In this document: piece after piece, positions 1 through 64,000 of the stretch
How positions within the stretch are numbered: the first letter of the stretch is position 1
Layout of the letters: each line of letters starts with the position of its first letter
IMG/VR virus record: IMGVR_UViG_3300025000_000057
Reading direction: 5' to 3' (one strand)
Origin: a virus
Taxonomy: Duplodnaviria > Caudoviricetes
DNA length: 64,000 bases
Translations under genes and position numbers: made by a program
The notes under the pieces: generated by a model
What the model saw: only the letters and a program-made list of their open reading frames with translations
Databases searched by the model: none
What the model was told of the DNA's origin: nothing

Positions 1-822
1 GGAGTTCATTTCCCAAGCTAGAAAATCACCGAAGGAGATTGTATTTGTACTCTGATCTACAGTATTAATTTCCACCTTAACGTTGCCAATATTCTCGTAT
101 TCTAGTTCTATACAATTAGTCATGACCGGCTCTTTAAGTTCTACATTAATGGTAAGTACGGCATTTTCCTCACCATCTATATTTAAAACACACTGCCATG
201 TATCGTTAATACTATCGGAAAGAATGTTCTTTATGTCTCCGTATTGTTCAAGCACTCCATTCCCACTTACTCTGATATAAGCATCTATCATATCGAACTT
301 AGCAGGCAATCCTGCTAATCGCGGTAAACGAATGCTACTACGTTTTAAATCGACCATGGCATTAGTCGAAGGTAATCCTTGAGCATCATTACCAATGGTT
401 TCAACATTGTCAAAGCTTATGAAGCTATCTGTAAACCCTCTGATATTTGGATTGTCTAATTGCTCTTCTAATATAGCGCACTTAAGATTTAGCTCTTTAA
501 TCAATTGATTAAGTCTGTCTCTTTCATGGCTATAATATATTGAAAGGGCCATTAACTGTTGGCCCTGAGCTTTTGTTTCATTAAAAAGAGTTGATAAATC
601 CCATAGAATTTCCCGAAGTTGTTTATTCCACTGTGTGGCGTCAGATACTTCATCCGGAATTAACTTAATAGGATCGAAGAATGGTAGACCTAATACTTTC
701 TTTCCTTTAATCCTAGTAGCCAGAGTTTGAACTCTGGTTGTAAGAGGCTGAATACCATTCTTTAAAATGGTCATGTAAGCTTCCTTAGTGATCATTTGCT
801 GTTGCTGATTATACACGCTCAT
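1..822 (-). CDS. Baseplate/tail structural protein, 3'-truncated by window edge; paralog of the two genes at 825-4777
   Basis: Not in the ORF track. Manual translation from ATG at 822 (MSVYNQQQQMITKEAY...) stays open to position 1. It shares motifs with its neighbours (WNKQLREILWDLSTLFNE, FTDSFISFDNVE, AMVDLKRSSIRLP, ILSDSINDTW). Confidence 0.8.
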   Translation of the reverse strand, partial: MSVYNQQQQMITKEAYMTILKNGIQPLTTRVQTLATRIKGKKVLGLPFFDPIKLIPDEVSDATQWNKQLREILWDLSTLFNETKAQGQQLMALSIYYSHERDRLNQLIKELNLKCAILEEQLDNPNIRGFTDSFISFDNVETIGNDAQGLPSTNAMVDLKRSSIRLPRLAGLPAKFDMIDAYIRVSGNGVLEQYGDIKNILSDSINDTWQCVLNIDGEENAVLTINVELKEPVMTNCIELEYENIGNVKVEINTVDQSTNTISFGDFLAWEMNS

Positions 823-824
823 GG

Positions 825-2564
825 TTATACGCTCCTTGAGGTAACTTTTAAGTTATACTCAGTTACTAGTGGTGTATAGAAGTCTGCATCATCTAGTTCT
901 GCAACTTCTGGTCTTTGTAGTTCTACCTTTACCCTTACTTTATAGATAGGTTCGGAACTATCTATATAACCTACGTTATCAAGTCTTGCTTCAAGTGGGG
1001 TATTTGTGTTGATTAAGTAGAGTTTTTTTAAGTTCGTACCAATAGTACTAGTAGGATATATTCGGTGCCAATTAGCAGCATCGTCAATAGAGATATAAAA
1101 CCTAACCCAGTCACTGGTACCAAACTGTGGTGGTATTTGTATATTAGCCTCGATAGCTATTTCATTAATAGGATTCTTAGCTGGCCATATATCGCTAATA
1201 AATGTTGAAGTAGACTTGAACCTATAGTTAGCTAGGAGTATTTCCCTTAAACCTAATTGATACCTGGTAGCTTTAATAGCTTCGAGGTATATCTCAAGAC
1301 CGTCCGACGATACACTAAATAGATTGTTCTTAATCTCTTGTTCTTCGAAGATGGTCTCCTTTGTATATACGAGCCAGTCAACACCCCTAGTTCGCGGATT
1401 ATATTTAACACCAAGATTTCCTACACTAGGCATTGGCCCTAGAACCCTTAATCTCGATTCTTCTACACTACCGAATTGATTACCCTTTCTTTCACCTGGC
1501 TCTATAAAAGCCCAATGACCGGCCAATATAGAATATCCATGAGATTGTCTTAATCTTAAGAGTACTCTTTTAACCTTTTGCCGAGGTATTAGAAAAACTG
1601 TATCGTTATTTAGCATCTCATCTTTGGTAATTACAGACTTAAGCCCCTTACCATCGTCTAGTATTAAGTACTCTACAACAGGAGCTATAGCTCCCTTATC
1701 TGCCGGAATAAACGGTACGATACTTACCCAGTTAACTAGTTGTGCTATGCGAGGCTCTAATATTATTTCTATAATTAGATCTCCGCTATCGACCCATGAT
1801 ATTCCTTCTATATAATCAAGCCCAAGACCAAGTATATCTTGGCGTACACTATCACTGATATTAAACTTTTCAATCTCAAACCATGTATCCGTGTTACCAT
1901 CCATTGCATCAGCTAAATTAATATGAAGACCGTCTTCACCATAGAACTTGTACTTATTATCAATGGCTCGTACTTGATGTGTATTACCAGGCAAACCATT
2001 ACAATCCACGACACTAATATCGAGATCCTCTAATATAGAACTGTCTTCGGTAGCTAATGTTAAAACGCCAGCCCGTATATTAATTTCTGCCGGCGTATCT
2101 TTAACTATTGAGATATCGTAGTTATCAGTACTAGCAAACGTTTCTTTGAATATTTCGACCATGTTGGAATACTCTTTAGCCCTTGTGGATAGGGTAGCTA
2201 CCCTATTATTGAGAGTCTTAATCTTTCCTTGGATATTACTCCGTTGTATCTCTATATTCTTGAACTCTACAATGATAGCTTTTGCAAGATTACCTAACTC
2301 GCTATACAGTGAACTAAGGTCTTCAATTGCCTCTTCTATCATCATATTGTAATCGGAAGAGATAGGAGCGCCCTTAGCTTCTCTTATTGTAAAAGAGGGT
2401 TTATCCATAGTTAGATAGATATTCTGCAACGCTTCGTGTAACTTGTAATATAATTCTATAGGACTTTGAATACTTCCATTACGAACCTCTTGCTGGAGAG
2501 GTATTAGGTGAAGTTTCATGCGTTCTTCTAGTATCTTAGTCTTAGTAGACAATAGTATAGACAT
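825..2564 (-). CDS. Baseplate/tail structural protein (579 aa) with N-terminal coiled coil and discoidin-like beta-sandwich
   Basis: Long ORF with GGAGGAG RBS. Motifs YNMMIEEAIEDLSSLYSE, FKETFASTDNYD and NLADAMDGNTDTWF are shared with flanking genes. Position in the structural operon. Confidence 0.7.
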   Translation of the reverse strand: MSILLSTKTKILEERMKLHLIPLQQEVRNGSIQSPIELYYKLHEALQNIYLTMDKPSFTIREAKGAPISSDYNMMIEEAIEDLSSLYSELGNLAKAIIVEFKNIEIQRSNIQGKIKTLNNRVATLSTRAKEYSNMVEIFKETFASTDNYDISIVKDTPAEINIRAGVLTLATEDSSILEDLDISVVDCNGLPGNTHQVRAIDNKYKFYGEDGLHINLADAMDGNTDTWFEIEKFNISDSVRQDILGLGLDYIEGISWVDSGDLIIEIILEPRIAQLVNWVSIVPFIPADKGAIAPVVEYLILDDGKGLKSVITKDEMLNNDTVFLIPRQKVKRVLLRLRQSHGYSILAGHWAFIEPGERKGNQFGSVEESRLRVLGPMPSVGNLGVKYNPRTRGVDWLVYTKETIFEEQEIKNNLFSVSSDGLEIYLEAIKATRYQLGLREILLANYRFKSTSTFISDIWPAKNPINEIAIEANIQIPPQFGTSDWVRFYISIDDAANWHRIYPTSTIGTNLKKLYLINTNTPLEARLDNVGYIDSSEPIYKVRVKVELQRPEVAELDDADFYTPLVTEYNLKVTSRSV

Positions 2565-2575
2565 TAAAACTCCTC

Positions 2576-4777
2576 CTATTTTATAATCTTGGTAAGTAAC
2601 ATGTAATCTTGCATAATAGGTGTAACACCAAACTGATCAGGCACAATCCGTCTTAGTATAGCCTTAACTCGCAGTGTATCTATCAGATATGAATAGTTGA
2701 CCGTAACGGTAATGTCCTTAGCTAATACGGTATTAAATTGCATTTCGTTACCATAGATACAGTACTGATAATTCTGCCCCGCGAATTGCTCAAGTTCTAT
2801 ATTGCCTGTGAAATAATCTGTCTTATTTTCTAACCGCACGGCGGTTTCGCTATTAAGAGGTTGTGTAATCGTCTCGCCCGTTGCTAATTTAATAGTAACT
2901 ACAACCGGTATTAGTTCGCCGGATAGAATGCTAGGATTCCAATCCTCTGGCAATTTATATAGGATCTCTTTATCGATAAAATGATACTTTGATAAATGAA
3001 TCTTACCTGCATTATCGGTACCGTTAAACACCTGGGTAATGGTTTCATTATTTAAATCAAACTTAACTATCTTCGCCTCTTCGGTAGGAACATAATCCAC
3101 TGTGTAAATAGTTCCAAATTTCCAATCATTGATGATGATAATATCATTGTTAATCATATACTCATTCTGTCCAAGAGGTAGACCATTACCCTTAACGGTA
3201 ATAATACGGTCGTACTTTGCTACTGTCTTAGCTCCAAACACTTGCTGTCCTCTTATTAAATAAGTCTTCATGATAAGGAGTTCGTTGTAAATGGTATCAA
3301 TATTGAGTGGCACAATAGGGTAGAACTCATTATCCGGGTCTCCAATGTAATACTCTATATTAGCAAGTTTAAATCTTTTAAGTTGATCGTTTAGATAAAT
3401 AGGTATTTTCTCACTTACAGCGATACTTACTTCCCTTATTACCCCACCCAGGGATATGGGACTTGATACATATACAGCACTCATTGCAAACTGATTGTAC
3501 TTTACGCCGATATCAAACATACCGAATTCGTACTGATATTTAACTACAGGAACTCTGGTATCTTCTGTATCGGCTTTAAGAATCTTATCTATATCATTTT
3601 GTATCTCACTTGTAGCTTTTAAGAATGCCATTATACCCGGCATCTCTTCACAGATAGTTTCATAATTTGCAAAGTTTAACGTAGCGGGACTAGGTATGAT
3701 GCTAACAGGAGTTAATAAGTTTCTTTCCTTAATCTTATCCCTGCTCGATAATATAATGTCTCGTTCTATATAGTGTCTTTGATTTAATATAATCCAGAAT
3801 TTCTTAACAACGATATCCGGGAATGTATATACATGTAAATCCTTGGTAGATACATTACGCAGATCTTCAATAGCCTGAAATGGCGAAACAAGACTAATCG
3901 GTTGCTCGTTAGGATTATCAGAACTAAACGCCATGACACTAATTATATCAATTGGAAATCTTGTAAATGGTTTAAAACTCAACTGGTTGACGCTTTGAGC
4001 CGCATTTAATGTAATGTCTAGGATAAACGGTACGCCTTCTTTTATACCGTAAGCCTCTGGCCCAAAATTTACCTTAACAGGTTCGTCGGTTAAAATACTA
4101 CAGTACCAATAAGTATCAGGACTTGTATCAATAGCCTTATCGAGAGAAGATTTAGGGTTTTCTATTTCCCTAAACGAGGCAGCTACCTGACGTATCACGT
4201 TAATAGAAGCGATCGATTGTCCCAGTACATTTACCAGACAATTAACCTCATTTATAAGAGGCAACTTAACGCATTCATGCTCCATGTCCATGTACGCAAA
4301 TGGCAATAATGAGCCATCTCTATCTAATCTTAATGCCGGATCGAGATCTACATTAAAACCGTCTATGAAAGATTCCTTATAGAAAGTCTGTCCACTATTA
4401 TTAATTAAATTAGCAGAGTTATCGAGTTCTTCATCTAGGATTTTCAGTTCGATAATAGAGTTTTCTACAGACGATTGATTAAGTCTTTGTTGTCTATTAA
4501 TAGATTGGTCTAATAAATCGACCTGTTTGAATAGTACATTTAGATCTATATTTAACTCTTGGAACGACTGGTTAATATTCTCAGCATCCGTTAAATCAAT
4601 TTGCTTTCTTAATATCATGGAGGGTGTATCAAGAGATATAGATTCAATATTCTTTACAAGATAAGAGTACTCTGTTTCAGACTTTATAACACCGGTTTTG
4701 TATAGGTTATCTAATCGCTCCAAGAGGTATTGTTTCTTGATATTCTTTAAATCAATATCTGTAAGCTGTAAGTTCAT
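2576..4777 (-). CDS. Baseplate/tail structural protein (733 aa), paralog of 825-2564
   Basis: Long ORF with GGAGGTG RBS. Motifs INQSFQELNIDLNVLFKQ, YKESFIDGFNVD, SLDKAIDTSPDTYW. Confidence 0.7.
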   Translation of the reverse strand: MNLQLTDIDLKNIKKQYLLERLDNLYKTGVIKSETEYSYLVKNIESISLDTPSMILRKQIDLTDAENINQSFQELNIDLNVLFKQVDLLDQSINRQQRLNQSSVENSIIELKILDEELDNSANLINNSGQTFYKESFIDGFNVDLDPALRLDRDGSLLPFAYMDMEHECVKLPLINEVNCLVNVLGQSIASINVIRQVAASFREIENPKSSLDKAIDTSPDTYWYCSILTDEPVKVNFGPEAYGIKEGVPFILDITLNAAQSVNQLSFKPFTRFPIDIISVMAFSSDNPNEQPISLVSPFQAIEDLRNVSTKDLHVYTFPDIVVKKFWIILNQRHYIERDIILSSRDKIKERNLLTPVSIIPSPATLNFANYETICEEMPGIMAFLKATSEIQNDIDKILKADTEDTRVPVVKYQYEFGMFDIGVKYNQFAMSAVYVSSPISLGGVIREVSIAVSEKIPIYLNDQLKRFKLANIEYYIGDPDNEFYPIVPLNIDTIYNELLIMKTYLIRGQQVFGAKTVAKYDRIITVKGNGLPLGQNEYMINNDIIIINDWKFGTIYTVDYVPTEEAKIVKFDLNNETITQVFNGTDNAGKIHLSKYHFIDKEILYKLPEDWNPSILSGELIPVVVTIKLATGETITQPLNSETAVRLENKTDYFTGNIELEQFAGQNYQYCIYGNEMQFNTVLAKDITVTVNYSYLIDTLRVKAILRRIVPDQFGVTPIMQDYMLLTKIIK

Positions 4778-4843
4778 TATCTCACCTCCTATAGCAAATT
4801 ATCTATTCACAATATAGAATAAGCCATATATTTATTAGTTCCT

Positions 4844-6043
4844 CTATATTAATTTATTATATATAATAACGACATCCATTAAGGGGCTCAGGATGGTAAC
4901 ACCTGTCCATATAACATCTCCATCTTCATTTACAGAAGCGTTTTTAGAACCCCAGTAGGTGGTATCACCTACTGATACTCCTAATAGTTTAATTAAACCA
5001 AGAGGAGAACCGAGATTTGTCTGACCGTTTGTAGATATGGTAACTTCCATTATATCTGTAATTCCGATTAAACCTGATTGTGTTTGTATAGACTTTACTA
5101 TCAATGGGGAGTCTAACTCGAACCCATCTTCTGTCTTCATCATGATGCCATTACCGATCTTGATAGAACCTGTTGATTCGTTACCTACTATCAAGTTTTC
5201 AGTTACCGTCAATTGCCGCACCTTATAATTCCCAGACTGATTTAAATGTCCAGGTTGAATAACACCAGGCCCGATCATATCTTCTGAGATAATACCGCTT
5301 TTACGAACAAGACAATCTAATTCCTTAGATTTGGCTACCAGATCGTGTTCAACAGAAAGGCCGGCTATACCTATTTTATGAGCTATTAATATCTGAATGA
5401 TATTCCAGCCTTCTCTTAAATCATAAGACCTTTCTATAGTAACATCATAAGAACTTTCACCGATTTCATCCATGTCTCCATTGATGCTTGTACTAAGATT
5501 TCCATCGTATTTAAACTTTAATTTAACGATATCGGCCTGTTCCATTAGGACGAGTATTGTATAACGCCTAACCACATTGTCTTTAAATTCGATACCCCTG
5601 TCGACATGAATTTCTGCATTCTCTCCAAAGTAATACCCTTCTCTGATAGCAAAACTATCCGCTTTATCAAACAGTTCGTCAGAAGGAGTTGTGTATGGAA
5701 AATCTATCTCTTCCACTTTCCATGGAGAAAGAAGTAATCGTATATCTTCTTTATTATATATACTCGTACCGTCAACACCACTTAGGCTACTAATTAAATC
5801 ATGGAGAGTTTGGTCGGCAACTTGTCTTGCATCCGTCTCTCCAGTTAACCCTGTCTCTAAACTATTTACCTTACTTACAAGTCCCGTGTGAGCATTTCCG
5901 AGTACACCGAGTTGTTCAGTCAACTCTAGATCTGCATTAATACGATCGGTACCCTCCTTAGATACTTTATTATATAAGTCAGCCTCTACGGGCGTCATTA
6001 TCTTAATAAAGGTACCATCTGGACGTTGTTCAATTCTAGGCAT
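4844..6043 (-). CDS. Tail fibre-like virion protein (399 aa)
   Basis: ORF with GGAGGTG RBS. N-terminal coiled coil (ETDARQVADQTL), central beta-sandwich (LREGWNIIQILIAH), fibre-like SGIISEDMIGPGVIQPGHL. Confidence 0.55.
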   Translation of the reverse strand: MPRIEQRPDGTFIKIMTPVEADLYNKVSKEGTDRINADLELTEQLGVLGNAHTGLVSKVNSLETGLTGETDARQVADQTLHDLISSLSGVDGTSIYNKEDIRLLLSPWKVEEIDFPYTTPSDELFDKADSFAIREGYYFGENAEIHVDRGIEFKDNVVRRYTILVLMEQADIVKLKFKYDGNLSTSINGDMDEIGESSYDVTIERSYDLREGWNIIQILIAHKIGIAGLSVEHDLVAKSKELDCLVRKSGIISEDMIGPGVIQPGHLNQSGNYKVRQLTVTENLIVGNESTGSIKIGNGIMMKTEDGFELDSPLIVKSIQTQSGLIGITDIMEVTISTNGQTNLGSPLGLIKLLGVSVGDTTYWGSKNASVNEDGDVIWTGVTILSPLMDVVIIYNKLI

Positions 6044-6878
6044 CTATTACACCTCCAAATCTAGCTTTAACCTCATCTAATACAGTATCGGTATTGGCTA
6101 GAATTTCCTCGTGGACGCCTAAGAATTCAGTCTTAGTGTCCACATTCTTATAATTAATTCCAGTAACCTTGGCCTTATCTCCATCTATCATTACCACAGC
6201 TTTTACCCTTCCGGTTAAATCCTCTACAGCGCCGGGTGGACTTGACTCGAAATAAATCAAATGAACTGTTCCTCCTGGAGAATCGTATCTAACAACTTTC
6301 TCATTCTCTTTAACAATGTATGAATCTCCTGTTACCCGCCCCGGTCGGCCCCAGCTTTCGCTAACCATCCGGCCCGTATATTGATAGACTTCTATCTTAA
6401 TAGAGGTACTTTCCGTAACACCGTTTTGACCTGGGTCGCTTTCAAACATCAAAACTCCGGCTTTATAATCAAATACCCAGGATAGATCTGATAACTCAGG
6501 TATTCTTGTTTCATCACCCTTGAATATCTTCGCTACATAACCTGGGCCATATTTGGGACTTATAAAGTTACCAGCTATCTCAGTAACATCTCCGGTACCT
6601 GAAGACCAGTTAGATTGCCATACCGGTAATGCTACCCATGCTTTATTCCCCGAAACTGTTTTATCTCTGGTAAGAGTGAGATTCATCTTCTTAATAATAT
6701 CCGTATCAGCAATCGGCACGTCTCGGGGGATCGATTCAGCATACACTTCGTCAGCATGTAGGTCGAAAGCGGTAGGTATATTCTCTTCAAAGAATTGTTT
6801 ATCCGGGCTCGTACGAGCCCGGCTGAATATAGCTTTCCATAGTCTATCTGTTTTAGAACTATCTAACCAATTAGCCAT
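6036..6878 (-). CDS. Virion structural protein (280 aa), unknown function
   Basis: ORF overlapping the next gene by 8 nt, GGTGG RBS. Contains SPKYGPGYVAKIF...WVFDYKAGVLMF. Function inferred from context only. Confidence 0.55.
   Translation of the reverse strand: MANWLDSSKTDRLWKAIFSRARTSPDKQFFEENIPTAFDLHADEVYAESIPRDVPIADTDIIKKMNLTLTRDKTVSGNKAWVALPVWQSNWSSGTGDVTEIAGNFISPKYGPGYVAKIFKGDETRIPELSDLSWVFDYKAGVLMFESDPGQNGVTESTSIKIEVYQYTGRMVSESWGRPGRVTGDSYIVKENEKVVRYDSPGGTVHLIYFESSPPGAVEDLTGRVKAVVMIDGDKAKVTGINYKNVDTKTEFLGVHEEILANTDTVLDEVKARFGGVIDA
6803..6822. repeat. 20-bp perfect palindrome near the 5' end of a CDS
   Basis: CCGGGCTCGTACGAGCCCGG is self-complementary; nt 57-76 of gene 6036-6878. Confidence 0.9.
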
Positions 6879-6879
6879 C

Positions 6880-9201
6880 TTACCACCCTGCCTTTAGTGC
6901 TGTGATAATCCTACTATTATTTCTAAGGGTAACTCTAACGTAAATTCTACCACCACAGTCTACAGTCGAGAGTCCTCCGAATGTAGCTGTTAAGGTAGCT
7001 TTGCCGCCAGAATAGCTAACACTTCCGCTCAACATACCCCAGCCATCCTGACTCTTACCTGCTGAGGAATCGTATGGTTTGAGAGCATCTCCCCAACCGG
7101 ATAAGTTCGGTAACTTGATTTCAATATTAATATCACCTTGGCCAATCTGACCGAGTCCATTAGTTATACCTTCCAAAGTCATGACTACACTAGATTTACC
7201 ACTTGCTGCCGCAAAGGCCCGACAATACTGTTGATTACCTGTAAAACTACTGTAGTTTACTACGTTTTCTGGTAGGTTAGAAACAAAGTCCTTAACCGGG
7301 TATATCAAACCAGTTAGATAGCATTGAGCATTACTATTTATTAAAGCAAGCGTGCTATCCCATTGATTCTTAATTGCATTATTGGTAACCTCGAAGTTAA
7401 AGTTGAGAGGAAGTCGATAAATCTCGTCACAGAAATACTCTTGCGTATCATTACTTCTATTTCCATAAGTTGTAACCAGAATACCGTTAGATGACGTTTT
7501 CTTTATATCTTTATTACCATACGGATCTTGAACAGTTACCGTTACTAAAGCGTCTTCTGAAACAACATTTATCTTATCTAACTCTACAATCTCGCTAACT
7601 TCAAATACATCTGCAATTCCTGGTATACTTTGTGGATTTTGAATCCTAGTATTTAGACCAGGCATCTCTATTGTTCCTACTTGACTTGAATGATAAATAC
7701 TCTTAAATACATTATCAGCTTTATAAGAGATATTAAACTTATCACCTATAGTATAATATTTAACACCACTTAGGTATCTACCCAAGATACTATGCTCTAC
7801 AATAGTCGGCAATGTTGATACTACTATCGGTGTATTATCAGTATCTATTCTCATCTGATAGATATCACCTTCTTGTTGTACAACAAGTTCTCTTTTAACC
7901 TGGATTGTGTGTATACCATCTCCAATATTAGTATCGAGTTCTATTTGTGCCGATGCTATTTGCCATTTCTTAAAGTTATATTTCTTAACCCATAGTATTT
8001 TAAAGACACCACCGGTAAATGTAGCAGCACCTTCAAATAACGGAGATCCGTCACCGGTGAGATTGTACGTAGTTAAATCCTGCTCTCCGTTTCGATTATC
8101 TTCATTAAAGTTTGCTCCAAGGTCTATTGCAGCAACCTTAGTATCATCGAGATAAAGACATATAAGCCCTGTATCTGCAAAGTTAAATGTAGGTATTGTC
8201 CAAATTCCTTTAGATGTAAGCACTACATCGTTTACTATTTGGCCAGGTACTCTCCCGTCTTTATACCATTTGTCACTGGTTAAATCCTTTGGCAATTTGC
8301 CAGTATACTTTGTTGGCCCACCAAATAAAGATTTAGTCATGGGTTCTGCATTTTCGGGCGCAAGTGATAAAACAACTTCATTAAGGTCATCTAAAGCATT
8401 GGCTACGAATGTATCCGGCGTCCAGGTAGCTACACCGTCAGACCAACTACCGTCTTGAGGACGACCTAATTTAATCGCATCGGCGGTTTCTTTCACAGTT
8501 ATAACTTGTCCATCATCACTATCATCCGGCGGCTGTTCTGGATCGATTTCAATAGTTCCTTCACCCAATGGCATTCCGATCACACTCCCATCAGGTAGTG
8601 CAATAATACCTATGGTAGGATCCCACCATAGAAGAGCCCAGCTTTCTATGCGAGGACTATTTGTAAGAGCGGATCTAGATAATTCTGCTCTTATAATCAG
8701 AGTATTACCATCGGTAGAGATATGCTTTAATGGATTACTGGAAGGATCTATATCAAAGTAATCTATACCGTTATTACTTATTTGAAATTTAACCAACGTT
8801 CCTTGTGGCGTATAATATTTAGTCAGTAAAATGATATCGTTTACAGGTAACTTTGAGGGATTGATATAGGGCTTTGAATATACAAATCCAGTAAGTACTG
8901 AACTGTCCGGGTTTAATATTACAGCTCGCTCATTTTCGTCAAAGATAACTTCGTAACTACTGTATAAATCTATCCGGTCATCATTTTTAAATAAGTCAAT
9001 CCATAAGATATTAACTGCCGGATGGTGCTCTAAAACCATCTGGCAGTCTTGTTTAAAGTTATCGTCACGAATCTGAAATAAGATCCGTTGACTTTGCTCT
9101 TGTATATCTTGAATGATATTGATATCGGTAGCAGATATATTTTGTTGTATATTATCAGCCTTAGGTGGTAACTTTATAAAACGATTAGGATCTAATGTCA
9201 T
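6880..9201 (-). CDS. Virion structural/tail appendage protein (773 aa from ATG 9201)
   Basis: The track start at 9285 overlaps the upstream gene. ATG 9201 (MTLDPNRF) has a GGAG RBS. Beta-rich sequence with an acidic linker (PEQPPDDSDDG). Confidence 0.6.
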   Translation of the reverse strand: MTLDPNRFIKLPPKADNIQQNISATDINIIQDIQEQSQRILFQIRDDNFKQDCQMVLEHHPAVNILWIDLFKNDDRIDLYSSYEVIFDENERAVILNPDSSVLTGFVYSKPYINPSKLPVNDIILLTKYYTPQGTLVKFQISNNGIDYFDIDPSSNPLKHISTDGNTLIIRAELSRSALTNSPRIESWALLWWDPTIGIIALPDGSVIGMPLGEGTIEIDPEQPPDDSDDGQVITVKETADAIKLGRPQDGSWSDGVATWTPDTFVANALDDLNEVVLSLAPENAEPMTKSLFGGPTKYTGKLPKDLTSDKWYKDGRVPGQIVNDVVLTSKGIWTIPTFNFADTGLICLYLDDTKVAAIDLGANFNEDNRNGEQDLTTYNLTGDGSPLFEGAATFTGGVFKILWVKKYNFKKWQIASAQIELDTNIGDGIHTIQVKRELVVQQEGDIYQMRIDTDNTPIVVSTLPTIVEHSILGRYLSGVKYYTIGDKFNISYKADNVFKSIYHSSQVGTIEMPGLNTRIQNPQSIPGIADVFEVSEIVELDKINVVSEDALVTVTVQDPYGNKDIKKTSSNGILVTTYGNRSNDTQEYFCDEIYRLPLNFNFEVTNNAIKNQWDSTLALINSNAQCYLTGLIYPVKDFVSNLPENVVNYSSFTGNQQYCRAFAAASGKSSVVMTLEGITNGLGQIGQGDINIEIKLPNLSGWGDALKPYDSSAGKSQDGWGMLSGSVSYSGGKATLTATFGGLSTVDCGGRIYVRVTLRNNSRIITALKAGW

Positions 9202-9214
9202 TATTTTACACTCC

Positions 9215-11692
9215 TTATAGAGGTAAGCTCTTGACGTTTTCAATAACAACCTGCTCTGGAGGTGTAATATCTCCAACTTCCGCAATGATAGTCGTTGGCA
9301 TAGAATGCTTACCAGAGGTATCTACTGTAAAGATACTATAGGCGTATATTGTTAAGTCTTCGAGTCCCATATCGTTATAAACGATACTATCTTCGATAAT
9401 CTCAGCTGCTGTAATTGCATCAGGATTATCGAAGGATGGAAATACATTATCATTTTCGTATACCTTACGTCGTATTACGATTTTACTAACTCCGCAGTGA
9501 ACGGTTACCGGGCCTACAGCTGCGCCTGGTAGAGATTCTTGCCCAGCAGAGTTAACGAGTTTTACTCTATATTGTGAAGATTGAGCAAGTCTATCTAACG
9601 TGACAGCATTCCAACGAAGCTGTACATTAATGAGACCTTGACCGTCTAAAGATGTTACATCAACATCAAGATTGCTAACAGGTTCTGGATTTAAATTACC
9701 AGGCTCGTCAGTAAAGACTCGTTGGTTATTGTATTTTACAAGTCCCCAGTCTCCATTATCATCCAGTTTCTCAAGTTTATACGGAGTTTCGGGATGTAGT
9801 TGCATAATCCGTCCAGCTACCTCATCGGAAGGAACTGATTCATTACCACTCTTATCAAAGGCTATCCAGGAGAAATAGTAATCAGTACCCATGTCCGGTG
9901 GCTCGTCAAACTTCACAATCAATTGACCGGTTATTCCATTAGATTCGATGGTAGTATTAATAGGTGGTAATAGTTGTGAATCATCTATAGGTTCCGGGCC
10001 ATAATAAATAACTCCGGGTTGTAAAACGGAGCAATCTAAAGCATTCACTCCGTCGAAAGTATAACTAGCTTTGACAATATCTCTTTCTCCGGCTGTAATA
10101 GTAAATATTCCATTCTTTAAATCTATTTCAAAATCGGTTACGTCCACGTCATTTACCTTAACAGCAATAGCTCTATCACTTAAAATATTACCATGCAGTG
10201 AATACCATTTGTTATCTCTATAGATAAGTTTTTCATTTGTGATAGTAATGGGGTTTATATTCTCTGGTTGCAAAACTTCCATTACCTTGATAGGAAATGC
10301 ATTAAACTTACTGCGGCGCATTATTCGATACCCTTTAACATCGACATCGGTACATCTATCGATTGTTAATTTAAAGGAGCCGGCCTTTACCACGTTAATA
10401 TGAATTACCTTGGATAATCCATTGTAAACAACTGTAATATTAGTAGCACCAACAACTAATCCTATAATTTGTCCACCCTCGATAGTAACAATACCTTCTA
10501 CAGAAGAGACCCAAGTAGCGGTATTAGTTACCTCTACAATACTTTGGTCGGAGTAGATAACAGAGGCTTTATATTGTACAGATTTATTAATATATATTAT
10601 AGATACATCGGGCGCAATGATAAGCTCTACGGGTATGGCAGGGGTAACTACAATAGGTATAGTTCCGGAAACGTTATTGTAAGTAGCAGTTATCGTAGCG
10701 TTACCGGTTGCTACACCTTTTACAACTCCTGTATTAGATATAGTAGTAATAGAAACGCTACTTGAATTATATAAAGCCTCTCGTGTAATATCAGAGATAC
10801 GTCCATCTGAATACTTACATCTTACGACTAGTTGAGCAAATGTACCAGCTACGATAGTGGATTTGTCGATTGTAACTGTAACTTCATCTATTATGGCTGG
10901 CGTTACTGCCATAGGTATTGTAATTTGTTTATCCTCGTAATTGACGATAATAGCTGCGGTACCTTCTCCTACAGCAGATATCAAACCTATGTTAGATACA
11001 TTTAATACAGCATAGTCTGTAGAATTATAAGTAACGAAGTTAGTAAGATTCTCTGTACTACCATCTGATTTGGTAGCTGTTATTATTAATTGTCGTTGAT
11101 GACCGATAGGCAAGGTAGTCGCTCCAGCATCACTTGCAATGGAGTCGATTACAGGATCGAGAACTATTACGGTAATAACCGCCGTTAAAGAATTGTAAGA
11201 TACTGTTACGGTCGCGCTACCTACCTTTGCAAGGGTAATTCTATTCCCGGATATAGTAGCTATTTCAGGATCGTTAATACTAAGTGTAGCCAGGGTGGTT
11301 ATATCAACAACCGTACCATCAGACATATTGGCAGTAACCGTAACGAGTTCGGTACGTCCTTTTGGTAATTCTATTTCTTGTACCGAGGTGCTAATAGAAT
11401 CCATGATAGCCTCGGTTACCTCTACAGGAACCTCCCTAGTAAGTCCGCTATTAGATACTGTAATGAAGGTCGAACCAACAGAAAGACCCTGTACTAAGCC
11501 CGTAACGGACACGATCGCTATAGCAATATTTGAACTACTATATACAGAAGTCTCTGTAGCTTCACTTAATGTACCATCATCCATTTCTAACATTACAGAT
11601 ATCTGCTCGGTCTTACCCGCAGGTACACTGATACCTACAGGTTCGACTAGAATATTACCGGGTGCGATTGCTATTTTAAATTCATCAGACAC
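9215..11692 (-). CDS. Ig-like (Big_2 x5) and FN3-like domain virion protein (825 aa)
   Basis: GTG start with AGGAGG RBS. Five tandem repeats of the type YSSSNIAIAIVSVTGLVQGLSVGSTFITV, plus C-terminal FN3-like segments (YAYSIFTVDTSGKHS). Confidence 0.75.
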   Translation of the reverse strand: MSDEFKIAIAPGNILVEPVGISVPAGKTEQISVMLEMDDGTLSEATETSVYSSSNIAIAIVSVTGLVQGLSVGSTFITVSNSGLTREVPVEVTEAIMDSISTSVQEIELPKGRTELVTVTANMSDGTVVDITTLATLSINDPEIATISGNRITLAKVGSATVTVSYNSLTAVITVIVLDPVIDSIASDAGATTLPIGHQRQLIITATKSDGSTENLTNFVTYNSTDYAVLNVSNIGLISAVGEGTAAIIVNYEDKQITIPMAVTPAIIDEVTVTIDKSTIVAGTFAQLVVRCKYSDGRISDITREALYNSSSVSITTISNTGVVKGVATGNATITATYNNVSGTIPIVVTPAIPVELIIAPDVSIIYINKSVQYKASVIYSDQSIVEVTNTATWVSSVEGIVTIEGGQIIGLVVGATNITVVYNGLSKVIHINVVKAGSFKLTIDRCTDVDVKGYRIMRRSKFNAFPIKVMEVLQPENINPITITNEKLIYRDNKWYSLHGNILSDRAIAVKVNDVDVTDFEIDLKNGIFTITAGERDIVKASYTFDGVNALDCSVLQPGVIYYGPEPIDDSQLLPPINTTIESNGITGQLIVKFDEPPDMGTDYYFSWIAFDKSGNESVPSDEVAGRIMQLHPETPYKLEKLDDNGDWGLVKYNNQRVFTDEPGNLNPEPVSNLDVDVTSLDGQGLINVQLRWNAVTLDRLAQSSQYRVKLVNSAGQESLPGAAVGPVTVHCGVSKIVIRRKVYENDNVFPSFDNPDAITAAEIIEDSIVYNDMGLEDLTIYAYSIFTVDTSGKHSMPTTIIAEVGDITPPEQVVIENVKSLPL
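11616..11641 (-). repeat. 10-bp hairpin (two G-U pairs) near the 5' end of a CDS
   Basis: CCUGUAGGUA-UCAGUG-UACCUGCGGG; nt 52-77 of gene 9215-11692. Confidence 0.7.
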
Positions 11693-11704
11693 AGCTTTAC
11701 CTCC

Positions 11705-14380
11705 TTAGAAGTTGTTTACGATTTCTATATTCGGGTGTCCGGGTAGCGTTACCGTTTTACTAACGTTAATATTGTCTATATTTAAGTGACTGGGTTTCTC
11801 TATTACTATTGAAGATATAATTATTCTTTCGTTATCATTAACCGTAACATGTAATGGTTTAACGACTCCGGTTAACTCATCACTTAATATAATATTCGGA
11901 TGTGTGGGTTTCTCTAAAATGATCTCTTGACGATCGACATATTCGATAATCGGTAATGTTCCCCAGGCTATATACTTATGAACAACGGTTTCAACATTCT
12001 CTTCTGATAACTTTCCACCATATTTCTTAAGTACCTGTTTGGGCACTCTAATTACCCCTATACCTGATTCCATATAAGGTTGTCCATCTAGTCGACCAAT
12101 ATCCCAGTAATACTCAGACGCAGGTTCTATCTCAAGAGCCTTATCTATAAGTTCAGGTTTGATACCGCCTCCTCTTGTTCTAGTATCTACGATAGATAAT
12201 CCTTTACTAGTAAGGTGAGGTCTTATACTAATCATGCCTATAAGAGTCGCTGTAGGTACATTAAGTGGTTCGAAACTATGCAACAAACTATTTGGATTGT
12301 AGCTTCCCGGAATTAACTGATCATTTTCATCGAGCCGGCCGGCCGGATTAAGATAAATATATATAGTCTTGTTAAGTAATTTGAAAGTTTCTATGGTTTT
12401 GTATTTATTATCAACCCCTACAATACTACAGGTATGACCAACACCCGGATTCAAATCCAGGAACCAATAATTATTGTGTTCATCGGTAAAACCCTTATAA
12501 GTAAGACAAGTTTCCTTATAGTAATAGAAGGCTTCAACCTGATCTGTCTCCATAATAATACTCTCTAATTCGATAATACCACGTTCCGGGTCTATATCGA
12601 TAATACCAACAGACTTATCATTAATCTTTATCACTACAGGAGCGAGCTCATTAATAAGTATTGGAATCTTTTTTACTTTGATAGTGTACTTATTTTCTAT
12701 GATGGGTCTTTCATGGTCTACTTTGGCGTAAGGTTTACCAAACCCTGAATAAGGTTGTCGCTCATATTCCGGCAAGAAGTAAACGTAAGTATTCCGGTTC
12801 TCATCTATATCAAAGATAGTCCTTTTAAACATACCTCGTTGGATACGAACGTACCAACTCTCAAAAGGCCCTTCTTCTAGCGGTGGTAATAGTTTAATAC
12901 GCTGACAATCAATAGACTTAACAGCATATGTGGATGCGTAATAATGATAATTAGCTCTCGATACTGCGTATAGAATGATATTGTTATTGATAGTTTGATA
13001 CGAGAAATGAATATTACCATTGTCTCCAAATATCAATCTACCACCCGAGTCTGCTACAAACATATCTACCATAGGTATTGTCTTATCCGGGTTAGCCAGG
13101 TATTTAACGTTTACAGAGCATGTGTTTAGTTCTGTTTCGGTAAGATTTAAGAAACCAAAGATATTCTTAAAATTGGTCACCTCTATTTGACCGAGAGACT
13201 TTTTAATATTTATAGTAAATGACCTTTGTCGGTACACCAGATCGTTATAAACAAGTTCGACAATGAAAGAACATTCCTGCTCCTTATCTTCTACGAAAGT
13301 ATTGTATTCACCAGTTATATTTACCTTACCGGTATCCTGAGTAGTAGTTGCGTATAAGGGCCCTAATCCATCCGGTCTTGTCTTAACCCTTACTTCTGGA
13401 TTATCACATATAGCAGTATAAGTATAAATAGCACTTTCAAGATCTCTATACGCGCTCGGTACGTACGGATTTATCAAATCTTTTGCAGCTCTACTGGTAA
13501 TTATCTTATCGTTGCGATTATATTCAGTCAGTTCTCCGGGTAATAACGACTTCTTATTTAACACTTCTGCGTAATAAGAAGGTGTAAAGAACACCTTTGT
13601 CTCTGCGTTTACCTGAACCTCAAGACGGATACTATAATGAAACTGTTGAGGTTTTCGTACTTCTTTGATTATTTCGTTTGGTACATATACTCTACTGGTA
13701 TTAAACTCGTCGCCATTTGTCCTGCAATAAACTCTATCCCAGGGAGATGCGCTCATAACTTCGTCAATACTCATTTGCTCGAATATACGAGTTTGCTTAC
13801 ATAATTCTTTATACCCGGTATAAGTTGCTTTGGTATTATCAATTCGAAGATCAATAGCATCGTACCTAACATATACCTTTTCTTCTGTCTCAAGATATAC
13901 ATCTGCATAGTAAAGGTTACGTTTATTAGATACCGGTAGAATCTTTACAAGCCACTTAGTACTAAGTGGAAAATCGTATTTATTAATTAACTGAATAGAA
14001 CTACCCGTGTAGAATCCTGCATTATCAGGTGGCTTTTGACTGTATATATAATACTTGAGCCTATGCTTATAAAATAAAGGTATCCCATCTTTAAATATAT
14101 CAGTGATTAGAATATCCTGCCCGGGAATAATATTCTTTCCTGCAAGATTGCACAACGTACTTGTTTTGTCTGGCCACATGATTATAGGATTTAGATTGTC
14201 AATATTCCCGGTGCCAGGTTCGTCTATATCAACTATCTTAATATTCTTACTTACAGAAGGGAGTGGCGCATAAGCATAAGCGAGGTTAACCGCGCCGGCC
14301 GGTACCGAAGTACCGGCTCGAATGCGTGGTATTTTAGTACCTTCGACGTATTTCTCATGTTCCTTAGTCTGCCAGTACAT
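11705..14380 (-). CDS. Baseplate structural protein (891 aa)
   Basis: ORF with AGGAGG RBS. C-terminal block DTRTRGGG...YWDIGRLDGQPY...KYIAWGTLPIIEY resembles large-myophage baseplate proteins (recognised by eye). Confidence 0.55.
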   Translation of the reverse strand: MYWQTKEHEKYVEGTKIPRIRAGTSVPAGAVNLAYAYAPLPSVSKNIKIVDIDEPGTGNIDNLNPIIMWPDKTSTLCNLAGKNIIPGQDILITDIFKDGIPLFYKHRLKYYIYSQKPPDNAGFYTGSSIQLINKYDFPLSTKWLVKILPVSNKRNLYYADVYLETEEKVYVRYDAIDLRIDNTKATYTGYKELCKQTRIFEQMSIDEVMSASPWDRVYCRTNGDEFNTSRVYVPNEIIKEVRKPQQFHYSIRLEVQVNAETKVFFTPSYYAEVLNKKSLLPGELTEYNRNDKIITSRAAKDLINPYVPSAYRDLESAIYTYTAICDNPEVRVKTRPDGLGPLYATTTQDTGKVNITGEYNTFVEDKEQECSFIVELVYNDLVYRQRSFTINIKKSLGQIEVTNFKNIFGFLNLTETELNTCSVNVKYLANPDKTIPMVDMFVADSGGRLIFGDNGNIHFSYQTINNNIILYAVSRANYHYYASTYAVKSIDCQRIKLLPPLEEGPFESWYVRIQRGMFKRTIFDIDENRNTYVYFLPEYERQPYSGFGKPYAKVDHERPIIENKYTIKVKKIPILINELAPVVIKINDKSVGIIDIDPERGIIELESIIMETDQVEAFYYYKETCLTYKGFTDEHNNYWFLDLNPGVGHTCSIVGVDNKYKTIETFKLLNKTIYIYLNPAGRLDENDQLIPGSYNPNSLLHSFEPLNVPTATLIGMISIRPHLTSKGLSIVDTRTRGGGIKPELIDKALEIEPASEYYWDIGRLDGQPYMESGIGVIRVPKQVLKKYGGKLSEENVETVVHKYIAWGTLPIIEYVDRQEIILEKPTHPNIILSDELTGVVKPLHVTVNDNERIIISSIVIEKPSHLNIDNINVSKTVTLPGHPNIEIVNNF
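14298..14317 (-). repeat. 8-bp GC-rich hairpin with cUUCGg tetraloop near the 5' end of a CDS
   Basis: GCCGGUAC-UUCG-GUACCGGC; nt 64-83 of gene 11705-14380. Confidence 0.85.
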
Positions 14381-14391
14381 TATATACCTCC

Positions 14392-17300
14392 TTAAACTAC
14401 GTACATCACAAAGGATGTAATAAGATTATCTTTAATTGCTTTTATTAGTAACTTCTTATTCTTATTCGGTATAGTTTCGTAAGGTATCTCTACACCTACC
14501 TTACCACTAACTAACTGATATATGTGTATCTTATTACCTATGACAACTTTAATATCGCCATTTAACGGTTGATAATTACCATCAGTTCCTGTAATGGTTA
14601 GTGTAGCAACTCCACTACTTAAAATAGATGGCCCAGTAATTATCAACTTACCAGTGATAGCTTCCGGAGAAAGCTTTACGACTTTAGAAGTTTCTACTCC
14701 TGTAGCATGAGCCTTTATTACTATTTGCTTAGCTTGGGTTATAACCTTTGATGGTACGATGTACTTAGCAATTGCTACTCCGTTAAAGTTTGTTTCTGTA
14801 TTAGCCGGTGTAACAACACCATCGGTACTTGTAAATGATACGGGTTCGTGAGGTATTGGATTTCCAAACTCGTCACGAACTATGGCAAATATACTTGCCT
14901 GGTCTATACCATTACCCAGGAGAGTATCTGGCGAAACATGTATATCTATCGTAGTAGGTACCGGTATCCTATCGCTGATAAATAAGAATCTACCTTCTTC
15001 TATGCTCATAATAGGATTTAAGTTTACTTCTTCGGCCTTATAGTACGATGACCAGTTATTAGTCTCGTAATATACCTTGATTTTACGGTCTAGACCTAAC
15101 ACGGGATCGTAAACTTTTATCTTAATCAGGTCGTTTTCGGGTTTGTAGTTATAATCGACATAGAAACTACCCGTTAAACAATACCGAACCCGGATTTTTG
15201 TATTTTCACTTACCTTGTACGCCAGCCATATTATACTGTCGTATAATATTACATCTTCGATATCGACCGACTCCCACTTATCAAAGCCAGTCCAATCTAT
15301 GGCAATATCTAGACTATTAGGATCTATACCCATGTGAGCTAGATCGACCCTATTAGTACCATCACCGATTATAATTTCAGTATTTATAAGGGTAGGCTTA
15401 CCGTCACTATCGGTAAAGAACACTTGGCGTAACGGTTCTTCTCTATTATCGTAGACTACAATAGGAGCCCCTTGTCTAGGTACAGGATATACCTCGATTT
15501 CGTTAGCCGTATCTAAAACAAAGTTATCAGTTATCGTTACATCAATCTTCCTAACTTCTTTGATAGCAGCGTGTACAGATGTTGTACCATTGCTATCATA
15601 TCTAAATTCGACTCCGACTGGGCCAAAGACTCTGTATCTACGGACATTTTCGTACTCAGCTTCATTTAGATAGATATACTCATCCACCATTTGCTTTAAG
15701 GTTTTACCCTCTGTTATATCATAGAACAAACCATCTGTTTTTAAAGCAGCTGATTTATTAATCTTAACATCTGTCGGATAAATACCTTGAGGTCTGGATA
15801 ACTCGATCCGTACACTACCGATATAGGGTGGGAAGATATCTTCCATAGTAGCTACAGCACCTAGTACTATCCGTTCAATAACAGGAGCTTGTCTTCCATC
15901 TCCTTTCCTGGCTACAACCTTCCACTTAATATATGGTTCTTGAGTGGATTTGATAAACCCTGTTACATCGTCTACCAGTACCCATTCATTCCATGGGCCC
16001 ATAATACTCGAACTTGTTGAGGTATTTAATTCGAGTATAGAGCCTTCGGGCACCCATCCATCGATCCATAGTATATCCCACTTATGAATAAACTTTGATA
16101 AGCTCTCAGACGATATTGGGTTAGATATTAGTACCATATCTGATAGTAAATCTTGTGCAGTGATATAACCCTCATCGTTAATTACAACATTATGGCACTC
16201 TATATCTGAAAGCATATTTCCGTCCCAGGCAAACTCTGTATTGTTTGGTACCTGGATAGTACCTTGCTGCATAATGAGCCTATATTGAATTTCTGTACCC
16301 ATTGGTACCAATGGTTTTGTACCATTAGCGATTAAATACCAATTACTAATTTCACCATTAACCTTAAACCTAACTTCTGTGTTAAGGCTACCTTGTGGAA
16401 TATAACCTTTAGCTTCGAAGTATTTCCATTCTTGAATACCACTACTTACCGATATCCAATCGGACGTGAAGATACCTGCTTGCCACCCGGTATTAGATTG
16501 ATTCAAGGTTAGGGATTTATTCTCGTTATTTATAATAACTCCGCCAGTCGTAACTCCTGCAGCAAAGTTCTCTACTACGTGTCCTATAACTTGACTGTCA
16601 GCATTTTGCTCTGCATCTGTTTCAAATATAATTTCCAGTTTGATACTCTCAGTATCAAACTCTTTAATAACAATAGGTTTAGCCTCGGGTCTTGTATCTA
16701 CAAATAGATAATATTCATCACTACCAAGATAATAGTAACCCGACTTAATTAACGGATTCCATCTACCTAATTCAGGTATTATTGTTTTCAAGTTAAGGTA
16801 GTAAGTACGCCAGCCGGGTTCTGATTCATCAATATGATCTATCTCGAATTCGATATTCGGGTCGTCCGTATTTAAATTAATATCAAAGTCTTCGCCAGGG
16901 TAACTGGGAATACGAATTCTAATCAATCCGTTTTCCCACGATATATCGGTACCTCCTGGTAGGTTCTGTCCGCCCGGCGATATCCATGGTTTAACGGGTG
17001 CGTATATAGAACCGGGCGCTACCGGTGTCGTATAGTAACCGCCAGAATAACTTCCGCCGCCAGGGTAACCTCCAGGATAAGCCCCGGGATAATTACCAGG
17101 GTAACCTCCTGGATAACCTATCCCTCCTGGATAGCTACCGGTACCGCCGCCTATAGCACCTCCTGGATAACTACCCCCAATAGAACCGCCTATACTACCT
17201 CCGCCAATTCCATAACTGTCAAAACCGGCCGCACAACCGCAACAATACATATTCTCTTTAGTTCTCTTTAAGATTTGTTCTACCCATGATTTTTCATAGC

Positions 17301-20300
17301 CATCTGGTTTTAACTCGATATGGTAATATTTAATAGTAAAAGATTCTCCATTTACAGGTACCGTGTTGTAGTTATTATAATTATTCCAGAAGAATTCAAG
17401 ATTGATATCTGGTAATACGATGTCAGGAAACATAACACCGTATTTTACATTAAACCAATTATTCAATGGTTCTGGTGCATTACATACACCTTCAAATGGT
17501 ACCCAACCACTTCCGTTTTGATTAAATGGTTCTAATCCATTTATCCTTGCAACTTTAACATCTGATTTCAATATTCCTGTTTCAATTCTTGAGACTTCCT
17601 CTACATGGGCGATTATACTTTCAGTAGGTAGTACCCGTCGGTAAGCACTGCTTAACGGTACATTCGGGTTACTTATACTAGTAAACGCGATCCCCCCATA
17701 AGAAGACGCAACCGCGACGCTATACTCAACATTTACATCTAAACTCCATGGTATAGTAACCTGGTCTTTAACTACGTACTCTACTTCTATAGGTTCACTA
17801 GAAGCTAAATTAATCTCATTAGTAACGGCACCTGGTAAGTTTCTAAACCATATAGATGCTATAACACCGGTAAATAATGTACTTAAGTCAACCTGATTAT
17901 CGGCCGCCCAGGATAATAAACCTAATCCATTACTATCTTGTATATGAGCACTCCATTTAACTACCTCTTCTCCGCTATATACCTCTCCTGTACTATTCAC
18001 AAGACTTATACCATTACTGGTAAAGACATGCACAATACCGTCTTCATCTCGTTTAGCTTTACATTCTACACCGGTAGCTTGTCCGGTATATGTGCCGATA
18101 CCATCGTACCATATCTCAAGTGGACTAGAATTATTAGGATCCCAGATACCTTCAGGATCTGGAACTGGCTGAATAGTATCGAACTTTAATTTCCTTCTTC
18201 CCCACTCTGTACTTCCTATTGCGATAGTGTAGCTGAGCGGTTTCGCAAAGGGATAATATATAGGAGAATTATTATACCAGTCTATAAACAATTCAGTTAA
18301 GGTATTAATACTTACATTCAATGGATTGTCACTTGTACTATCCGGTGTAATAATAATATCCTTATCCAGGATTACTGGGTAAGTATGTTGATAATTACTG
18401 ACAAACGTTTCGTGAGTTGTCCATACAGTAACCCGTTCAGTTTCATCTAATTTCCAGAATACGTCAACCGGCATTCTTGGTGTAAGGGTAACATCTACTA
18501 ACTCTAATGGTGAGATATTAAAATTAGGGTAACTTGCCTTTAATGCCGCAAGAGCCTTTTCATTTATATGTCTACGTAATGAATGTCCTGTAATCTTGTG
18601 CAGCTGATTACACTTCGTAATCTCGGAATAGAATGGGCCTACGTTTACGTTATACGTAGTAATACCATCACTACCGATCATATCAACGCTCCATGCAAAT
18701 CTATATGGTACGTGACAACTATCTTTTTGTCCTGTGGTATAAGCCCATACGTAATCTTCATCCATAAAAACAACTACCATATCGTTATTTATACCATGAC
18801 CATCTACCTTGATATTAGTAACAGTGTTTTGATCGATATCTGGAAATTCATTTGCAATGATCTCTTTAACAGTAATGCCAAATACATTAAGTGGCCCATT
18901 AATTTCACTTCCGAATAACGGGCCCACAGCAGGCCCTCGCCAATCATACACATCTGAAATAGTAGATACATAAGTTTTAACATGATGCTCTGGTACCTCG
19001 ATTATATCTCCAGACCACCAACCAAGGACATTATCACCGAAGAGACCGAAACTTAGTACGTCTTTCCGAGTCCAATTTAAGGTAACGCCTTTGACATTGA
19101 GCTTCATATACGATGGTATCGTTACTCCGACGCCGGCTGGTAAAGTAATGCTTGCTGGTACAGCAATAACTCTAACAAGTGTCGGCACAAGAGTAGTATC
19201 TACTGTAAACTCGAATGATACTTGAGTACCATTTGTACAAGTTCCGGTAATTCTAACGCTACCTCCGCTAATACAAGTAATATTACCGTATTCGTCAATA
19301 GAGATAATACCAGGTATATCACAATGCCAAACTATTTGTTCTGTAGCGTTTGCAGGATAAATATTGACATAGTTGAATAAATTAACAGATTCTGTTATGT
19401 TACAATATATAGCTTCGTATTCAGTTTCGATATTCGTTATACCAATATACGGTATACTAACAACGCAAGTATCAGTATATTCACCATCTTCGGTTGTCGC
19501 TATTATAGTACAATAACCATACCAAGCTCCAGTTACTATTCCATTATCATCAACAGTGGCTACGATTGGATTATCACTAGACCATCTGACATTCTTATTT
19601 GTAGCATTAGTAGGATATATTGTTGCAGTTAATGCTTGTGTTTCAAATCTAGATAAGGTAGCAATACCCGGTGCTACACTAATCCAGGTGACAGGAATCC
19701 TACTATCAACATTAATAAGAGAGCTATCAGTAAATCCTCCATCATCGGTTCTTACAGTAACCAGGCATTCACCTGGGCCCGTAATATTAACTTTTCCCGA
19801 AACGGCAGAATCCGGAACTACTACGTTAGAATTACTAGTCGACCATGTAATGCTTTTGTTTGTAGCATTAGAGGGCGATACGGTCGCCGTTAACATAACA
19901 GATGATTGACCAATATTGGTATCGATACGATCTGGTGTAAGAGTTATACCGGTTACATAAATAGCAGGAGTAACCGTTATGATTGACGAATCAGTAAGTC
20001 CACCATCATTAGTTCTTACAGTAATAGTACATTCACCAGGGCCTATAATATTAATTCGTCCTGATACGTTAGGATCCGGAACTGCTACATTAGAGTTACT
20101 AGTCGACCATGTAACACTTCTATCAGCAGCATTAAAAGGAAGTATTCCTAAGCTTAACGTAATATAGGATTGATTCGATACCGTATCTACGTATTCCGGA
20201 TTAATCCATACATTTGTAACATGTATTGTAGGGTCTACAATTGTTACAACTATTGAATCAGTAAGTCCTCCATCTTCTGTTGTACCTGTAATAATACATT

Positions 20301-23300
20301 GACCATAATTCCTTGCCGTAACACGACTATAATTCGTTTCACAAGGAGCTACCGTAGCTATCGATTCGTCACTAGAACTCCATATAATATTCTTATTTGT
20401 AGCATCACTCGGAGTTATGGAATAATATACATTCATCGTATCAATACCCAAGTTGGCAGGGTAAACACCGAATGTATATGAAGATAAATTAAGACTAAAA
20501 CTTATAACTGCTGTCGTTACGGTAATAATACAAGTATCATTTAAATAAGATCCGTCACTAGTTCTTGCCGTAATGATACAGGTACCTATACTTACACCTC
20601 GTACTACTCCGTTACTATCTACAGTAGCGACATTTGTATTATCACTACTCCATGCGAGAATCTTGTTAGTAGCGTCAACGGGTAATATAGTATGCATTAA
20701 CGTATGTGTCTGATCAATTCTTAAAGATTGCATCTCTTGATTTAAATACATGTTGGTTATAGGAATCGCAACCGGATCGGGTGGTAATACCGTAACGTAA
20801 ATACCGGTGTTTACGTTCGTATCAGCATTACATGTAAGACTAATATAACCACTCCCAGCATGTATAGCTGTTATTACTCTATTTTGATCAATATTAACGA
20901 TATCGGGATTTGCATTATACCAAGTAATGCTTTTATCCGTAGTATAAATTGGATATACATCGTATTCTAATGTAAATACCTCGTTAATTCTTAAAGAAAG
21001 TTCATAAACGTTTAAAACTATATTTCTTGGAAGAACCGGTGGAACAATTACTGGTTCAACAAATAAGGTATTTGGTAGTTTTATAACTGGAACTACATGA
21101 TGTAGTTCATCAACATTGACATAATACTCCTCACCATAAGAAGTGCTAGGACAGAAAATACCCTGTGTTGTAGTTCTACCGCTCATTATCCATAACGAAG
21201 GTATGTCTTTAAAAACAAGATTCATTAAATCGCTACCGTCGTCTGGAATTGTTATCTTATAATCAGCATCGTAATCATCAGCAATTAAGATTAGATTTTG
21301 TTCATCAGTAGTAAATGTATTATAGAAATTATTATTGAGATAGTAAGCTACATTGTCAGGATCGGTTGGAATATACTCCACCTCGTCACCTGGACTTTTA
21401 TCAAATGCCATAGGAGGTAACGGAGTTTTTAACATAGCCTCACAACTAGTAGAATCGGGATGATTAACGAATATCCATGATCTACCAGAGAATATAAATT
21501 CATCTCCTGCTCTAAAATCGGTTATACGTACGTATCCGGGCGGCCCTTGTATTACAGTAACACTCATGCTATCACTTGCATGTGAGGCATCATTGGCCGT
21601 AATAGTAATATTACAAGTACCTACACCTACAGCTTTTATTCTTCCGGTAATACTATCTACAGTAGCTATACTAGTATTAGAACTACTCCATGTAACACTC
21701 CTATCTGTAGGATTAGTAGGTAACATTTCATATCCAGGACTAGAGTATCTACCTATTTCTAAATATAAACTACTTATATTAAGAGTTATACTATCTACCA
21801 AAACGATACTGGTATCTACTTTCTCTACAAGCATAGTCTTGTTCAAGTAAATTTGCGGAACAACATGACACGGTGAAGTAACATTAGTATATATATTCTC
21901 GCCTGGACTACCTGGATAATAAGCATATCTTCCACCTATACCGTAACTCCAACTCCAAAGTGAAGGTATGTTCTTATAAACATTATCAAAAAGTTCTTTA
22001 TAACTAGCAGCACTAGGTAGTTCTACTTTAGAACAAAATGTAGGATTAATAAGTAAACCTTTTTCCTCTACTGTAAACGTATTATAGAAAGTATGGTTAA
22101 GATAGTAAGCTATATTATCAGAATCATCTGGATTATAATATTTGTCATTTACATCATTATCAAATGCCATAGGGGCTAATGGAGTTTTTAATATAACCCT
22201 ATCATATGTAGTAACCTCTTCGAGAAGTATCCATACTCTACCTGAGAATATGAATTGATCCCCTTCTTCTAGTTCACTTAATGGTAAGATTTCATTAGCT
22301 TTGCTACTGAATATGGGTTCTTTTATTATATCTATAGATACCGGTTCTATTATAGATTCTGCAGCTGTAGAAATCGTTACAGTACCATATTCATTAATAG
22401 TTACATGAACCCATAAAAGCGTACCCTGGCCCGGCTTGCCAACTGCTATATTAGTCTCTCCCGGACTCATACCGTATACAACACCATCACTAGTGACGAT
22501 AGCTATGTTAGGATGACTACTGGTAAACTCGACAAGATGGTTTATATTACGAGAACTACCGTCGCTATACTCTTCTATTATTTCAAGTCGCTGTCCAGTA
22601 TTAATATTCTTTAGCAGCTTAGATAATGAGTAAACAAGTAACTTATTATCCTGATCGTTAGATATACTAAGACGTACAGGGTTATCAAATATATAGGAGC
22701 CGAGTTGTGTAGCTATAGGTGTAGTATCAAATAGAGTTTCAAGCCGGGAGCTAATATCTGTTGTGATATCGGTTAGTCCCGTCCAGGTAACGGTAAAGTT
22801 ATCATCATAAATAGTAATCTTGGCGCTATTTAATATAGACAAGATATTACTTGGTACTATGGTACCGCCATGATCGATATAACGCGACAGAATTTCACCA
22901 AGTGTTAAATTAATATATAAGTCATTACCAATTTGAACATGAGCTATTTGTGGCGTACCTGTAATAGTAGGCAGCCATAAATACATAATCCCTTCTCTGT
23001 CGGTAATCTCGTAACTTTTATTACCCGTATCTACCTTTAAGGTATATGAGACAAGAGCGAAATCATCTACTATCATTTCCCAATTTATCCCACTTGCTAA
23101 TACATCATCGACAATTCTTTGGACACCTATACTATCAAAGTTAATATTGACAGTATAATCAATATCACTTGAATCACAACTCTGATAGAAAACGTCGGAA
23201 GTTACTTTAATATTAGCAGATATTTTATCAGTAACTTGACCACAAACATCTATGACAGCTCGTGCTTCCGGTATTGCCTTTAGTATTAGTTTGAGCTGAC

Positions 23301-24840
23301 CGGGGTCGTAATTATAATAATTACCTTGTGTGTAAAACTGATAAGGTAGTATTTTAACAGGGTAATAATTAAACCCTTTTAATACTTTTCTTTCTACATC
23401 TAATACAATTTCAAATGCTGTATAACTAGAGATACAGTTGTGACCAAGATTATCAACATATTGCTTAACCCACGAATCTGTTACATACCAATCAGTACTA
23501 CTTGCCATAGCGGATACAGGTAACTGAGCTTCGTCAGAGAGATATTGCTCCATCGTATCAATAATAGGGGCACTATTAGCCTTTGTAAGAATTCCCTTTA
23601 CAAATAGATCAAGACCATCACCTACACCACTTTTGAAAGCTTTAATACGTCCTTGTGGTATATAGTGAGCATTATGTTCAATTGGACACTCAACAATTGG
23701 TTTAAATGTCATAGATACTAATTGGATAAATACGATATCCGATAGTTCACTTACTCCGAACTCGTTATAAGCCTGGAGACGTCTTCTATAAGTAATATCG
23801 GTATCAAGATTCTCTTCGCTGAAATACCCAACGCCGCCAGGTATATTATGAAGTATTGTGCCATCTTCATCACAAATATAAAATTCATCTACATTACCAT
23901 TATCAATCCATTGATAAACAATGGAGTTAGGCCCGGATGCAGACCCGTTAAGACTTGGCTTACTTGGCTTTAATTCATGTACAGTATCAGGAATAACTAC
24001 GACTGCCTCATTAGTAAATTCACTTGTCTGCTCATCCGTAACCACTCTTAACCTTCTGCTATAAATACCTGGCACGAGTTCTATCTCTGTACAACTACAA
24101 TTATCGCTATCAAATGATTTTAACAATTCGTCGGTTATACCATCATATAAGTTGTAGTGACCTTTAGGGCCCGTGTAATTCCAACTCCACAGAATACCCG
24201 ATAAACTAAGACAACGTCCCTTTAAACCGTAAGGAGAGCTATCTGATATAGAAGGTAATGTTATATCAGCAAAAGTACTGGCAATTCCCATACCGGCAGA
24301 ATTATACCCGGCAACTTTTCTTTTAATCGTCCGTCCATTACAAGTCACCGGTTCTATCCACTCGCTACTATTCTTGGGAAGTTCCTTTAATATCGTATTA
24401 TTCTCATCTAGGATACAATACTTTTGCTCGTTTAATATATCAGACCATGTCCACCTAACACCGCTATAATCCGGTAGCAGCACTCCGGTAAAGTTTGCCG
24501 GCGCGAGAGGCGGTGCGACAATAGGAGTGTAGTATCCATAAATATACTCGTTACTTTTAGCTGTTGCTATTTGTCCATCAGAAAAACAGACCGCGACAGG
24601 TACCATACTATCGGTCAAATGGATGTAATATTGATTAACATTAATGTTTTCAGCATTTAGTTTATGCTTAGTGGCAAATTCATCTATAGCCGGTTTTAAA
24701 AGTTCACCTACGGTTAAATTACTAAGCTTAATCTTAGATAATTCTGTTACCGTATTATCTACCTGCGCAGGTAGCTCTACGGTAATGTAAATACTCCCGG
24801 GTGTAATTTCGGCATATATATGAGCTACGAAGTAGTTCAC
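14392..24840 (-). CDS. Giant tail/baseplate adhesin (3482 aa): FN3-like domains, about 9 Big_2 Ig repeats, two DUF6273-like domains, YPGG low-complexity tract, C-terminal Big_1/invasin-like domain
   Basis: GTG start with GGGGGTG RBS. Repeated P.(N/D)ATNK..TWSS.N..VATV motifs, duplicated GD.FIFSGR.W...LKTPL.PMAFD domain, C-terminal IFAIVRDEFGNPIPHEPVSF. Confidence 0.75.
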   Translation of the reverse strand: MNYFVAHIYAEITPGSIYITVELPAQVDNTVTELSKIKLSNLTVGELLKPAIDEFATKHKLNAENINVNQYYIHLTDSMVPVAVCFSDGQIATAKSNEYIYGYYTPIVAPPLAPANFTGVLLPDYSGVRWTWSDILNEQKYCILDENNTILKELPKNSSEWIEPVTCNGRTIKRKVAGYNSAGMGIASTFADITLPSISDSSPYGLKGRCLSLSGILWSWNYTGPKGHYNLYDGITDELLKSFDSDNCSCTEIELVPGIYSRRLRVVTDEQTSEFTNEAVVVIPDTVHELKPSKPSLNGSASGPNSIVYQWIDNGNVDEFYICDEDGTILHNIPGGVGYFSEENLDTDITYRRRLQAYNEFGVSELSDIVFIQLVSMTFKPIVECPIEHNAHYIPQGRIKAFKSGVGDGLDLFVKGILTKANSAPIIDTMEQYLSDEAQLPVSAMASSTDWYVTDSWVKQYVDNLGHNCISSYTAFEIVLDVERKVLKGFNYYPVKILPYQFYTQGNYYNYDPGQLKLILKAIPEARAVIDVCGQVTDKISANIKVTSDVFYQSCDSSDIDYTVNINFDSIGVQRIVDDVLASGINWEMIVDDFALVSYTLKVDTGNKSYEITDREGIMYLWLPTITGTPQIAHVQIGNDLYINLTLGEILSRYIDHGGTIVPSNILSILNSAKITIYDDNFTVTWTGLTDITTDISSRLETLFDTTPIATQLGSYIFDNPVRLSISNDQDNKLLVYSLSKLLKNINTGQRLEIIEEYSDGSSRNINHLVEFTSSHPNIAIVTSDGVVYGMSPGETNIAVGKPGQGTLLWVHVTINEYGTVTISTAAESIIEPVSIDIIKEPIFSSKANEILPLSELEEGDQFIFSGRVWILLEEVTTYDRVILKTPLAPMAFDNDVNDKYYNPDDSDNIAYYLNHTFYNTFTVEEKGLLINPTFCSKVELPSAASYKELFDNVYKNIPSLWSWSYGIGGRYAYYPGSPGENIYTNVTSPCHVVPQIYLNKTMLVEKVDTSIVLVDSITLNISSLYLEIGRYSSPGYEMLPTNPTDRSVTWSSSNTSIATVDSITGRIKAVGVGTCNITITANDASHASDSMSVTVIQGPPGYVRITDFRAGDEFIFSGRSWIFVNHPDSTSCEAMLKTPLPPMAFDKSPGDEVEYIPTDPDNVAYYLNNNFYNTFTTDEQNLILIADDYDADYKITIPDDGSDLMNLVFKDIPSLWIMSGRTTTQGIFCPSTSYGEEYYVNVDELHHVVPVIKLPNTLFVEPVIVPPVLPRNIVLNVYELSLRINEVFTLEYDVYPIYTTDKSITWYNANPDIVNIDQNRVITAIHAGSGYISLTCNADTNVNTGIYVTVLPPDPVAIPITNMYLNQEMQSLRIDQTHTLMHTILPVDATNKILAWSSDNTNVATVDSNGVVRGVSIGTCIITARTSDGSYLNDTCIITVTTAVISFSLNLSSYTFGVYPANLGIDTMNVYYSITPSDATNKNIIWSSSDESIATVAPCETNYSRVTARNYGQCIITGTTEDGGLTDSIVVTIVDPTIHVTNVWINPEYVDTVSNQSYITLSLGILPFNAADRSVTWSTSNSNVAVPDPNVSGRINIIGPGECTITVRTNDGGLTDSSIITVTPAIYVTGITLTPDRIDTNIGQSSVMLTATVSPSNATNKSITWSTSNSNVVVPDSAVSGKVNITGPGECLVTVRTDDGGFTDSSLINVDSRIPVTWISVAPGIATLSRFETQALTATIYPTNATNKNVRWSSDNPIVATVDDNGIVTGAWYGYCTIIATTEDGEYTDTCVVSIPYIGITNIETEYEAIYCNITESVNLFNYVNIYPANATEQIVWHCDIPGIISIDEYGNITCISGGSVRITGTCTNGTQVSFEFTVDTTLVPTLVRVIAVPASITLPAGVGVTIPSYMKLNVKGVTLNWTRKDVLSFGLFGDNVLGWWSGDIIEVPEHHVKTYVSTISDVYDWRGPAVGPLFGSEINGPLNVFGITVKEIIANEFPDIDQNTVTNIKVDGHGINNDMVVVFMDEDYVWAYTTGQKDSCHVPYRFAWSVDMIGSDGITTYNVNVGPFYSEITKCNQLHKITGHSLRRHINEKALAALKASYPNFNISPLELVDVTLTPRMPVDVFWKLDETERVTVWTTHETFVSNYQHTYPVILDKDIIITPDSTSDNPLNVSINTLTELFIDWYNNSPIYYPFAKPLSYTIAIGSTEWGRRKLKFDTIQPVPDPEGIWDPNNSSPLEIWYDGIGTYTGQATGVECKAKRDEDGIVHVFTSNGISLVNSTGEVYSGEEVVKWSAHIQDSNGLGLLSWAADNQVDLSTLFTGVIASIWFRNLPGAVTNEINLASSEPIEVEYVVKDQVTIPWSLDVNVEYSVAVASSYGGIAFTSISNPNVPLSSAYRRVLPTESIIAHVEEVSRIETGILKSDVKVARINGLEPFNQNGSGWVPFEGVCNAPEPLNNWFNVKYGVMFPDIVLPDINLEFFWNNYNNYNTVPVNGESFTIKYYHIELKPDGYEKSWVEQILKRTKENMYCCGCAAGFDSYGIGGGSIGGSIGGSYPGGAIGGGTGSYPGGIGYPGGYPGNYPGAYPGGYPGGGSYSGGYYTTPVAPGSIYAPVKPWISPGGQNLPGGTDISWENGLIRIRIPSYPGEDFDINLNTDDPNIEFEIDHIDESEPGWRTYYLNLKTIIPELGRWNPLIKSGYYYLGSDEYYLFVDTRPEAKPIVIKEFDTESIKLEIIFETDAEQNADSQVIGHVVENFAAGVTTGGVIINNENKSLTLNQSNTGWQAGIFTSDWISVSSGIQEWKYFEAKGYIPQGSLNTEVRFKVNGEISNWYLIANGTKPLVPMGTEIQYRLIMQQGTIQVPNNTEFAWDGNMLSDIECHNVVINDEGYITAQDLLSDMVLISNPISSESLSKFIHKWDILWIDGWVPEGSILELNTSTSSSIMGPWNEWVLVDDVTGFIKSTQEPYIKWKVVARKGDGRQAPVIERIVLGAVATMEDIFPPYIGSVRIELSRPQGIYPTDVKINKSAALKTDGLFYDITEGKTLKQMVDEYIYLNEAEYENVRRYRVFGPVGVEFRYDSNGTTSVHAAIKEVRKIDVTITDNFVLDTANEIEVYPVPRQGAPIVVYDNREEPLRQVFFTDSDGKPTLINTEIIIGDGTNRVDLAHMGIDPNSLDIAIDWTGFDKWESVDIEDVILYDSIIWLAYKVSENTKIRVRYCLTGSFYVDYNYKPENDLIKIKVYDPVLGLDRKIKVYYETNNWSSYYKAEEVNLNPIMSIEEGRFLFISDRIPVPTTIDIHVSPDTLLGNGIDQASIFAIVRDEFGNPIPHEPVSFTSTDGVVTPANTETNFNGVAIAKYIVPSKVITQAKQIVIKAHATGVETSKVVKLSPEAITGKLIITGPSILSSGVATLTITGTDGNYQPLNGDIKVVIGNKIHIYQLVSGKVGVEIPYETIPNKNKKLLIKAIKDNLITSFVMYVV
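24759..24774. repeat. 16-bp perfect palindrome near the 5' end of a CDS
   Basis: CTACCTGCGCAGGTAG; nt 67-82 of gene 14392-24840. Confidence 0.85.
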
Positions 24841-24843
24841 TTA

Positions 24844-25971
24844 TTATTCACCCCCGTAATTCTCCCAACCCTTAACAGAACCATCACAAAAGCTAGGTAT
24901 ACAGGCAGTTCCAGAATTACTCGGATCGAAAGAATCCCATACTCCCTGGTTCCACCTGAATTGTCCCCATTCTATGGGAACTCGATCTTTCACAAGCTGC
25001 ACGTAATAACGAAGTCTTTTAGTAGCATCGCCATCTGGTATGAATAGCTCATTCATAAACTCTCTATCAGACATATCCCAGAATAACCTTAAGTCTATAC
25101 CTGCTGCATAAGTAACTACTCTTTTATATCCTTCAAATAATGGATCTCCAAGAAGTATTACTCGACCTCCAGAATCTATTTCATATTCGTAAGATTCTAT
25201 TAACCGGTCGTCAATCATTATAGTATGCTCTGCTAAATACGGGCGACGGAGTATTAAATCTTTGCCGCCATTATGCCACACTTCCTTATACTTTAAAAGT
25301 AATTCCCTGGCTAATCCGTTAATCATTCCATATTTATTAGCACTTCCAGGAAACCTCATCACATCTAGAATACGTTCTTTATAAGAGGCATTCCTTTCCC
25401 CGTAAATACGAGGACAGGATAAGAGTAAACCAAATTCGTCAAAGAAGTTCCATACGTGATGAAGAGAAAGTTTTAGGTTTTCATTAGCTAGTCTTTCACC
25501 GTTTTGCGAGTATATAGCAATCTGTACTTGTCCTTCTGGATGGTTATCATCTATATTGTAAGTATGTCTGGTGTATATAATCTTAGTTTCCCAATCGATG
25601 TAATAGGTATTCTGAAGTAATAACTCTGGTGTAAATGTAGATTCTGTACTAAATCCTGAGAAGAACTCATCTAAAGTCTTAGCGGGTTCGAGTTGAATAG
25701 CATCTACCGATGCTATTGTGATCAAGAAATCTTTATTTAATGATGCCGGCAATGTAGTTCTGTAACAAATATCGGCCTGGCCTATATCTGCCGTCAAGAC
25801 ATGAATTTGCCTCAATGCGTAATTTAAAACGTATTCAGCTTCGTCGATTTCCATGCCTACAATGTTTAAGAAGTAGGCGCCAATAGATTCTTGAGGTTTC
25901 TTTTTAATCTTCCACCAGTAGGGAAGTTTTCCCACGATATTCGAAGTAGCTTTAGCAAATCTCTCTGCCAT
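24844..25971 (-). CDS. Baseplate wedge-like protein (375 aa)
   Basis: ORF with GGGGGT RBS. The motif WNFFDEFGLLLSCPRIYGERNASYKERILDV resembles the D..G...G..R...E....YR.RI motif of baseplate wedge proteins. Confidence 0.6.
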   Translation of the reverse strand: MAERFAKATSNIVGKLPYWWKIKKKPQESIGAYFLNIVGMEIDEAEYVLNYALRQIHVLTADIGQADICYRTTLPASLNKDFLITIASVDAIQLEPAKTLDEFFSGFSTESTFTPELLLQNTYYIDWETKIIYTRHTYNIDDNHPEGQVQIAIYSQNGERLANENLKLSLHHVWNFFDEFGLLLSCPRIYGERNASYKERILDVMRFPGSANKYGMINGLARELLLKYKEVWHNGGKDLILRRPYLAEHTIMIDDRLIESYEYEIDSGGRVILLGDPLFEGYKRVVTYAAGIDLRLFWDMSDREFMNELFIPDGDATKRLRYYVQLVKDRVPIEWGQFRWNQGVWDSFDPSNSGTACIPSFCDGSVKGWENYGGE

Positions 25972-25991
25972 ATAAAGACCCCCATATAGAA

Positions 25992-26013
25992 ACAGTCCAT
26001 TATAATGGACTGT
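25992..26013. terminator. 22-bp perfect palindrome in an intergenic gap (terminator-like or operator)
   Basis: ACAGTCCATTATAATGGACTGT equals its own reverse complement and lies between the 26080 stop and the 25971 start. It is followed on the minus strand by TTCTAT, a weak U-tract. Confidence 0.5.
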
Positions 26014-26079
26014 AATAAATAGTAATATTCGCTTTGTCTCTATTTATAAAGATACTACCACTAATCGGGTAGTAATTGA

Positions 26080-27933
26080 CTATAACCAGGCTATTATTAA
26101 CGAAGTGTATCTCGCTCGTCTACCGGCAAGCATTCTCTGTACATTACCAAAGATATCTCGTTTATAATTAGGTACCTTGTCTGAATATACATCCTCTTCA
26201 ACAATACCTATACATGGATCTTCTATGGTAGTACCTATTACTAGATCTAGTATAGTACCTTCAGATAGGTAATGACTATAAGGTATGATTATCTCCTCGT
26301 GTACTTCCTCAATAACATCATCGGTATAATCATTAGGTTTAAGATCTCCAAAGATTATTGTCTCGATAAGGCCTGTATACTCGTACTTCTCGAAACTGGG
26401 TAACTGTATATCACCATCTAGCCAATCATCACACGACATACCAGCTATATATTGAAGTTTACCGCTAGTTAATACTGATAGTTTAAGACCTGGTAAAAGT
26501 ATATCATTAACCGGTAAATCAATTATACTGGCACTTTCCAGTAATAACTGGGTTATTACTTTACAGATAGGTTGCCAATCTCCGAGTAGTAAGCCAGGAG
26601 TTATCATACCATCAAAAGCTAGGTTACCACCTGTCTGTATAATATTGTTAAGATTTTCTACTACAGATGTAATATCCATGACGACTTTAGATAAATTCCC
26701 GCAAAGAATGTCTGAAAGATATCCTTTGGAGGTTTTAATACGTTTCTTAAAGGTAATCTGTAGATATATGCGCTTTGTATAAAACTCTATCTCGTCTAAA
26801 ATAGATCCCCAGTTACCATTCTGGCTTAGTTGAATTCTGAGATAACGTTTACTCGTATTAATTTCGTATGAGAATCCCATTCCGTATGGAGGATTATTGT
26901 ATATGACCCATGGTACAATAATAGTCCAATTGATACCGTCTTCCGAAACAGATATCTGATAGTTCGATGAAGCTTCGTCTCTCGCCTTTGGATATATAAC
27001 AATAGTTTTTATAGGGTTATATCTTAACCAGTTTATTATTGCTCCGAAATCGAAAGTTAATGTTGCGGCCCCTTCACTAAGCCAGTAATGATATCCATCA
27101 CTATAGGAAAGAATACTGCCATTAAACATATTCCCCATATAATAAAAACCATTATTTATCCATACTCTTGCTGTACTATTTACCGTAACACCATTTGGTG
27201 CTATATAAGTCCGTTCCCCGCTACGACCTCCGTTACCATTAGATAAATCTAGTTTACTCATGATAAAGTTCTGATTAAAATATATCCCTATCTTATAGTC
27301 AACGGTTTCAAGTATGTGATACGTAGCATCGAATTTAGGAGTCGAAGTAATTACCGTATTCTCCATAAAAACCGAAGGACTAGAAGGAGCTACTAGTTTA
27401 ATATCACCATAGCAATTCTTAAAAACTATACGATTAATATCGTACGGATTAAAACATTCTATTGTATTTACCATTAAGTCGAATAAACAGTTAGTAAATC
27501 GTAACCATCCGCTTATGATAATAAAATCGGAATAAACAATATTGAAGAAGTTTCTAAAGACAACAAAATCGAATTCTATCTTACTATCATTACCTAGATA
27601 GAAGTAGTTAGCATAGGATTCTGTTCCTCTGGTTTCGAATATAAGATTACTAAATTTGCAATTGCTGTTAAAGTCAAAGTAACCCCATCCGCCGGTACAG
27701 CGTTTATAGCCTGGATCAAAGATTAGAATAGTATTAATTCCTTCACCTACAATTGTAATATTATAGGCGGAATAGGCAAGTTGAGTAAGGGTATAAACTC
27801 CTATGGCAAGATGGATAGTACTTTCTATAGGATCTGCCATAGACCATGCTTTGTTTATTGTCAGATAAGGATGTCCAATAGAACCATCGTTACTATCGCT
27901 ACCGGTTATGGAGTTAACGTATATATCGATCAT
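26080..27933 (-). CDS. Receptor-binding/carbohydrate-binding protein (617 aa): DUF1565-like parallel beta-helix N-terminus plus F5/8-type-C (discoidin) domain
   Basis: ATG 27933 has an AGGAG RBS. Motifs IYVNSITGSDSNDGSIGHPYLTINKA and LTFDFG...NYQISVSEDGINWT...KRYLRIQL...LDEIEFY. Confidence 0.65.
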   Translation of the reverse strand: MIDIYVNSITGSDSNDGSIGHPYLTINKAWSMADPIESTIHLAIGVYTLTQLAYSAYNITIVGEGINTILIFDPGYKRCTGGWGYFDFNSNCKFSNLIFETRGTESYANYFYLGNDSKIEFDFVVFRNFFNIVYSDFIIISGWLRFTNCLFDLMVNTIECFNPYDINRIVFKNCYGDIKLVAPSSPSVFMENTVITSTPKFDATYHILETVDYKIGIYFNQNFIMSKLDLSNGNGGRSGERTYIAPNGVTVNSTARVWINNGFYYMGNMFNGSILSYSDGYHYWLSEGAATLTFDFGAIINWLRYNPIKTIVIYPKARDEASSNYQISVSEDGINWTIIVPWVIYNNPPYGMGFSYEINTSKRYLRIQLSQNGNWGSILDEIEFYTKRIYLQITFKKRIKTSKGYLSDILCGNLSKVVMDITSVVENLNNIIQTGGNLAFDGMITPGLLLGDWQPICKVITQLLLESASIIDLPVNDILLPGLKLSVLTSGKLQYIAGMSCDDWLDGDIQLPSFEKYEYTGLIETIIFGDLKPNDYTDDVIEEVHEEIIIPYSHYLSEGTILDLVIGTTIEDPCIGIVEEDVYSDKVPNYKRDIFGNVQRMLAGRRARYTSLIIAWL

Positions 27934-27935
27934 TA

Positions 27936-29681
27936 CTATACATCTCCTGTCTGAACCCATATACAAAGATTTAACCAGATAGAAAGTTTCTCACTCCAGA
28001 CTTCTTCTGGTATAGATTTAAGTTGCCAGAAGGCCATGCCATATATACTAACATCGTTAGTATTATATTCTATCCAAGTATGACTATTATGATCATAAGC
28101 TAACCAGGTATTTCTATTGTCAAAACTTAATAAGATCTTAATATCGTATAACTGATTAGGGTCAATCTCTATATCTTCAATCGTAATAGTATCGCTTGTA
28201 TCAATTCGGTTATTATCATCAGTTATCGTAATTTGTTGACTATCAATACAATATAGTTTTTCAGTATCGATTTGCTCTTCAGGTATAGTCTCTTGTCTAT
28301 CGGATGATAGTATTTCTATTTCTATATCGACGGGCTTACTAGATTTTAAATCGCCCATTAAGAAGGTCAGCTTAATAATTTCGAAAGAACTAACGATAGT
28401 CTTAAACGTTAATGAATTTATAAACGAGGTATACGTAGGCAATCTTGATATAATAACCAAACCTGCATTATACCATATATTTGTATTAATAATAGGGTTA
28501 CGTAAATTACCAGCATACGAAGAACCGCCATATCCGCCCCTATTTATATCACCGGCCATACCACCGTAGTAGCCACCACCGCCACCACCGCCAATCTCTG
28601 GATGGTTTTGACCATTGCCTAATATTGTAGTTAAATGCAAAGTTTCTCCACCGGAACTACCGGCGCTTAAATTCCCACCGCCGCCACCGCCACCAGCAAC
28701 GATAATTCTATTTTCTAATTCTATACCGCCTCTTCTAATATCGGTAGCACCGCCACCACCTGCACCAGGCCCTAGCGGCCCGGCATTACCACCGCCATTC
28801 CATCCTCCACCTTCGCCAATAAAGCCCGTTCCATCCCCGCCGACAAATATATATAACTCTTGACCGGAATCTAATAACATTTGACCACGAACATGACTAC
28901 CAGAACCACCAGGGTAAGAATAAGCACCACCTACAGCACCGAAAAGATCTAATTGATAAATTCCTGTAGTTGGTACAATAAAGGTCTGATAATTACCAGA
29001 ACTATTAAATACCGCAGTTTCAACAGCTTCTTCTATACCCAGTAAGGCAAGTAAAGTTATAGCAACCTTACCATATCCAGTACGAATTCCAGGGGTAGTG
29101 ATACCGTTTAGAACTCCACCATAATAGGAGGAACCTCCTCCACCGGAACTACCTCAAGTATATCCACCTCCGCCACCGTACCATCCACCTCCGCCACCAG
29201 AACCATGACTTATTCCATTACTACCGTAACCAAAGCTACCATATGTTCCACTTACTCCTCCTGAACTACCTCCTTGTGTTTGTGTACCTCCACTGCCAGT
29301 AGTTCCACCAATACCAATTAATCCACCACCAGCGCCACCTTGAGCTGTATGAGAGTGTCCAGCTCCGCCGCCAGCAACCAGGATACGGTCATTAAGAGTT
29401 TGTCCTCCTCTTCGTATATCGGTACCACCACCGCCGCCGCCATAAGGACTAGCAAAACCGCCTCCATTCCAACCAGTAGAATTAGGAGCTCCTATTCCTC
29501 CAATATATATATAAAGAGTTTCAGTATCCCCTAAGTTTAAAATACCAGAGGCGTAACCACCGGGAGCTCCATTATTACCACCCTGAGCGCCCCATGTTTC
29601 AAGCTTATATATACCGGGAGGTAGTGTTACTTCTTGTTGACTACCGGTATAGTTAAAATTAAATACTTGTAAATCCACCAC
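27936..29681 (-). CDS. Glycine-rich tail fibre/adhesin (581 aa) with one in-frame UGA at codon 176 (29154-29156); two Gly-rich domains plus C-terminal repeat module
   Basis: Track ORFs 29154-29681 and 27936-28880 are in the same frame. The 91 codons between them have no stop and complete Gly-rich domain 1 (GSSGGGGSSYYGG...GYGKVAITLL) and begin domain 2 (FNSSGNYQTFIVPTTGIYQLDLFGAVGG). GTG start with GGAGG RBS; no RBS before 28880. Confidence 0.8.
29112..29150 (-). promoter_or_regulatory. SECIS-like/readthrough stem-loop downstream of the in-frame UGA (Gly-rich gene)
   Basis: Upper stem GGAGGA/UCCUCC with loop GGU (29127-29141); the loop begins 18 nt after the UGA. Possible lower stem AGUUCC/GGAGUU. 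Confidence 0.55.
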
Positions 29682-29689
29682 ACTACCTC

Positions 29690-32600
29690 CTATCCGTAAA
29701 TCCAGTTGTCACTAAAGGTTTTAAATCCTACACAAACATTTAACCAGTTAGTTAAAGCTTTATGCCAAGCATCTCGCGGTATGGATTTAAGTTGCCAGAA
29801 TGTCATTCCTGTATTGTGAATGTTATCTATACCCTTCTGTATCCAAGAACTAGTATCGTGGTCGTAAATGTACCAGGTTTCTCGATTATTAAAGCTTAAT
29901 AAGAATCTAATTTGTATACCATCGATCTCTTGATAATCGGCCACAATATCTTGAATAGCAACGGCTTGTCTTGTGTCAATTCTATTATAGTCATTTGTCA
30001 TAACTATAAATTCTGTATCTTCACGATTATCAATAATATTGAGCATTGCAAACTGTTCTTCTTTGTCATAATAGATAGTATCGCTCTTTACCTGTTCTTT
30101 AGGCAAATCTTGTATATATAAGATATCATCAACATCTGGTTCGGTATAACTCGATTTACTTATTAAGAAATTACAGACTATTTCCGATTTAAGTCCTGTA
30201 AAGCTCTTTGGAATATCAATAGTGAACAGTTTATCTAAATCTCCAGATTCCAATATTCCTGTGATATAATGACTTGAGTTATTAGTAAGAAGTCCTGTGA
30301 TTATACTTATAGCATTTCCATCAAAGTTCTTTAAGGTACGAAAAGGTATTAATACAGGAGAATCTTTCTCTTCTAAAACCTCGTGAATAGGAATATCTAA
30401 TTTAAACCCCGTTAACATGGGTATCTGGTAGACATCGAATTTATTAACAATTGTTCTGAAAGTGAATCCATTAACAGTATACATTGTCGTATTTAATAAG
30501 GTTATTCTAGCCTTACCATTCCCGGCTTGAACTCCAATCTGCATAGTACCGTCCGATACTCCGTCTGTATAACTAGAACCACCGCCGCCATTTGCTGAAT
30601 ATCCAGAACCATGTGGCGAATCGTTACCACCGGCCGCGCCGCCATAATAACCGCCACCGCCACCGCCTGAACCAGAGCAACAACCAGTATCTCCTGCGCC
30701 GCCTTGATATAGCGTCCCATTCCCACCTTTTACATACGTTCCGGCTCCTACACCTCCTTGTGTTTGAGAACCTCCTCCACCACCCCAAGACCATTGATAA
30801 CCAGCACCCGTTCGTGCTGGATTGGTAGTTAATTGACCAGCGCCCGATTGTGCTTGTATTTCGCCGCCAGCGCCGTAACGAGAATTTCCATACTCGCCAC
30901 CGCCACCGCCACCGCCAGCAATAATAATTCTATTAGAAAGAGAAGTATCGCCAACTCTTATATCAGTAGCGCCACCACCGCCACCACCATAACGAACACT
31001 ACTACTGGTATCGGTACCTCCATTACCTCCACCATTCCAACCTCCTGCTTTAGCACGACCCGGATATCCACCAATACAGATGTATAAAATATCACCCTGG
31101 GTTAAAGTAATCGTACCTTTAGTATAACCTCCGAGACCACCGGTTATTGAACTTCCTCCCGGCAATCCACCTTCAGCACCCCATACTTCTAATCGGTAAT
31201 CGCCTGTAAAAGGTGCTATCCATGTTATGTAATTGCCGGTATAAGTGAAATCGTATATTGTTTCATTACTATCGCTAGGATAGGCTATTAATCTAATAGC
31301 CATGTCTAACCATTCTGACAACTTTGTACTCCAAGTTTCTTCAGGAATAGAACTAACTTGCCAAAATGTCATTCCTTTCTCCTGAATATCATCTAAACTT
31401 ACAATAACCCATTGGTTGGTACTATAATCATAAGAATACCAAGTATTTCTATTGTCAAAGCTAAATAAGAATCTTTCATTTCCATTACTGTAATAGTCCT
31501 TATTTATGTCTTTAATTGTTACTATATTAGATGTATCTATCCTTGTATAATCATCTGTAGTAACGGTTATATTAATCGGTCGATCGCTACATATAGAAGT
31601 AAATATAGAAGGTGTTTTATCCAATATTTGAATCGACTTTAATGTTTCAATGTCAACAGTCTCACATATCAAATCTAAAGGTTTAGTACTGTAGTAAGAC
31701 GGTATATGAAGACCTTTTAAATACTCTAAAACATTACCAGAAAGTTTAGGTATAACGGGATCGATACTAATTAGATCATTAATAATTAAAAAGTCTATCT
31801 TATCTTCCTCGTTATTATGACTACTTTTATAAACTCCTACTAAATGACTCGCAATTAAAGCTCCAGCTCGCGATAAGATAGGAATATTTATACTATTATC
31901 CATTCTTTCTTTAATACCATTAATTCTACAGGTATTGCTTATAGTACCAGCTATTGTATCTATAGCAGCTCCGCTAGATACTATTGTTGGTATATTCTCT
32001 ACTTCATCAGAAGGATGAGTAAAGGTAACTTCTGATACGTTATTTATATAACATGCTATAGTTGTCCTAGTAATTACGCCTAGTAAGTTTCCGACGTATT
32101 CTATTAAAAGTTTACTTACAGATGGTGTAATACTTATATCTATGGTAGCAAGAGCAACTGCTATATTTAAATTTCCATGTACGCCCGGTTGAAAATAGTT
32201 CCAATCTACAGTATTTAGTTCGTCTGCTGTCATACCTACTCTATCTATATCGTCAAGTGACGCTTCTTGCCATACGGTATTATAAGTTAGCCAGCTACCT
32301 TTATTATCAAAGCTTACCAAGTATCTTAACAAAGTACCCTCGGGTTCTATTTGTACAGCCATTATATTAAGGATCTTTTTAACTTCGCTACAATCTATCT
32401 GATTATCTCCGGTAGTAATGTGATAAGGGATTATAGGATAAGAGAATAATACAAATCCAGCCTGATAGTTGATTTGTTTCTCTTCTTGACTAAGTACTCT
32501 ATTATATATTCTGGCCATAATAACACAACCATCAAAGGCTCCATAAGGGCCTGCGCCCATAATAATTGGTGACCATACTCGTGTCATATTAGACTTAAGT

Positions 32601-33274
32601 CCAATACGTACCAATACTCCATTAATATAAATAAACGGTTGCCTATCTATATACTCTACAATGACATGGGTTATTCCCGTAACCTCACCGCTATAAACGG
32701 CCACTGCGGGAAAATGAGCATCTCCGTATTCGTAAACACTAACTCCGTTAGAACCTATAGATACCCCTGCACCAACTCTAGTATCTATATATTTAGAAGG
32801 ATAAAACAAATACTTTTGACCATCTAATCCTGGAGAAGAACCTGTATTTATCTCATTATCAATCTGGTGTAATTGATCGGTCTGAACCCACGCTTCCAGG
32901 GTAAAGGTATCATAAACAGGATTATAGCTAAGAGTGCATTTACTATTTATACCGTTAAATAAAAGAGCATAGGGATTTGCATTAGTTCCATCCCCTATCC
33001 AGCCGTCCGAAATAAAGTTAAAGTCAGAAAGCTCGGTCAACTTCCAATCTCCGCTTGCAGCGAGATTAATCCATGTAGATAATGGATTAGAGCCATGTTT
33101 GTCATCCTCTGTAGCTCGGGCAGCAATCAAATCGATTAATAGCCCGTCCTTTACATACTCATGTACTGTTTTATGTAAAGTGACGGCATCAACTAGAAAA
33201 TCGATGCCGTCAATATTTGGGATGACAAATGACTCTTTATCATAGATATTAAATTGCAAAGAGTCCTTTGCCAT
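29690..33274 (-). CDS. Tail fibre/adhesin (1194 aa): LamG/concanavalin-like domain, glycine-rich domain and repeated fibre modules
   Basis: FTLEAWV...THVIVEY...FIYINGVL...FDGCVIMARIYNRVLSQEEKQINY (LamG-like); YRLEVWGAEGG...GGGGGATDIR...IIIAGGGGG (Gly-rich). Confidence 0.75.
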   Translation of the reverse strand: MAKDSLQFNIYDKESFVIPNIDGIDFLVDAVTLHKTVHEYVKDGLLIDLIAARATEDDKHGSNPLSTWINLAASGDWKLTELSDFNFISDGWIGDGTNANPYALLFNGINSKCTLSYNPVYDTFTLEAWVQTDQLHQIDNEINTGSSPGLDGQKYLFYPSKYIDTRVGAGVSIGSNGVSVYEYGDAHFPAVAVYSGEVTGITHVIVEYIDRQPFIYINGVLVRIGLKSNMTRVWSPIIMGAGPYGAFDGCVIMARIYNRVLSQEEKQINYQAGFVLFSYPIIPYHITTGDNQIDCSEVKKILNIMAVQIEPEGTLLRYLVSFDNKGSWLTYNTVWQEASLDDIDRVGMTADELNTVDWNYFQPGVHGNLNIAVALATIDISITPSVSKLLIEYVGNLLGVITRTTIACYINNVSEVTFTHPSDEVENIPTIVSSGAAIDTIAGTISNTCRINGIKERMDNSINIPILSRAGALIASHLVGVYKSSHNNEEDKIDFLIINDLISIDPVIPKLSGNVLEYLKGLHIPSYYSTKPLDLICETVDIETLKSIQILDKTPSIFTSICSDRPINITVTTDDYTRIDTSNIVTIKDINKDYYSNGNERFLFSFDNRNTWYSYDYSTNQWVIVSLDDIQEKGMTFWQVSSIPEETWSTKLSEWLDMAIRLIAYPSDSNETIYDFTYTGNYITWIAPFTGDYRLEVWGAEGGLPGGSSITGGLGGYTKGTITLTQGDILYICIGGYPGRAKAGGWNGGGNGGTDTSSSVRYGGGGGGATDIRVGDTSLSNRIIIAGGGGGGGEYGNSRYGAGGEIQAQSGAGQLTTNPARTGAGYQWSWGGGGGSQTQGGVGAGTYVKGGNGTLYQGGAGDTGCCSGSGGGGGGYYGGAAGGNDSPHGSGYSANGGGGSSYTDGVSDGTMQIGVQAGNGKARITLLNTTMYTVNGFTFRTIVNKFDVYQIPMLTGFKLDIPIHEVLEEKDSPVLIPFRTLKNFDGNAISIITGLLTNNSSHYITGILESGDLDKLFTIDIPKSFTGLKSEIVCNFLISKSSYTEPDVDDILYIQDLPKEQVKSDTIYYDKEEQFAMLNIIDNREDTEFIVMTNDYNRIDTRQAVAIQDIVADYQEIDGIQIRFLLSFNNRETWYIYDHDTSSWIQKGIDNIHNTGMTFWQLKSIPRDAWHKALTNWLNVCVGFKTFSDNWIYG
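33181..33212 (-). repeat. 10-13 bp hairpin near the 5' end of a CDS
   Basis: UGACGGCAUC-GAUUUUCUAGUU-GAUGCCGUCA (extendable by G-U and A-U pairs); nt 63-94 of gene 29690-33274. Confidence 0.85.
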
Positions 33275-33286
33275 GTGATCACCAAC

Positions 33287-36200
33287 TTATCCGCGATTAT
33301 ATACAGCAACTGCTCTAGTTCCTGCTAAACTACTATATCCGATCGAACCTGCTGTATGAATATCATACACCTGACTACCTACGGTAATGGTATCATCCTG
33401 GATTACACCCGACAACGGAATCGCATAAACATGATCAATCTCTCCACGAATACCATCACTAATACTACCAACCTCGATAGGAGCCATATAATACAACCCG
33501 CCGCCGCCAGGGTTAGATGGCGGCAAAGCTGAATAGAAATCGTAAGCAGGCCCATTAACAGTATTAGCTTTATCTTTAAGTGGATAGATTTTAGAATTTC
33601 CTTCAATATTTGTCGAAGCTAATACGACAGCTGTATTATTAGGTTCAACTCCAAATAGCTTAAGCCGTCCTACATAATGCAATGCATTGACAGCACCAGC
33701 TATAGCTACTTCTGCTATTATAGATAAGACAATATGATCATCGAATGTATAGAGCTTATAGTTAAATGGTGAAGTCTTTACGATTACAGCCGAGGCAAAG
33801 AATACAGATTTACTTTGATCGTTAGTAAAAGTACCGGCCAATCCGGTAAGATATCCGAGTTTAATTGTGGTATTAAATGGGCCAATTGTCTTACGTGTTA
33901 CTAAGATTGAATCGATATTACTAACATTTATAGTTACATCGTAAGTATTGGTTACCTCGGCTTCAGCTGTAAGTTTGTTCTTTATAGCAGTGGCTACTTG
34001 TGATACAGTTTGTCCACTCGTAACCGACACCTGAATCTCCTTATTAATAATGCCATTGCTAACAAAGATTTGTAATAGCCCGGTTGTCGTACAATTGGAA
34101 AGCACTTTGATAGTATTTTCTTCTTTAGAACCACTACCTCCTTGAGCTAATACACTAATGGTCAAAACGGTACCTGTATCGTTAGCGTCGAAAGTAGGAT
34201 CTGGATTGTCAACCATTAGTGTAGATGAAATAGTTACGACATTATCCACTACAGTAGCATTCCAATTATCTAAAGCATCGGCAACGGTACGAATCCTATT
34301 AACTATAGATGTGAAACTATCAGCTCCATTTAAAGTCGCGATTAAGGTTTTATTTAAGATACCATCACTTAAATTAATACTAATAGTACCATCGTTTATC
34401 GCACCTGTTAAGACTGTTAGTGTATTTACTTCAGCGACGCCTGTTACACCGACTACAGACTGAGTTATAGAACAATTTACTTCGATAGCTACTACACCTA
34501 ATGTAACAACAGTATCAACAGCGCCGGTAGCGTCTCGTGAGATTATTACGTTATTATTTGTACTGGTTATTGTATAACTAGAACCAATTTGACCATCGTT
34601 TTCTAACAAAATAGCAATCTTAACAGCCAAGGTATCTATCGTATCTGTAGATAGAATATCAAAGTTAACTGACTTATTAATTATTCCATCATTAAAGTTA
34701 ATTACACCGGTTTGTGAGATATTAGATACGTTTGTAATCGTAAGTGTATTAATCTCTTTTACGCCGGTAATACCCTGTTGAGTTATATTAATAGTAACTG
34801 TAGTGCCAGTATCATTAGGGTTAAAAGTAGCATCTACTTGACTCTCTGCGGAAGCGGCGGCAATGGTTACGACATTATCGTTAACGATAGCGACATAATC
34901 TGCTAAAGCATCTACTGCAAATTGTATAGCTGAGGCCACTTCTTGAAGACTATCAGCTGTTACTACGTTTACGTCAATAGTCTTATTAATTACACCATCA
35001 CCAAAGAATACATTTATCGTACCATTAGCAGTACAAGCGGAGTTAACAGTAATTGTATTAACCTCTTGTATTGAAACATCCCCGGGAGTTGTTTCAACGA
35101 AGGTGGCACCAATGCCGGTATTATTTCCAGCAACAGCTATGGTTAAATCTACAGCGCCTACATCATTCTTAGTAATAATAACCTGATTACCAGAGCCGGA
35201 AATTGTATACGAGACGGAAACATCCGTGTCAGTGGCTAGTACATTTCTAATCTTGGCCGCGACTTCTTCCGTAGTATTGTCACCATTACTTACAGTTACA
35301 TTTACCGGAGTATTATTTAAGATTAAGCTAACATTCCCACTGGTAATAGGAGAACCTGTTACCGTTAAGTCAAATACTTCAGCTACAGATGTAACACCTA
35401 TTTGAGTTTCTGCAATTGTCTTGACAACTCCGTTAGGAACTTCGGTAATGGTAATAGTAATACTTTTAGGGCCACCAGTTTTAGAAGCTATGGTTATTAT
35501 ATTAGTATCTATCACATTAGTTATTGTATATGCTGTATTAATATCGTTATCGCTAGTTAAAGCTGTCTTAATTTTACCAGCAACTTGAGCAGCTGTATCG
35601 TTACCGACTACTGGAAACTTAATACCGGGCTTAATAATAGTACCGTCATCAAAGTTAATATTAAGCGTACCAGAAACAGTAGCACCACTATTTACAATAA
35701 TAGTGCGTTCTTCATTAACCGGTGTAATACCAGGTATCGTTTCTATATCACTTGCGGTAACACCGGTAATGGTATCAGTTATACTCATATTAAAGTCAAT
35801 AGCCCTTGAATCTTTGGCTGTAATTATAACTTTACCATTAACGTCTACAATTACATCGTAAGCCATAGCTATTGCCGAGTCGCTCAGTAACGTATCGCGA
35901 ATTTTCTCAGCTACCACCCTAACACTACCGCTATATACCGGAATGATAACAGGAGTAGTTCCTATGGTTAAGGTAGTATTACCATCATAGGTGGGTAAAT
36001 CAGCTACACTAATCTCAAAGGATTCCATATTAGGATCTAAGCCTGGTGTAGTTCTGTCGATAGATAATCCTACGCCCGTGGTACCAGGCTGATAGTTTTC
36101 AGCAGGGCCTAATGTAAAACGGTCGCTATTTGCAATGACCGGAGTTATACGTATAAAGAGAGGGCCGGTGGGAAGTTGCTTCTTCATAACACCGTCTTCA

Positions 36201-36298
36201 GGACGAGACATTACACTCTCCCAGCCTTCGGCTTCAAGCTGTTTCCATACGTTCGATGCTAAATCTTTAATTTGACATCTTGTTGCATAAATAGTCAT
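33287..36298 (-). CDS. Tail-associated protein (1003 aa) with about 7 tandem 100-110 aa beta-rich repeats; paralog of 36317-37324
   Basis: Repeats start (E/K)E.NT.TV...G.I.I...DG..NK and contain D(T/S)...VA..I. The motif LGPAENYQPGTTGV matches LGGAQNYVPGTTGV of the neighbouring gene. Confidence 0.65.
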   Translation of the reverse strand: MTIYATRCQIKDLASNVWKQLEAEGWESVMSRPEDGVMKKQLPTGPLFIRITPVIANSDRFTLGPAENYQPGTTGVGLSIDRTTPGLDPNMESFEISVADLPTYDGNTTLTIGTTPVIIPVYSGSVRVVAEKIRDTLLSDSAIAMAYDVIVDVNGKVIITAKDSRAIDFNMSITDTITGVTASDIETIPGITPVNEERTIIVNSGATVSGTLNINFDDGTIIKPGIKFPVVGNDTAAQVAGKIKTALTSDNDINTAYTITNVIDTNIITIASKTGGPKSITITITEVPNGVVKTIAETQIGVTSVAEVFDLTVTGSPITSGNVSLILNNTPVNVTVSNGDNTTEEVAAKIRNVLATDTDVSVSYTISGSGNQVIITKNDVGAVDLTIAVAGNNTGIGATFVETTPGDVSIQEVNTITVNSACTANGTINVFFGDGVINKTIDVNVVTADSLQEVASAIQFAVDALADYVAIVNDNVVTIAAASAESQVDATFNPNDTGTTVTINITQQGITGVKEINTLTITNVSNISQTGVINFNDGIINKSVNFDILSTDTIDTLAVKIAILLENDGQIGSSYTITSTNNNVIISRDATGAVDTVVTLGVVAIEVNCSITQSVVGVTGVAEVNTLTVLTGAINDGTISINLSDGILNKTLIATLNGADSFTSIVNRIRTVADALDNWNATVVDNVVTISSTLMVDNPDPTFDANDTGTVLTISVLAQGGSGSKEENTIKVLSNCTTTGLLQIFVSNGIINKEIQVSVTSGQTVSQVATAIKNKLTAEAEVTNTYDVTINVSNIDSILVTRKTIGPFNTTIKLGYLTGLAGTFTNDQSKSVFFASAVIVKTSPFNYKLYTFDDHIVLSIIAEVAIAGAVNALHYVGRLKLFGVEPNNTAVVLASTNIEGNSKIYPLKDKANTVNGPAYDFYSALPPSNPGGGGLYYMAPIEVGSISDGIRGEIDHVYAIPLSGVIQDDTITVGSQVYDIHTAGSIGYSSLAGTRAVAVYNRG

Positions 36299-36316
36299 TT
36301 TTTTAATGAAACCTCC

Positions 36317-37324
36317 TTAAGGAGTATATTTAATCACAATAGCATAATCTTTCTCAGTTATATTAATAGTTTTTCTAGCTCTAAACCCGTCTAAGGGGGT
36401 ACCTACGCCAGACTGTGGAGTATAGATTGAGGCTACTGGATAAGGAAATACTACAAGGTATTTATTCTCACCCGTATCTACCGTGGCAGCGAAACCTGTT
36501 GTACCAAGAATTCGGATATTACTTCTATCGAATCTTGAAGTATAGATATTTGTTAAGACACCAAGCGGTACTGTATTCATGGTATTAACACCATCATGGT
36601 AATAAGCGGGAACAGATCTTAAGAATAACTTTCTTGTATATCCGATGTCCATATATGGATCGTAAGAACCTTGACACCAATAATAATCTTGATTGACGTA
36701 ATTATAAGGGCCCGATACGGCAGTTAAAGCCCTATCAAAAGTAGGACTTTGCGTAGTACTCTGACAGATGATAGGCATGCCATCCGGATGGTCTTCGAGA
36801 GGATCGACAGTTCCGAAGAAACCAACCGCTCTTGCATTAGAGTCTCCGTTAATTTCAATAGCCAATACGATGGATGTTGGTTCTACGATTAAGTGCCAGT
36901 TCACATTACCTATACCAAAATTAGTCGGTAATACACCCGCTCTTAAGAATAGAGATTGTTCAATCAAATTTTCGAACGTACCAGCTACTCCGGTAGTTCC
37001 TGGTACATAATTCTGAGCCCCGCCTAATGTAAGACCAGAATTAGAATTGATAGTATTTTGAGCATAACCACTAATACTAGCGGTGCTATTAAACGCACTA
37101 GTCGTAGCAAGAGCTCCGATTACACAGAAAAGGTTTCTACTGTCTGGACTATTTACCTTAGCCCTAGATTTAAATACTTGTTTATAGAGATTTGTAGCAA
37201 CTGGCGAATCTGACGTAATATTATCCCAATAGGGATCTGTTTTACCTTGTGGAATACTAACTACAGCAGCAGCGATATCAGCTAGTAAACCATCTGGGTA
37301 AAGACTTGTACCAGTAAAATACAT
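36317..37324 (-). CDS. Tail-associated structural protein (335 aa)
   Basis: ORF with GGAGG RBS. Paralogous motifs with the 1003-aa protein. Confidence 0.55.
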   Translation of the reverse strand: MYFTGTSLYPDGLLADIAAAVVSIPQGKTDPYWDNITSDSPVATNLYKQVFKSRAKVNSPDSRNLFCVIGALATTSAFNSTASISGYAQNTINSNSGLTLGGAQNYVPGTTGVAGTFENLIEQSLFLRAGVLPTNFGIGNVNWHLIVEPTSIVLAIEINGDSNARAVGFFGTVDPLEDHPDGMPIICQSTTQSPTFDRALTAVSGPYNYVNQDYYWCQGSYDPYMDIGYTRKLFLRSVPAYYHDGVNTMNTVPLGVLTNIYTSRFDRSNIRILGTTGFAATVDTGENKYLVVFPYPVASIYTPQSGVGTPLDGFRARKTINITEKDYAIVIKYTP

Positions 37325-37368
37325 AACTCCAACCTCCCACTTTAAAGTAATTCTTGACCAATACTATA

Positions 37369-38610
37369 TTAACCCCTATCGCCGGTCTGATCGAACTTAA
37401 CGGTTATCATCAAATCTTTACCACCTGGAGTAATCAAACCCGTTTCATCTATATCAATAGAGAATATATCTCCCTCGTAGAAATCCACGTTAATAGATTC
37501 GACCACAACGCTATTTTGTCCATCGGAAATGCGTGGTCTTGTACTTTGATCTGTAAAAATACTAATATCATTCTTATTAATATCTAGTACTAAATCAGAG
37601 CCAATGGGTGCATTATTAGCACGTATCATAACCTTAGACATTACAAAATGTTCTGGAATAATAACCTGAATTAAGCCTATTGTGTGTGGAAATAATATAT
37701 CCTTAATGCAGATAATAGCAGATCGTTTGTTACCGATATTTGTAGTTATATCAAATTCGGTATCTAAACGTTCCTTTAAAGTTGGATACTCTCCCCTAGC
37801 TTCGATTACTTCTTCTTTAACTCCATCCTTATCTAAGATACGACGCAAGTCTTTAGTTATTAGTTGATCTAGCGTCTCACCTATAACAAGGGTACCAAGT
37901 ATCATTTTAGAGCGAGATTCTGATAATATCGTATCATAAACGATAGTACCATGTTGGTCTAAGAAGAAATAATATGTAGTATTTAAGTTAGGGTTTAATA
38001 ATGTAAATACCTGATCTTCTTTTTCAATTAGCTGTTCAAGTATATAAGAACGACCACCGTAAATAGGAACTTTAACATTCACGCCATCTACTTCGGGTTT
38101 ACCAAGGGTAAGCTCAAGATATTTCTTACTGTCAATATAGTTTTTAAGATTATCATAAGAACCTCGGGCTTTTACTACTTCTTCGTAAATACCATCTTTT
38201 CTTAAGATATGACGCAAGTCTTTAGTTATTAGTTGATCTACTTGAGTACCTGTAGAAACCGAACCGATAATCATGTCGGTCTCTAATTCCTCTGGAGTAT
38301 TCCTATAAATGATAGTACCATTTGTATTAATAAAGAAATAATAAGTAGTTTCAGGCATAGCTCCTGGAATATAAATATTAATCATATCTGAATACTGAAC
38401 AACGTAACCCATGATAAATGCAGTACCTTGATTTATAGGGACATAAATAGCACTACCAGTCCAAACAGCTTCGTTTAATCTAAAATCGGTATAACCTCTG
38501 GTATCGATATATTTCTTAAGCCTATCGTAAGAACCTCGAGCCTCTGATATTTCATTTTCTATGGCAGTTACTCTACCACTATTTAGCTGATGATCTTTTA
38601 GCTTTCTCAT
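37369..38610 (-). CDS. Tail fibre-attachment-like protein (413 aa) with an internal tandem repeat
   Basis: Three ARG(S/E)Y..LK..(I/L)D motifs and two TYYFF...GTI.Y...MI.G......DQLITKDLR.IL.KDG units. C-terminal APIGSDLVLDINKN...DIDETG...GGKDLMITV. Confidence 0.6.
   Translation of the reverse strand: MRKLKDHQLNSGRVTAIENEISEARGSYDRLKKYIDTRGYTDFRLNEAVWTGSAIYVPINQGTAFIMGYVVQYSDMINIYIPGAMPETTYYFFINTNGTIIYRNTPEELETDMIIGSVSTGTQVDQLITKDLRHILRKDGIYEEVVKARGSYDNLKNYIDSKKYLELTLGKPEVDGVNVKVPIYGGRSYILEQLIEKEDQVFTLLNPNLNTTYYFFLDQHGTIVYDTILSESRSKMILGTLVIGETLDQLITKDLRRILDKDGVKEEVIEARGEYPTLKERLDTEFDITTNIGNKRSAIICIKDILFPHTIGLIQVIIPEHFVMSKVMIRANNAPIGSDLVLDINKNDISIFTDQSTRPRISDGQNSVVVESINVDFYEGDIFSIDIDETGLITPGGKDLMITVKFDQTGDRG
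37842..38240. repeat. Exact 30-nt direct repeat (37842-37871 and 38211-38240)
   Basis: GACGCAAGTCTTTAGTTATTAGTTGATCTA occurs twice, extending to 38 nt with one mismatch. Confidence 0.9.
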
Positions 38611-38620
38611 ATCCTCTCCC

Positions 38621-39469
38621 CTAACTAATAATTACCGCATTTCCTTTACGAGTGGGGATAAAACGCTCATTCCAGGCGCAAAGCTGCTTTACCAACAGTA
38701 CCGTTTCCTCATTTACAGTTAAGTAATATATCTGTACTTCAGAGATTTCTAAACTGATCTTAGATACAATCTCTTCTATATATTTAACATCCAAGGGTTC
38801 CCCAGCATTACGACTCGCTAGGTAATCTTCTGTACTAATCTTTGCGGTACCTCTAATAAGGTTCTGATCTAGTTCTGATACATCCTTGTAAAAGATTATA
38901 CGTATACGAATCTCCACATTAAGGAACCGAGGTTGAAATACGTCAATTCTAGTTCCCCAACCGCCGACCATTCTAGCTGCAGTGGTTACTTGTTTAATAA
39001 GATTTGGTAACTCAGCCGGATCTTTATTAATAACATATATAGAGCCGGAACCGGTGCCGTGAGTATACGCTTTCATAATAACATCATCTACTCCGGGTAC
39101 CGACAGACAAGCAAGACGTACGGCCGTTTCATTAGAGGTAGCCATACTTAACAGTTGTTGACTAATTCGATAACGATACGGTTCATCCTTTTCATCAACG
39201 TATCGTTTACAGTACATCATATATCCTATCGCATCAAGTGCGTCTTCTCCTGCATAAGACAAGAAAGCTTGAACCAGTTCTTTCTTTAATGTGTCATAAA
39301 AACCATCAACATTACTTTCTGAACTCTTAGCAAATTCCTCGTTAAAGATAGCCAGTAGAAGTCTAGTTACTCCGCCACGACTAATCTCTGATAATTCCTC
39401 AGAATTTGCTAATCTATTCATAGCATTTGTCATTATGGTTTCAAAATCCTTGTTGATCTTTAGGAGCAT
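38621..39469 (-). CDS. Baseplate J-like wedge protein (282 aa)
   Basis: EKDEPYRYRI...AVRLACLSVPGVDDV...HGTGSGSIYV resembles Baseplate_J. It lies next to the gp25-like gene. Confidence 0.75.
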   Translation of the reverse strand: MLLKINKDFETIMTNAMNRLANSEELSEISRGGVTRLLLAIFNEEFAKSSESNVDGFYDTLKKELVQAFLSYAGEDALDAIGYMMYCKRYVDEKDEPYRYRISQQLLSMATSNETAVRLACLSVPGVDDVIMKAYTHGTGSGSIYVINKDPAELPNLIKQVTTAARMVGGWGTRIDVFQPRFLNVEIRIRIIFYKDVSELDQNLIRGTAKISTEDYLASRNAGEPLDVKYIEEIVSKISLEISEVQIYYLTVNEETVLLVKQLCAWNERFIPTRKGNAVIIS

Positions 39470-39471
39470 AT

Positions 39472-39879
39472 TTAAACCTCCATTACTTTGATAACCCCGG
39501 AGGAAAGATCTAAACCAATTTCTAAACTAATAGGTTGTGCAAAATAAGGACTGTTAACAAATAAGAAGAACAATATCGTAGTTTTCGATATAGGGACTGG
39601 TCTGATATAGATATCTTTCTTATCTATAAGATCGTCTTCAGTTAGTGCAAAGGTAATCTTATCAATAGTAAGCTGAGCCGTATCGGGACTATTAGGCATT
39701 CCTATGATATCTTCCATATCCGCCCCGATATGATCTAATCTCCAATTAATCCTTACAGCTTTTATCCTATTAATAATAGACTGTAACTGAAATTCCCCTT
39801 CTTTAGCTACGGCCAGATCGTGATCTCGAATGATAAAATCACCGTCCGGAGATATTGCAATATCTTTAGCTACTCGCAT
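39472..39879 (-). CDS. gp25/GPW-like baseplate wedge subunit (135 aa)
   Basis: ATG 39879 with GAGGTG RBS. DIAISPDGDF...QSIINRIK...HIGADMEDIIG...ITFALTEDDLI follows PAAR, as usual for gp25-like genes. Confidence 0.75.
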   Translation of the reverse strand: MRVAKDIAISPDGDFIIRDHDLAVAKEGEFQLQSIINRIKAVRINWRLDHIGADMEDIIGMPNSPDTAQLTIDKITFALTEDDLIDKKDIYIRPVPISKTTILFFLFVNSPYFAQPISLEIGLDLSSGVIKVMEV

Positions 39880-39883
39880 CATC

Positions 39884-40225
39884 TCACCTCGCAACAAAGA
39901 AGTTATTAGAACCGCTTACCATATTTCCGGCCCCTTGGAGATGAATATTCACTCCATCTCCAACTCTTACAATACCCCGACCGTTTACAAATAAACTAGT
40001 ACTAGCCTGTACATTCGTATATCCTGCTCCACAACATGGGCAGGTTGTATAACCTGTATCGCTTAGTCTTGCTGCGGACTTACCGTTAATAAACATATTG
40101 TGACTCCCGGTCACTTGGCCACCCGTAACCGAGTGGCCACCACATCAGTTATCTGGACAACCATGACCATTGTGGTGTCCGACGCTGCCATTCATTCTAT
40201 CACCTATTCTACAAGCTGCTGGCAT
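39884..40225 (-). CDS. PAAR spike-tip protein (113 aa) with one in-frame UGA at codon 27 (40145-40147)
   Basis: ATG 40225 preceded by AGAGGTG. Translation: MPAACRIGDRMNGSVGHHNGHGCPDN*CGGHSVTGGQVTGSHNMFINGKSAARLSD...TCPCCG...FVNGRGIVRVGD...HLQG...SGSNNFFVAR. The track reports only the part after the UGA, which lacks the first PAAR motif. Confidence 0.85.
40116..40139 (-). promoter_or_regulatory. SECIS-like/readthrough stem-loop downstream of the in-frame UGA (PAAR gene)
   Basis: UGGCCACUCG-GUUA-CGGGUGGCCA: 10-bp stem with one G-U pair and loop GUUA. The stem starts 5 nt and the loop 15 nt after the UGA. Confidence 0.6.
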
Positions 40226-40256
40226 TTTATCACCTCTGTACAAAGCTTGAGTTAAT

Positions 40257-40781
40257 TTATGAGAAGAAGTAGTTAGGTGCCGCGAAATACATATTCCCAC
40301 CAGACATCCATTCTACGGTACCTTCATTATCAATCTTTACATTTCCGCCTATTTCTATGTCAGCATTCCCGCCGATGTTAAGGTCGGCATTGCCACCAAT
40401 ATTAACAGTACAATTTCCCTGCGCTTCTAAATAGATATTACCACCTATCTTGGTTAAAATGTTACGGCCAACATGTCTTTCTACATCCTTTTGTATCCAT
40501 TCTCTTAAATATCCGGTGTGATGACGTTCTCCATCGGTAATTAGCGATATGTTAGCTAGGTTAGGATCTAATCTAATACCGACATTAGTACCACAGAAAA
40601 TATCAATACAACCATTGTCTCGTATCTTAACAATACTTGTATTAAAAGGATGTGTTAAAGCTGGTTCGGAACCGGATGGAAACCTTACATTTTCCGCACT
40701 TTGTTTTAGTTCGAGTAACGGGTTATCTGTTGGTTTATTCGCATATTCATTTAAACGTAATGATTGACCCCCGTACGCCAT
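40257..40781 (-). CDS. Baseplate central spike, beta-helix part (gp5/gpV C-terminal-like, 174 aa)
   Basis: 8-residue repeats IGGNIYLE...IGGNADLN-IGGNADIE-IGGNVKID. Directly upstream of PAAR. Confidence 0.75.
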   Translation of the reverse strand: MAYGGQSLRLNEYANKPTDNPLLELKQSAENVRFPSGSEPALTHPFNTSIVKIRDNGCIDIFCGTNVGIRLDPNLANISLITDGERHHTGYLREWIQKDVERHVGRNILTKIGGNIYLEAQGNCTVNIGGNADLNIGGNADIEIGGNVKIDNEGTVEWMSGGNMYFAAPNYFFS

Positions 40782-41167
40782 TACAACTCACCAGTCCTTT
40801 CACCTATCATATCTGGTATAAAAGAACCCTTCCGTCTATGGGTTTGTCTTCTACCCCTTGTAGATGAGCTATAATTAAGATCTAGAACCCCACTTATATA
40901 ACCGAAGGTATAATTACCGCCCGGGAATACGATTTGTACATCTTCTCCCGGAAATGGGCCAGGGTGATTAATTCCACCCTGGATTTGTATAGGTACTACC
41001 AATTCACATATACCACGGCTATTAGGGTCTCTAAATCTTACCTTACATCTCTTTTGTTCTGGATAGTATTCTGTAACAGTCCCTCTAACGTCTTTAGTAA
41101 CGTTAGCTATAGCCGGCGCTACTACCTTTTTGTAAATCGTCTGTAAGATACCGTTATTAAGATTCAT
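40781..41167 (-). CDS. Baseplate spike OB-fold-like protein (128 aa)
   Basis: RGTVTEY...RCKVRF...PFPGEDVQIVFPGGNYTFGYISG resembles the gpV/gp5 N-terminal OB fold. TAATG overlap with the next gene. Confidence 0.65.
   Translation of the reverse strand: MNLNNGILQTIYKKVVAPAIANVTKDVRGTVTEYYPEQKRCKVRFRDPNSRGICELVVPIQIQGGINHPGPFPGEDVQIVFPGGNYTFGYISGVLDLNYSSSTRGRRQTHRRKGSFIPDMIGERTGEL
41085..41106 (-). repeat. 7-8 bp hairpin near the 5' end of a CDS
   Basis: CUAACGU-UACUAAAG-ACGUUAG; nt 62-83 of gene 40781-41167. Confidence 0.65.
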
Positions 41168-41175
41168 GATTTCAC

Positions 41176-44100
41176 CTACTCTAAATAATGAAATATTGTC
41201 TTATCCGCCGGGATACCAAGAATATCGAAATGTAAATGTGGCTCTTCCTGGTCGCATCCGTCAGCTTTCTTCGCACTGGTACCAATAGTCCCGATTATAC
41301 AGATACTATTATTAAGAGTACGACAGTCGAGTTTTTCACCATGGCTTACTTTAACTTCTCCAAGATTCCCGTATACTGTTTGACTTCCACCGGGATGAGA
41401 GACTATAACATGCTGACCGAGACCACCCGGGCTCGGATCGTTACCTATTTTATTAACAATACCAGAGCAAGCAACGAATACAGGATCGTCTTGATTACCT
41501 GCGATATCGATACCTTTTACGTGAGAATTTTTACCGTTGTTATCCATCCGTCCTATTGAAATTTCGGTAATCTTACGGCTCATTGTAGGCCATCTAAAGT
41601 AACGAGCCCTGGATATATCCATAAGATCGTTTGGCTTATATTCGCTATTTGTACCAGTACCAGGTACTGAAAGTTGACCGGTTGTAGCCGGAGTAAATTC
41701 GTCATAGACAAAACCAAGTCTTTGTAGAATATCTGTCAAATCGTCGTTCCCAGTCCCGGGCTGAGAACCATCTTTAGAAGTGGCACCATTGTCACCGGTA
41801 TTCTCCCATTTTATAATAGGGTCTGGATAATAAAACGGATCTTTTAAACCCGGAATTAACGTTTGGTGACCGTCTATACCAGCAGTATATGGCATCCCTT
41901 TATACCATAATGGGTATATCTTAATCTCCTGCTGATAGCGATTAGTGTATTTATCATATAGTTCACACATACCATTTAATACTAAAACTCCAAAGATGGT
42001 AACAACAAGACCACCTAACATACTTCCTATAGCAGCTGCGGTGGCTCCGGCAGTTAACGCCAACCCTCCGGCTATGGTTCCTAATCCTGAGATAGCTGTC
42101 CTTATGTTCTTTATACTTCTGACAGCAGTCCATACCGTACCGGCTAACTTCGCATTCTTAACGCCGACTACAAATGCTCCAGAAGCAAGCAGGAATAAGA
42201 ATCCGTTAGCAGAGTATTTAGCAAATTGTAAGGCCCGTCTCGATATACCCAAAAGGGCTTTATTTCTTTCACTCCCAGCAATAGCTACCTGTAAATCCGG
42301 TTTAATAGAGGTAATAAATCCTGTATCAAATCCCATATGAATAACGACTCGCCCTATATCGGCCATACCATTCATCTTGGTATAAGCATCGTCGAGATAA
42401 AACTGATCATGTTGCTTAGGTACTTGTCCTAATATTAAAAGTTCTCCCTGATACATACCTCTAAATTTCTCTCTTAAATGGCTGCGGCACATCTCTACAG
42501 CCCGACTTTCGCCCGTAGCAAAACCAAGGAAAGGTAGTATAGTTTCCATAGCGGGAATGGCATTAGGGATAAAGCTATCTTGTATAGTAGTACTATCAAA
42601 GATCTCTGTCTTTTGAAGCTCTCTTTTAATATACTTATCAGCCTTTACTACTTTACTGGTAACTGGTTTACCTTCAATAGAATAGATAGCTGCACAATTA
42701 GTTACTAAATCCGTATTACTAGCGCGGATACCATTATCAATAATATGATAGTAACTATTATAAAGCCAGAATTGACTAAACGGTTTATATAGCTCTTCAT
42801 AATCTTCCTTCTTGGTACCATCCCCGCTCTTAAGTCTTAATGCATATTTTACCGGCCAATGTGGCATCCCGTAAAACAAGGTACTTCTAAAATGGTAGTG
42901 GTGAATGGCTACTATCTTATCCCGTTCTGCAAAGGATATTGTCCTAAAGATATCCCAGGGACTCTTACCACCTATATACATTTGAATACCGCCCTTGCCG
43001 GCATCTTCATCGTATCCGATAAAGCCTAATAACTGACATAGCCAGTTAACACCCGGGTCAGGGTCGTTAGGAAAAGCCGGGTTCCTATCATAGATATTCT
43101 TCATAGTATCATAGGCGCTTATCTTCTTACCACTGTCTATATCGGTACTTCTTTCCGGGTCGCCACCCCAGGATATGTCATCTTCTTTCTTATATACATA
43201 ACCGAAGTGTTCAATACCATAAGGGTTGGCATCTCCAAAGATATAACCGTCTAAGGATTCTGGCATCATTTCCCCTGTAGCGGCTTCTACCTTTTCCTGG
43301 CCACCAACGAACATTTGTTTAGCCTGTTCGACTGTAATAGATTTACCAGTTCTTTCTTTGTATATTTCTATACACCTTTGCCATTGTTCGGGTTTGACTT
43401 GATCGACTGTCATATAACTTGCATAAATACCGGCATTTACACATGCTATATCAAAATGCTCTTCATCTGTTCCAGTCTCTCCTGCGGGATTTACCATTGT
43501 TACACTTTTAATAGCATTTGATAGCTTCTCTGGTGCTTTCTCCAGTTTTCCTTTTTCTATCATACTACTAACCCAGTCTGCAAACGTCTCTGCAAGATCG
43601 ATAGTACTTTTCAATCCTTTAATAAACTCCTGAACGACCATACTATTACCCCAGTGAAACATGAGTCCACGGTGGGCTAGTATCATGTAAAACATTGTCC
43701 ACGGGGTACTGGTTAAATTAAAGATACTGGTTCTTTGATTCTCATCCCACTCTAATATAGGATCGACCAGCTCTATACCATCACCTTGACATATAATAGT
43801 CATATTCTCCCTGGAATCTATGTCTGCTATCACACCATTAAAAGCTGTAGGTAAACATTCTGCAACAGAACCATATCCCATTTTGAGATGCACCCTAGCA
43901 CCGGTCTTTAGACTAATGTTCTTTAGCACTTCGGCTCTTTGTTTTAGAATTGACATATCTATCCGAGGAAAGATATTATTAGCCCAGGTATCTCCTCCCT
44001 TAGCTTTATATCTAAGTTTGGCATTTAGGCTACCATAGATATTCGTAAGAGATATAATAGCAAGGTCTACAGGATTGTCTCGATCTTTGACAGTAGTTAT

Positions 44101-47100
44101 ATTCAACACAGAATGGTAGGTATAAAAGTTTGTCCACGTTCTTCTACCACTTATCCACATACCTTCGTCTAATATCACCATAGCAAAGGTTGGAAATGCT
44201 TTAACGAATCTTCCATCCCAAGAATAAGTAAGCCAATCATGGCACATCTGTCTAGCCAACTCGTCAATACCTTCGGGCTTAGATATGTCCGGAGCTTGAA
44301 CTCTCTCTCCGTAAGGTTTAGTCATTACCGGCGGTGTTTGTGCATAAATCCAATCTGGAAGTTTTTCATCTTTCCAATTAAGGCCTGTACTATCTGTTGA
44401 GTTATATATACCCGAGGACGAACTTACTGCTCCTGTCTGTAAAACCTCGGCCATCGGTAAGTATCTAAAGTAGCGAGAATCTGCACCAAGACTGTTACCA
44501 CTAATTTGAACTACTCCATAAGCTTTACCCTTAGCATGAACAATAGTATTATCGCCTAAGTATATACCAACATGGTCTGGATTGACCGGATCTGGGCCAT
44601 CTCCCCATCTTGTATAAATCAAATCACCTACAGTCAAATCACCTTTGGTTATTTCTTGACACTGTTTCCATTGAGTATAAGTAAGGCGAGTTATATTAAC
44701 TCCAAACTGAGCGAATGTCCATTGTACAAGACCAGAGCAATCGAAAGTATCAGGCCCCTCTGTAGTAACAACATAAGGTTTACCTACTTGAGCCTTAACC
44801 AGTGCTATGAACTCTGTTTTTGTTTTAGAAGAGTTAGCTGTAGGATTAACAGACATTGTAGTTCCGGCAGTTCCGCTGGGAGGAGTCGCTCCCTTTTCTT
44901 TACTTATTATGACAGGCAATCTTTGTCTTCCGAAGTTTAATGCCTCCTGGTGGCTCTTGTAATAAACATCTATCCTATTACCCTTAATGGCCCCGCCGGT
45001 ATCTTCGGCTTTAAACCAGCCTCCATTAGGTTTGTTCTTAAAGTAAGGAATATATACCCAGCTACCCATTGGTATAACATTCCTATCTACAGCAATGGTA
45101 TGCCACTCTTTAACCATAACTCCACTTGCTGTAACACCGTAACCAGGACTCCCCGGAGACTTGCCACAACACTTTTGACAAGCGCAATACGCTGTTATCT
45201 CGAATGTCCTTTGTTCTCCCGGAACTGAAGTTGTAGTATTAGTCGTAACGGTGGTTGTCGAGACTGGTGTAGGTGCGTTAGGATCTATACCAATACCTGC
45301 AGGATAGCTACTATTGATTGTACCTCCATTTACTATAGCTGGATTAACCATTCCGCCAAGATGTAAATAATCGTATTTAACATAAAAGTCAGGATCGACT
45401 CTAAAGCCTGAATAATTCTTACCTCTTAATGCCGGAGAGACAAACACATTAAAATCAAGATCCTTTAAATTACGTTGCCTTCTCTGCGCGTTTATATCGA
45501 GCAGAGCTTGTGCCACTTGATTATACGATGGCAATTCGAGATCCGGGTATAGGTCTAAGTTATTTACAACCTCTTCAGCAACCATAGTCTGTAAGTACTC
45601 GGTAGGCGCATCTGCCATACTATTTAACAGTACGCTTTGTACATTACCTACTAGATTGGTTTTATCATGAAACGGCAGGAAACCGTCAACAGCTTCATTA
45701 TCTTTCTGACTCGGGTCGTAACTGACACAAGCTATAGCAATTCGTGTCATGCCTGGCTCATTTTCTACGGTATCAATTTCTATAGCATGAATCATTACAT
45801 ACTCTACTCCGAATAACTGAACCAGTTCATTCTCTAACTTTACAAAGCCTGAAACTAATTTATCACGATAGTTGATAGCATATTCTTCTGTAAGTTTTTG
45901 CAAGTCAACAAATTGTTTAACAATATCTCTATTCTCTGTCTCTAGCTGAATAAAGATATTAGTATCTAACGATCCCATGTATTGGTGAGACGGATCGGTA
46001 TGCATTTGTAAATGTACCGCACTAAATAAATTATGAGTAGTTAAAGACATGGAATTGATTATTACTTCATCATTTGGTATATCTACCTCTACCATAGCAA
46101 TGCCGGCCGCAATAGAGACTACATCGTTAGTTTCAAGAAAACTACTATCAATAATATAAAACTTAAATGAGCCATTCATATAATTAACAATCGGCTGTAA
46201 CCATGATTGATTCACCCGTCCCAATGCTGTAGGCTGAAGTACTTGCTGATAATACCAACGGAATAATGGATAACAAATCATACGGTCAAGATCGGCATCA
46301 TGCCTTTGGATATATGGCATTACTGTTGTCTTATGCATAATAAGTTCTACAGACAATGTATCGGGGAAGTCCTTATCCGTATATCCAGTTATAGACGATA
46401 GGCATACATTATATATACCAAACACGTCATTAAGTCGTTCATTAACTACAGGTATGATTGGCGTTCTCATGAATTGTGCCAGAAGTGGTCTTAATCCATC
46501 CATGCTGTAAATCTCACCGGCCGGCCCCGCTACCGGGAATCCATTAATCTGCTCGATATCACCAAAGTACAGAGTTAAACGTATCTCTGTTTGGGTATAT
46601 CCACTCTTAGTCTTAATACTACTTTTAGATCTCATGGATTTCATAGTAGACACATTTCCAACAGTTTTAACTTTAATAGAAGTTGGTGGAACAAAGAATA
46701 CGCTATCACCAATACGCAAATGAAATGGTGTTGCTCTGTTACGCCACCCGGGAACGATATCTGTATCTAGTCCGAATAGATCGATTGCATCCCATTTTAT
46801 GAAATCCGTATTGAATGGTTGTATACCGCTAACGGCATCCGTCGATATACCAACGGGCGTCGATGATGGTGGAGGTACTACAGCAGTACCTCCACCGGAA
46901 GTAGATTGATTAATAGCTCTATAGAAAGCAAAAGGATCGATCACTCCATTAGGATCTGCCTTACCGGCCTTATAGAGACTCCAGCTAAATGGATCGTGTG
47001 GTCGTGTATTGGAATCATAGTAGCTATGAGGTTTAATACTTTGCTCTGTTTTAGGAAATCTCCATTTATCGCATAAGTAAGCACATAGCCACACCAATCT

Positions 47101-47397
47101 CGCTAACGAGCCGGCTGTAATAGGTTCGCAAGTTTCAATACCAATACAATTATTACCACCTACGGTATGATGAGCCCGCTCATCATCCGGGATAATATAA
47201 AGTATTTGATTAGAACCTATAACGTAATGAGAACTAGCCGGATAAGGATTATCGTTTTGCATATTTCTTCGTATAATATTAGGGTCGGGTTGATTCACAC
47301 CCGTCCTATGGATAACGATCCCTTGAGGAGTTCTTTTATCACCAGGTCTATTCCTACAAGGACTTAAAAATGCTTCAGTAATAGTATAGCCACTCAT
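41176..47397 (-). CDS. Baseplate hub/tail-associated lysin (2073 aa): Amidase_2, 3D, NlpC/P60 and M23 peptidase domains
   Basis: IVIHRTG...SSHYVI...IGIETC (amidase); FEITAYC...AEDTGGAIKGNRIDVY (3D); FDCSGLV...DHVGIY...IVHA (NlpC/P60); HVKGIDI...PHLHFDI (M23). Confidence 0.85.
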   Translation of the reverse strand: MSGYTITEAFLSPCRNRPGDKRTPQGIVIHRTGVNQPDPNIIRRNMQNDNPYPASSHYVIGSNQILYIIPDDERAHHTVGGNNCIGIETCEPITAGSLARLVWLCAYLCDKWRFPKTEQSIKPHSYYDSNTRPHDPFSWSLYKAGKADPNGVIDPFAFYRAINQSTSGGGTAVVPPPSSTPVGISTDAVSGIQPFNTDFIKWDAIDLFGLDTDIVPGWRNRATPFHLRIGDSVFFVPPTSIKVKTVGNVSTMKSMRSKSSIKTKSGYTQTEIRLTLYFGDIEQINGFPVAGPAGEIYSMDGLRPLLAQFMRTPIIPVVNERLNDVFGIYNVCLSSITGYTDKDFPDTLSVELIMHKTTVMPYIQRHDADLDRMICYPLFRWYYQQVLQPTALGRVNQSWLQPIVNYMNGSFKFYIIDSSFLETNDVVSIAAGIAMVEVDIPNDEVIINSMSLTTHNLFSAVHLQMHTDPSHQYMGSLDTNIFIQLETENRDIVKQFVDLQKLTEEYAINYRDKLVSGFVKLENELVQLFGVEYVMIHAIEIDTVENEPGMTRIAIACVSYDPSQKDNEAVDGFLPFHDKTNLVGNVQSVLLNSMADAPTEYLQTMVAEEVVNNLDLYPDLELPSYNQVAQALLDINAQRRQRNLKDLDFNVFVSPALRGKNYSGFRVDPDFYVKYDYLHLGGMVNPAIVNGGTINSSYPAGIGIDPNAPTPVSTTTVTTNTTTSVPGEQRTFEITAYCACQKCCGKSPGSPGYGVTASGVMVKEWHTIAVDRNVIPMGSWVYIPYFKNKPNGGWFKAEDTGGAIKGNRIDVYYKSHQEALNFGRQRLPVIISKEKGATPPSGTAGTTMSVNPTANSSKTKTEFIALVKAQVGKPYVVTTEGPDTFDCSGLVQWTFAQFGVNITRLTYTQWKQCQEITKGDLTVGDLIYTRWGDGPDPVNPDHVGIYLGDNTIVHAKGKAYGVVQISGNSLGADSRYFRYLPMAEVLQTGAVSSSSGIYNSTDSTGLNWKDEKLPDWIYAQTPPVMTKPYGERVQAPDISKPEGIDELARQMCHDWLTYSWDGRFVKAFPTFAMVILDEGMWISGRRTWTNFYTYHSVLNITTVKDRDNPVDLAIISLTNIYGSLNAKLRYKAKGGDTWANNIFPRIDMSILKQRAEVLKNISLKTGARVHLKMGYGSVAECLPTAFNGVIADIDSRENMTIICQGDGIELVDPILEWDENQRTSIFNLTSTPWTMFYMILAHRGLMFHWGNSMVVQEFIKGLKSTIDLAETFADWVSSMIEKGKLEKAPEKLSNAIKSVTMVNPAGETGTDEEHFDIACVNAGIYASYMTVDQVKPEQWQRCIEIYKERTGKSITVEQAKQMFVGGQEKVEAATGEMMPESLDGYIFGDANPYGIEHFGYVYKKEDDISWGGDPERSTDIDSGKKISAYDTMKNIYDRNPAFPNDPDPGVNWLCQLLGFIGYDEDAGKGGIQMYIGGKSPWDIFRTISFAERDKIVAIHHYHFRSTLFYGMPHWPVKYALRLKSGDGTKKEDYEELYKPFSQFWLYNSYYHIIDNGIRASNTDLVTNCAAIYSIEGKPVTSKVVKADKYIKRELQKTEIFDSTTIQDSFIPNAIPAMETILPFLGFATGESRAVEMCRSHLREKFRGMYQGELLILGQVPKQHDQFYLDDAYTKMNGMADIGRVVIHMGFDTGFITSIKPDLQVAIAGSERNKALLGISRRALQFAKYSANGFLFLLASGAFVVGVKNAKLAGTVWTAVRSIKNIRTAISGLGTIAGGLALTAGATAAAIGSMLGGLVVTIFGVLVLNGMCELYDKYTNRYQQEIKIYPLWYKGMPYTAGIDGHQTLIPGLKDPFYYPDPIIKWENTGDNGATSKDGSQPGTGNDDLTDILQRLGFVYDEFTPATTGQLSVPGTGTNSEYKPNDLMDISRARYFRWPTMSRKITEISIGRMDNNGKNSHVKGIDIAGNQDDPVFVACSGIVNKIGNDPSPGGLGQHVIVSHPGGSQTVYGNLGEVKVSHGEKLDCRTLNNSICIIGTIGTSAKKADGCDQEEPHLHFDILGIPADKTIFHYLE

Positions 47398-47400
47398 TAT

Positions 47401-50400
47401 TTATTCACCTCGATTAACAACATAACCATGTGAGACGTATTGGTTCAAGATACTTCTTACATATTCGGTACTAATGTTCGAAGTATTATCAGTTAGATTT
47501 ACATTGATATCAACACCTGGCAATTCGCTATTTATTGTCTCACTTACAATATTACCGATCTGATCGTGCGGTATGTTGCCTGGTTTTGTTTTAATCTTAA
47601 TTTGAGCTCCTCCGGTATTATCCGGATGCTCCATATAAGTATTCTTATCAATCATGGGGCCGGTATTAGATGACATATCTCGACTTTCAGTATTACCTTC
47701 CTCTTCCGGTTCAAAAGGTCTTTGATTAGATAACTGACGTAAACTAAAACCGGCTACAGCAAGTCCACCCGCCAAACCCATTAGCCATTTAAGTCTACCG
47801 TTAGTTTTAGCCTCGTCGAATAATGTTCTGAAGAACCCTTTATCATCGGTTGGTACGCTCTCTGGTACAGCTCTTTTACTCTCTTCATTCATAGCCGCAA
47901 CAAGTTCTTTAGGACTATCGGCCCTAGTCACTTTACCTTGTTTAGCCTCTTCGTTTAATTGACGAACTTGTTCGTCACCCTCGCTTAATTGCTCTGGCCG
48001 TTGTATTGTGTAATCTCCGGCGTCGGGAGGCGGCTGCCGGCGCCAGTCATTCCAGTTGCTCATTTCTTGACCAGCTTCATCATAAGCTTTGTACCCTTTT
48101 TGCTGTAGATAATTTCCTACCATTCCTCGTTCGCGCTCATGGCCACCGATATTTTGATACTTAATATAATCAGTCAGCGCTTCATCCGGTATATCTGTAA
48201 GTCTAAAACCTGTATAATTAACAGAAGCTTTAGAACCTTCCGGTACTGCGCTGTAATCCCATTTAGTAATTCGCTCTTCCCCAGTCGGCTGGTCGACTCT
48301 TACCTGACCTAACATTTCTCTAGCTCTTAATGTTAAATCGCTTACACTATCTAAGCCAGCGTCTAAGTCTGCTACGGTCGATAGAGCATTTAGATAAGGA
48401 TTTCTTTCCTTTTGAGCTTCTATAAGATTGTTAAAGATCTCACGCCGGTTTTTAGCAGCCTGCCGTACATTAAAGTGAGGTATGCGTTCTTGTCTAGCGA
48501 TATCCATTTCGCGTGTTGTCTCAAGCAACTCATCAGTAAGTCCTTCTACGGTCTCTTGATGTCGTAGGAAATTCTCATGTATCTCTTCTAAGGACATTCC
48601 ATCGACACCGTTTAACGGCCGGCCAATCTTCTGCATAACAACATTCACATCTTCACCACGGGTACCTATGTTATATCTCATACCAGGTATAACACCGTAC
48701 TCAGCTTGGGTCATCTCTCTGGTATTTCTAATGACCCGCTCGGCTAAATCATGACCTTCGTGCAATTCAATACCTTGATCAATTTGTCTCTTATGAATTG
48801 ATGAAAGTCTTTCATTGAAAGCTTTATTAATTGCTATTTCAGAATCGACATATACTTGAGTACCTTTCCCTACAGGTATCGACCAATCGGTAATCTCGGC
48901 TGCCGAGAGACTTAGCTTATCTTTATTACGCATTATATAATTTGCTACATCCTCAAGCCGTTCGGCGCTACTAAAACCATTTCTTTTCATCCATGGTAGT
49001 AATACCTCGTTTATAGCTTTAGCTTTTGCATCGTTTTCGGCATGTGTTGGGAAAAGCTCTTCCCCGATTATTTCAGCCGAACTATAAAGACTTCGCATAA
49101 TAGTAGCTTCGTTAGCCAGGTCTAGGTGCATTTGTCCAACTCTCTTACCCTTGTAGGTGATGTTACCAAGGTTACTTAGATGTTCGACTTTTCGCTTTGG
49201 AACATTCTCTTTAATAGCATTGTTTATATCTCTAACCATTTCCTCTGCGTCATTCCTGGTAATCTTACCTGAACCAACAGTATCCTCGATTTCTTGCATC
49301 TTAGGGGTTATTACATCACGGAATAAATCGCTATCAAGTATTGATGCTATACTCTCGACTTTTCTTAGCTGCCGAGGGCTCAGCTTTGTGTCGTTAATAA
49401 TATCACTTTGAATCTCATTAAACTTATGCCGATTTAACAAGAGAGCTTGATCGTCTGGAGATAAGCTTTGTATATACTCTTGTTTCATTTGTCCAGCCTG
49501 TCTACGTAACTCATCTTTTTCCACACCAGATACGTCTGTCATAGATTCTTGTACATATCGATCAACCGTATCAAGTTCGCCCTGGATTTGATTTAGCCTA
49601 TTGTAAGCTTTATTCCAGCTATCAACACTATCGTCACCTGACTGGAACTTTAAATAATCGATACCTGCGATACCTTTATTAAGACCCTTTTGAATGGCCC
49701 TGTTTACGTCATCTAAAAGTAGCTGCTCGTTAAACTCTCCGGGAGTGTTAATCTCTTTAACATTCTGCGTAAACCATCTCTGCCCCTTGGCTTGATTATC
49801 GAAATCGATATTTACGACATTACCCGTATCTAACTCTTTAGCTATGACTTTTGGGCCCTCTTGTTTCACAAACTCGTACTCACCAATAGGGATATTGTTA
49901 GTTCCTTCTTGACTTATAACGGCAAACATATCACCTTGTTGCCAAGGTTCTAAGAAATTATCTATTTGTCCTTTGGAGCCTTTATAGTCATTAATCATCT
50001 GGATAAGACCGTATCCTTCCGTCTGCACATCTTCTTTACCAATGTGATGTGTCCCTGGAACCCATCCTTCCTTCTCCATAGCCGCTCCATAGTGCTCTTG
50101 TACCTTTTCAATACTATGACCGCTGCCTGGTTTTGTCCATCTAAATAACGGTAGCGTATCTATAAGTGGTAGGTTTTTAGAGTGTTCTGTAATATCATCA
50201 ACATTCTGCATCCTGGATTTAAGATCGTCCCAATAGTTAGCTTCATCTGCAAATCCGGTTAGGGTTTTAGAATAGTTGTCTAGGATTTCGTTCTCGCCTA
50301 CAATATCCCACTCACTCGGTATTCCGGATGCGGAAGTTACCCACCGGTTATTGCTAGATGTATCTGGCGGAGTAGCAATTCGCATCAGCTCGTTAAAGCT

Positions 50401-53400
50401 ATTACGTAAGCTAACTCTATCTCTTTCTATTATAGTGCTATCACCAGATCCTAAGCTACCGGTTAACCGGTAATTAACGCTGTGTAATTTATTATAGGCC
50501 TTTTGAAATTCATTAGTCCTTACAGGTATATCATCTGGCGGTAAAGGGACTCGGTCAATTACCATATCGGTCGGGGCCACTCCGGCCTCGGATAATCCAT
50601 TTACTATTTTAAGGCGGCGACGTGCTATTCCTTTAGCGTATGATGTTGTATCCTGACTATCTATCGTAGATTGCAATCCTGTTTTAAGTGAATCGTAATC
50701 TACTGTACTCAGTCTATTTCTAATTTCTTCAACACCATTGTCACTGTTTAATAAATTATTAAACTGAATATCCGTAACACCTAACACTCCAGCTACCCGG
50801 TTAAAAGTACCCTCGGTATACCATGGATTAATTTGAGGTTCTGCTAGTTTGGTAAAGTTAAACCTAGTACTACCTTCTCTTATGTTAAATGACCTAGCGT
50901 CATTTTTAACAACCTCGGCATTAGTATCGATTCTTGCCTTAACTTCACCTACATCCTGAATTGTAAGAAGATCGTCAAGCGCTTTAATACGATTCTGATA
51001 ACGCTTGATCTCATCTTTATCGGTAGTATCCTCTAGCAGGTTTTTAGTTTTATCGATTTCCCGGTTAATGATATCGTGTGGTAAATCATCTATAGCTTTA
51101 GTAAGCATTGGTATATCAAAACTGGCAACGTTATGCCCAACTATAGCTTTATCATCTAACCTCTCTTTAAGTATAGAGAGACCTTCTTCTAAATCGACAC
51201 CTTCGCTATCTAATCTTTGTATAGCTCTTTTAGTATCATTAAACAGCTTGTCGACTGTGTACGTTTTATCAAGATTCTTCACATCTTTTCTTGCCCACTC
51301 CGGGTCAGAAAACTTTGCTATATTACGCATAAACATTACATCATCGGTGGTAACTACTTTCTGAAGTTTCTTTAAAGCATCGATACTTTCAGCCCGTTCT
51401 ACACTATCAAGAGGAGTATTCTCTATCTTAACCTGTAATTCTCTAGCCTTAGTTGCAAATTGACCAATATGCTCATAAGCTCCAACTTTCGGAACTCTTG
51501 CCGTGTTGTTCATAATCTCTTTCTGCAAGTATATACTATCCGTAATCTTATTCATTCTATCAAGTGTTTTTTGCAATGGCTTAATAAGTATAGATTCAGC
51601 TTCCCCGTACTTTGGTTTACCATCGGGAGCTTCAATATCCATGGTGGCGATCTCAAGAATCTGCAAATCTGGATGGTCTAAAAGACCGGTAGTTTCAAAG
51701 TCAAGAACTACTGCCTTATGTCCGGCTAGTACGGCTTCTAAATTCATAAACGTATCTGCCGGATTTTGTTTTAACCAGGAGTTATCTCTCATTCGAACAA
51801 GAGCGTCATATTGAGCACCAAGAGATTTAACGTACTTATCTTGACTATCGATAACTGTAGAACTGGTCTCTTCTATATTAGAACGTACGAATGCAACCGG
51901 GCGTACATGTCCTAAATCTTCAGCTCTTGTAACCCCTCTGCCGGTGCGACTAATAAGTTTACTATGATCGTCATATTGTGCTAGAAGATCTCCATCTTCA
52001 CCAAATACGGGAACGAACTGTCGTCCATGTTCATCCGTAACTGTAAAATTAAAACCGTCTTCTTTATTCATCATAGCCATAGATTGTAAAACTACATAGC
52101 TACCGGTATGTTCGCGGTTTAATGCATTTCGTCCCTCTTCATCCAGTAGAGATTCTATAAACTCAGTAGGGTTAAACGCTGCCTGTATATTATGAGTGCC
52201 TGTAACAGAAGCAGTTTTCTCTAATAGATCAAGATATCCCATCTCAGGATTCTGACTTTTTATAATAGCCGTATATTCAGTAGCAAGCATCTCTTGTTCT
52301 GTGCGTCCAATTGAACCGCTATCGTTTACATCCATTAAAGAAAGAATACGATTCTGTCTATTAATATCAGTTTTACGCTCTTTCTCAACAAGAGTGGTTA
52401 GCTCTTCCTTACTTACCTTTCTACCATCTAGACGAGAGATAACTACCTGCCTTAATCTTTTATCTACAATAGCATTACGTTCTTTACTAATAAGAGCATC
52501 TACTTCTTCTGCATTCATACTACTTAAATCCATACGCTGGGCTAAACTATCATAAGCCTTATCGTAATCATCCTTACCATCTCTAATAGCTTTAAAGATG
52601 TTTTCAATATCTTCTTTACGTTTTACCTTATTCCATTTTCGTCCGGTCTTTTCTTGATAATCTTCCGCCATGTTTTGAAGTAATGCCTCTTCGTAAGTAC
52701 GTCCACCTATTACTTGACCAGTCTCTTGGTCTGTATAAGATTCTACAATACTTTCGAAACTAAGTTCCCTAAACTCTTTACGAGTTGCATTATCTTGAAC
52801 CATCTTACCGCCATGAATATAATCTTTGGCGATTTGCTCAAGCTCCTTTTTAGATATAGCTCGAATTGTGTTAAGATAACCCATCTTACCCCAGTGGACT
52901 GTGCCTTCTTTACCGGCATTATTAGTAATATATTCTCTCACACCAACAAGACGTGATACTATATCTCGATGATTACTAGTATCGATACCGGCCTTCTCCA
53001 TCTCTTTAATTATCTCAACAGTAGCCATTCGCCCGGTATGCCATACTCTTTCACTCCTATAGAATTCATCACCAGGTTCTATCCAGCTGGAAGTGTCCAT
53101 AGCGTATGCGCTAGGGTCTGCTTGTAATTGATAATAGTGCCTCAATATCTCTTCAGAAGAAGCGATACCACTCTTGCTAGTTTCCTGAGCCTGCATAACA
53201 GCTATAGTAAGATCTTGTGTAGCATCCAGGTAAAGTTCGGGATTACGATCGTAAGTATAGCCGAGGCGCCCTTGTAGCAGTTTTTCCACTTCTGATACAA
53301 CTTTTAATATACCTTGACCATGAGGGCCCTCTGTTATAGTATGCTGGGCTAATACCTGGCTTACGATATTTTGATTATCAGCATACTTACCATCTTCGAT

Positions 53401-55494
53401 ATAAGACCAATTAGATTGTAACAAGTTACTGATAAAAGCATCCTTATCCCTTACAGCTTTGGATAAGTTCTTATCATTGAATTCTTCAACCCAGCCTTTA
53501 ATGTCAAAATTGTTTGCAATATCAAATTCTATTTTAGTCTTAGAAGGATCTATAGCCTCTGATACAAAGATACCACGAATTCCGTTTACCTCTTTTAGTT
53601 TATAAGCAAGTTTATCACCACCGAACCTATATAGGTACTTATCCTTACCGACATAACGACTCCAATCGGTAAGGTTCTTGTTGATAATATCTTCTGTCAA
53701 ACCTTCTACCGGAACGTATTGGTCTACTCCGGATTTGACTAAGATATTCTCAGTAACAGCTCTACGGAAATTCTCTAAAGGAGAACCTTCCCGTCCAAAT
53801 TTATCACCAGATTCTCTAGATGCTTCTAGAAGCATCTTTAGATTATCCTCAAACTCCATATTCTCTGCCAGTTCAATCGGTGTTAAAACGGAGTTATCTT
53901 TATCTCCAGTATAAGTCCACCAGGTTTTTGGAATCTTTGGTGCCTCTATATTAAGCTCTTTTGCAATACCTTCTATCTGTTGTTGAGCTATTACATTCTG
54001 TGTGCGCTGACCAACATTAGTACCCATTTGAGTTGCCTTAGCATCCTCGCTGATATATTCAGCTATATCTCTATTGGCTTTTTCTCTCCAGTCATCGTAT
54101 CGACGAGCAGATGTCTCTTTAACTCCTGGTTGATTTTCATACTCGATACGTTCTACAGGTTGTCCATTAACCATCGTATCTAATTGTAAAGCTATTCTTT
54201 CTAACTGTGTAAGACGAGGATCGTCCTTGACAATAGAGTGTTCTCCCCAAGCAAAACCCGTTAAGCTCCCTGGCTTTTCAATATCATATATCCCGGCAGG
54301 TACCTCGTTCCTAGCATTATAGATGAGCTTATCATCACCATAGTAATTGTCTAATTCTTTTCTAATTAATGATACTGTATCACTTGGTAGTACATCTTTA
54401 TTAGATTCAATGAAAGCATTGACAGCCTGCCCGATAGGTGTACGTAAGATCTCACCATTTTCTGTAGTTACGGGTATATGTCTTATAGTCCTAGCAGCCT
54501 CTTTCTGCAAATTAGCTACTTCAAAAGCGACTTTATCAAAGCTATCAGCATACGATTCTATAATCATGGCAGATTTCTCTTCAGGTAAAAGATCTATCCG
54601 AGCTTGTACTTCGATAATCTGGGTACCGATATCTTTAGCCCTAACATATAAGTCTTTCATCTTGGTTTTGTAATGCTTGATTTGATTAATCTCCGTTCGA
54701 ATATTGCCGTAAAGTTCCTTGCCAGCCCCCTCAATCTTACGAGTATCGGAGGCTAACTTCGTAAAATCTACAGAATCTATTCCTGATAACCACTTCTTTC
54801 GTAGTTCTTCAGATAGATTAAGACTCTGGTATTTATGTACCATATTTGCAAGAGTGTTAGTATCGTGTCCTGTCTCTATCATATTCTCAAGAATATTAGC
54901 ACGAACCTTTGCATGGGTAGGTTCGCCTTCATCTAGAGTCTCTATAATGCTATCAATACTAGTTTCTCTTAACGCCTCTTCAATTTGCCATGGAGTTTTC
55001 TTAAGAAGTTCTTTAGCATCCTGTTCCGGTATATTAAGAATAGCAGATACCGCTTCTGTCATTGTAACTCCTGGTTTACTACTCTTTATTTCCTTTACAG
55101 GAATAGTGCTTTTAACAGAGTCTTGCTCATTAGTTTTAGGAATGTCTATACCAATGGTCTTATTAGCCAGTCTCAGATTCGTCTGAACAGCTTTTGATAG
55201 CTGCGTATCTTCCCCAAGGTATTGCTCCATCTCGGCCGCCCATAGGTCAGAAAACCGTACACCATCAATTTGTCGCTCATGCATAGCCTTAAATACAGAT
55301 TCATCGAAATGAACAGGCAGTGGTCGATTACGTCTATCCAGTGTCATAGGAACAAGAGCTTCAAAGTCGGCTGCGGCTATAATATTATATATAGTACGCT
55401 CTTTGTACTTTCCTTCCCCTACCTTCGTGATAAGCTTATCACGAAGGTCGCGTCTTCTACTTTCTATAGTAAAATTGCCCTTAATATCAGACAT
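47401..55494 (-). CDS. Tape-measure-like giant protein (2697 aa) containing a DEDDh (DnaQ-like) 3'-5' exonuclease domain
   Basis: ATG 55494 with GGGGTG RBS. Charged, helical-looking sequence. Motifs VVLDFETTG, VGHNVASFD, IDTLPLF, HHIGKED. Confidence 0.7.
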   Translation of the reverse strand: MSDIKGNFTIESRRRDLRDKLITKVGEGKYKERTIYNIIAAADFEALVPMTLDRRNRPLPVHFDESVFKAMHERQIDGVRFSDLWAAEMEQYLGEDTQLSKAVQTNLRLANKTIGIDIPKTNEQDSVKSTIPVKEIKSSKPGVTMTEAVSAILNIPEQDAKELLKKTPWQIEEALRETSIDSIIETLDEGEPTHAKVRANILENMIETGHDTNTLANMVHKYQSLNLSEELRKKWLSGIDSVDFTKLASDTRKIEGAGKELYGNIRTEINQIKHYKTKMKDLYVRAKDIGTQIIEVQARIDLLPEEKSAMIIESYADSFDKVAFEVANLQKEAARTIRHIPVTTENGEILRTPIGQAVNAFIESNKDVLPSDTVSLIRKELDNYYGDDKLIYNARNEVPAGIYDIEKPGSLTGFAWGEHSIVKDDPRLTQLERIALQLDTMVNGQPVERIEYENQPGVKETSARRYDDWREKANRDIAEYISEDAKATQMGTNVGQRTQNVIAQQQIEGIAKELNIEAPKIPKTWWTYTGDKDNSVLTPIELAENMEFEDNLKMLLEASRESGDKFGREGSPLENFRRAVTENILVKSGVDQYVPVEGLTEDIINKNLTDWSRYVGKDKYLYRFGGDKLAYKLKEVNGIRGIFVSEAIDPSKTKIEFDIANNFDIKGWVEEFNDKNLSKAVRDKDAFISNLLQSNWSYIEDGKYADNQNIVSQVLAQHTITEGPHGQGILKVVSEVEKLLQGRLGYTYDRNPELYLDATQDLTIAVMQAQETSKSGIASSEEILRHYYQLQADPSAYAMDTSSWIEPGDEFYRSERVWHTGRMATVEIIKEMEKAGIDTSNHRDIVSRLVGVREYITNNAGKEGTVHWGKMGYLNTIRAISKKELEQIAKDYIHGGKMVQDNATRKEFRELSFESIVESYTDQETGQVIGGRTYEEALLQNMAEDYQEKTGRKWNKVKRKEDIENIFKAIRDGKDDYDKAYDSLAQRMDLSSMNAEEVDALISKERNAIVDKRLRQVVISRLDGRKVSKEELTTLVEKERKTDINRQNRILSLMDVNDSGSIGRTEQEMLATEYTAIIKSQNPEMGYLDLLEKTASVTGTHNIQAAFNPTEFIESLLDEEGRNALNREHTGSYVVLQSMAMMNKEDGFNFTVTDEHGRQFVPVFGEDGDLLAQYDDHSKLISRTGRGVTRAEDLGHVRPVAFVRSNIEETSSTVIDSQDKYVKSLGAQYDALVRMRDNSWLKQNPADTFMNLEAVLAGHKAVVLDFETTGLLDHPDLQILEIATMDIEAPDGKPKYGEAESILIKPLQKTLDRMNKITDSIYLQKEIMNNTARVPKVGAYEHIGQFATKARELQVKIENTPLDSVERAESIDALKKLQKVVTTDDVMFMRNIAKFSDPEWARKDVKNLDKTYTVDKLFNDTKRAIQRLDSEGVDLEEGLSILKERLDDKAIVGHNVASFDIPMLTKAIDDLPHDIINREIDKTKNLLEDTTDKDEIKRYQNRIKALDDLLTIQDVGEVKARIDTNAEVVKNDARSFNIREGSTRFNFTKLAEPQINPWYTEGTFNRVAGVLGVTDIQFNNLLNSDNGVEEIRNRLSTVDYDSLKTGLQSTIDSQDTTSYAKGIARRRLKIVNGLSEAGVAPTDMVIDRVPLPPDDIPVRTNEFQKAYNKLHSVNYRLTGSLGSGDSTIIERDRVSLRNSFNELMRIATPPDTSSNNRWVTSASGIPSEWDIVGENEILDNYSKTLTGFADEANYWDDLKSRMQNVDDITEHSKNLPLIDTLPLFRWTKPGSGHSIEKVQEHYGAAMEKEGWVPGTHHIGKEDVQTEGYGLIQMINDYKGSKGQIDNFLEPWQQGDMFAVISQEGTNNIPIGEYEFVKQEGPKVIAKELDTGNVVNIDFDNQAKGQRWFTQNVKEINTPGEFNEQLLLDDVNRAIQKGLNKGIAGIDYLKFQSGDDSVDSWNKAYNRLNQIQGELDTVDRYVQESMTDVSGVEKDELRRQAGQMKQEYIQSLSPDDQALLLNRHKFNEIQSDIINDTKLSPRQLRKVESIASILDSDLFRDVITPKMQEIEDTVGSGKITRNDAEEMVRDINNAIKENVPKRKVEHLSNLGNITYKGKRVGQMHLDLANEATIMRSLYSSAEIIGEELFPTHAENDAKAKAINEVLLPWMKRNGFSSAERLEDVANYIMRNKDKLSLSAAEITDWSIPVGKGTQVYVDSEIAINKAFNERLSSIHKRQIDQGIELHEGHDLAERVIRNTREMTQAEYGVIPGMRYNIGTRGEDVNVVMQKIGRPLNGVDGMSLEEIHENFLRHQETVEGLTDELLETTREMDIARQERIPHFNVRQAAKNRREIFNNLIEAQKERNPYLNALSTVADLDAGLDSVSDLTLRAREMLGQVRVDQPTGEERITKWDYSAVPEGSKASVNYTGFRLTDIPDEALTDYIKYQNIGGHERERGMVGNYLQQKGYKAYDEAGQEMSNWNDWRRQPPPDAGDYTIQRPEQLSEGDEQVRQLNEEAKQGKVTRADSPKELVAAMNEESKRAVPESVPTDDKGFFRTLFDEAKTNGRLKWLMGLAGGLAVAGFSLRQLSNQRPFEPEEEGNTESRDMSSNTGPMIDKNTYMEHPDNTGGAQIKIKTKPGNIPHDQIGNIVSETINSELPGVDINVNLTDNTSNISTEYVRSILNQYVSHGYVVNRGE
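55421..55448. repeat. 28-bp perfect palindrome near the 5' end of a CDS
   Basis: ACCTTCGTGATAAGCTTATCACGAAGGT is self-complementary; nt 47-74 of gene 47401-55494. Confidence 0.95.
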
Positions 55495-55505
55495 ATTATT
55501 CACCC

Positions 55506-58500
55506 CTAACCTAATACCAAACTACTATAGTTATTCATACAATTGGCTATATCTTGTCTAATATCTCTTTGTGTCTCAACCTCTACTGATAATTGTCCCG
55601 TATCGTTTGGTTCTATCTGTATTTCAGCATCTATTCCGGCGCCACCTAGAATAGATTGTAATTTACTCTTAATAGTATTGGCCGTCTCATGTATATTAAT
55701 CTTTGGCGCCGGCGGAACATTTGGTTCATTAGCAGCAATCTCATCATCTGGCCATATATCAAATTCAGACGGATCCATACTTTCAGCTTTAATATATTTA
55801 ACCTTTACGTTATTAAGATTTACATCTTCTCGCCAGCCGCCCCACTCCGGGTCAGGTAAGAAGTGAGCTTTGAAGTATTCAAGAAGACTTTGCTTTTCAG
55901 ACGCTTTCTCTCCCCAGGCTTCCTGAACAATACGTTTCATATATGGAGACATTATATCACGTAGCTCTTCTCTTTCATCCGGGGTAGCATTAATAAAGCC
56001 TTCTAAGTATTGTCGCTCTTTCTTTGGTATAGCTCGTAACAGATCCTTTAGAGGATCTTGTGGCTTATGACCGTACATAGTACTTTTACTTTCATTGTAA
56101 TAATCAAGAGCCTTTTGAGCCAGTGGTGTTAGTTTCTCTTCTTTCTTTGGAGCTTTTAACTTGGTTAATTCTTGGTTAATCAGTTTGATAAGTTCGCGCT
56201 CATCCCTGGGGTTACCTGTAAGATTTAGCTTGGTAATCCATTCATTAACGTCAACATTATCAGTAGTACCTTTAATATCACGTTTAGCACTTTCTAATTC
56301 ATTAGTACGTTTACTGTCAATCTTCTTCTGCTCATCTTTCTCTTGAAGGTACTTCTTAACATCGAACTTCTCTGTATCAAGCGCTTCTTGAGCATACTTA
56401 TTATAAAGAGAGACATTCTTCAAATACTTTAACATATCGTAATACTCATGGGTTTCCCATTCTTTCTTACGACGTTCTGGTACCCAGGTTTCACCTGTTA
56501 CGAATTCGTGTCCAGTGAAATATGCACCGCCAGTACCACCCAGTACGGCACCCAGACCTGTAGCTATAATCTTACCAAACCGTTTACGTCCGGCTAAGTA
56601 TCCCATAAATCCGCCAAACAGTCCTCCTACTATCATCCCTTTAGACATTATCGATTGATAAGTCGGAACAACATAATCTTCCCAGGGATCTTGCCACATC
56701 TGCCAGTCTTTGCCGTACAAATCACGACGTTTGTAGCTTTCGATAGGAGAACGTACCTGCAAAAGCTTTGTATGAAATGGCGTATCCAGGTGAGCGAATT
56801 TCTCCCATGCTTGACCCATTGCTCGCTCACTCGGCGTAAACCTAGCAACTATTCCAGCCGGAGTAAAATCGTTATCTTTTTCATTAGCTAAGTCTTGCTC
56901 TAATAGTTGCCTATTTAGATTCTCATTACCCGTATATACTACCGCTGAGATAGTCTTATATGTGTCATCGTTGATTTTAGTTACATCGTCTGCCGTATAC
57001 TCGATAGTCACTTGTTCACCCGGTTTGATATACTTGTTAAGGAATTGACGAGCTCCCGCCTTCTCCTTACTCATTGGTACACGTAGGCCGGCAAGTTTGA
57101 TAGGATTGTCTGGATACTCTTTGGTATAGAAGAAGTAATCATGACTATCTTCCCAATCATCAAGTACCTTGGTTACAGTAACAGTCTCACTCTTAGTCTC
57201 TTTATCTTTAAACCTATACGGGTATAGGCGTATCGGATCGTTACGGTCTTTTACTTGTTTTCTTATCTCTTTAACCTCTTGTTCTTGCTCTTTGGTTTTC
57301 TTCATTTCTGTAACGAACTTAGAGGCTTCGTCATACTGTGTAGACCAAGGAGCCACATCTGCCAAAATTCTAAACCTTGATATAGGGCCGTATAACTCTC
57401 CTCTATGAATCTCTCCGGCTTCTAATTTCCTTCTTATTTCAGGATCTTCTAAAGCCTTTTCAACCTCGGCTGCCGTATCGGGATGGAGAGATTCGTACGC
57501 CTCTCCTGGTAATCGCATTTCTCCACGACGTATTTTTACATAAGGGTCGCCAGTTTTAAAATCCGTGAAGTATTCTTCACCGGGCAGCCAATCCGGCATA
57601 GTATTTGGTACAGGATTATATCGATTCTCCCATTTCTCACGGTGTCCAATAAAGCGACGGGCAATTTCGTTAATATCGCCCGGAATGCCACCGAGTTCCG
57701 TATCCCAGAATTCTCTTCTATAAGAACTCATAGCACGAGCTGTGGCAATTTGAGGTTCTATACCCTTACCTGTATCATAAAGAAGTTCTGTACTAAAGCC
57801 ATAAAAGCCACCGAACTCTTTAACATTCTCCCAGGTTTGGAGTATAGCCATATCTGTATCAACAGGGTTCTTAATTTCTCTATTATATTTATCAACTAAA
57901 GACTTACCTACTGTTTCAAATGCGGCTTTAGTTATACCACTTTCGCGTATTGCATTAATAAGAGCAATACGTTCTTTATTAATCTGCTCACTTTCAAGTG
58001 AGCCACCTTTACGGATAAGTTCCCGCTCTTCATCACTCATTCCTGATAAGATAGACGTTGCCGTATAAGCATTAACAAGGCCGTGACCAGTCTCTTTATC
58101 CCATCCATCTTCCTCTAAATCTACAGCCGTAGATTGAATTAGGAACTTAATTTCCGCCGGGGTAAGGTCGGGACGTTGTGTTTTTAGAAGCGCCGCAGTA
58201 GCAGCTACATGAGGAGTAGCCATTGAAGTACCACTTGACACTCCGTACATACTACCCATTTGAGAATCTTCTGGTAGCGTACTTGCAATATCGACACCGG
58301 GCGCCACCACATCAAGACCTGCACCGCTATTAGAGAAATCTGCTTTTTTCATATTAGGCCCAACGGCGCCTACCGCGATAGCTTCCGGATATATAGCAGG
58401 ACTTCCTACATGTTCGGTCTGATACTCATTACCAGAGGCCGCAACTACTACGATACCAGAGTTGTACGCTCGTTTAATTGCATCACTATAACCTGGGTTA

Positions 58501-61292
58501 ATGTTAGGGCTACCAAGGCTCATGTTAATGACATCTACCTTCTGACCATTAGCTCCTCTCCACTTTATCGCATAATCAATTCCTTTAACAACATCTTCAG
58601 TAGGAGCTCCTCCACTATCAAATACCTTAATAGGCAATATCTTAACCGAGGGCCAAGCTACACCGGCCACACCCTCTTTATTATCGCCAATAGCCGCTAT
58701 AGTACCTGTAACGTGGGTACCATGTCCGATCGTATCTTCATCCCACGGAGCGTAACTAACCTCGGTATGTTGAAAGTCTTTATACCTCTTAGCAAAGCTT
58801 TTTCCAGGTAGTATCTTACCCTTAAGATCTGGATGATCTTTATCCACACCACTATCAATAACAGCTACAATACTTTCTTTATGAGAATCTTTCATTACAG
58901 TACCAATGGCAGGCCCGGCCCCGATTTTCTTATAGCCCCATTGTTGGTTGTAATATTCATCATTAGGGGTTTCGTAACTCTTTGGCTCAGTAGCTACTGT
59001 GGTATCATCCTCGCCCTCTATCTTCCGCCATACTTCGGGATGCATTGGTCTTTGTGGTTTTAATAGTTGGCCAATAGTTGCATTAAGTAGTGGGCCTATC
59101 AATGGAAACTCCTCAAGTTCAGGTGTTCCACCGGTTAATAGGTATGGTCTATCTTTATAATGTTTTTCTTCAAAGTGATATGGTTCAGTTACGAAATGAC
59201 GTAAAGGAGCTAATGGGTATCGAGGAGTAGGATAAGGTGCGTTAGCAAAGTATTCACCCTCACTCCCGTACTGAGTATCAGTATATTCATAATGAGATTT
59301 AGTACGTCTTACCCAATTTGGTGAGTAATACATCGTCCGGCTGCCGGTTAGTGGCGTATTTCCCATAAACCACCAACGACCTTTTCTTATCGGAACTTCT
59401 CCTTTTTCCCAGAACTCCTCGGTTTCTTCCTCGGTATCGTCAAGATCGAAGAATCTACCTATCAATGGAAATTCTGCAATCTGCTCGCCACCGGGTAAAA
59501 GGTTCTTAACTTGTTTAGCCATGTCTGTTATACCAAGTACATCTTTAACTTTGGCTATACCCGTACTTACCTCTGAATAACCTTCAGCTATCATATCATC
59601 CGGGCGAATCCCTGTAAGATTCTCAGTTTCATAATTCATATAATCCCAAGCTTCAAGTCCGGCCCATACAGGTACAGCTCTACGCAATACCATGTTAAGA
59701 AATATATCAGCCCCACTTTTCCTATGCTCGGCAGATAAACCTAAACGAAATGTAGCCAAGGCTGCATCTAACCTAGAAAAGAAATAATAAAACGGCACTG
59801 ACAGTGTAGTTGTATCTTCTGGACGATCTCTATGAGCGAAGAATTGCTTTGTAATATCTATAGGATTTTCATAGCGAATGCTACGCATAAAAAGCCAGTT
59901 TGTTTCACTTTCTTCTTGTCCGGCTCTACCCCAGGTGGAACCGAAAGGTCTACCGGAGAAAAGACCACGATTCTCGTACGGAAGCATGTGCTTCCAAAAC
60001 ATATCAGCTGGCTTTGCTATAATATCTGTTAGAGCATTCGTTATATCAAATTCTCGATTATAATCATCTTTTTGCTGGTGACCTATATCAAGTTTCCTAG
60101 TGAACCAGGCCCAATGTTTACGCCATCCACTAGTAGGATATTGGTAATCTTCAGGTTTTGGTAATCCGGCACCGCTAATTCCTTGTAAGAATGTCCGCCC
60201 AGGGCCGACCTTCGCATTTATTAAATAACCTTTGATGGGTGCTTTACTTGCATCTTCTACATCATGAAGCATATCATCAAGCATTAGATAAAGTTTCTTT
60301 GTAGATTCTCTACCGGATAATACAGGTTGTATTTCATCCGGACTCATAAGATGAATCATTGGTCTATCTCTAACATTTAACATATCTCCAACGTGAAACA
60401 TTGCCAGCGGATTAAAGTTTACAAACGGTAACCCGAAATCAGTTTCCATAGAATTGAGTACCGACTTTCCTACCTTAGGCCAATAACGCAAATCGTGTAA
60501 TTTACTTGCCTCGTCGATAAAAACCCAAGGGTCTGCCATTTTATTAAATAGATTTTGTTCACCCAGTTCTACTCTGTACTTAGAGATTATGTCACGACTA
60601 TTTAATCGGTTTCTATTGAATAAAGCACCTTTACTATTTTGGTGATTCCAAAGATCGCCTACGGTAGCCCGACGCATACCGTACTTTCTAAGATCTGTTT
60701 CACGCATCTCTTGTGTGTACTCGTTATAACTAGAAAGAAACTGTTTAGTTTTATCCTGAACAATACGTTGTCTTCTAGTATCGACCGTGCGAGCATGCTC
60801 CATTACTCGTTCAGTTTCTCTGAGCCGCCGTTCTATATCAAGATCGTCTGTAATAAGCTTACCACCAGTAACGCCTCTTTGCATTAAATTAGCTCTTTTA
60901 GCAGCAATCTTATTGGATAACTCTGTCATACTTTCTTCCCAGCCGGCCCCGAGTATACCGTGACTACCAAGGAGTTTATCTTTAAGAGTACTATATTGAT
61001 CCCATGGTAATGGCCCTTTAGCCCACTCTTTAACAGAAGATAGTATAGCATCAGCTTCGGTAGGCCTAAACCTTCCCATAGCTTTAATAAAGCTTTTAGA
61101 GATATCGTTAAAAGCACCTCTTCTAAAAGCATGTCTACCTCCAAGGAATAAAGCAGTACCTATACCCGTAGTAGTCAAAAAGGTTCGCAATGGCGAACCT
61201 TTATTCTCGTAGTAATGATCTGGGTTTAGGTATTTATGATGTTCAGGATTTCCGTCTATACTTTCTTTCCAAAAGTTGTCGTTGGACGGCAT
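55506..61292 (-). CDS. Tape-measure-like giant protein (1928 aa) containing an S8 subtilisin-like protease domain and an SNase-like segment
   Basis: ATG 61292 with GAGGAG RBS. Follows the chaperone pair. S8 motifs VAVIDSG, HGTHVTGTIAA, AASGNE, SGTSMATPHV. Gly/hydrophobic segments typical of tape measure proteins (GMIVGGLFGGFMGYLAG). Confidence 0.75.
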   Translation of the reverse strand: MPSNDNFWKESIDGNPEHHKYLNPDHYYENKGSPLRTFLTTTGIGTALFLGGRHAFRRGAFNDISKSFIKAMGRFRPTEADAILSSVKEWAKGPLPWDQYSTLKDKLLGSHGILGAGWEESMTELSNKIAAKRANLMQRGVTGGKLITDDLDIERRLRETERVMEHARTVDTRRQRIVQDKTKQFLSSYNEYTQEMRETDLRKYGMRRATVGDLWNHQNSKGALFNRNRLNSRDIISKYRVELGEQNLFNKMADPWVFIDEASKLHDLRYWPKVGKSVLNSMETDFGLPFVNFNPLAMFHVGDMLNVRDRPMIHLMSPDEIQPVLSGRESTKKLYLMLDDMLHDVEDASKAPIKGYLINAKVGPGRTFLQGISGAGLPKPEDYQYPTSGWRKHWAWFTRKLDIGHQQKDDYNREFDITNALTDIIAKPADMFWKHMLPYENRGLFSGRPFGSTWGRAGQEESETNWLFMRSIRYENPIDITKQFFAHRDRPEDTTTLSVPFYYFFSRLDAALATFRLGLSAEHRKSGADIFLNMVLRRAVPVWAGLEAWDYMNYETENLTGIRPDDMIAEGYSEVSTGIAKVKDVLGITDMAKQVKNLLPGGEQIAEFPLIGRFFDLDDTEEETEEFWEKGEVPIRKGRWWFMGNTPLTGSRTMYYSPNWVRRTKSHYEYTDTQYGSEGEYFANAPYPTPRYPLAPLRHFVTEPYHFEEKHYKDRPYLLTGGTPELEEFPLIGPLLNATIGQLLKPQRPMHPEVWRKIEGEDDTTVATEPKSYETPNDEYYNQQWGYKKIGAGPAIGTVMKDSHKESIVAVIDSGVDKDHPDLKGKILPGKSFAKRYKDFQHTEVSYAPWDEDTIGHGTHVTGTIAAIGDNKEGVAGVAWPSVKILPIKVFDSGGAPTEDVVKGIDYAIKWRGANGQKVDVINMSLGSPNINPGYSDAIKRAYNSGIVVVAASGNEYQTEHVGSPAIYPEAIAVGAVGPNMKKADFSNSGAGLDVVAPGVDIASTLPEDSQMGSMYGVSSGTSMATPHVAATAALLKTQRPDLTPAEIKFLIQSTAVDLEEDGWDKETGHGLVNAYTATSILSGMSDEERELIRKGGSLESEQINKERIALINAIRESGITKAAFETVGKSLVDKYNREIKNPVDTDMAILQTWENVKEFGGFYGFSTELLYDTGKGIEPQIATARAMSSYRREFWDTELGGIPGDINEIARRFIGHREKWENRYNPVPNTMPDWLPGEEYFTDFKTGDPYVKIRRGEMRLPGEAYESLHPDTAAEVEKALEDPEIRRKLEAGEIHRGELYGPISRFRILADVAPWSTQYDEASKFVTEMKKTKEQEQEVKEIRKQVKDRNDPIRLYPYRFKDKETKSETVTVTKVLDDWEDSHDYFFYTKEYPDNPIKLAGLRVPMSKEKAGARQFLNKYIKPGEQVTIEYTADDVTKINDDTYKTISAVVYTGNENLNRQLLEQDLANEKDNDFTPAGIVARFTPSERAMGQAWEKFAHLDTPFHTKLLQVRSPIESYKRRDLYGKDWQMWQDPWEDYVVPTYQSIMSKGMIVGGLFGGFMGYLAGRKRFGKIIATGLGAVLGGTGGAYFTGHEFVTGETWVPERRKKEWETHEYYDMLKYLKNVSLYNKYAQEALDTEKFDVKKYLQEKDEQKKIDSKRTNELESAKRDIKGTTDNVDVNEWITKLNLTGNPRDERELIKLINQELTKLKAPKKEEKLTPLAQKALDYYNESKSTMYGHKPQDPLKDLLRAIPKKERQYLEGFINATPDEREELRDIMSPYMKRIVQEAWGEKASEKQSLLEYFKAHFLPDPEWGGWREDVNLNNVKVKYIKAESMDPSEFDIWPDDEIAANEPNVPPAPKINIHETANTIKSKLQSILGGAGIDAEIQIEPNDTGQLSVEVETQRDIRQDIANCMNNYSSLVLG
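61179..61202 (-). terminator. Intrinsic terminator-like hairpin inside the 5' end of the tape-measure-like CDS
   Basis: AAAGGUUCGC-CAUU-GCGAACCUUU then UUGAC (a run of 5 U overlapping the stem base), 41 nt after the stop of the 242-aa gene. Confidence 0.55.
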
Positions 61293-61971
61293 TGAATAAC
61301 TCCTCATTTTCCGTAGGATTTTCCCACTCTATACCGTTTATAAAATCCCTTTGACCAACAATGAATGGGAATTTTAAATAGTTCTTATCCCAACGTGATT
61401 TATCTATCGTTAGCATCGGATCTATACCCGCTGCTCTCATTTTCTCAGTCATTTCTTTCTTAGATGATTTCTCTTCGTCATTAAATGTAACGCTAAGACT
61501 ATACCCGGGTATAGAGTATACCTTATTGATAAGATTTAGTTTATACTCAGCTTCAGCTACCTTTTTCCATAGCTTTGCGGCATCCCAGTCGCTCATTTCT
61601 TCTATACTAATCTCTGGGAAAGCTGTACTTATCATAAGTTCGGCTTGATGTACTTTATTATCTTCTATCTCTTGTCGATAGAATTCATAAAGGTACCGAC
61701 TTTGATTAGGATCTCTATATCCAGACTCATCGTATATTAAAGGAAAGAGTGCTTTAGCCACACCAGCTTTATACACACTCCAATTTACTACCGGGTAAAG
61801 TACGCAAGTAGAACAGACTACATCTTCCATATCCATTTCGGATAACCCTAATCCAGCTATAAACTTATTTTCTTTTCTTGTTAGAAGTCTCCAGATGTAA
61901 TATTCATTACCGATCTGCGTACAGAATAATGGGTTGTGTATCTTCTTAAGTTCCGCAATAATCCTTTGCAT
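61243..61971 (-). CDS. Tail assembly chaperone-like protein (242 aa)
   Basis: IWRLLTRKE...EDVVCSTCVLYP parallels IWRSISRTE...EEMITELCTLWP in the upstream gene. Lies between the tube-like and tape-measure-like genes. Overlaps the next gene by 50 nt. Confidence 0.6.
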   Translation of the reverse strand: MQRIIAELKKIHNPLFCTQIGNEYYIWRLLTRKENKFIAGLGLSEMDMEDVVCSTCVLYPVVNWSVYKAGVAKALFPLIYDESGYRDPNQSRYLYEFYRQEIEDNKVHQAELMISTAFPEISIEEMSDWDAAKLWKKVAEAEYKLNLINKVYSIPGYSLSVTFNDEEKSSKKEMTEKMRAAGIDPMLTIDKSRWDKNYLKFPFIVGQRDFINGIEWENPTENEELFNAVQRQLLERKYRRKS

Positions 61972-61982
61972 ATTAAGCCCCC

Positions 61983-62489
61983 TTATAGGAGCGTAGTCTT
62001 CGGCTCTACAAAACCCGAGGATTGCATAATAGTTTTAGCCAAGGCTCCTGGTATACCACCTTTAGCACTTGCCTGTACTTCGTAATCGTACACCTCTGGC
62101 CATAAGGTACATAATTCGGTAATCATTTCTTCACGAATTAAGCCTGTAGTATTCGGTGCGCTCGTGATGGCCTTGTACTCTGTACGACTAATACTTCGCC
62201 AGATAAACCTTTCACCACTAGGAAACTCAGATAACCCAACATCAAGTCCGGCTGTTTTAAATATATTAATCCATGCTTCTATCTGAGATTTTAGTGGGCC
62301 TTCTGGCCAGATATGATAATCGTCAATATCGGGAAGGCCATTAGGGAAGTTTCCCTCTTCTTCGTAATTATCATTTGGCTGTAATATCTTTGTATCTACA
62401 TTTTCTCCAGTCTCGTGTTCTGACTCTTGTCTTTGATATCTATTGAGGATATTACTAAGCTTATCGACATTCTCCTGGTTAGAAAACAT
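61983..62489 (-). CDS. Tail assembly chaperone-like protein (168 aa)
   Basis: GGAGGGG RBS. FIWRSISRTEYKAI...GGIPGALAKTIMQSSGF. Synteny with tube-like and tape-measure-like genes. Confidence 0.6.
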   Translation of the reverse strand: MFSNQENVDKLSNILNRYQRQESEHETGENVDTKILQPNDNYEEEGNFPNGLPDIDDYHIWPEGPLKSQIEAWINIFKTAGLDVGLSEFPSGERFIWRSISRTEYKAITSAPNTTGLIREEMITELCTLWPEVYDYEVQASAKGGIPGALAKTIMQSSGFVEPKTTLL

Positions 62490-62514
62490 ATTACCCCTCC
62501 TATATGCTAGTTAG

Positions 62515-64000
62515 TTAATCAAGATCTTGTGCTATGAAAGTATACACTTCTTCAATAGGAGTACCACTAGCATCTAATACTTGACCACATGATTTAATCT
62601 GAATATTTCTAACAGCCTTTACAGTAGTATTAAAATTAGCCATAAATCCAAGTTGAGAATCTCCATATTCGTTATTATCCGTATACTGCTCTTTCTTATT
62701 AATTGCATATTGAGCAAGCGGGCCATATACACTGTATATGTCAAACCCGGTCTGGCGCAATTTACTTGGATACTTTCCTCTATAGAAATACGATTCGCGT
62801 TTGTTATATTCCTCTGCATTTGGACTAAATCTCCGACCCCATATCTCCTGCTCAAATTGAGTCATTCTAGGTTCGGATGCAAGAGCGCTATTACCATCAG
62901 AACTACCAGAATCACTTCCACTACCGGTACCTTCCTCCTCAGATGTACCTTTAGCCATCTCCACACAACCAGTGGCATTATTAAAAGATACTGTCCATCC
63001 AAAGGCTTCTCCAACTTGCCTTGTCCATAACCAGGCACGGTCATTTATAATCTTCCATGCTTTAAATACCTTCCCCGATATGGTTACATTCTGAGTACTC
63101 GAATCGTAAGATATCTGAGAATCGGGAATACCCATCTTATTAGTAAGGGTTCTTGTAGCCGCATAAGCTTTACCATTTTCAATCTGAATTTCCGGAGGAC
63201 AAATAGCAATGCTACCAACAGGCTGTGATTCACTAACACCTGGCCATAATTTAGCTGCAGTTTGGGGGCCTATAATTCCATCTATTTGTATCTTTTCTTG
63301 AGCCTGTATCATATACACAGCGAGTCTTGTAACAGAGCCGAAATCGCCATCGATAGTAAAAGCTCTTGATAATATATCCTTCGTATTATCTCCTACGATC
63401 CCATCAGGTGATAATTTAGCCCTAGTTTGAAAACTAATTACAGCCTCTCTTGTCTTCTGACCGAAATTGCCATCAATTATCCCCGGGTCGCACCAGTAAT
63501 CTTTTAGACGTTGTTGCAATTGTCTTACATAATTCCCAGTAGACCCTACCCTTAAAGTAGGCCACCCGGAAACGCTCATTGCCGATAGTGCAGTAAAAGT
63601 GTACCTATTTTTGATAGCCGTTTGAGCTTTACTTACCCATCCTCCTGTAGTACCATCTGTATCTCCGTATTTAAGACTGGTACTAGGTCTGTCCGTATTT
63701 AGAATCTTAATACCTGCTGGAACTATGGCAGGATCTGTCTCGTCAGAAGTATTTGAATTATCACCGTTATGATATCTATCAAGTAGATCTTCAATACGTT
63801 CTTGACACGAACCGTACCACTGAGGAGCATCCTGATCGCCATGCATGTAGTAAGCAAGTTTAGGGGCAATTGGGTTATCGCCATCTTCAAGCATTCCTAG
63901 GTGACTTAATATGGTAGTAAGATATCCAGCCTCTTTAAAGGCAATCTTAAACTGACCTGCTACTATACGATTACCTCTAGCTATCCAATCCCACGTACGA
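62515..64000 (-). CDS. Tail tube-like protein (5'-truncated by window) with inserted PG_binding_1 domains and a copper-amine-oxidase-N-like domain
   Basis: The frame stays open upstream of track ATG 63894 to the window edge (RTWDWIARGNRIVAGQFKIAFKEAGYL). C-terminus FDIYSVYG...IQIKSCGQVLDASGTPIEEVYTFIAQDL is tube-like. PG-binding motifs LRVGSTGNYVRQLQQRL...IDGNFG...DGIVG. Confidence 0.65.
   Translation of the reverse strand, partial: RTWDWIARGNRIVAGQFKIAFKEAGYLTTILSHLGMLEDGDNPIAPKLAYYMHGDQDAPQWYGSCQERIEDLLDRYHNGDNSNTSDETDPAIVPAGIKILNTDRPSTSLKYGDTDGTTGGWVSKAQTAIKNRYTFTALSAMSVSGWPTLRVGSTGNYVRQLQQRLKDYWCDPGIIDGNFGQKTREAVISFQTRAKLSPDGIVGDNTKDILSRAFTIDGDFGSVTRLAVYMIQAQEKIQIDGIIGPQTAAKLWPGVSESQPVGSIAICPPEIQIENGKAYAATRTLTNKMGIPDSQISYDSSTQNVTISGKVFKAWKIINDRAWLWTRQVGEAFGWTVSFNNATGCVEMAKGTSEEEGTGSGSDSGSSDGNSALASEPRMTQFEQEIWGRRFSPNAEEYNKRESYFYRGKYPSKLRQTGFDIYSVYGPLAQYAINKKEQYTDNNEYGDSQLGFMANFNTTVKAVRNIQIKSCGQVLDASGTPIEEVYTFIAQDLD

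Follow-up and report, generated by a model that had tools for sequence, protein, structure and literature searches.

Strong hairpins shortly downstream of the start codons of many late genes in a giant Bacillus-type phage

Described stem-loops at gene ends and gene starts

The closest described counterparts of the hairpins analyzed here are the protective 3' structures of E. coli (Dar & Sorek 2018, PLoS Genet, PMC5927463), of which 17 of the 26 mapped by Term-seq are inside the downstream coding sequence (CDS), 107 +/- 56 nt from its start and without U-tracts, and which are conserved in Salmonella and Enterobacter. The hairpins in the window (the whole 64,000-nt stretch of phage DNA that was analyzed) resemble them in being stable stem-loops without U-tracts, located just past the stop codon of the upstream gene and often inside the next CDS, but they belong to the late/structural operons of a large phage, lie nearer to the start codon (median nt 60) and are not conserved between distant orthologues. 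The SRPS stem-loops of Clostridium cellulosome operons (Xu et al. 2015, PMC4423207; SLOFE, PMC8219983) are located in intergenic 3'-UTR-like spacers beside mapped processing sites. The analogy to these that was drawn in the initial annotation holds insofar as both are stem-loops 3' of selected cistrons in a long operon, both settings are Firmicute, and both are proposed to adjust the stoichiometry of subunits, but it fails for the intergenic location: the phage junctions have no spacer and the next CDS contains the stems, on which ground membership of the SRPS class was rejected. In both comparisons the phage hairpins are known from sequence alone, whereas the E. coli 3' ends and the clostridial processing sites are mapped.

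A different kind of counterpart is the zone of strong folding reviewed by Tuller & Zur (PMC4288200), which is found at the same distance from the start codon, right after the weakly folded initiation region, but is a small genome-wide average, mainly of yeast and mammals, and is anchored to the start codon; the phage hairpins are discrete stems of 8-16 bp in 10-45% of genes that depend on an abutting gene and occur after the stop codon when a spacer exists. The intrinsic terminators and intra-operon attenuators of phage late regions are also GC-rich hairpins after genes, often genes of abundant structural proteins, but theirs is a U-tract directly after the hairpin, which is missing in 99% of the embedded stems here. 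Identity with intrinsic terminators was rejected accordingly, the sole exception in the window being 61177-61202.

Hairpins of the window and their placement

All seven inverted repeats that the initial annotation had listed are present on the minus strand (Table 1). Compared to a background of 40-nt windows (mean -4.7 kcal/mol, sd 2.9), five of the seven are very strong (-17.7 to -21.8 kcal/mol in 40-nt windows) and the stem at 6803 reaches -17.4 to -18.7, but two 6-bp stems that had been added as weaker examples, in genes 2564 and 36298, are at background level (-6.4 and -6.3). The hairpin at 41085-41106 is a marginal member of the class, the one at 39813-39849 was absent from the earlier list, and the one at 25992-26013 is an example of the same class in a spacer setting.

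Table 1. Hairpins of the window. Stem positions are in CDS nt from the start codon; the minus strand is the mRNA sense. Recodings are synonymous recodings that fold as strongly.
Position (core)	Strand	Hairpin	Location	Energy (kcal/mol)	Synonymous null
6803-6822	-	GC-rich 8-bp perfect palindrome	nt 57-76 of 280-aa gene (6036-6878); 57 nt past stop of upstream 773-aa gene	-16.1 stem alone; -17.4 with 10-nt flanks; -17.8 to -18.7 in 40-nt windows	z = -4.8; 0/120 recodings
11610-11647 (11616-11641)	-	15 pairs including G-U pairs; no U-tract	nt 46-83 of 825-aa gene (9215-11692)	-20.8 stem; -21.8 in 40-nt window	z = -2.8; 1/120 recodings
14296-14320 (14298-14317)	-	cUUCGg tetraloop	nt 61-85, core at nt 64-83, of 891-aa gene (11705-14380); downstream of 3482-aa fibre gene	-21.3 to -21.7 in 40-nt window	
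24747-24785	-	two-tier: inner 16-bp palindrome (24759-24774) and outer 8-bp stem	nt 56-94 of 3482-aa gene (14392-24840)	inner palindrome -17.3 only with outer stem; -17.7 in 40-nt window	z = -3.3; 0/120 recodings
25992-26013	-	spacer-type, 9 bp	108-nt gap before 375-aa gene (24844-25971)	-11.6	
33181-33212	-	14 bp, two G-U pairs	nt 63-94 of 1194-aa gene (29690-33274)	-20.9	z = -4.8
39813-39849	-	hairpin	nt 49-85 of 141-aa gene (39472-39897)	-14.3 stem; -14.8 in 40-nt window	
41085-41106	-	weaker, 8 bp	nt 62-83 of 128-aa gpV-like gene (40781-41167)	-7.5 alone; -14.0 to -14.3 with neighbouring stem	z = -2.1; 2/120 recodings
55417-55452 (55421-55448, 28 nt)	-	12-bp perfect palindrome	nt 43-78 of tape-measure-like 2697-aa gene; core at nt 47 from ATG 55494 (better ribosome-binding site) or nt 56 from GTG 55503; 53 nt past stop of 1928-aa gene	-18.3 stem; -19.9 in 40-nt window	z = -6.2
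61177-61202	-	10 bp, then short T-run (TT and more T's); sole terminator-like tail among 5'-CDS hairpins of the window	about nt 91-116 of 1928/1933-aa gene	-13.3	

The strong hairpins that many late genes of this giant Bacillus-type phage carry approximately 45 to 100 bases from their starts are real, and their number is far above the chance level. In the 137-kb contig, folding windows of -17 kcal/mol or lower that start at CDS nt 25-95 occur in 11 of 101 genes (0.96 expected), and windows of -14 or lower at the same offsets occur in 17 of 101 (4.65 +/- 2.15 expected); the expectation was drawn from CDS interiors, and none of 5000 resamplings matched the observed number at either cut-off. Six of the 17 peaks of -17 or lower in the window fall at CDS nt ~45-95, which is about 2% of the sequence and where about 0.4 would be expected. 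The hairpins had been described as position-fixed, and a preferred location does exist, with the maximum of the profile at window-start offsets of +30 to +90, but it is a band rather than a single point: the 5' ends of stems are mostly at nt 43-101 in this phage, and over five phages their median is nt 60 with an interquartile range of 41-82. The band arises because the stems keep clear of the initiation region; the distance is not fixed.

Comparison of folding with synonymous-codon shuffles, a check that the initial annotation had proposed, found that nine hairpins outdo nearly all recodings (z = -2.1 to -6.2), which supports the conclusion that the choice among synonymous codons encodes them. 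No second start codon with its own ribosome-binding site lies downstream, and therefore the stems are truly coding. The suggestion of a function at the RNA level agrees with the ratio of hairpins that pass on the sense strand only to those that pass on the antisense strand only, which is 26:7 at gene starts versus 38:26 in gene interiors (p = 0.044, a marginal significance; in addition, many stems are perfect palindromes that fold equally on both strands). Action on the RNA rather than the DNA level is thus supported, and it is very improbable that the elements are DNA-level palindromes (for protein binding, recombination or replication signals, or cruciforms) or hairpins processed by an endonuclease of the RNase III type. 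Several stems are indeed perfect palindromes of 16-28 bp that fold on either strand, and the class that passes on both strands is enriched (29 of 367 gene starts at tight junctions versus 12 of 1250 interior segments), but the stem sequences are mutually unrelated, so there is no common binding motif, G-U pairs occur in the sense orientation only (those of 33181-33212 become A-C mismatches if read on the opposite strand), and a placement that follows translation signals, namely the stop codon and the initiation region, would be difficult to account for if the sites acted at the DNA level. RNase III cuts the mRNAs of phages T7 and SP82 at intercistronic hairpins, which counts in favor of processing sites, but its classical substrates are about 20 bp, compared to which stems of 8-16 bp are short. 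A search against Rfam 15 families at gathering score gave no match in the window, which also counts against this explanation.

Tight gene junctions and candidate functions

Hairpins were found at 56 of 367 tight junctions (15.3%) and at 17 of 204 isolated genes (8.3%), with a null of ~4.3% (Fisher p = 0.018 for tight junctions versus isolated genes); the same split of an E. coli sample gave 6 of 33 and 4 of 76. Where there is a spacer of 40-200 nt, stems begin a median of 11 nt past the stop codon; at a tight junction they begin a median of 56 nt past it, at about nt +60 of the next CDS. Embedded and spacer stems are alike in their number of pairs (11.4 and 11.5), with a loop of ~5. Six or more T's in the 9-nt tail are found after 1% of embedded stems and after none of the spacer hairpins in this genome; the embedded stems were not called in a consensus terminator scan. 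Both the stop-anchored profiles and the tight-junction excess bear out the link between stems at spacer-less junctions and the upstream gene's end. The hairpin frequency rises from ~10% with flanking genes shorter than 150 aa to 44-47% with genes longer than 1000 aa, far denser than the protective structures of E. coli, and it is associated with the length of the upstream gene no less strongly than with that of the downstream gene, in this genome more strongly (p = 0.0006 versus 0.027). The stems follow genes of abundant virion proteins: junctions of the major head, sheath and tube genes carry hairpins in related phages.

It is fairly unlikely that the hairpins are a translational device anchored to the start codon, in the zone of strong folding at codons 14-34, which would slow the first ribosomes to space them on long genes or shield the initiation region from long-range pairing. 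Their location at nt 40-100 matches the region, past a weakly folded stretch of 10-13 initial codons, in which strong folding is described as selected (PMC4288200), and their frequency climbs with downstream gene length. Because isolated genes have about twice the null rate, and genes behind a spacer have similar rates whether that spacer holds a hairpin (6.9%) or none (8.6%), part of the signal may be anchored to the start codon. The residual rate at isolated genes (8% versus 4%) thus preserves something of the translational alternative offered earlier, but dependence on the junction weakens it: the zone of strong folding would be independent of the neighboring gene, whereas an abutting upstream gene approximately doubles the enrichment here, a spacer relocates the hairpins from +60 to directly past the stop codon, upstream of the next start, the length of the upstream gene matters at least as much, and the hairpins come after the genes of the most abundant proteins rather than inside them.

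Most likely, these are the usual end-of-gene hairpins of mRNA, displaced into the next gene for lack of a spacer. The stems would belong functionally to the upstream cistron and act on the mRNA. Behind many genes of these large phages stands a strong stem-loop of ~11 pairs, with a loop of 4-6 nt and no U-tract, which is placed ~11 nt past the stop codon if a spacer is available. Where genes abut, as in nearly the whole window, structure would have to be kept out of the ribosome-binding site and of the next gene's first ~40 nt, so that the hairpin is encoded, by choice among synonymous codons, at nt ~45-100 of the next CDS. About an even chance is given to the more specific proposal that the hairpins block 3' exonucleases or are processed, guarding the upstream cistron from just beyond the structure-free initiation zone. 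Once an endonuclease has cut the long RNA at some downstream point, exonucleases working 3'-to-5' (of the PNPase or RNase R type) would trim back and stall at the hairpin, the upstream cistron would survive intact with its stop codon, and mRNA half-lives specific to each segment may adjust the ratios of the proteins encoded on a very long late transcript. Decay may follow a different logic in Firmicute hosts than in E. coli, since the former also possess RNase J, a 5'-to-3' exonuclease. Embedded stabilizing stem-loops that set operon stoichiometry would fit the data, and E. coli offers an experimental precedent (PMC5927463).

Placement after genes, and after genes of abundant structural proteins in particular, suits attenuation as well as stabilization. 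Attenuators or pause sites, at which the host RNA polymerase (RNAP), or a YonO/RdRP-like phage RNAP in phages like 0305phi8-36, pauses or partly terminates soon after entering the next gene and thereby transcribes less of the downstream, mostly low-copy, genes, are nevertheless an unlikely explanation. U-tracts on 23% of post-stop spacer hairpins pooled from five phages, the T-run of the embedded hairpin at 61177-61202 and the putative RdRP-family RNAP gp99 of 0305phi8-36 (PMC2147016) are in accord with it, but all except 1% of embedded stems have no U-tract, the terminator scan does not call the embedded stems, T4 and SPO1 have the same enrichment though they use the host RNAP, YonO has no flap domain, through which multi-subunit RNAPs pause and terminate in response to hairpins (PMC5467207), and the embedded U-less structures of E. 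coli showed neither Rho-dependent nor intrinsic termination (PMC5927463). A search of the contig, which is 61% complete, detected no RdRP-family gene but was uninformative. Also improbable, and more so, is a translation-gated punctuation of very long phage late transcripts, or its variant, segment-defining pause or termination signals of a YonO-like phage RNAP. Lying no more than ~100 nt into the next gene, a stem would be melted during translation of that gene and would refold only after a cut in the RNA or an end to translation downstream; if so, how stable the upstream cistron is would depend on whether its downstream neighbor is being translated.

Other large phages and orthologous junctions

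The embedded hairpins are not peculiar to this phage. Two distant relatives show the same enrichment, 0305phi8-36 (16 of 192 genes at -16 or lower versus 1.5 expected) and the Moorella phage MTATph1 (10 of 152 genes at -20 or lower versus 2.5 expected), as do two unrelated phages, SPO1 (9 of 134 genes at -16 or lower versus 0.93 expected) and T4 (7 of 139 at the same cut-off versus 0.34 expected). Hairpins placed in this way, as already demonstrated in E. coli operons, are seen in four other large phages.

The earlier proposal that position and structure rather than motif are conserved stands for the rule of placement but not for individual hairpins, which are not conserved in orthologues at 25-50% amino-acid identity. 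Conservation of CDS hairpins relative to 0305phi8-36 orthologues is not significant (Fisher p = 0.61; Spearman rho = -0.15), nor is conservation of hairpins by junction (p = 0.37 for 0305phi8-36; p = 0.07 for MTATph1), and the placement rule alone is conserved. As to possible selection on the structure, the synonymous null is strongly exceeded; as for conservation, a 63%-identical relative retains only the outer 6 of the 8 bp of the 6803-6822 stem, AT-rich relatives retain the peptide motif and have no stem, and a search for relatives closer than the 63%-identical one found none. Some junctions have counterparts: that of 14296-14320 is the gp163/gp164 junction of 0305phi8-36, with an embedded hairpin 58 nt past the stop codon, and that of 55417-55452 is gp145/gp146, with a hairpin in a 44-nt spacer, 8 nt past the stop codon. 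At some orthologous junctions, including those of gp145 and the major head protein, the hairpin is in a spacer in one phage and embedded in another; after the major head protein gene it is 11 nt past the stop codon in 0305phi8-36 (gp125), 97 nt in this phage and 121 nt in MTATph1.

Strong stem-loops near gene starts

The window corresponds to the minus strand of a 137-kb groundwater IMG/VR contig (positions 22861-86860), whose completeness CheckV puts at ~61%. Its genes are all on the minus strand and close-packed, each with a strong Shine-Dalgarno sequence upstream. Judged by protein matches, the phage is distantly related to 0305phi8-36, a jumbo myovirus of Bacillus thuringiensis (one virion protein is 38% identical); gene order is shared with 0305phi8-36 across the tail, baseplate and fibre module, the counterparts of the 2697-aa, 2073-aa, 128-aa, 3482-aa and 891-aa genes being, respectively, the tape-measure protein gp146, gp147, the gpV-like gp148, the fibre protein gp163 and gp164. 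Comparison of 20 kb with a phage collection by megablast gave zero matches, a search of IMG/VR with an 825-aa protein found no close relatives, and a search of the contig for PF05183 (the Pfam RdRP family) gave no match, every control being equally silent. The sequencing runs listed as containing this DNA are DNA runs of groundwater and sediment, none of them RNA. When 20 kb were compared with contigs of one groundwater run and one sediment run, the only differences were at window positions 7051 (A>G) and 7072 (G>A), both outside hairpins; the groundwater run may be the source of the window DNA itself.

All seven inverted repeats that the initial annotation had reported early in late genes are present at their positions on the mRNA-sense strand, and five of the seven are very strong stems in 40-nt windows (see table). 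The stem at 41085 is real but marginal in strength, and two further "weaker 6-bp stems" (nt 63-80 of gene 2564 and nt 58-77 of gene 36298) fold at background level (mean -4.7 kcal/mol, sd 2.9, in 40-nt windows).

Hairpins of the window and the contig (energies in kcal/mol; empty cells, no value)
Coordinates	Strand	Folding energy	Location or structure
Window, 6803	minus	-17.4 to -18.7	
Window, 11616	minus	-21.8 in 40-nt window	
Window, 14298	minus	-21.3 to -21.7 in 40-nt window	cUUCGg loop
Window, 24759	minus	-17.7 in 40-nt window, outer stem counted	
Window, 33181	minus	-21.6 in 40-nt window	
Window, 55421	minus	-19.9 in 40-nt window	
Window, 25992-26013			9 bp; 3' end 20 nt short of the gp162-like ATG
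Window, 40117-40138		-17.2	9 bp, GC-rich; begins 7 nt past the in-frame TGA of the PAAR-like ORF
Window, 61177-61202			10 bp then T-run; ~nt 91-116 of the 1928/1933-aa virion gene
Contig, 4402-4441			After gp125 (major head protein) orthologue; embedded in next CDS
Contig, 20329-20365			After gp139 (tail sheath) orthologue; in spacer of ~62 nt
Contig, 21195-21227			After gp140 (tail tube) orthologue; in spacer of ~62 nt

The contig, on which 122 genes were called, was folded in every 40-nt window of both strands. Windows at or below -14 kcal/mol make up 2-5% of those at start-codon offsets of +30 to +90, versus 0.45% in CDS interiors. At offsets of 25-95, such a window is found in 17 of 101 genes (4.65 +/- 2.15 expected for the contig) and a window at or below -17 kcal/mol in 11 (0.96 expected), and none of 5000 resamplings attained the observed count at either threshold. 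Against synonymous recodings that follow the codon usage of this genome, nine hairpins each outdid nearly every recoding (z from -2.1 to -6.2). The initial observation of strong stems early in late genes is sound. Miscalling of start codons was ruled out as an artefact by the strong ribosome-binding sites, the lack of alternative starts and PHROG alignments: no alternative start with a ribosome-binding site 3' of the stem exists in the nine genes recoded, and PHROG profile matches begin at residues 2-6, so the stems are genuinely coding.

With sites chosen symmetrically on both strands, sense-only folding exceeds antisense-only folding by 26 to 7 at gene starts compared to 38 to 26 in interiors (p = 0.044). 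This bias favours an RNA-level role but is not strong evidence, because many of the stems are perfect palindromes. It is very unlikely that the stems are DNA-level sites or sites of the RNase III type.

Position of the hairpins relative to the upstream stop codon

The same pipeline was run on the complete genomes of 0305phi8-36 (NC_009760), MTATph1 (OR602862), SPO1 (NC_011421) and T4 (NC_000866). Hairpins at or below -16 kcal/mol were found in 16 of 192 genes of 0305phi8-36 (1.5 expected), 9 of 134 genes of the unrelated Bacillus phage SPO1 (0.93 expected) and 7 of 139 genes of T4 (0.34 expected), and hairpins at or below -20 kcal/mol in 10 of 152 genes of the Moorella phage MTATph1, another relative (2.5 expected). 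In these four genomes, very strong hairpins are 4-20-fold overrepresented within the first ~100 nt of CDSs, and this excess is concentrated at spacer-less gene junctions. Embedded hairpins, by which we mean strong stem-loops inside the 5' CDS of the next gene, are general among the large phages tested and not peculiar to this one. In 200 kb of E. coli chromosome taken as a sample, the overall enrichment is small.

When the five phages were pooled, a strong 5'-CDS hairpin was present in 56 of 367 genes (15.3%) abutting a same-strand upstream gene with a gap of 30 nt or less, versus 17 of 204 isolated genes (8.3%) that lack a neighbour in the 100 nt upstream (Fisher p = 0.018); the interior null is ~4.3%, and the E. 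coli sample is split in the same way (6/33 versus 4/76). A translational role anchored to the start codon would fit the position of the stems, which coincides with a strong-folding zone already known at codons 14-34 (PMC4288200), and may account for the residual enrichment in isolated genes, but it is unlikely, as it explains neither why the hairpins depend on an upstream gene that abuts nor why they relocate into spacers.

The most informative result is the set of stop-anchored profiles. Where a spacer of 40-200 nt is available, strong hairpins begin a median of 11 nt past the stop codon, and up to 17% of windows in this post-stop region pass the threshold. Where the next gene abuts, they begin a median of 56 nt past the stop; measured within the next CDS the median is nt +60, with an interquartile range of 41-82, and at such tight junctions the profiles contain no hairpins over the junction itself. 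Embedded and spacer stems have the same architecture (11.4 versus 11.5 pairs, with loops of ~5 nt in both), and the simplest account is that they form one functional class, of which the embedded members would be shifted downstream so as to leave the next gene free of structure in its ribosome-binding site and initial ~40 nt. Mutual exclusivity of spacer and CDS hairpins was not seen, the CDS-hairpin rate being 6.9% with a spacer hairpin and 8.6% without.

U-tracts accompany 1% of embedded stems versus 23% of spacer stems in the five phages, and none of the spacer stems of this genome; a scan for consensus terminators over 20 kb of the window did not call the listed hairpins, Rfam gave no match, and promoter-like sites occur at chance frequency. 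Transcription attenuation or pausing is doubtful, given that U-tracts are missing, that the hairpins are also found in T4 and SPO1, both of which use host RNAP, and that YonO-type polymerases lack the flap domain on which hairpin-dependent pausing relies (PMC5467207). The stems may well act as barriers to exonucleases or as processing hairpins, in either case protecting the upstream cistron; this reading is favoured because of experimental precedent in E. coli and because they would share a class with the spacer hairpins. In E. coli, 17 of 26 protective 3' structures mapped by Term-seq are inside the downstream CDS, on average 107 +/- 56 nt into it, have no U-tracts and show no termination; the proposal is that, once an endonuclease has cut, they stop 3'-5' exonucleases (PMC5927463). 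The phage stems are like these in being embedded in the downstream CDS without a U-tract, whereas clostridial SRPS (PMC4423207) is a spacer-based version. The proposal of the initial annotation, that late genes carry processing, stabilising or attenuating stem-loops analogous to those of clostridial operons, pointed in the right direction, but the phenomenon, common to all the large phages tested, is a phage case of a known design, not a new mechanism. The analysis contributes a quantitative placement rule, a link to structural genes that are long and abundantly expressed, and evidence that the pattern extends to five phages.

Junctions that carry hairpins and their turnover

The frequency of hairpins climbs with the length of the flanking gene, from ~10% (<150 aa) to 44-47% (>1000 aa), for upstream and downstream genes alike; in this genome the association is stronger for the upstream gene (p = 0.0006) than for the downstream gene (p = 0.027). 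The contig's strongest hairpins, at -23 kcal/mol, lie outside the window and follow orthologues of three abundant 0305phi8-36 proteins (see table). At two orthologous junctions the hairpin is in a spacer in one phage and embedded in another. The major head junction of 0305phi8-36 has it in a 71-nt spacer, 11 nt past the stop, and the embedded hairpin is 97 nt past the stop in this phage and 121 nt in MTATph1; the gp145 junction, before the tape-measure gene, has it in a 44-nt spacer in 0305phi8-36 and embedded here, as the hairpin at 55421.

Presence of CDS hairpins is not significantly correlated with their presence in 0305phi8-36 orthologues (Fisher p = 0.61), nor is presence at the level of junctions significant (p = 0.37 for 0305phi8-36, 0.07 for MTATph1). 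Among homologues of the 280-aa protein taken from four contigs, the outer six of eight base pairs of the stem are kept only in the closest relative (63% amino-acid identity), and AT-rich relatives retain the encoded peptide motif and have no stem. The absence of a significant correlation between orthologues and the loss of this stem therefore indicate quick turnover of the elements; conservation applies to the placement rule and the frequency, not to individual hairpins.

If protection of the upstream cistron is the function, spacer-less phage operons carry mRNA-stability punctuation within codons 1-30 of the following gene, which would explain odd codon choices and palindromes at gene starts. 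The placement rule (~11 nt past the stop if there is a spacer, and past nt +40 of the following CDS if there is none), which also holds in the experimentally easy systems T4 and SPO1, could better the annotation of phage transcripts, would counsel caution when synthetic designs recode phage genes at their 5' ends, and would offer a testable route to virion protein ratios along transcripts of tens of kilobases.

Other hairpins of the window

The hairpin in the 1928/1933-aa virion gene is the sole 5'-CDS hairpin of the window with a terminator-like tail. The 375-aa gp162-like gene, which has no recognisable Shine-Dalgarno sequence, is preceded by one of the few spacers of the late module (window 25972-26079, 108 nt); this spacer, which contains a hairpin, may be a transcript boundary. 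The frame of the PAAR-like ORF (start 40225) runs on in phase into the ORF at 39884-40114. As the hairpin past its TGA matches spacer-type hairpins in size and distance from the stop, a short ORF with a post-stop hairpin is a more ordinary alternative to recoding by a SECIS-like signal.

Follow-up and report, generated by a model that had tools for sequence, protein, structure and literature searches.

In phage Q-beta, a UGA at the end of the complete coat domain leaks to give the A1 protein, and both products are functional. In Escherichia coli fdhF, the UGA is followed by a SECIS element with a GGUC loop and a stem spacing close to 12 nt, and many anaerobic Firmicutes have the machinery for selenocysteine (Sec) insertion. 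UGA is read as glycine in code 25, which is used by Gracilibacteria/Absconditabacteria – organisms of the same aquifer as the phage described here. In stop-codon-recoded phages (codes 4 and 15; e.g., PMC9523058), a single gene carries many recoded stops, and suppressor tRNAs are usually encoded. In the literature that we searched on phage selenoproteins and on read-through of UGA in the virion genes of tailed phages, the only cases were genome-wide recoding and RNA viruses.

Here we describe an in-frame TGA in a tail-fibre gene of a ~219-kb phage, the source being a virus record from groundwater. The sequence examined was 137,036 bp (~61% of the genome), circularly permuted relative to CACUYJ010000001.1. 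Coordinates refer to a 64,000-nt stretch, the window, which corresponds to G000:C1:22861-86860 on the minus strand. The locus has something in common with each of the systems above. As in Q-beta, a full-length phage virion protein would be made via rare near-cognate UGA decoding; as in bacterial SECIS elements of the E. coli fdhF type, the UGA has, within ~12 nt downstream, a stem whose apical loop contains G/U; and as in stop-codon-recoded phages, the in-frame stops of this genome lie in late structural genes.

A tail-fibre gene with one internal TGA

All long genes of the window are on the minus strand. Within a myovirus-type baseplate/fibre module (hub, PAAR, wedge and fibres), we observed two ORFs in the same frame: a 175-aa ORF (29154-29681) that has a GTG start behind AGGAGG and ends in TGA, and a 314-aa ORF (27936-28880) with an ATG start at 28880. 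When the TGA is read as sense, the two merge into one frame of 581 codons (27936-29681, minus strand) that includes this one internal TGA, begins at the GTG and closes with a TAG stop.

Pfam identified two PF12810 matches in the fibre. The first (E 3.8e-47) aligns residues 16-209 with profile positions 1-241 of 243 and corresponds to glycine-rich domain 1 (residues 1-215; 29037-29681). Since the TGA is at residue 176, it falls inside domain 1, and the domain match is continuous across the stop. Glycine-rich domain 2 (28440-29036), assigned from Pfam PF12810 and alignment, is followed by a C-terminal non-glycine module (27939-28439). The merged frame and the stop-spanning PF12810 match bear out the initial sequence-only reading, in which the same-frame ORFs were joined across one TGA and 91 sense codons.

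An AlphaFold2 model of residues 1-215, for which a glycine was put at the break and a 33-row alignment supplied, had a pLDDT of 93.7 and a pTM of 0.91 and placed beta-strands 191-200 and 205-213 3' of the TGA. Foldseek matched this model to ALK/LTK glycine-rich domain (GRD) structures (E about 1e-7), with further structural matches to the cyanophage Pam3 fibre and the Bxb1 tail tip. By profile and by model, the domains are predicted to be ALK/LTK-type glycine-rich domains of the PF12810 family with a TNF-like/polyglycine fold.

The 314-aa ORF is an annotation artefact of the stop; its ATG has no Shine-Dalgarno sequence upstream and lies ~50 residues into domain 2 – in agreement with the earlier observation that this ORF is incomplete on its own and lacks a ribosome-binding site. 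The C-terminal module is paralogous to modules of the upstream fibre protein, which is intact, 1194 aa long (29690-33274, minus strand) and composed of one GRD and the same C-terminal modules. The two proteins are 38-43% identical over the module by tblastn (direct repeats D2 and D4). Outside its own phage the module had no relatives among 5.8 billion proteins, its own protein being the sole match. All of the codons 3' of the TGA are intact (405/405), and every family-invariant residue is kept. The stretch 27936-29681 is thus one tail-fibre gene, comprising two glycine-rich domains and a C-terminal module.

The sequence-only reading had also suggested that the stop might yield a functional short isoform of 175 aa. 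This was not borne out by the model, in which the short product is without core strands 191-200 and 205-213; a designed 175-aa isoform is therefore unlikely. The fibre differs from Q-beta in this respect, as its UGA lies inside a domain and, on AlphaFold2 and Pfam evidence, the 175-aa product would be unable to fold, so that two functional products would not be expected. It differs further in belonging to a dsDNA phage of roughly 219 kb.

The TGA itself (codon 176; 29154-29156, minus strand) occupies a loop of domain 1 between the invariant GGGGGWYGG and GGGGSSY motifs. Two features of this region would favour a sequencing or assembly artefact in a glycine-rich repeat: it is repetitive, with 16-nt repeats on both sides, and contigs of other organisms cross-map nearby. 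However, the repeats are shorter than the k-mers used, and the same base was recovered throughout. Over 15 kb that include the TGA, the Logan contigs of two source runs (22x and 29x) show no difference, and a sediment run from another study differs from them at one base in the same 15 kb, leaving the TGA codon unaffected. The TGA is likewise present in the NCBI record CACUYJ010000001.1 (219,483 bp) and in an independent MEGAHIT assembly of the sediment run, which reads GGATATACTTGAGGTAGTTCC. Verification in assembled contigs, as distinct from raw reads, thus covers three samples, two studies and three assemblers at 5-29x depth, with no variant. Absence of the TGA had been named as one way in which the sequence-only reading could fail; the codon is there in all assemblies examined. 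We regard an assembly error as excluded for practical purposes and give an artefact of any kind next to no weight.

The TGA-bearing genotype is dominant in all three samples. Because the populations are nearly clonal, this agreement does not allow long-term maintenance of the TGA to be inferred. We found no fibre orthologue in GenBank phages (blastn, tblastn), in an IMG/VR scan or in loci of related huge phages (tblastn), and a protein search of 5.8 billion proteins returned no orthologue of the whole fibre or the C-terminal module. Scanning metagenomes for the exact flanks, with the TGA codon left as NNN, yielded neither an orthologue nor a variant. Related huge phages contributed a single protein with a glycine-rich domain (in G004), and its loop is unrelated.

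Residue and RNA context at codon 176

A profile alignment of 120 homologues, which contributed 361 GRD domain instances, puts the TGA column in a hypervariable loop between invariant GGGGGWYGG and GGGGS(G/S)Y motifs. The most frequent residues at this column are Asp (91 of 361), Gly (77), Ser (65) and Asn (51), with Val in 22 instances, Cys in five and Trp in none. Homologue instances with the same flanks as the fibre, GYT_GSS, have Gly at this column. The gene's own repeats provide a second view of the codon. A 16-nt exact intragenic repeat of family D7, GGTAGTTCCGGTGGAG, begins directly after the TGA (29138-29153) and is identical to 28646-28661; a third copy (29255-29270; 88% identity) is preceded by the codon GGA, so a single G>T change of GGA explains the stop. 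These sequence comparisons point to GGA (Gly) as the ancestral codon.

The column also bears on selenocysteine insertion at codon 176, in which a host SelB-tRNA(Sec) would read the downstream hairpin as a SECIS. The GGU loop of that hairpin stands at about the fdhF SECIS distance from the UGA, and the lineage has relatives in Clostridioides difficile and Paenibacillus, both of which would suit this reading. The alignment on which it could be judged, proposed from the sequence alone with Cys, Trp and Gly as the residues to compare, went against it: because Cys is so rare at the column and same-context homologues have Gly, the fibre fails the Cys/Sec-column test for a selenoprotein. The hypervariable surface loop has no partner Cys or metal site. 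Within the 137 kb examined (61% of the genome), we found no tRNA-Sec over the cut-off, no selB or other sel genes and no release-factor domain, and Rfam gave no match at the fibre site. Compared with a bacterial SECIS, the fibre hairpin is 6 bp without a bulge and is at most marginally distinct in statistical terms. A single SelB would moreover need to read both this hairpin and the element in the PAAR gene described below, which differ. Sec insertion at the fibre is thus not supported, and we consider it quite improbable.

The hairpin exists as it was first described, with the sequence GGAGGA-GGU-UCCUCC (29127-29141, minus strand; 6-bp stem). Its stem starts 12 nt after the UGA; the distance of 18 nt, which the sequence-only reading gave alongside 12 nt, is that of the loop. 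The equivalent GGGGSS motifs of the paralogous domains, near 28515 and 30575, form no such hairpin, as had been noted, and TCC, the rarest Ser codon, occurs twice in the 3' arm. Folded alone, the hairpin has a free energy of -8.8 kcal/mol; it is not the dominant fold in 42-76-nt contexts, and the 76-nt stretch is unremarkable against dinucleotide shuffles (z +0.46; 131/200 shuffles at least as stable). Synonymous-codon resampling that drew on the phage's own codon usage gave z -0.8 to -2.0 for minimum free energy (p 0.04-0.19) and p 0.021 for the best 21-nt local hairpin, and the 1746-nt fibre gene holds five equally good local hairpins. In favour of the earlier argument for selection on RNA structure, the hairpin is specific to this copy; the synonymous recodings set it apart only marginally, and the shuffles do not. 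The signal is suggestive but weak, marginally above chance.

This hairpin is the local evidence for programmed read-through, in which a near-cognate tRNA, aided by the hairpin or by a phage or host factor, would decode the UGA at a set low rate and so throttle the 581-aa fibre. The result of the local resampling (p about 0.02), the absence of the hairpin from the paralogous motifs and a loop that tolerates many residues are all in line with such decoding. Its short stem and triloop, a fold in context that it does not dominate and its ordinary standing among shuffles count against it, as does the UGA-G context, which is not known to be leaky in E. coli. A truncated product predicted to be unfoldable also removes the logic of two isoforms. 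We hold programmed read-through at the fibre to be unlikely, although well short of negligible.

Two further routes past the stop were rejected. A bypass of the T4 gene-60 kind, with take-off at ACU and landing 19 codons later at the following in-frame ACU, would cost the protein its family-invariant GGGGSSY. For re-initiation, GGAGGAGG, 12 nt downstream of the TGA, is Shine-Dalgarno-like, but the one ATG close by lies in another frame, which closes after 4 codons. As a separate feature of this region, the coding-strand sequence GGTGGCGGAGGTGGAT occurs twice just upstream of the TGA, at 29162-29177 and 29183-29198, as a perfect direct repeat of 16 nt with a 21-nt period; slippage between its copies would delete 7 codons in frame.

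UGA usage and the PAAR spike-tip gene

TGA terminates about 15 of 121 greedy ORFs, in some cases within ATGA/GTGA overlaps from which the next TAA/TAG is 37-56 codons on, and ORFs of 1,933-3,482 codons contain zero in-frame TGAs. Among TAA/TAG-bounded segments of at least 150 codons, a truly internal TGA occurs in the fibre only; shorter segments contain one, in the PAAR gene. The 137 kb thus have two in-frame stops, both TGA and both in the baseplate/fibre module. A back-up TAA/TAG is present within 6 codons of 9/15 TGA terminators, compared with 23/105 TAA/TAG-terminated genes (Fisher p 0.004), in some cases in tandem (e.g., TGA-TAA, TGA-TAG). This suggests that UGA is a weak terminator in the present phage-host system. 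One of the ORFs that end in TGA (242 aa, 61243-61971) overlaps the start of the 1933-aa ORF at 55506-61307 by 65 nt in another frame, and the first ATG of the 1933-aa ORF has no obvious ribosome-binding site.

These counts weigh on a genome-wide reassignment of TGA in the host, by code 25 (UGA=Gly) or code 4 (UGA=Trp). An ancestral Gly, a groundwater sample, the small number of genes that end in TGA and the back-up stops after most of them would all accord with a changed code. However, two in-frame TGAs in ~40,000 codons, with none in the longest ORFs, are far from what recoding predicts; TGA terminates at the ATGA/GTGA overlaps; and the TGA that closes the PAAR gene stands at the very position of a relative's TAA. 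ARAGORN predicted 11 tRNAs in the 137 kb (61% of the genome), none with a UCA anticodon, and the relatives infect standard-code Firmicutes. Terminator usage and the rarity of in-frame TGA lead us to reject a genome-wide code change, which we consider very improbable. The same survey gave no sign of a phage-encoded suppressor among the 11 tRNAs in the 61% of the genome covered. With two sites in 137 kb, a TGA that still terminates and no suppressor tRNA found in this portion, the present phage is unlike the stop-codon-recoded phages. Outside the window, at G000:C1:108599-110753, the ARAGORN predictions include three tRNAs whose anticodons (taa, tag, taa) are those of Leu and whose length of 77-81 nt falls short of the usual long-arm tRNA-Leu.

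The second in-frame TGA (40145-40147) is in the PAAR spike-tip gene (39884-40225, minus strand), which reads HGCPDN-TGA-CGGH. We identified a TGA at the same codon in two relatives with ~70% protein identity, L005:9908-10261 (on Logan SRR27170999 contig L005) and L015:9893-10246. The GC contents of the three phages are 38% (present phage), 38% (L015) and 63.5% (L005). Downstream of the TGA is hairpin 1 (40116-40139), a 10-bp stem that is more stable than shuffles (z -3.3) and than synonymous recodings (z -4.2 to -5.8). RNAalifold recovered it with compensatory changes at two pairs, and 89% of its cells are paired, as against 25-56% when the partner strand is slid. Hairpin 2 (40100-40114), GUGACCGGGAGUCAC, is identical at 15/15 nt in the three phages despite their difference in GC. 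The PAAR gene's own terminator is TGA in the present phage and L015 and TAA at the same place in L005. Because the same gene terminates at TGA in two phages, decoding of its internal UGA would be context-specific.

In the nearest intact PAAR homologues, among them one from a Paenibacillus plasmid of 206 kb, the TGA column is occupied by Tyr, within the motif P-[IV]-Y-C-x-G-H, a pattern that favours an aromatic residue such as Trp over Sec without settling the matter. This comparative evidence makes the PAAR UGA a strong candidate for recoding that is programmed and site-specific, in a virion protein of a dsDNA phage. Searches with the invariant-hairpin pattern and by protein alignment found no further PAAR relatives in IMG/VR, JGI metagenomes or GTDB genomes; one locus considered (L019) was rejected as an unrelated bacterial PAAR. 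Stop usage in the GC-rich relative is of separate interest. In L005, seven of the 13 called genes end in TAA, four in TAG and two in TGA, which is unusual for 63.5% GC and hints that this phage avoids UGA as a terminator.

The PAAR and fibre sites share a genome, a codon, a virion module and a downstream hairpin. Only the PAAR element is kept in three phages, with a covarying 10-bp stem, an invariant second hairpin and z of -4 to -6 against synonymous recodings; the fibre site is without these features. A covariance model built from the three PAAR sites (R1) scored 72.7 bits at its own site and matched no other site of the window, and with filters off and E up to 10 it had no match at the fibre site (29100-29156). 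The PAAR site is the stronger finding.

The PAAR element also provides the wider case for programmed read-through at the fibre. A UGA kept in three phages of 38-64% GC and followed by one hairpin that covaries and another that is invariant over 15 nt, in a gene whose own terminator is TGA, would imply context-dependent recoding there. Both in-frame stops are TGA and both are in tip proteins, and TGA terminators are backed up above expectation. Against this, the fibre hairpin is unlike the PAAR element. That read-through of the fibre belongs to the same UGA-based control as the PAAR spike tip is, in our view, doubtful.

A proposed nonsense allele and its alternatives

The reading that we find best, to which we give roughly an even chance, is that a redundant fibre gene has recently acquired a nonsense allele by GGA>TGA, with rescue by basal UGA leakiness at most. 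A Gly codon GGA in the hypervariable surface loop of domain 1 would have become TGA, and the TGA would have been fixed in a natural population of this phage, on a probable Firmicute host, with no dedicated recoding signal at the site. Termination at the UGA would leave a 175-residue fragment unable to complete the domain fold. Full-length fibre would be made only via basal near-cognate read-through, UGA termination appearing weak in this system, and the intact 1194-aa paralogue with the same domains may make the loss tolerable. We infer the recency of the change, the low-level read-through and the compensation by the paralogue; that this is one gene, that the TGA is real and lies in a loop, that its codon was once Gly and that the site lacks a PAAR-type signal are results given above.

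Several of these results argue for a nonsense allele. The domain is continuous over the TGA, GYT_GSS-context homologues have Gly at the column, and a repeat copy has GGA where the stop stands, such that one G>T suffices. The RNA fold is no better than shuffles and marginal against synonymous recodings, the PAAR covariance model is silent at the site, an intact paralogue adjoins the gene and no orthologue shows the TGA maintained. The excess of back-up stops after TGA terminators makes some read-through plausible. Other results are harder to reconcile with a nonsense allele. Both in-frame stops in the 137 kb are TGA in the baseplate/fibre module and the PAAR one is clearly under selection, whereas a random nonsense change would be TGA with a chance of only 0.25-0.34. 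The 405 downstream codons are intact with all invariant residues kept, and the hairpin combines two rare TCC codons with a 12-nt spacing and is absent from the two paralogous motifs. The dominance of the TGA genotype in three samples indicates that it is not obviously deleterious.

The locus resembles an ordinary nonsense allele in a duplicated gene for a phage tail fibre in its single-base GGA>TGA change in one of two adjacent paralogous receptor-binding genes, in the lack of a dedicated signal and in an otherwise intact frame. It is unlike such an allele in being fixed in all samples, and in that the genome's one other in-frame stop is a conserved, structured UGA. A nonsense codon explains the split annotation into 175-aa and 314-aa pieces, alone an ordinary event.

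The fibre TGA matters through its company, a PAAR UGA maintained over three phages with a covarying hairpin. The PAAR site is the part that looks new; the fibre site alone looks like an ordinary event in an unusual setting. A broader possibility, which we hold only tentatively and think unlikely, is that this group of Firmicute jumbo phages controls its host-contacting tip proteins through UGA, with the conserved PAAR UGA as founding member of the system and the fibre UGA as a second one that evolved independently. Set-rate decoding, by hairpin-stimulated read-through or Sec, would then fix the copy number or chemistry of tip proteins. If the fibre UGA were decoded too, these phages would have in UGA a general means of setting the expression or composition of their tip proteins. 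The fibre site also constitutes a natural control – a UGA without a strong signal in the same cell and operon as PAAR.

The phage's host is probably a Firmicute. A virion protein neighbouring the fibre has relatives at 34-38% identity on a Paenibacillus plasmid and in C. difficile genomes, and a Firmicute host fits because of these relatives and the strong AGGAGG ribosome-binding sites. The 206,502-bp 'plasmid' of Paenibacillus sp. EC2-1 (L020 / G005:C2) has relatives of both the virion protein (38% identity) and PAAR, and may itself be a jumbo phage or phage-plasmid.

Follow-up and report, generated by a model that had tools for sequence, protein, structure and literature searches.

An internal UGA codon in the predicted spike-tip gene of a giant groundwater phage, conserved together with an RNA hairpin and possibly decoded as selenocysteine

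Bacterial selenoprotein genes, of which Escherichia coli fdhF is the prototype, carry an in-frame UGA codon followed by an intragenic SECIS hairpin bound by SelB, and a consensus model of the bacterial SECIS (bSECIS) has been published (PMC13188914). PAAR-repeat proteins (Pfam PF05488), such as c1882 (4JIW), VCA0105 (4JIV), T4 gp5.4 (4KU0) and a phage P1 protein (9VYI), form spike tips; known members bind Zn at the tip (PMC10715212) and are encoded without any internal stop codon. UGA codons are also read through in a programmed manner, as in the A1 protein of phage Qbeta and in eukaryotic viruses that use a UGA plus a 3' stem-loop (reviewed in PMC13517186), while stop-codon-recoded phages (bioRxiv 10.1101/2021.08.26.457843) and phages of code-25 bacteria (PMC10746230) carry many in-frame stops and usually a suppressor tRNA. 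The locus described here, in a giant groundwater phage, has features in common with each of these systems, in that the gene for the predicted tip of the tail spike, and perhaps one tail-fibre gene, is interrupted by a single internal UGA. Related phages keep the spike-tip UGA together with an RNA hairpin, most likely to insert selenocysteine (Sec), and no such virus-particle protein was found in the literature that could be searched.

The window examined in this study is a 64,000-nucleotide stretch of IMG/VR record IMGVR_UViG_3300025000_000057, in which all genes lie on the minus strand (Table 1). A reading of the sequence alone had reported that of 26 genes 15 end in TAA, 9 in TAG and only 2 in TGA, that the only two internal TGAs are each followed by a hairpin, and that both lie in genes for parts that contact the cell. 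This observation is correct: the 26 large genes gave exactly these stop counts, and a crude ORF scan of the whole 137,036-bp record found no mid-gene TGA other than these two in 43,738 codons, compared to 598 TGG codons. Pfam and PHROG domain matches run across both TGAs. The possibility that the two TGAs are sequencing or assembly errors, or recent damage in a dead genome, has nothing in its favor beyond the prior expectation for metagenome-assembled genomes and is very improbable, since both TGAs are identical in every independent assembly (ENA, Logan and NCBI) and in contigs of 3 runs from 2 studies. For the PAAR gene this possibility is already refuted by the conservation of the TGA in two other phages.

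Table 1. Positions of the recoding candidates, their hairpins and the second UGA terminator within the 64,000-nucleotide window.
Position	Strand	Feature	Description
39884..40225	-	PAAR spike-tip gene	113 codons plus stop, read through one internal UGA; RBS and ATG at 40225; own terminator also UGA (39884-39886), with no hairpin after it and a TAA within 6 codons
40145..40147	-	In-frame UGA, PAAR codon 27	In the motif H-G-C-P-D-N-[UGA]-C-G-G-H
40116..40139	-	Hairpin 1	10-bp stem with apical loop GUUA, starting 5 nt after the UGA; loop G-U at +19/+20 counted from the U of UGA; built from rare codons TCG, ACG and GGC
40100..40114	-	Hairpin 2	GUGAC-CGGGA-GUCAC; occurs once in the window
27936..29681	-	Tail-fibre-like gene	581 codons, two ALK/LTK-type glycine-rich domains, interrupted by one UGA
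29154..29156	-	In-frame UGA, fibre codon 176	In a variable loop (…G-G-Y-T-[UGA]-G-S-S-G-G-G-G-S-S-Y…)
29127..29141	-	Candidate fibre hairpin	GGAGGA-GGU-UCCUCC, with the loop 18 nt after the UGA
61243..61245	-	UGA terminator	The other genuine UGA terminator in the window, with a TAA three codons later

The PAAR gene matched PF05488 with 44 bits against a cut-off of 27, as well as phrog_281, and lies directly after the gp5-like spike gene and before the gp25-like sheath initiator gene. An AF2 model of the read-through protein had a pLDDT of 92.7, and its top structural matches were all PAAR proteins, with 4JIW, 4JIV, 9VYI and 4KU0 matched over its full length (Foldseek probability 1.0, TM 0.70-0.80 normalised by target). 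Two divergent phages (38% and 63.5% GC) keep the TGA at the same codon, such that the TGA is found in three lineages: the window, L005 (a syntenic relative with 39-60% identical neighbouring genes) and L001 (a contig of 63.5% GC that shares only this gene, its copy having 67% GC). Both halves of the gene are under protein-level constraint, with the N-terminal 26 codons being 68-76% identical with free synonymous change. Third-position identity between the window and L001 is 11/17 in the 22 codons after the UGA, compared to 13/63 elsewhere (Fisher p=0.0009).

The RNA structure downstream of the PAAR UGA is also conserved. Hairpin 1 has a predicted energy of -18.8 kcal/mol and is more stable than all 2000 synonymous-codon resamples, and a hairpin this strong follows only 0.05% of codon positions; the 61-nt stretch containing it has an MFE of -25.3 kcal/mol (z = -3.1). 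The downstream structure beats synonymous resamples in all three phages (p<0.0005, 0.0065 and 0.04), and the pairing of hairpin 1, which starts 5-6 nt after the UGA, is kept in L005 and L001 with two double-compensatory and two G-U changes, with 89% of cells paired compared to 29-56% in slid controls. Hairpin 2 is identical in nucleotides in all three TGA-bearing phages, and its codon choice has a probability of about 1.5e-4 under the codon usage of this genome. It is absent from the TGA-less relatives L011 and L012. A maximum-likelihood tree places the TGA-less L011 inside the TGA clade (support 95/89 and 97/89) on a branch four times longer than that of its sister, and L011 lacks both hairpins (z = 0.05) and has lost Cys23, Cys28 and one Cys of the C-P-C-C motif. 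The PAAR UGA is therefore a case of programmed recoding rather than damage, and since the same gene ends in a UGA with no hairpin, decoding depends on context.

There are several potential explanations for how this UGA is decoded. Insertion of selenocysteine is favored in this study, although it is held to be only about as likely as not. Hairpin 1 meets the published bSECIS model in loop (G then U), stem length and energy, while its spacing from the UGA to the loop is 15 nt, one short of the 16-37 nt of the model and different from the spacing at the fibre site. With an unbiased X at the UGA, the column is the x of the conserved G-C-P-x-C-(P/G)-H knuckle, and across 130 homologues it holds A in 48, C in 19, G in 16, S in 15 and Y in 4. 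Cys occupies this column in 18 of the 38 homologues that lack the first Cys of the knuckle, but in only 1 of the 92 that have it, so the column is an alternative ligand position; L001 and L005 read C-P-N-U, a CxxU spacing. However, the closest TGA-less outgroup homologues (7 sequences) have Tyr, not Cys, directly before the conserved Cys. In addition, no tRNA-Sec above the cut-off, SelB wing domain or UCA-anticodon tRNA (among 11 tRNAs, also at relaxed thresholds) was found in the 137 kb of phage DNA examined, which is about 61% of the genome.

Structure-stimulated read-through by a near-cognate tRNA, most likely Trp, remains a live rival, though an unlikely one. In this view the UGA is a deliberately leaky stop, the hairpin at the mRNA entry channel lowers termination by release factor 2, and only a small fraction of ribosomes would complete PAAR, which is needed once per virion; the fibre UGA would be read in the same way. 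Low-level UGA-to-Trp decoding is established in Bacillus subtilis and in the Qbeta A1 protein. The Tyr found at the UGA column in 7 of the nearest TGA-less homologues is consistent with this view, as is the 5-6 nt spacer between the UGA and hairpin 1, the usual geometry of ribosome-directed recoding stimulators. The invariance of hairpin 2 in phages whose hosts probably differ widely (38% versus 63.5% GC) fits a universal target such as the ribosome better than a species-specific SelB. Moreover, TGA-terminated genes have a nearer backup TAA or TAG (median 6 codons versus 13-14.5; p=0.017), and the GC-rich relative uses only 2 TGA among 14 stops, both of which hint at generally leaky UGA rather than Sec. 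On the other hand, the base after the UGA is U in all three PAAR genes, which is the strongest bacterial termination context (PMC5289835), and hairpin-stimulated read-through has no bacterial precedent known to us. Across the 130 homologues the column holds small residues or Cys and never Trp, and the loss of three nearby cysteines in the lineage that lost the UGA would not be expected if the residue were a structurally ordinary Trp and the UGA purely regulatory.

It is also possible, but quite unlikely, that UGA is decoded generally, either by a host that reads it as Gly or Trp (code 25 or code 4) or by a UGA suppressor tRNA encoded in the 82 kb of the 219-kb genome outside the DNA examined, in which case the phage would be at an early stage of stop-codon recoding and would avoid TGA as a terminator. 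The sample is Rifle-type groundwater and sediment, where code-25 bacteria occur, and phages of such hosts are reported to rely on stops other than TGA (PMC10746230). Recoded phages are reported to concentrate recoded stops in late genes (bioRxiv 10.1101/2021.08.26.457843), Gly would fit the Gly-rich fibre loop, and TGA is the rarest stop and tends to be backed up. Nevertheless, only 2 in-frame TGAs were identified, and about 12 of 113 ORFs genome-wide, including PAAR itself, end in TGA once the two internal TGAs that the scan also counted as stops are left out. No UCA-anticodon tRNA is present in the 137 kb examined, one TGA-bearing relative has 63.5% GC, unlike known code-4 or code-25 lineages, and general decoding gives no reason for the exact codon and the hairpins to be conserved in three phages or for their joint loss in L011. 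There is thus no genome-wide code change. The scarcity of UGA terminators is real, but it adds little to the argument, since about 11% TGA with TAG more frequent than TGA is ordinary for low-GC phage or Firmicute DNA.

The fibre site is less certain. The gene matched PF12810 (E = 1e-47, 163.6 bits), with the match over residues 16-209 covering profile positions 1-241 of 243 and spanning the UGA, and matched phrog_7388 over residues 5-211. The TGA is present in all 12 contigs that carry the N-terminal ORF, including a 219-kb NCBI record, although all contigs carrying the site are one near-clonal population. The hairpin that follows has an energy of -7.6 kcal/mol and a 6-bp stem and only just passes the bSECIS model; such a hairpin follows 0.94% of codon positions genome-wide and 6.7% within this gene, and synonymous resampling gave p=0.056 at 36 nt and p=0.23 at 51 nt. 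The sequence-only reading had considered two random nonsense errors, each followed by a SECIS-like hairpin, to be unlikely, and the joint chance of both hairpins is about 3e-5 to 9e-5. A fixed nonsense mutation in a redundant fibre paralogue, with the hairpin a by-product of Gly (GGA) and Ser (UCC) codons, is a possible but tentative alternative for this site. No relative carries this gene, so that conservation cannot be shown, a paralogue with the same domain lies directly upstream, and the UGA lies in a loop in which no homologue has Cys and for which there is no chemical reason for Sec. Against a lesion, the remaining 405 codons are open and still match the domain consensus, completing the conserved final strands of the domain. 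Three of the gene's six rare TCC codons fall within 9 codons after the UGA, and three of the four Ser codons just after it are TCC (probability about 2e-3), while the paralogous motifs use other Ser codons. It is also one of only two mid-gene TGAs in a phage whose other one is clearly programmed. The fibre UGA is therefore either a second recoding site or a nonsense lesion.

In the explanation favored here, when the ribosome reaches codon 27 of PAAR, hairpin 1 and the invariant hairpin 2 would direct insertion of an amino acid instead of termination, giving a complete 113-residue PAAR cone. The most likely mechanism would be host SelB with Sec-tRNA bound to the intragenic SECIS, placing Sec in the Cys/His knuckle (C-P-x-U-C-x-G-H) at the metal-bearing tip. 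The fibre UGA would probably be decoded in the same way through its weaker GGU-loop hairpin, but this rests on one phage population, and nothing else in the genome would be recoded. The analysis demonstrates the conservation of the PAAR UGA, the structure co-inherited with it and the translation of both halves as one protein, whereas the presence of Sec in that protein, the availability of tRNA-Sec, SelA, SelB and SelD in the cell, the involvement of SelB and any dependence on selenium are inferred. The sequence-only interpretation, a phage-wide recoding switch that could tie production of infectious particles to host selenium or SelB status, is thus partly supported. The analysis supports that recoding is site-specific, that the PAAR UGA with its hairpin is a conserved, selected recoding signal that fits a bacterial SECIS in loop, stem and energy, and that both genes encode virion tip parts (a PAAR cone and an ALK/LTK-type Gly-rich-domain fibre), while a phage-wide switch tied to selenium remains an inference.

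Compared to bacterial selenoprotein genes, the PAAR gene shares an in-frame UGA conserved among orthologues, a stem-loop immediately downstream inside the coding sequence with G then U at the start of a small apical loop and an MFE far below -7.5 kcal/mol, constraint on synonymous sites over about 45 nt, and a UGA in a Cys/His metal-type motif where part of the family has Cys. It differs in encoding a phage virion structural protein rather than an oxidoreductase, in its slightly short spacing, in the second, sequence-invariant hairpin, in the Tyr of its nearest TGA-less homologues, and in that no Sec machinery has been identified. Compared to known PAAR proteins, the predicted fold, the gene order and the His- and Cys-rich tip are the same, but this clade has an enlarged first tip loop carrying C-P-(D)-N-[UGA]-C. 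As in programmed UGA read-through, the UGA is followed a few nucleotides later by a stable stem-loop and the full-length product is needed in low copy number in the particle; however, in those cases both the short and the long product are functional proteins, while termination here would leave a 26-residue peptide, and the U at the +4 base is a poor context for read-through. Finally, as in stop-codon-recoded phages and phages of code-25 bacteria, in-frame stop codons occur in late, structural genes and TGA is little used as a terminator, but here there are two sites, one of them conserved at a single codon with its own RNA structure, and TGA still ends genes.

The window corresponds to the minus strand of positions 22861-86860 of a 137,036-bp virus record with 38.6% GC and 11 tRNA genes, none of which has a UCA anticodon. 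The same sequence lies within a 219,483-bp NCBI phage contig (GCA_902725955.1) and within several ENA and Logan assemblies of groundwater and sediment metagenomes; the record examined therefore represents about 61% of the genome. All genes in the window are on the minus strand, and the two in-frame TGA codons fall in a contractile-tail baseplate module that includes a gp5-like spike, PAAR, a gp25-like sheath initiator, a baseplate wedge, and large fibre-like proteins, two of which carry the ALK/LTK-type glycine-rich domain PF12810. Four giant ORFs flank the baseplate genes, and the 2073-codon ORF is 39-52% identical to a 1927-codon protein with lysozyme-like and M23 peptidase hits in L005, a syntenic relative with 38% GC.

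Coordinates of the features discussed (window positions unless another sequence is named)
Feature	Position	Strand	Remarks
gp5-like spike	40257-40781	minus
PAAR gene	39884-40225	minus	read through one internal TGA
TGA terminator of PAAR	39884	minus	TAA within 6 codons
In-frame TGA, PAAR codon 27	40145-40147	minus	motif H-G-C-P-D-N-[TGA]-C-G-G-H
Hairpin 1	40116-40139	minus	10-bp stem, GUUA loop
Hairpin 2	40100-40114	minus	GUGAC-CGGGA-GUCAC
SD-like GGGAG in the loop of hairpin 2	40094-40106	minus	7 nt before ATG codon 44
gp25-like sheath initiator	39472-39897	minus
Baseplate wedge	38621-39469	minus
In-frame TGA, codon 176 of the 581-codon fibre gene	29154-29156	minus
Candidate fibre hairpin	29127-29141	minus	GGAGGA-GGU-UCCUCC
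Paralogous 1194-codon fibre gene	29690-33274	minus	G-C-C-S-G-S motif at residues about 864-876
Giant ORF, 3482 codons	14392-24840	minus
Giant ORF, 2073 codons	41176-47397	minus
Giant ORF, 2700 codons	47401-55503	minus
Giant ORF, 1933 codons	55506-61307	minus
Second TGA terminator	61243	minus	TAA within 6 codons
Weak tRNA-Pyl-like (CUA) structure	G000:C1:82678-82760 (whole record; window about 4101-4183)		inside a coding region
PAAR gene of L001 (63.5% GC contig)	L001:9908-10261
Divergent fibre end in assembly scaffold_2024 (L008)	L008:4710-5974 (window about 27968 and downstream)

The observation made in the sequence-only reading is confirmed, and its counts are exact: the 26 large genes of the window end in TAA 15 times, in TAG 9 times and in TGA twice, with both TGA stops backed by a TAA. 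Reading TGA as sense joins ORFs at only two places, PAAR codon 27 and codon 176 of the fibre gene, and a crude ORF scan of all 137 kb found no other mid-gene TGA among 43,738 codons, compared to 598 TGG. In the fibre gene, the Pfam match (residues 16-209) and the PHROG match (residues 5-211) run straight across the stop, and the residues after it complete the conserved last strands of the domain. Both TGAs are identical in every independent assembly and in contigs of three runs from two studies, one of them a sediment sample, and they are not assembly errors.

Protein searches recovered truncated PAAR calls that begin just after the stop, and their contigs show why. In both L001 and L005, the upstream 25 codons are open, PAAR-like and in frame, and the aligned codon is again TGA (C-P-N-[TGA]-C-x-G-H). 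The tape-measure-like protein, spike, sheath initiator and wedge of L005 are 39-60% identical to those of the window, while L001 shares nothing detectable at E<1e-5 except PAAR, at 75% identity; the TGA-plus-hairpin PAAR cassette therefore appears to have moved between unrelated phages and to have been re-coded to 67% GC while keeping the TGA. The N-terminal 26 codons are 68-76% identical as protein with free synonymous change, so both halves are translated as one protein. The read-through protein gives a confident AF2 model (pLDDT 92.7), and the best structural matches of this predicted fold are all PAAR cones aligned over the full length: 4JIW, 4JIV, phage P1 9VYI and T4 gp5.4 4KU0. A PDB sequence search gave no useful residue-level alignment. 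These relatives came only from protein look-ups in ENA and Logan assemblies. Nucleotide and tblastn searches of an annotated phage collection with the region, PAAR and the fibre N-terminal domain found no match, searches for related loci in viral, metagenome or genome contigs found no relative with either protein or with PAAR alignments, and exact-pattern scans of the viral, metagenome and genome collections for the invariant hairpin-2 motif gave 0 hits.

Five to six nucleotides after the UGA, all three genes can form hairpin 1, which is followed by hairpin 2, nucleotide-identical in all three despite the difference in GC content. Several lines of evidence indicate that this structure is selected. 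Between the window and L001, third-codon positions are identical at 11 of 17 sites in the 22 codons after the UGA, but at only 13 of 63 elsewhere (p=0.0009), and when synonymous codons were resampled under each contig's own usage, the observed structure was more stable than expected in all three (p<0.0005, 0.0065 and 0.04). On the three-sequence alignment, which gives little statistical power, 89% of cells pair compared to 29-56% when the partner strand is slid, with two pairs showing changes on both sides and two showing G-U changes. In addition, the hairpins are built from codons that are rare in this genome (TCG 7%, ACG 11%, GTG 8.5%, GGG 9%), and the two closest relatives without a TGA, L011 (with TGG nearby) and L012 (with TAT), have no excess structure at the same place (z = 0.05 and +0.9). 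An Rfam scan of 27000-41000 at E<=10 gave only two chance miRNA/snoRNA matches and no SECIS family, and L001 and L005 have no Rfam or tRNA hits. Termination-reinitiation at the conserved UGAUG overlap is rejected, since that AUG opens a different frame that stops after 19 codons and the 10 residues after the UGA are conserved as protein. Gene callers start PAAR at ATG codon 44, downstream of the SD-like GGGAG (70-aa product), or at the GTG of codon 38; however, in L005 the ATG is TTA, so internal initiation is not conserved.

To examine which residue is inserted, 133 PAAR domains were re-aligned with an X at the UGA, so that the letter chosen for it could not bias the alignment. The UGA falls at the x of the conserved knuckle G-C-P-x-C-(P/G)-H, in which the first Cys is present in 92 of 130 homologues and the second in 122 of 130. 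The x column holds Ala 48, Cys 19, Gly 16, Ser 15 and Tyr 4, and never Trp. Cys at x is almost exclusive to sequences that lack the first Cys (18 of 38, compared to 1 of 92), and the column is therefore an alternative ligand position; in L001 and L005 the spacing is C-P-N-U, which is CxxU. PAAR tips bind zinc through His and Cys at the apex, and these residues are essential (PMC10715212), although that this knuckle is part of the metal site is an inference. A maximum-likelihood tree places the TGA-less L011 inside the TGA clade as sister of L005 (support 95/89 and 97/89), on a branch four times longer than that of its sister, and L011 has lost the UGA, both hairpins, Cys23, Cys28 and one Cys of the C-P-C-C motif together. 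Such joint loss is expected if residue 27 belonged to a Cys/Sec cluster, but would not be expected if the residue were an ordinary Trp behind a purely regulatory stop. The Trp residues of nearby TGA-less relatives do not bear on this question, since in ungapped or unbiased alignments the Trp of P0008 (fibre) and of L011 (PAAR) is one or two columns away from the UGA. The terminator of PAAR itself is also UGA in the window and in L005, without a hairpin, so decoding depends on context.

Other observations argue against selenocysteine. The seven nearest outgroup homologues read P-[I/V]-Y-C-x-G-H, with Tyr at the column, and no tRNA-Sec, SelB or suppressor tRNA was found in the 137 kb examined; at a relaxed threshold ARAGORN called only a weak tRNA-Pyl-like (CUA) structure, which is probably noise. 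An invariant hairpin 2 in phages of very different GC content fits a universal target such as the ribosome better than a host-specific SelB. In addition, ORFs that end in TGA have their next in-frame TAA or TAG at a median of 6 codons, compared to 13-14.5 for ORFs that end in TAA or TAG (one-sided Mann-Whitney p=0.017, n=14), which may reflect backup stops after a leaky terminator, and L001 ends only 2 of 14 called genes in TGA (7 TAA, 5 TAG; binomial p=0.006 against an assumed 50% TGA share), which is odd for GC-rich DNA. Both hint that UGA may be generally leaky in these hosts. Structure-stimulated read-through, most likely as Trp, is therefore a serious rival, although the strong +4 U termination context (PMC5289835) and the lack of a known bacterial precedent count against it. 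A reassigned-code host or a hidden suppressor tRNA is unlikely, as it would not explain two sites in 43,738 codons, TGA-terminated genes, or the conserved codon with its RNA structure.

The fibre TGA lies in a variable, Cys-free loop of the first glycine-rich domain. The best hairpin, at -7.6 kcal/mol with its loop 18 nt after the UGA, only just passes the published bacterial SECIS (bSECIS) model; with a strict implementation, such a hairpin follows 0.94% of codon positions genome-wide and 6.7% of positions in this gene, and synonymous resampling is marginal (p=0.056 and 0.23). In favour of recoding, three of the gene's six rare TCC codons fall within nine codons after the UGA, whereas the paralogous G-G-G-G-S-S motifs use other Ser codons and form no hairpin. 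In the paralogous 1194-codon fibre protein, whose glycine-rich domain carries the G-C-C-S-G-S motif just before the Y-Y-G-G segment, only 1 of 92 Ser codons is TCC, compared to 6 of 45 in the UGA-bearing gene. No relative of this gene was found in any collection searched, and all contigs that carry it are one near-clonal population. One assembly, scaffold_2024 (L008), at first resembled a fibre variant with a swapped C-terminus that shares the TGA; however, it is identical to the window up to the last 10 codons of the fibre gene and then continues into unrelated, non-coding-looking sequence, which may be a chimeric join, a contig or genome end, or a rearrangement, and it does not count as evidence. 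The site is thus either a second recoding site or a fixed nonsense lesion in a paralogue, with the former somewhat favoured. The joint chance of two random TGAs each being followed by hairpins of this quality is about 3e-5 to 9e-5, but that number says little by itself because the PAAR site is already settled by conservation.

The interpretation offered in the sequence-only reading, that scarce UGA terminators and two UGA-plus-hairpin sites reflect a phage-wide recoding switch, is only partly supported. Genome-wide, stop use is about 64% TAA, 26% TAG and 11% TGA, and since TAG is commonly more frequent than TGA in low-GC Firmicutes and their phages, the stop-codon argument adds little. Programmed, conserved UGA recoding in the PAAR gene is well supported by the analysis, and we hold it with high confidence. 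That the inserted residue is selenocysteine is inferred; it is the best single mechanism, about as likely as not, but is unproven, and the phage-wide switch remains an attractive inference. A further possibility, not excluded but unlikely on present evidence, is that both UGAs are selenocysteine codons served by the host's SelB. In this view, the phage would build two host-contacting virion parts as selenoproteins, the PAAR spike tip with Sec in its metal knuckle and a Gly-rich fibre, production of infectious particles would depend on the host's selenium supply and Sec machinery, and the PAAR-UGA-SECIS cassette would also move between unrelated phages.

The recent selenoproteome papers examined do not mention phage, virus or PAAR, and literature searches for phage selenoproteins, for PAAR with selenocysteine, and for UGA read-through in phage tails found nothing relevant, including no conserved UGA recoding signal in a phage tail gene. 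If the residue is Sec, the PAAR tip would add a structural, metal-binding selenoprotein family, would show that phages exploit the host Sec system, and would predict that infectivity depends on selenium and SelB. If the residue is Trp, this would be the first hairpin-linked programmed read-through in a tailed phage, probably setting the one-per-virion dose of the spike tip. Either way, gene callers truncate these genes, with public calls starting at an internal GTG or ATG, and any screen that discards ORFs containing stop codons will miss them. The closest known mechanism is bacterial Sec insertion at UGA with an intragenic SECIS, and the protein is a PAAR spike tip; hairpin 1 meets the published bacterial SECIS model in loop pattern, stem length and energy, but its loop starts 15 nt after the UGA, compared to 16-37 nt in the model.

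Follow-up and report, generated by a model that had tools for sequence, protein, structure and literature searches.

The PAAR gene of a jumbo phage is interrupted at codon 27 by a real and conserved in-frame UGA that, judging from sequence comparisons, is decoded; we put at roughly 0.55 the probability that decoding occurs by bacterial-type selenocysteine (Sec) insertion, in which SelB would place Sec at this codon. To the fuller picture we give even odds: in jumbo phages of ~220 kb infecting anaerobic Bacillota, the single PAAR at the spike tip would carry Sec as a metal ligand, inserted by host SelB via a two-hairpin SECIS that the phage itself supplies. A further SECIS-like site, located in a tail-fibre domain, may also be in use in this phage. 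With Sec as the most likely residue, the PAAR would be the first selenoprotein candidate from a phage virion: our literature search returned neither a selenoprotein encoded by a phage nor a PAAR whose stop is recoded, and the words phage, virus and PAAR are absent from a 2026 review of prokaryotic selenoproteomes (PMC13188914).

The analysed stretch of DNA (the window) consists of 64,000 nt of a caudoviricete genome (IMG/VR record IMGVR_UViG_3300025000_000057). Its PAAR locus has the following features:

40257..40781, minus strand: gp5-C-like spike beta-helix protein, the upstream neighbour
40230..40237, minus strand: Shine-Dalgarno sequence AGAGGTGA, read directly, preceding the PAAR gene
39884..40225, minus strand: PAAR spike-tip gene of 113 codons, one of them an in-frame TGA, then a stop
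40145..40147, minus strand: in-frame TGA at codon 27, putatively recoded
40116..40139, minus strand: hairpin 1, a 10-bp stem (40139..40130 with 40125..40116) and loop GUUA
40100..40114, minus strand: hairpin 2, GUGAC-CGGGA-GUCAC
39884..39886, minus strand: terminator TGA of the PAAR gene
39472..39882, minus strand: sheath-initiator-like baseplate protein, the downstream neighbour
38621..39469: Baseplate_J protein, after the 39472..39882 gene

A sequence-only reading of the window had described a strong ribosome-binding site, an ATG (40225..40223, minus strand) and a TGA at codon 27, all of which are present; a GGAGG-type site also lies 5' of the PAAR start codon in the related sequences L013 and L002. 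The frame reads MPAACRIGDRMNGSVGHHNGHGCPDN-TGA-CGGHSVTGGQ..., the residues on either side of the UGA agree with the PAAR family, and the repeat motifs PAACRIGD, SAARLSD and IVRVGD can be read in the translation. Pfam PAAR_motif (PF05488) matches residues 34–92 with 44.4 bits (cut-off 27), and the score in a genome-wide profile search is 36.4 bits. The earlier statement that the window holds only one PAAR was borne out, as this is the single PAAR in the whole 137-kb record of the phage. A PDB sequence search returned spurious repeat matches only. The AlphaFold model of the full read-through protein has a pLDDT of 91.7 and a pTM of 0.84, with a pLDDT of 97 for residues 1–10 and the least confidence at residues 21–30 (pLDDT 64). 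Its top six Foldseek matches are PAAR proteins (probability 1.00, TM 0.69–0.77 by target, 80–117 aligned columns), and the best matches in the PDB, with alignments of 110–117 columns, are 4JIW, 4JIV and the proteins of phage P1, T4 (gp5.4) and phiKZ (gp163.1). The whole read-through product is confidently modelled as a complete three-repeat PAAR cone, to which the N-terminal 26 residues contribute strands as an integral part.

The upstream gene matches Pfam Gp5_trimer_C and Gp5_C below cut-off and has gp149 of Bacillus phage 0305phi8-36 as its syntenic counterpart; from gene order, we predict that its product is the spike partner that carries the PAAR as a cap. The downstream gene has a weak match to Pfam Sheath_initiator. 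The order of giant lysin, gpV-like, spike, PAAR and baseplate genes is common to the window and L013. No PAAR was found in searches of 0305phi8-36, the closest cultured relative, and MTATph1.

The codon-27 TGA is carried by both the ENA and the Logan assemblies, and none of the three sites at which the IMG/VR record differs from the window falls on it. The sequence over the TGA is also identical in Logan contigs of two groundwater samples and in a sediment-metagenome contig from a separate study. A TGA occupies the identical column in three lineages, namely the window, L013 (38 per cent GC) and L002/L012 (64 per cent GC), whose PAAR proteins share 68–75 per cent identity. Outside the downstream RNA element, only 6 of the 57 residues invariant among these lineages are encoded by the same codon, and synonymous sites are therefore saturated. 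Upstream of the TGA, an indel is codon-sized and leaves the frame intact. Codons 28–37 appear to be translated, because the family residues C-x-G-H-x-V-x-G are retained there despite varied synonymous sites (TGT/TGC, GGC/GGT, CAC/CAT, GTT/GTG/GTA). All four lineages compared at the C-terminus end in ...FFV(A/N)R-stop, with TGA, TGA, TAA and TAG as the stops; therefore, the terminal TGA terminates while the internal one is decoded. Since genes of this phage, the PAAR gene among them, do terminate at TGA, decoding must depend on local context. The PAAR frame is continuous, and the earlier proposal that its UGA is decoded holds on comparative grounds, given conservation in three lineages and the place of the N-terminal 26 residues in the modelled cone.

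The 10-bp stem with loop GUUA, reported earlier as lying 5 nt past the TGA, is there, and it is followed by a second hairpin; together, they span +9 to +48 after the UGA. Hairpin 1 presents G-G-U at +18..+20, counted from the U of UGA, and hairpin 2 is invariant in the three TGA lineages. The element folds with –25.3 kcal/mol, corresponding to a z-score of –3.2 relative to dinucleotide shuffles and of –4.2 (P = 0.0005) relative to resampling of synonymous codons at the codon frequencies of this phage; the resampling z-scores of the three TGA lineages are –4.2, –2.0, and –1.5. Invariant residues have identical codons in 8 of 15 cases within codons 28–47, compared to the 6 of 57 elsewhere (Fisher P = 0.0009). 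Specifically, the hairpin 2 codons GTG ACC GGG AGT CAC are shared without change by the three lineages (window, L013 and L002) and are rare in the two AT-rich phages. Between the window and L013, two pairs of hairpin 1 have both bases replaced and two have one, with pairing kept; this covariation, based on three sequences and matched by 60 of 500 shuffles, is not statistically significant. In L002, the most stable form of hairpin 1 is in a shifted register. Both hairpins are absent from L017, which has no TGA at this column (z-score of –0.07). These codon comparisons indicate that the RNA downstream of the UGA is under selection at synonymous sites. The sequence-only reading had tied the hairpin to UGA decoding and had looked to homologous PAARs for a shared TGA and a compensated stem; with three lineages sharing the TGA column and compensatory changes in hairpin 1, its view that the hairpin belongs to the decoding signal holds at the sequence level.

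The published bacterial SECIS model requires a loop of 3–9 nt with a G and then a G or U early in it, a stem of 4–16 bp, a UGA-to-loop spacing of 16–37 nt and a folding energy of at most –7.5 kcal/mol (PMC13188914). Hairpin 1 (loop GUUA, 10 bp, borderline spacing of 15 nt) and hairpin 2 (loop CGGGA, 5 bp, spacing of 35 nt) can be set against this permissive model, with which the phage element largely agrees. The bacterial-SECIS check suggested earlier therefore gave a divided answer: loop, stem and energy fit, but the spacing is borderline and Rfam has no match to the element at gathering or E-value thresholds. When collections of viral, metagenome and genome sequences were searched for the DNA pattern of hairpin 2, the sole match was L015, which is a chance one.

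Under the explanation that we prefer, the PAAR gene would be one continuous frame in which the RNA immediately 3' of codon 27 gives that UGA a new, local meaning. Host SelB with Sec-tRNA(Sec) would bind the hairpin in the phage mRNA and deliver Sec at the UGA, the terminal UGA of the gene, lacking such an element, would terminate normally, and the product would be the 113-residue PAAR cone. The UGA of L002 and of L013 is the last position of an H-x-C-x-x-U motif, adjoining Cys28 and His31; the window protein is one residue longer there (C-P-D-N-U). When columns are counted from the H-x-C anchor, H-x-C-x-x-C-x-H occurs in 94 of the 150 best homologues, the loop alignment being ambiguous, and 18 of the 150 have adjacent CC. 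For example, the homologue P0086 has HNCPGCCSG..HDV where L002 has HNCPNUCSGHDV, that is, C-P-G-C-C for C-P-N-U-C. The UGA position is where the second Cys of the His/Cys cluster lies in most PAAR proteins, so Sec would probably bind metal at the spike tip. The nearest full-length phage-type homologues have [IV]-Y-C-x-G-H, with Tyr before the conserved Cys in this same ambiguous loop alignment. An alignment of the Trp of P0156 with the UGA makes a weak argument, since MAFFT instead puts a 5-residue deletion there.

Among the phage's genes are those for the anaerobic ribonucleotide reductase NrdD and for a radical-SAM protein resembling NrdG, and the closest NrdD homologues belong to anaerobic Bacillota (Desulfofundulus, Desulfovirgula and Thermoanaerobacteraceae). 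Full-length selB (375–403 bits, cut-off 242) is present in 4 of the 5 Bacillota genomes with the closest NrdD, as is a tRNA-Sec match of 72–76 bits; all 4 genomes searched for selD have a TGA-containing selD, and these Bacillota also carry Sec-containing FdhA. This circumstantial evidence points to Bacillota that use Sec as candidate host clades. Their genuine SECIS are hairpins with a GGUCU or GGUCC apex, and the FdhA SECIS of the Desulfofundulus family have GGU at +22. Their SelD mRNAs contain a spacer hairpin and then a second hairpin with its apex at +36, a two-hairpin layout that is also that of the phage element.

As in the bacterial Sec sites of E. coli fdhF and of Moorella and Desulfofundulus FdhA and SelD, the phage UGA is in frame, has a hairpin directly 3' and a G-G-U apex ~18–24 nt away, and, counted from the H-x-C anchor, occupies a column with Cys in homologues. 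However, the bacterial genes encode redox enzymes and the phage gene a virion protein; the phage loops are GUUA/GUAA and CGGGA instead of GGUCU, and the phage apex is 4 nt nearer the UGA than in FdhA. The invariant second hairpin has no known counterpart in bacterial SECIS, and its loop, CGGGA, lacks the G-U that SelB reads in known SECIS, which counts against Sec. Moreover, selA, selB, selD and tRNA-Sec were not found in ~186 kb (about 85 per cent) of the 219-kb genome, so the suggestion that sel genes might lie elsewhere in the phage gained no support from the part covered. None of the 11 tRNAs found has a UCA anticodon, nor did a further 36 kb contain such a tRNA (~186 kb covered). Walking upstream in a near-identical NCBI genome (CACUYJ010000001.1) to an RNA island revealed a tmRNA and an odd tRNA-like gene, with no UGA suppressor and no tRNA-Sec in the stretch walked. 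The earlier proposal of Sec is thus supported in part by the Cys homologues and the SECIS-like element, and weakened by the missing sel genes in ~186 kb and by the Tyr of the nearest homologues.

The window holds another in-frame TGA besides PAAR codon 27:

29154..29156, minus strand: second in-frame TGA, in a glycine-rich (ALK_LTK_GRD) fibre domain
29127..29141, minus strand: hairpin GGAGGA-GGU-UCCUCC after the second TGA, with GGU at +22..+24

One Pfam domain match (residues 24–217) runs across this TGA at residue 184, and the 91 codons after it contain no start codon. The hairpin apex is in the position of that of 11 genuine FdhA SECIS from the Desulfofundulus family. A GGU-apex hairpin follows both in-frame TGAs (at +18 and +22) and only 41 of 4069 TGA trinucleotides in the genome (1.0 per cent), and the same criterion, which was set only after the phage sites had been seen, recovers 11 of 11 FdhA Sec sites. 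The fold after the second TGA is not significant (z-scores of –0.5 and –1.0). Homologues have D, G, H, V or N at this column and never Cys, which counts against Sec. A search for the glycine-rich domain in cultured phages found none.

Sec-independent programmed read-through by a low-efficiency near-cognate tRNA, most likely tRNA-Trp, is on balance unlikely but a serious rival, because no sel genes were found in ~186 kb of the phage genome, the nearest phage-type homologues have Tyr, the second TGA is at a non-Cys column, and TGA stops are scarce in late genes. The hairpins would act as stimulators at the mRNA entrance of the ribosome, and the purpose would be dosage, with one PAAR per virion made from a strong late operon. 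TGA terminates 2 of 26 late genes in the window, both with a back-up stop at most 5 codons on, and 2 of 14 in the 64-per-cent-GC relative; such scarcity fits a leaky-UGA setting better than Sec. The column of the second TGA tolerates many residues, and the Tyr at the PAAR column in the nearest phage-type homologues is joined by a Trp in the loop of L017. The 5-nt gap between the UGA and hairpin 1 also favours this rival, a spacing of ~5 nt being typical of read-through and frameshift stimulators. Nevertheless, we know of no established case of structure-stimulated UGA read-through in bacteria or dsDNA phages, and the UGA-U context is a strong terminator in E. coli, where Poole and colleagues are said to have found it in 1995 to be the strongest for UGA. 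A plain roadblock would not need an invariant hairpin 2 sequence, loop included, and retention of TGA over TGG across a long divergence requires a benefit. Read-through of this kind would also make the Cys homologues and the likeness of the GGU apex to real SECIS coincidental. On the other hand, cultured relatives of the phage have Bacillota hosts, and UGA-to-Trp read-through by tRNA-Trp occurs in E. coli and in B. subtilis, the wild type of which, according to a passage of PMC7918605, reads UGA as Trp at about 6 per cent (Karow et al. 1998, cited therein).

Far less probable is an incipient code change, in which a late phage-encoded suppressor tRNA would read TGA as Trp (or Gly), most late TGA terminators having been shed and two in-frame TGAs gained so far. 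The pattern matches the path described by Borges et al. (bioRxiv 10.1101/2021.08.26.457843), in which standard-code relatives of TGA-recoded gut phages have very few TGA stops, a suppressor tRNA is then gained, and in-frame TGAs first arise in structural and lysis genes. TGA ends 2 of 26 late genes in the window versus 9 of 42 ORFs on the other strand, which is non-structural, the phage has odd tRNAs and a tmRNA, and the tRNA search spans ~186 of 219 kb, with ~33 kb outside. Those ~186 kb contain no UCA-anticodon tRNA, however, and just 2 in-frame TGAs stand against 267 TGG codons in the 17,837 codons of the window's long genes. TGA still terminates: it ends the PAAR at its conserved C-terminus in two lineages and a 128-aa gene of L013 in an ATGA overlap, and 15 of 113 ORFs terminate in TGA, some of them 36–42 codons before the next stop. 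A general suppressor would need no local RNA element and would leave unexplained why a single codon stays TGA in three lineages. Reading TGA as sense raises coding coverage only from 92.3 to 93.5 per cent; with this negligible gain, long ORFs intact under table 11 and TGA terminators present, we rejected a genome-wide code 4 or 25. Code 4 phages, among them the Agate and Jade clades, likewise have in-frame TGAs in structural genes and few late TGA terminators (bioRxiv 10.1101/2021.08.26.457843), but each of their genomes contains numerous in-frame TGAs, they carry suppressor tRNAs, and a local RNA signal is absent, whereas our phage has two sites and TGAs that still terminate, and no suppressor was found in ~186 kb.

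We consider it very improbable that the ribosome re-initiates at GTG codon 38 (or ATG codon 44) or bypasses the segment from Asn26 to Asn43. A GGUG(G/A) lies 4 nt 5' of GTG38, which is kept as GTG in three lineages, and gene callers place starts at GTG38 or ATG44, reporting PAAR fragments of 70–86 residues in all three TGA lineages. The Asn codons bracket a 48-nt stretch that starts with the stop and contains the hairpins and GGGAG, and this Asn-flanked stop-plus-hairpin layout resembles the bypass of T4 gene 60. Yet codons 28–37 show conserved residues with varied synonymous sites, L013 has TTA in place of ATG44, the indel 5' of the TGA preserves the frame, and the first 26 residues are modelled as strands of the cone. 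The protein conservation of codons 1–37 and the fold led us to reject both a gene-60-like bypass and a start solely at GTG38 or ATG44.

The last alternative, a nonsense mutation, pseudogene or sequencing error, which the sequence-only reading had kept in play, has in its favour that a lone in-frame stop is formally a broken gene and that 0305phi8-36 has no PAAR at the corresponding position, but it is refuted for practical purposes by an identical TGA in several assemblies, samples and studies, shared by three lineages with purifying selection on both sides.

Known PAAR tips (VCA0105 [4JIV], c1882 [4JIW], T4 gp5.4 [4KU0] and phiKZ gp163.1) share with the phage protein the fold with its three repeats, a gp5-like beta-helix encoded next to it and a His/Cys cluster near the apex. 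The phage clade combines ligand motifs of the C-x-x-C and C-x-G-H types, with the UGA replacing the second Cys, and unlike it, none of the described PAARs has an in-frame stop codon. In alphaviruses and MuLV, as in our phage, a stable structure lies a few nt 3' of the read-through stop (animal viruses reviewed in PMC13517186). Phage Qbeta likewise decodes a UGA at a fixed site, producing the minor virion protein A1, although its read-through does not need a structure. In all three, read-through adds a C-terminal extension to a complete protein, whereas termination at codon 27 of the phage gene would leave a short product that cannot be functional. We know of no dsDNA phage with programmed UGA read-through of the Qbeta or alphavirus kind. 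Viral selenoproteins are exemplified by the glutathione peroxidases of molluscum contagiosum and fowlpox viruses. These are captured eukaryotic enzymes with a 3'-UTR SECIS; in contrast, the phage would have a bacterial-type SECIS in the coding region of a structural protein. A passage of PMC8310308 states that virus-encoded selenoprotein genes rely on host Sec machinery.

If Sec is inserted, phages can exploit the host machinery for the 21st amino acid to make a structural protein, selenium is part of a metal site in the tip that pierces the membrane, infectivity could hinge on how much selenium is available, and genes of this kind are systematically shortened by gene callers. If the second SECIS-like site is used too, assembly of the host-contacting parts would be tied to the selenium metabolism of the host. 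Should decoding instead be Sec-independent, we know of no earlier dsDNA phage with programmed UGA read-through that is both conserved and linked to RNA structure, and the read-through would be a dosage device for a protein needed in one copy per virion. On either reading, the 48-nt element would be a compact cis signal.

Peptide-pattern searches of IMG/VR and JGI metagenomes found no PAAR relatives. The AUG within UGAUG, which opens a 19-codon out-of-frame ORF, is an automatic outcome of a UGA followed by a Cys codon. Additionally, P0135/L016, considered as a fourth truncated PAAR, is a normal PAAR of bacteria whose start was mis-called.

The sequence-only reading had described a ribosome-binding site and an ATG at position 40225 opening a PAAR frame with one TGA at codon 27, followed by a 10-bp stem with loop GUUA. 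Both the frame and the stem were found as described.

Features of the PAAR gene and the second in-frame TGA of the window (positions with a plus sign are counted from the U of the codon-27 UGA)
40237..40230, minus strand: Shine-Dalgarno site of the PAAR gene, read in the sequence
40225, minus strand: ATG start of the PAAR gene, opening a 113-codon frame
40147..40145, minus strand: in-frame TGA, codon 27 of the PAAR gene, read in the sequence
+9 to +32: hairpin 1, 10 bp, loop GUUA
+34 to +48: hairpin 2, GUGAC-CGGGA-GUCAC
39886..39884, minus strand: terminator of the PAAR gene, a second TGA, read in the sequence
29156..29154, minus strand: second in-frame TGA of the window, inside an ALK_LTK_GRD glycine-rich domain

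When codon 27 is read through, the product is a complete PAAR protein with all three PAAR motifs (PAACRIGD, SAARLSD, and IVRVGD) and a Pfam PAAR_motif match of 44 bits (cut-off 27). Its AlphaFold model has a mean pLDDT of 91.7 (97 for the first ten residues), the His/Cys loop (residues 21–30, pLDDT 64) being the only uncertain part, and its top structural matches, aligned over approximately the full length, are solved PAAR tips (c1882, VCA0105, phage P1, T4 gp5.4, and phiKZ gp163.1). Its upstream neighbour encodes a gp5-C-like spike, and downstream come genes for a sheath-initiator-like and a Baseplate_J protein. Every gene in the window is on this (minus) strand, and products of 1933–3482 residues are among those encoded. 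Gene callers report the PAAR genes of the window and of its TGA-carrying relatives (L013 and L002/L012) as fragments of 70, 81, or 86 residues.

The codon-27 TGA is old, and it is not an assembly error: the groundwater runs show it in both their ENA and their Logan assemblies, Logan contigs from two samples match the window without a change over 901 bases, and a 447-nt sediment-metagenome contig from a different study covers positions 39718–40164 with zero differences. Alignment of homologs places a TGA at the same column in two diverged relatives in which the hairpins are kept or partly kept, namely L013 (38 per cent GC, gene order as in the window; CPN-TGA-CNGH) and L002/L012 (64 per cent GC; CPN-TGA-CSGH). 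Their PAAR proteins are 72–75 per cent identical to that of the window, and only 6 of 57 invariant residues outside the RNA element have one and the same codon across the three TGA lineages, so synonymous sites are saturated. A codon-sized indel lies immediately 5' of the TGA, and the frame is preserved.

Several sequence comparisons point to selection on the RNA downstream of the UGA. When synonymous codons are resampled according to the codon usage of the phage in question, the native 60-nt stretch proves more stable than expected in the window (z = −4.2, P-value = 0.0005), L012 (z = −2.0), and L013 (z = −1.5). Relative to the window, L013 keeps nine of the ten pairs of hairpin 1, with two double changes (C-G to U-A and C-G to A-U) and two single-sided ones, and L002 keeps the outer six pairs with the top rearranged; covariation among these three sequences is not significant by shuffling (60/500). 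Sliding one strand of hairpin 1 lowers pairing from 89 per cent to 29–56 per cent. The codons of hairpin 2 (GTG ACC GGG AGT CAC) are identical in all three TGA lineages, GTG, GGG, and CAC being minority codons in both AT-rich phages, and same-codon invariant residues are concentrated within codons 28–47 (8 of 15, versus the 6 of 57 elsewhere; Fisher P-value = 0.0009). The closest relative without the TGA, protein P0156 of L017 (61 per cent identity), has a loop shorter by five residues (HPVWGH), with Cys23, the TGA, and Cys28 lost, and its PAAR region has neither hairpin and no excess structure (z = −0.07 under synonymous resampling). Therefore, the UGA and the RNA element go together. There is good support for a redefinition of UGA in the phage PAAR gene that is site-specific, conserved, and linked to the RNA.

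The earlier proposal that this UGA is probably decoded, with selenocysteine (Sec, U) as an attractive reading, holds in its first part, on TGA conservation and selection on the RNA; for the second, we consider Sec the best single explanation, with a probability of roughly 0.55. With the loop anchored N-terminally, the motif in L013 and L002 is H-x-C-P-N-U, and H-x-C-x-x-C occurs in 94 of the 150 best homologs, another 18 having adjacent CC ahead of the His; P0086, a PAAR homolog on a bacterial contig, has HNCPGCCSG..HDV versus HNCPNUCSGHDV. With the C-terminal anchor (C-x-G-H-x-V), the closest full-length phage-type homologs carry Tyr just before the Cys. The H-x-C-x-x-C homologs therefore provide a Sec/Cys correspondence, but the loop alignment is not unique. 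Of the explanations weighed, only Sec explains together why TGA was kept across so long a divergence, why Cys homologs exist, why the sequence of one hairpin is invariant, and why the element resembles the SECIS of Sec-using Bacillota. The loop of hairpin 2 has no G-U, which counts against Sec. Sel genes elsewhere in the phage had also been envisaged, and no selA, selB, selD, tRNA-Sec, or UCA-anticodon tRNA was found in G000 (the IMG/VR record) and a further 36 kb of the near-identical NCBI genome CACUYJ010000001.1, a search covering roughly 186 kb of the 219-kb genome; this result also counts against Sec.

The phage encodes an NrdD (class III anaerobic ribonucleotide reductase, 413 bits) and an NrdG-like radical-SAM protein. 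The closest NrdD homologs (51–55 per cent identity) are mostly from anaerobic Bacillota (Clostridia MAGs, Desulfofundulus australicus, Desulfovirgula, and Thermoanaerobacteraceae), and by this relatedness anaerobic Bacillota are a candidate host clade. Of five genomes with such NrdD homologs, four carry full-length selB (375–403 bits against a cut-off of 242) together with a tRNA-Sec match (72–76 bits); selD has one in-frame TGA in all four genomes searched for it, and FdhA has one in-frame TGA in all nine searched genomes of the Desulfofundulus family. In the FdhA SECIS of this family, GGUCU is closed by a G+C-rich stem of 6–9 bp, and its GGU falls at +22 to +24. The SelD SECIS of the same Bacillota starts with one hairpin right after the UGA, followed by another that has GGUCC at +36 to +40. 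The phage PAAR element shares the two-hairpin layout of the SelD SECIS; in the window and L013, G-G-U occupies +18 to +20 at the apex of hairpin 1, and L002 has GGUC at +21 to +24 in an alternative fold. The element is also compatible with the bSECIS model of PMC13188914, a permissive one, against which the 15-nt spacing of hairpin 1 is borderline. In the literature searched, including PMC13188914, we found neither a phage selenoprotein nor a recoded PAAR reported.

The second in-frame TGA joins two called ORFs (27936–29681, minus strand) into a 589-residue protein with two ALK_LTK_GRD domains. A single Pfam match (163 bits) bridges it, and none of the 91 codons that follow is a start codon. 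The hairpin on its 3' side (GGAGGA-GGU-UCCUCC) has GGU at +22 to +24, as in the FdhA SECIS, and its 3' strand consists of two UCC codons (UCC being 6 per cent of Ser codons); the overall fold of the region is not significant. Homologs have D, G, H, V, or N at this column, and none has Cys or Trp. By a criterion defined after the sites had been seen (stem of 5 bp or more with perfect pairing, loop of 3–6 nt, apical GGU starting at +16 to +24), only 41 of 4069 phage TGA trinucleotides qualify. Both in-frame TGAs pass, and so do all 11 of the 11 genuine FdhA sites and 1 of 13 checked TGA terminators. This last, at G000:C1:122428 (minus strand), is the ordinary TGA of a 251-residue ORF, with the next stop seven codons on.

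The main rival, Sec-independent read-through of UGA as Trp, explains the terminator bias and the second TGA site more easily, and we regard it as a serious but less likely alternative. TGA terminators of late genes are scarce in the window (2 of 26) and in the 64 per cent GC relative (2 of 14), with P-values of roughly 0.01–0.04 for each by arithmetic from base composition; L013 shows no depletion (2 of 10). On the minus strand of the window, the terminators are 16 TAA and 9 TAG (the downstream end of the glycine-rich gene counted), and genuine TGA stops occur only at 39884 and 61243, both with a back-up TAA or TAG at most five codons on; TAA is preferred in L012 too (8 of 14 called genes). 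Such scarcity fits a cell with leaky UGA, as in B. subtilis, where UGA is read as Trp at about 6 per cent (Karow 1998, cited in PMC7918605), and is equally in line with what Borges et al. (10.1101/2021.08.26.457843) propose as an early stage of TGA recoding. Adding a variant with a suppressor tRNA makes Sec-independent decoding slightly more probable, though still less so than Sec; the absence of a UCA-anticodon tRNA from G000 and the further 36 kb speaks against that variant. A change of genetic code is rejected, because TGA still terminates 15 of 113 ORFs in G000 (with the next stop 36–42 codons on in some), the 128-residue gene of L013 (in an ATGA overlap), and the PAAR gene, whose product ends at the same residue in all four lineages, with stops TGA, TGA, TAA, and TAG; codon 27 must therefore be decoded locally, depending on its context. 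Codons 28–37 keep the family residues C-x-G-H-x-V-x-G while third positions vary, so the stretch after the TGA is translated. This excludes a gene-60-like bypass as the main route, and the conservation, with TTA in L013 in place of the ATG at codon 44, also excludes expression from an internal start only and termination with re-initiation as the main route.

The phage is a jumbo phage of approximately 220 kb, of which G000 is a 137-kb fragment and to which CACUYJ010000001.1 (219,483 bp) is near-identical. The window differs from G000 by three C/T differences (47017, 7072, and 7051) and therefore comes from another assembly of the same phage population. By baseplate protein, the nearest cultured relatives are Bacillus phage 0305phi8-36 (38 per cent identity), Moorella phage MTATph1, and Bacillus cereus jumbo phages. 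In 0305phi8-36 (L018, 66362-67360), gp150 directly follows spike gene gp149 and no PAAR gene lies between them, and none was detectable elsewhere in that genome with the profile used.

The profile match of the phage NrdD (G000:C1:112420-115806, minus strand) falls into two pieces (1–151 and 150–562), approximately 400 residues apart within a single open frame of 1128–1143 residues, which suggests an intein or a large insertion. A 242-residue gene (61243..61971, TGA stop) overlaps the chosen ATG of a 1933-residue tape-measure-like gene by 65 nt (61243–61307); either the start has been mis-placed or the overlap may be a frameshift site of the chaperone type. The GGGTAVVPPP-encoding stretch of the gene for a 2073-aa giant lysin-like tail protein (41176..47397) contains a perfect inverted repeat of 12 bp (GGUGGAGGUACU ... 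AGUACCUCCACC; window ~46830–46870; −23.9 kcal/mol on the antisense strand). Bacterial tRNA-Leu has a long variable arm; in the 11-gene tRNA cluster at G000:C1:107930-110947, two Leu(UAA) and one Leu(UAG) are only 77–81 nt long and lack it. Finally, a gene-poor RNA island of CACUYJ010000001.1 (~79.9–82.0 kb; L030:1046-1130 and L030:2549-3130) holds two genes not called by ARAGORN, a 582-nt tmRNA (Rfam, 59 bits) and a tRNA-like gene with G3:U70, A73, CCA, and an 11-nt anticodon loop, CGCCUAGGCUC, containing CUA.
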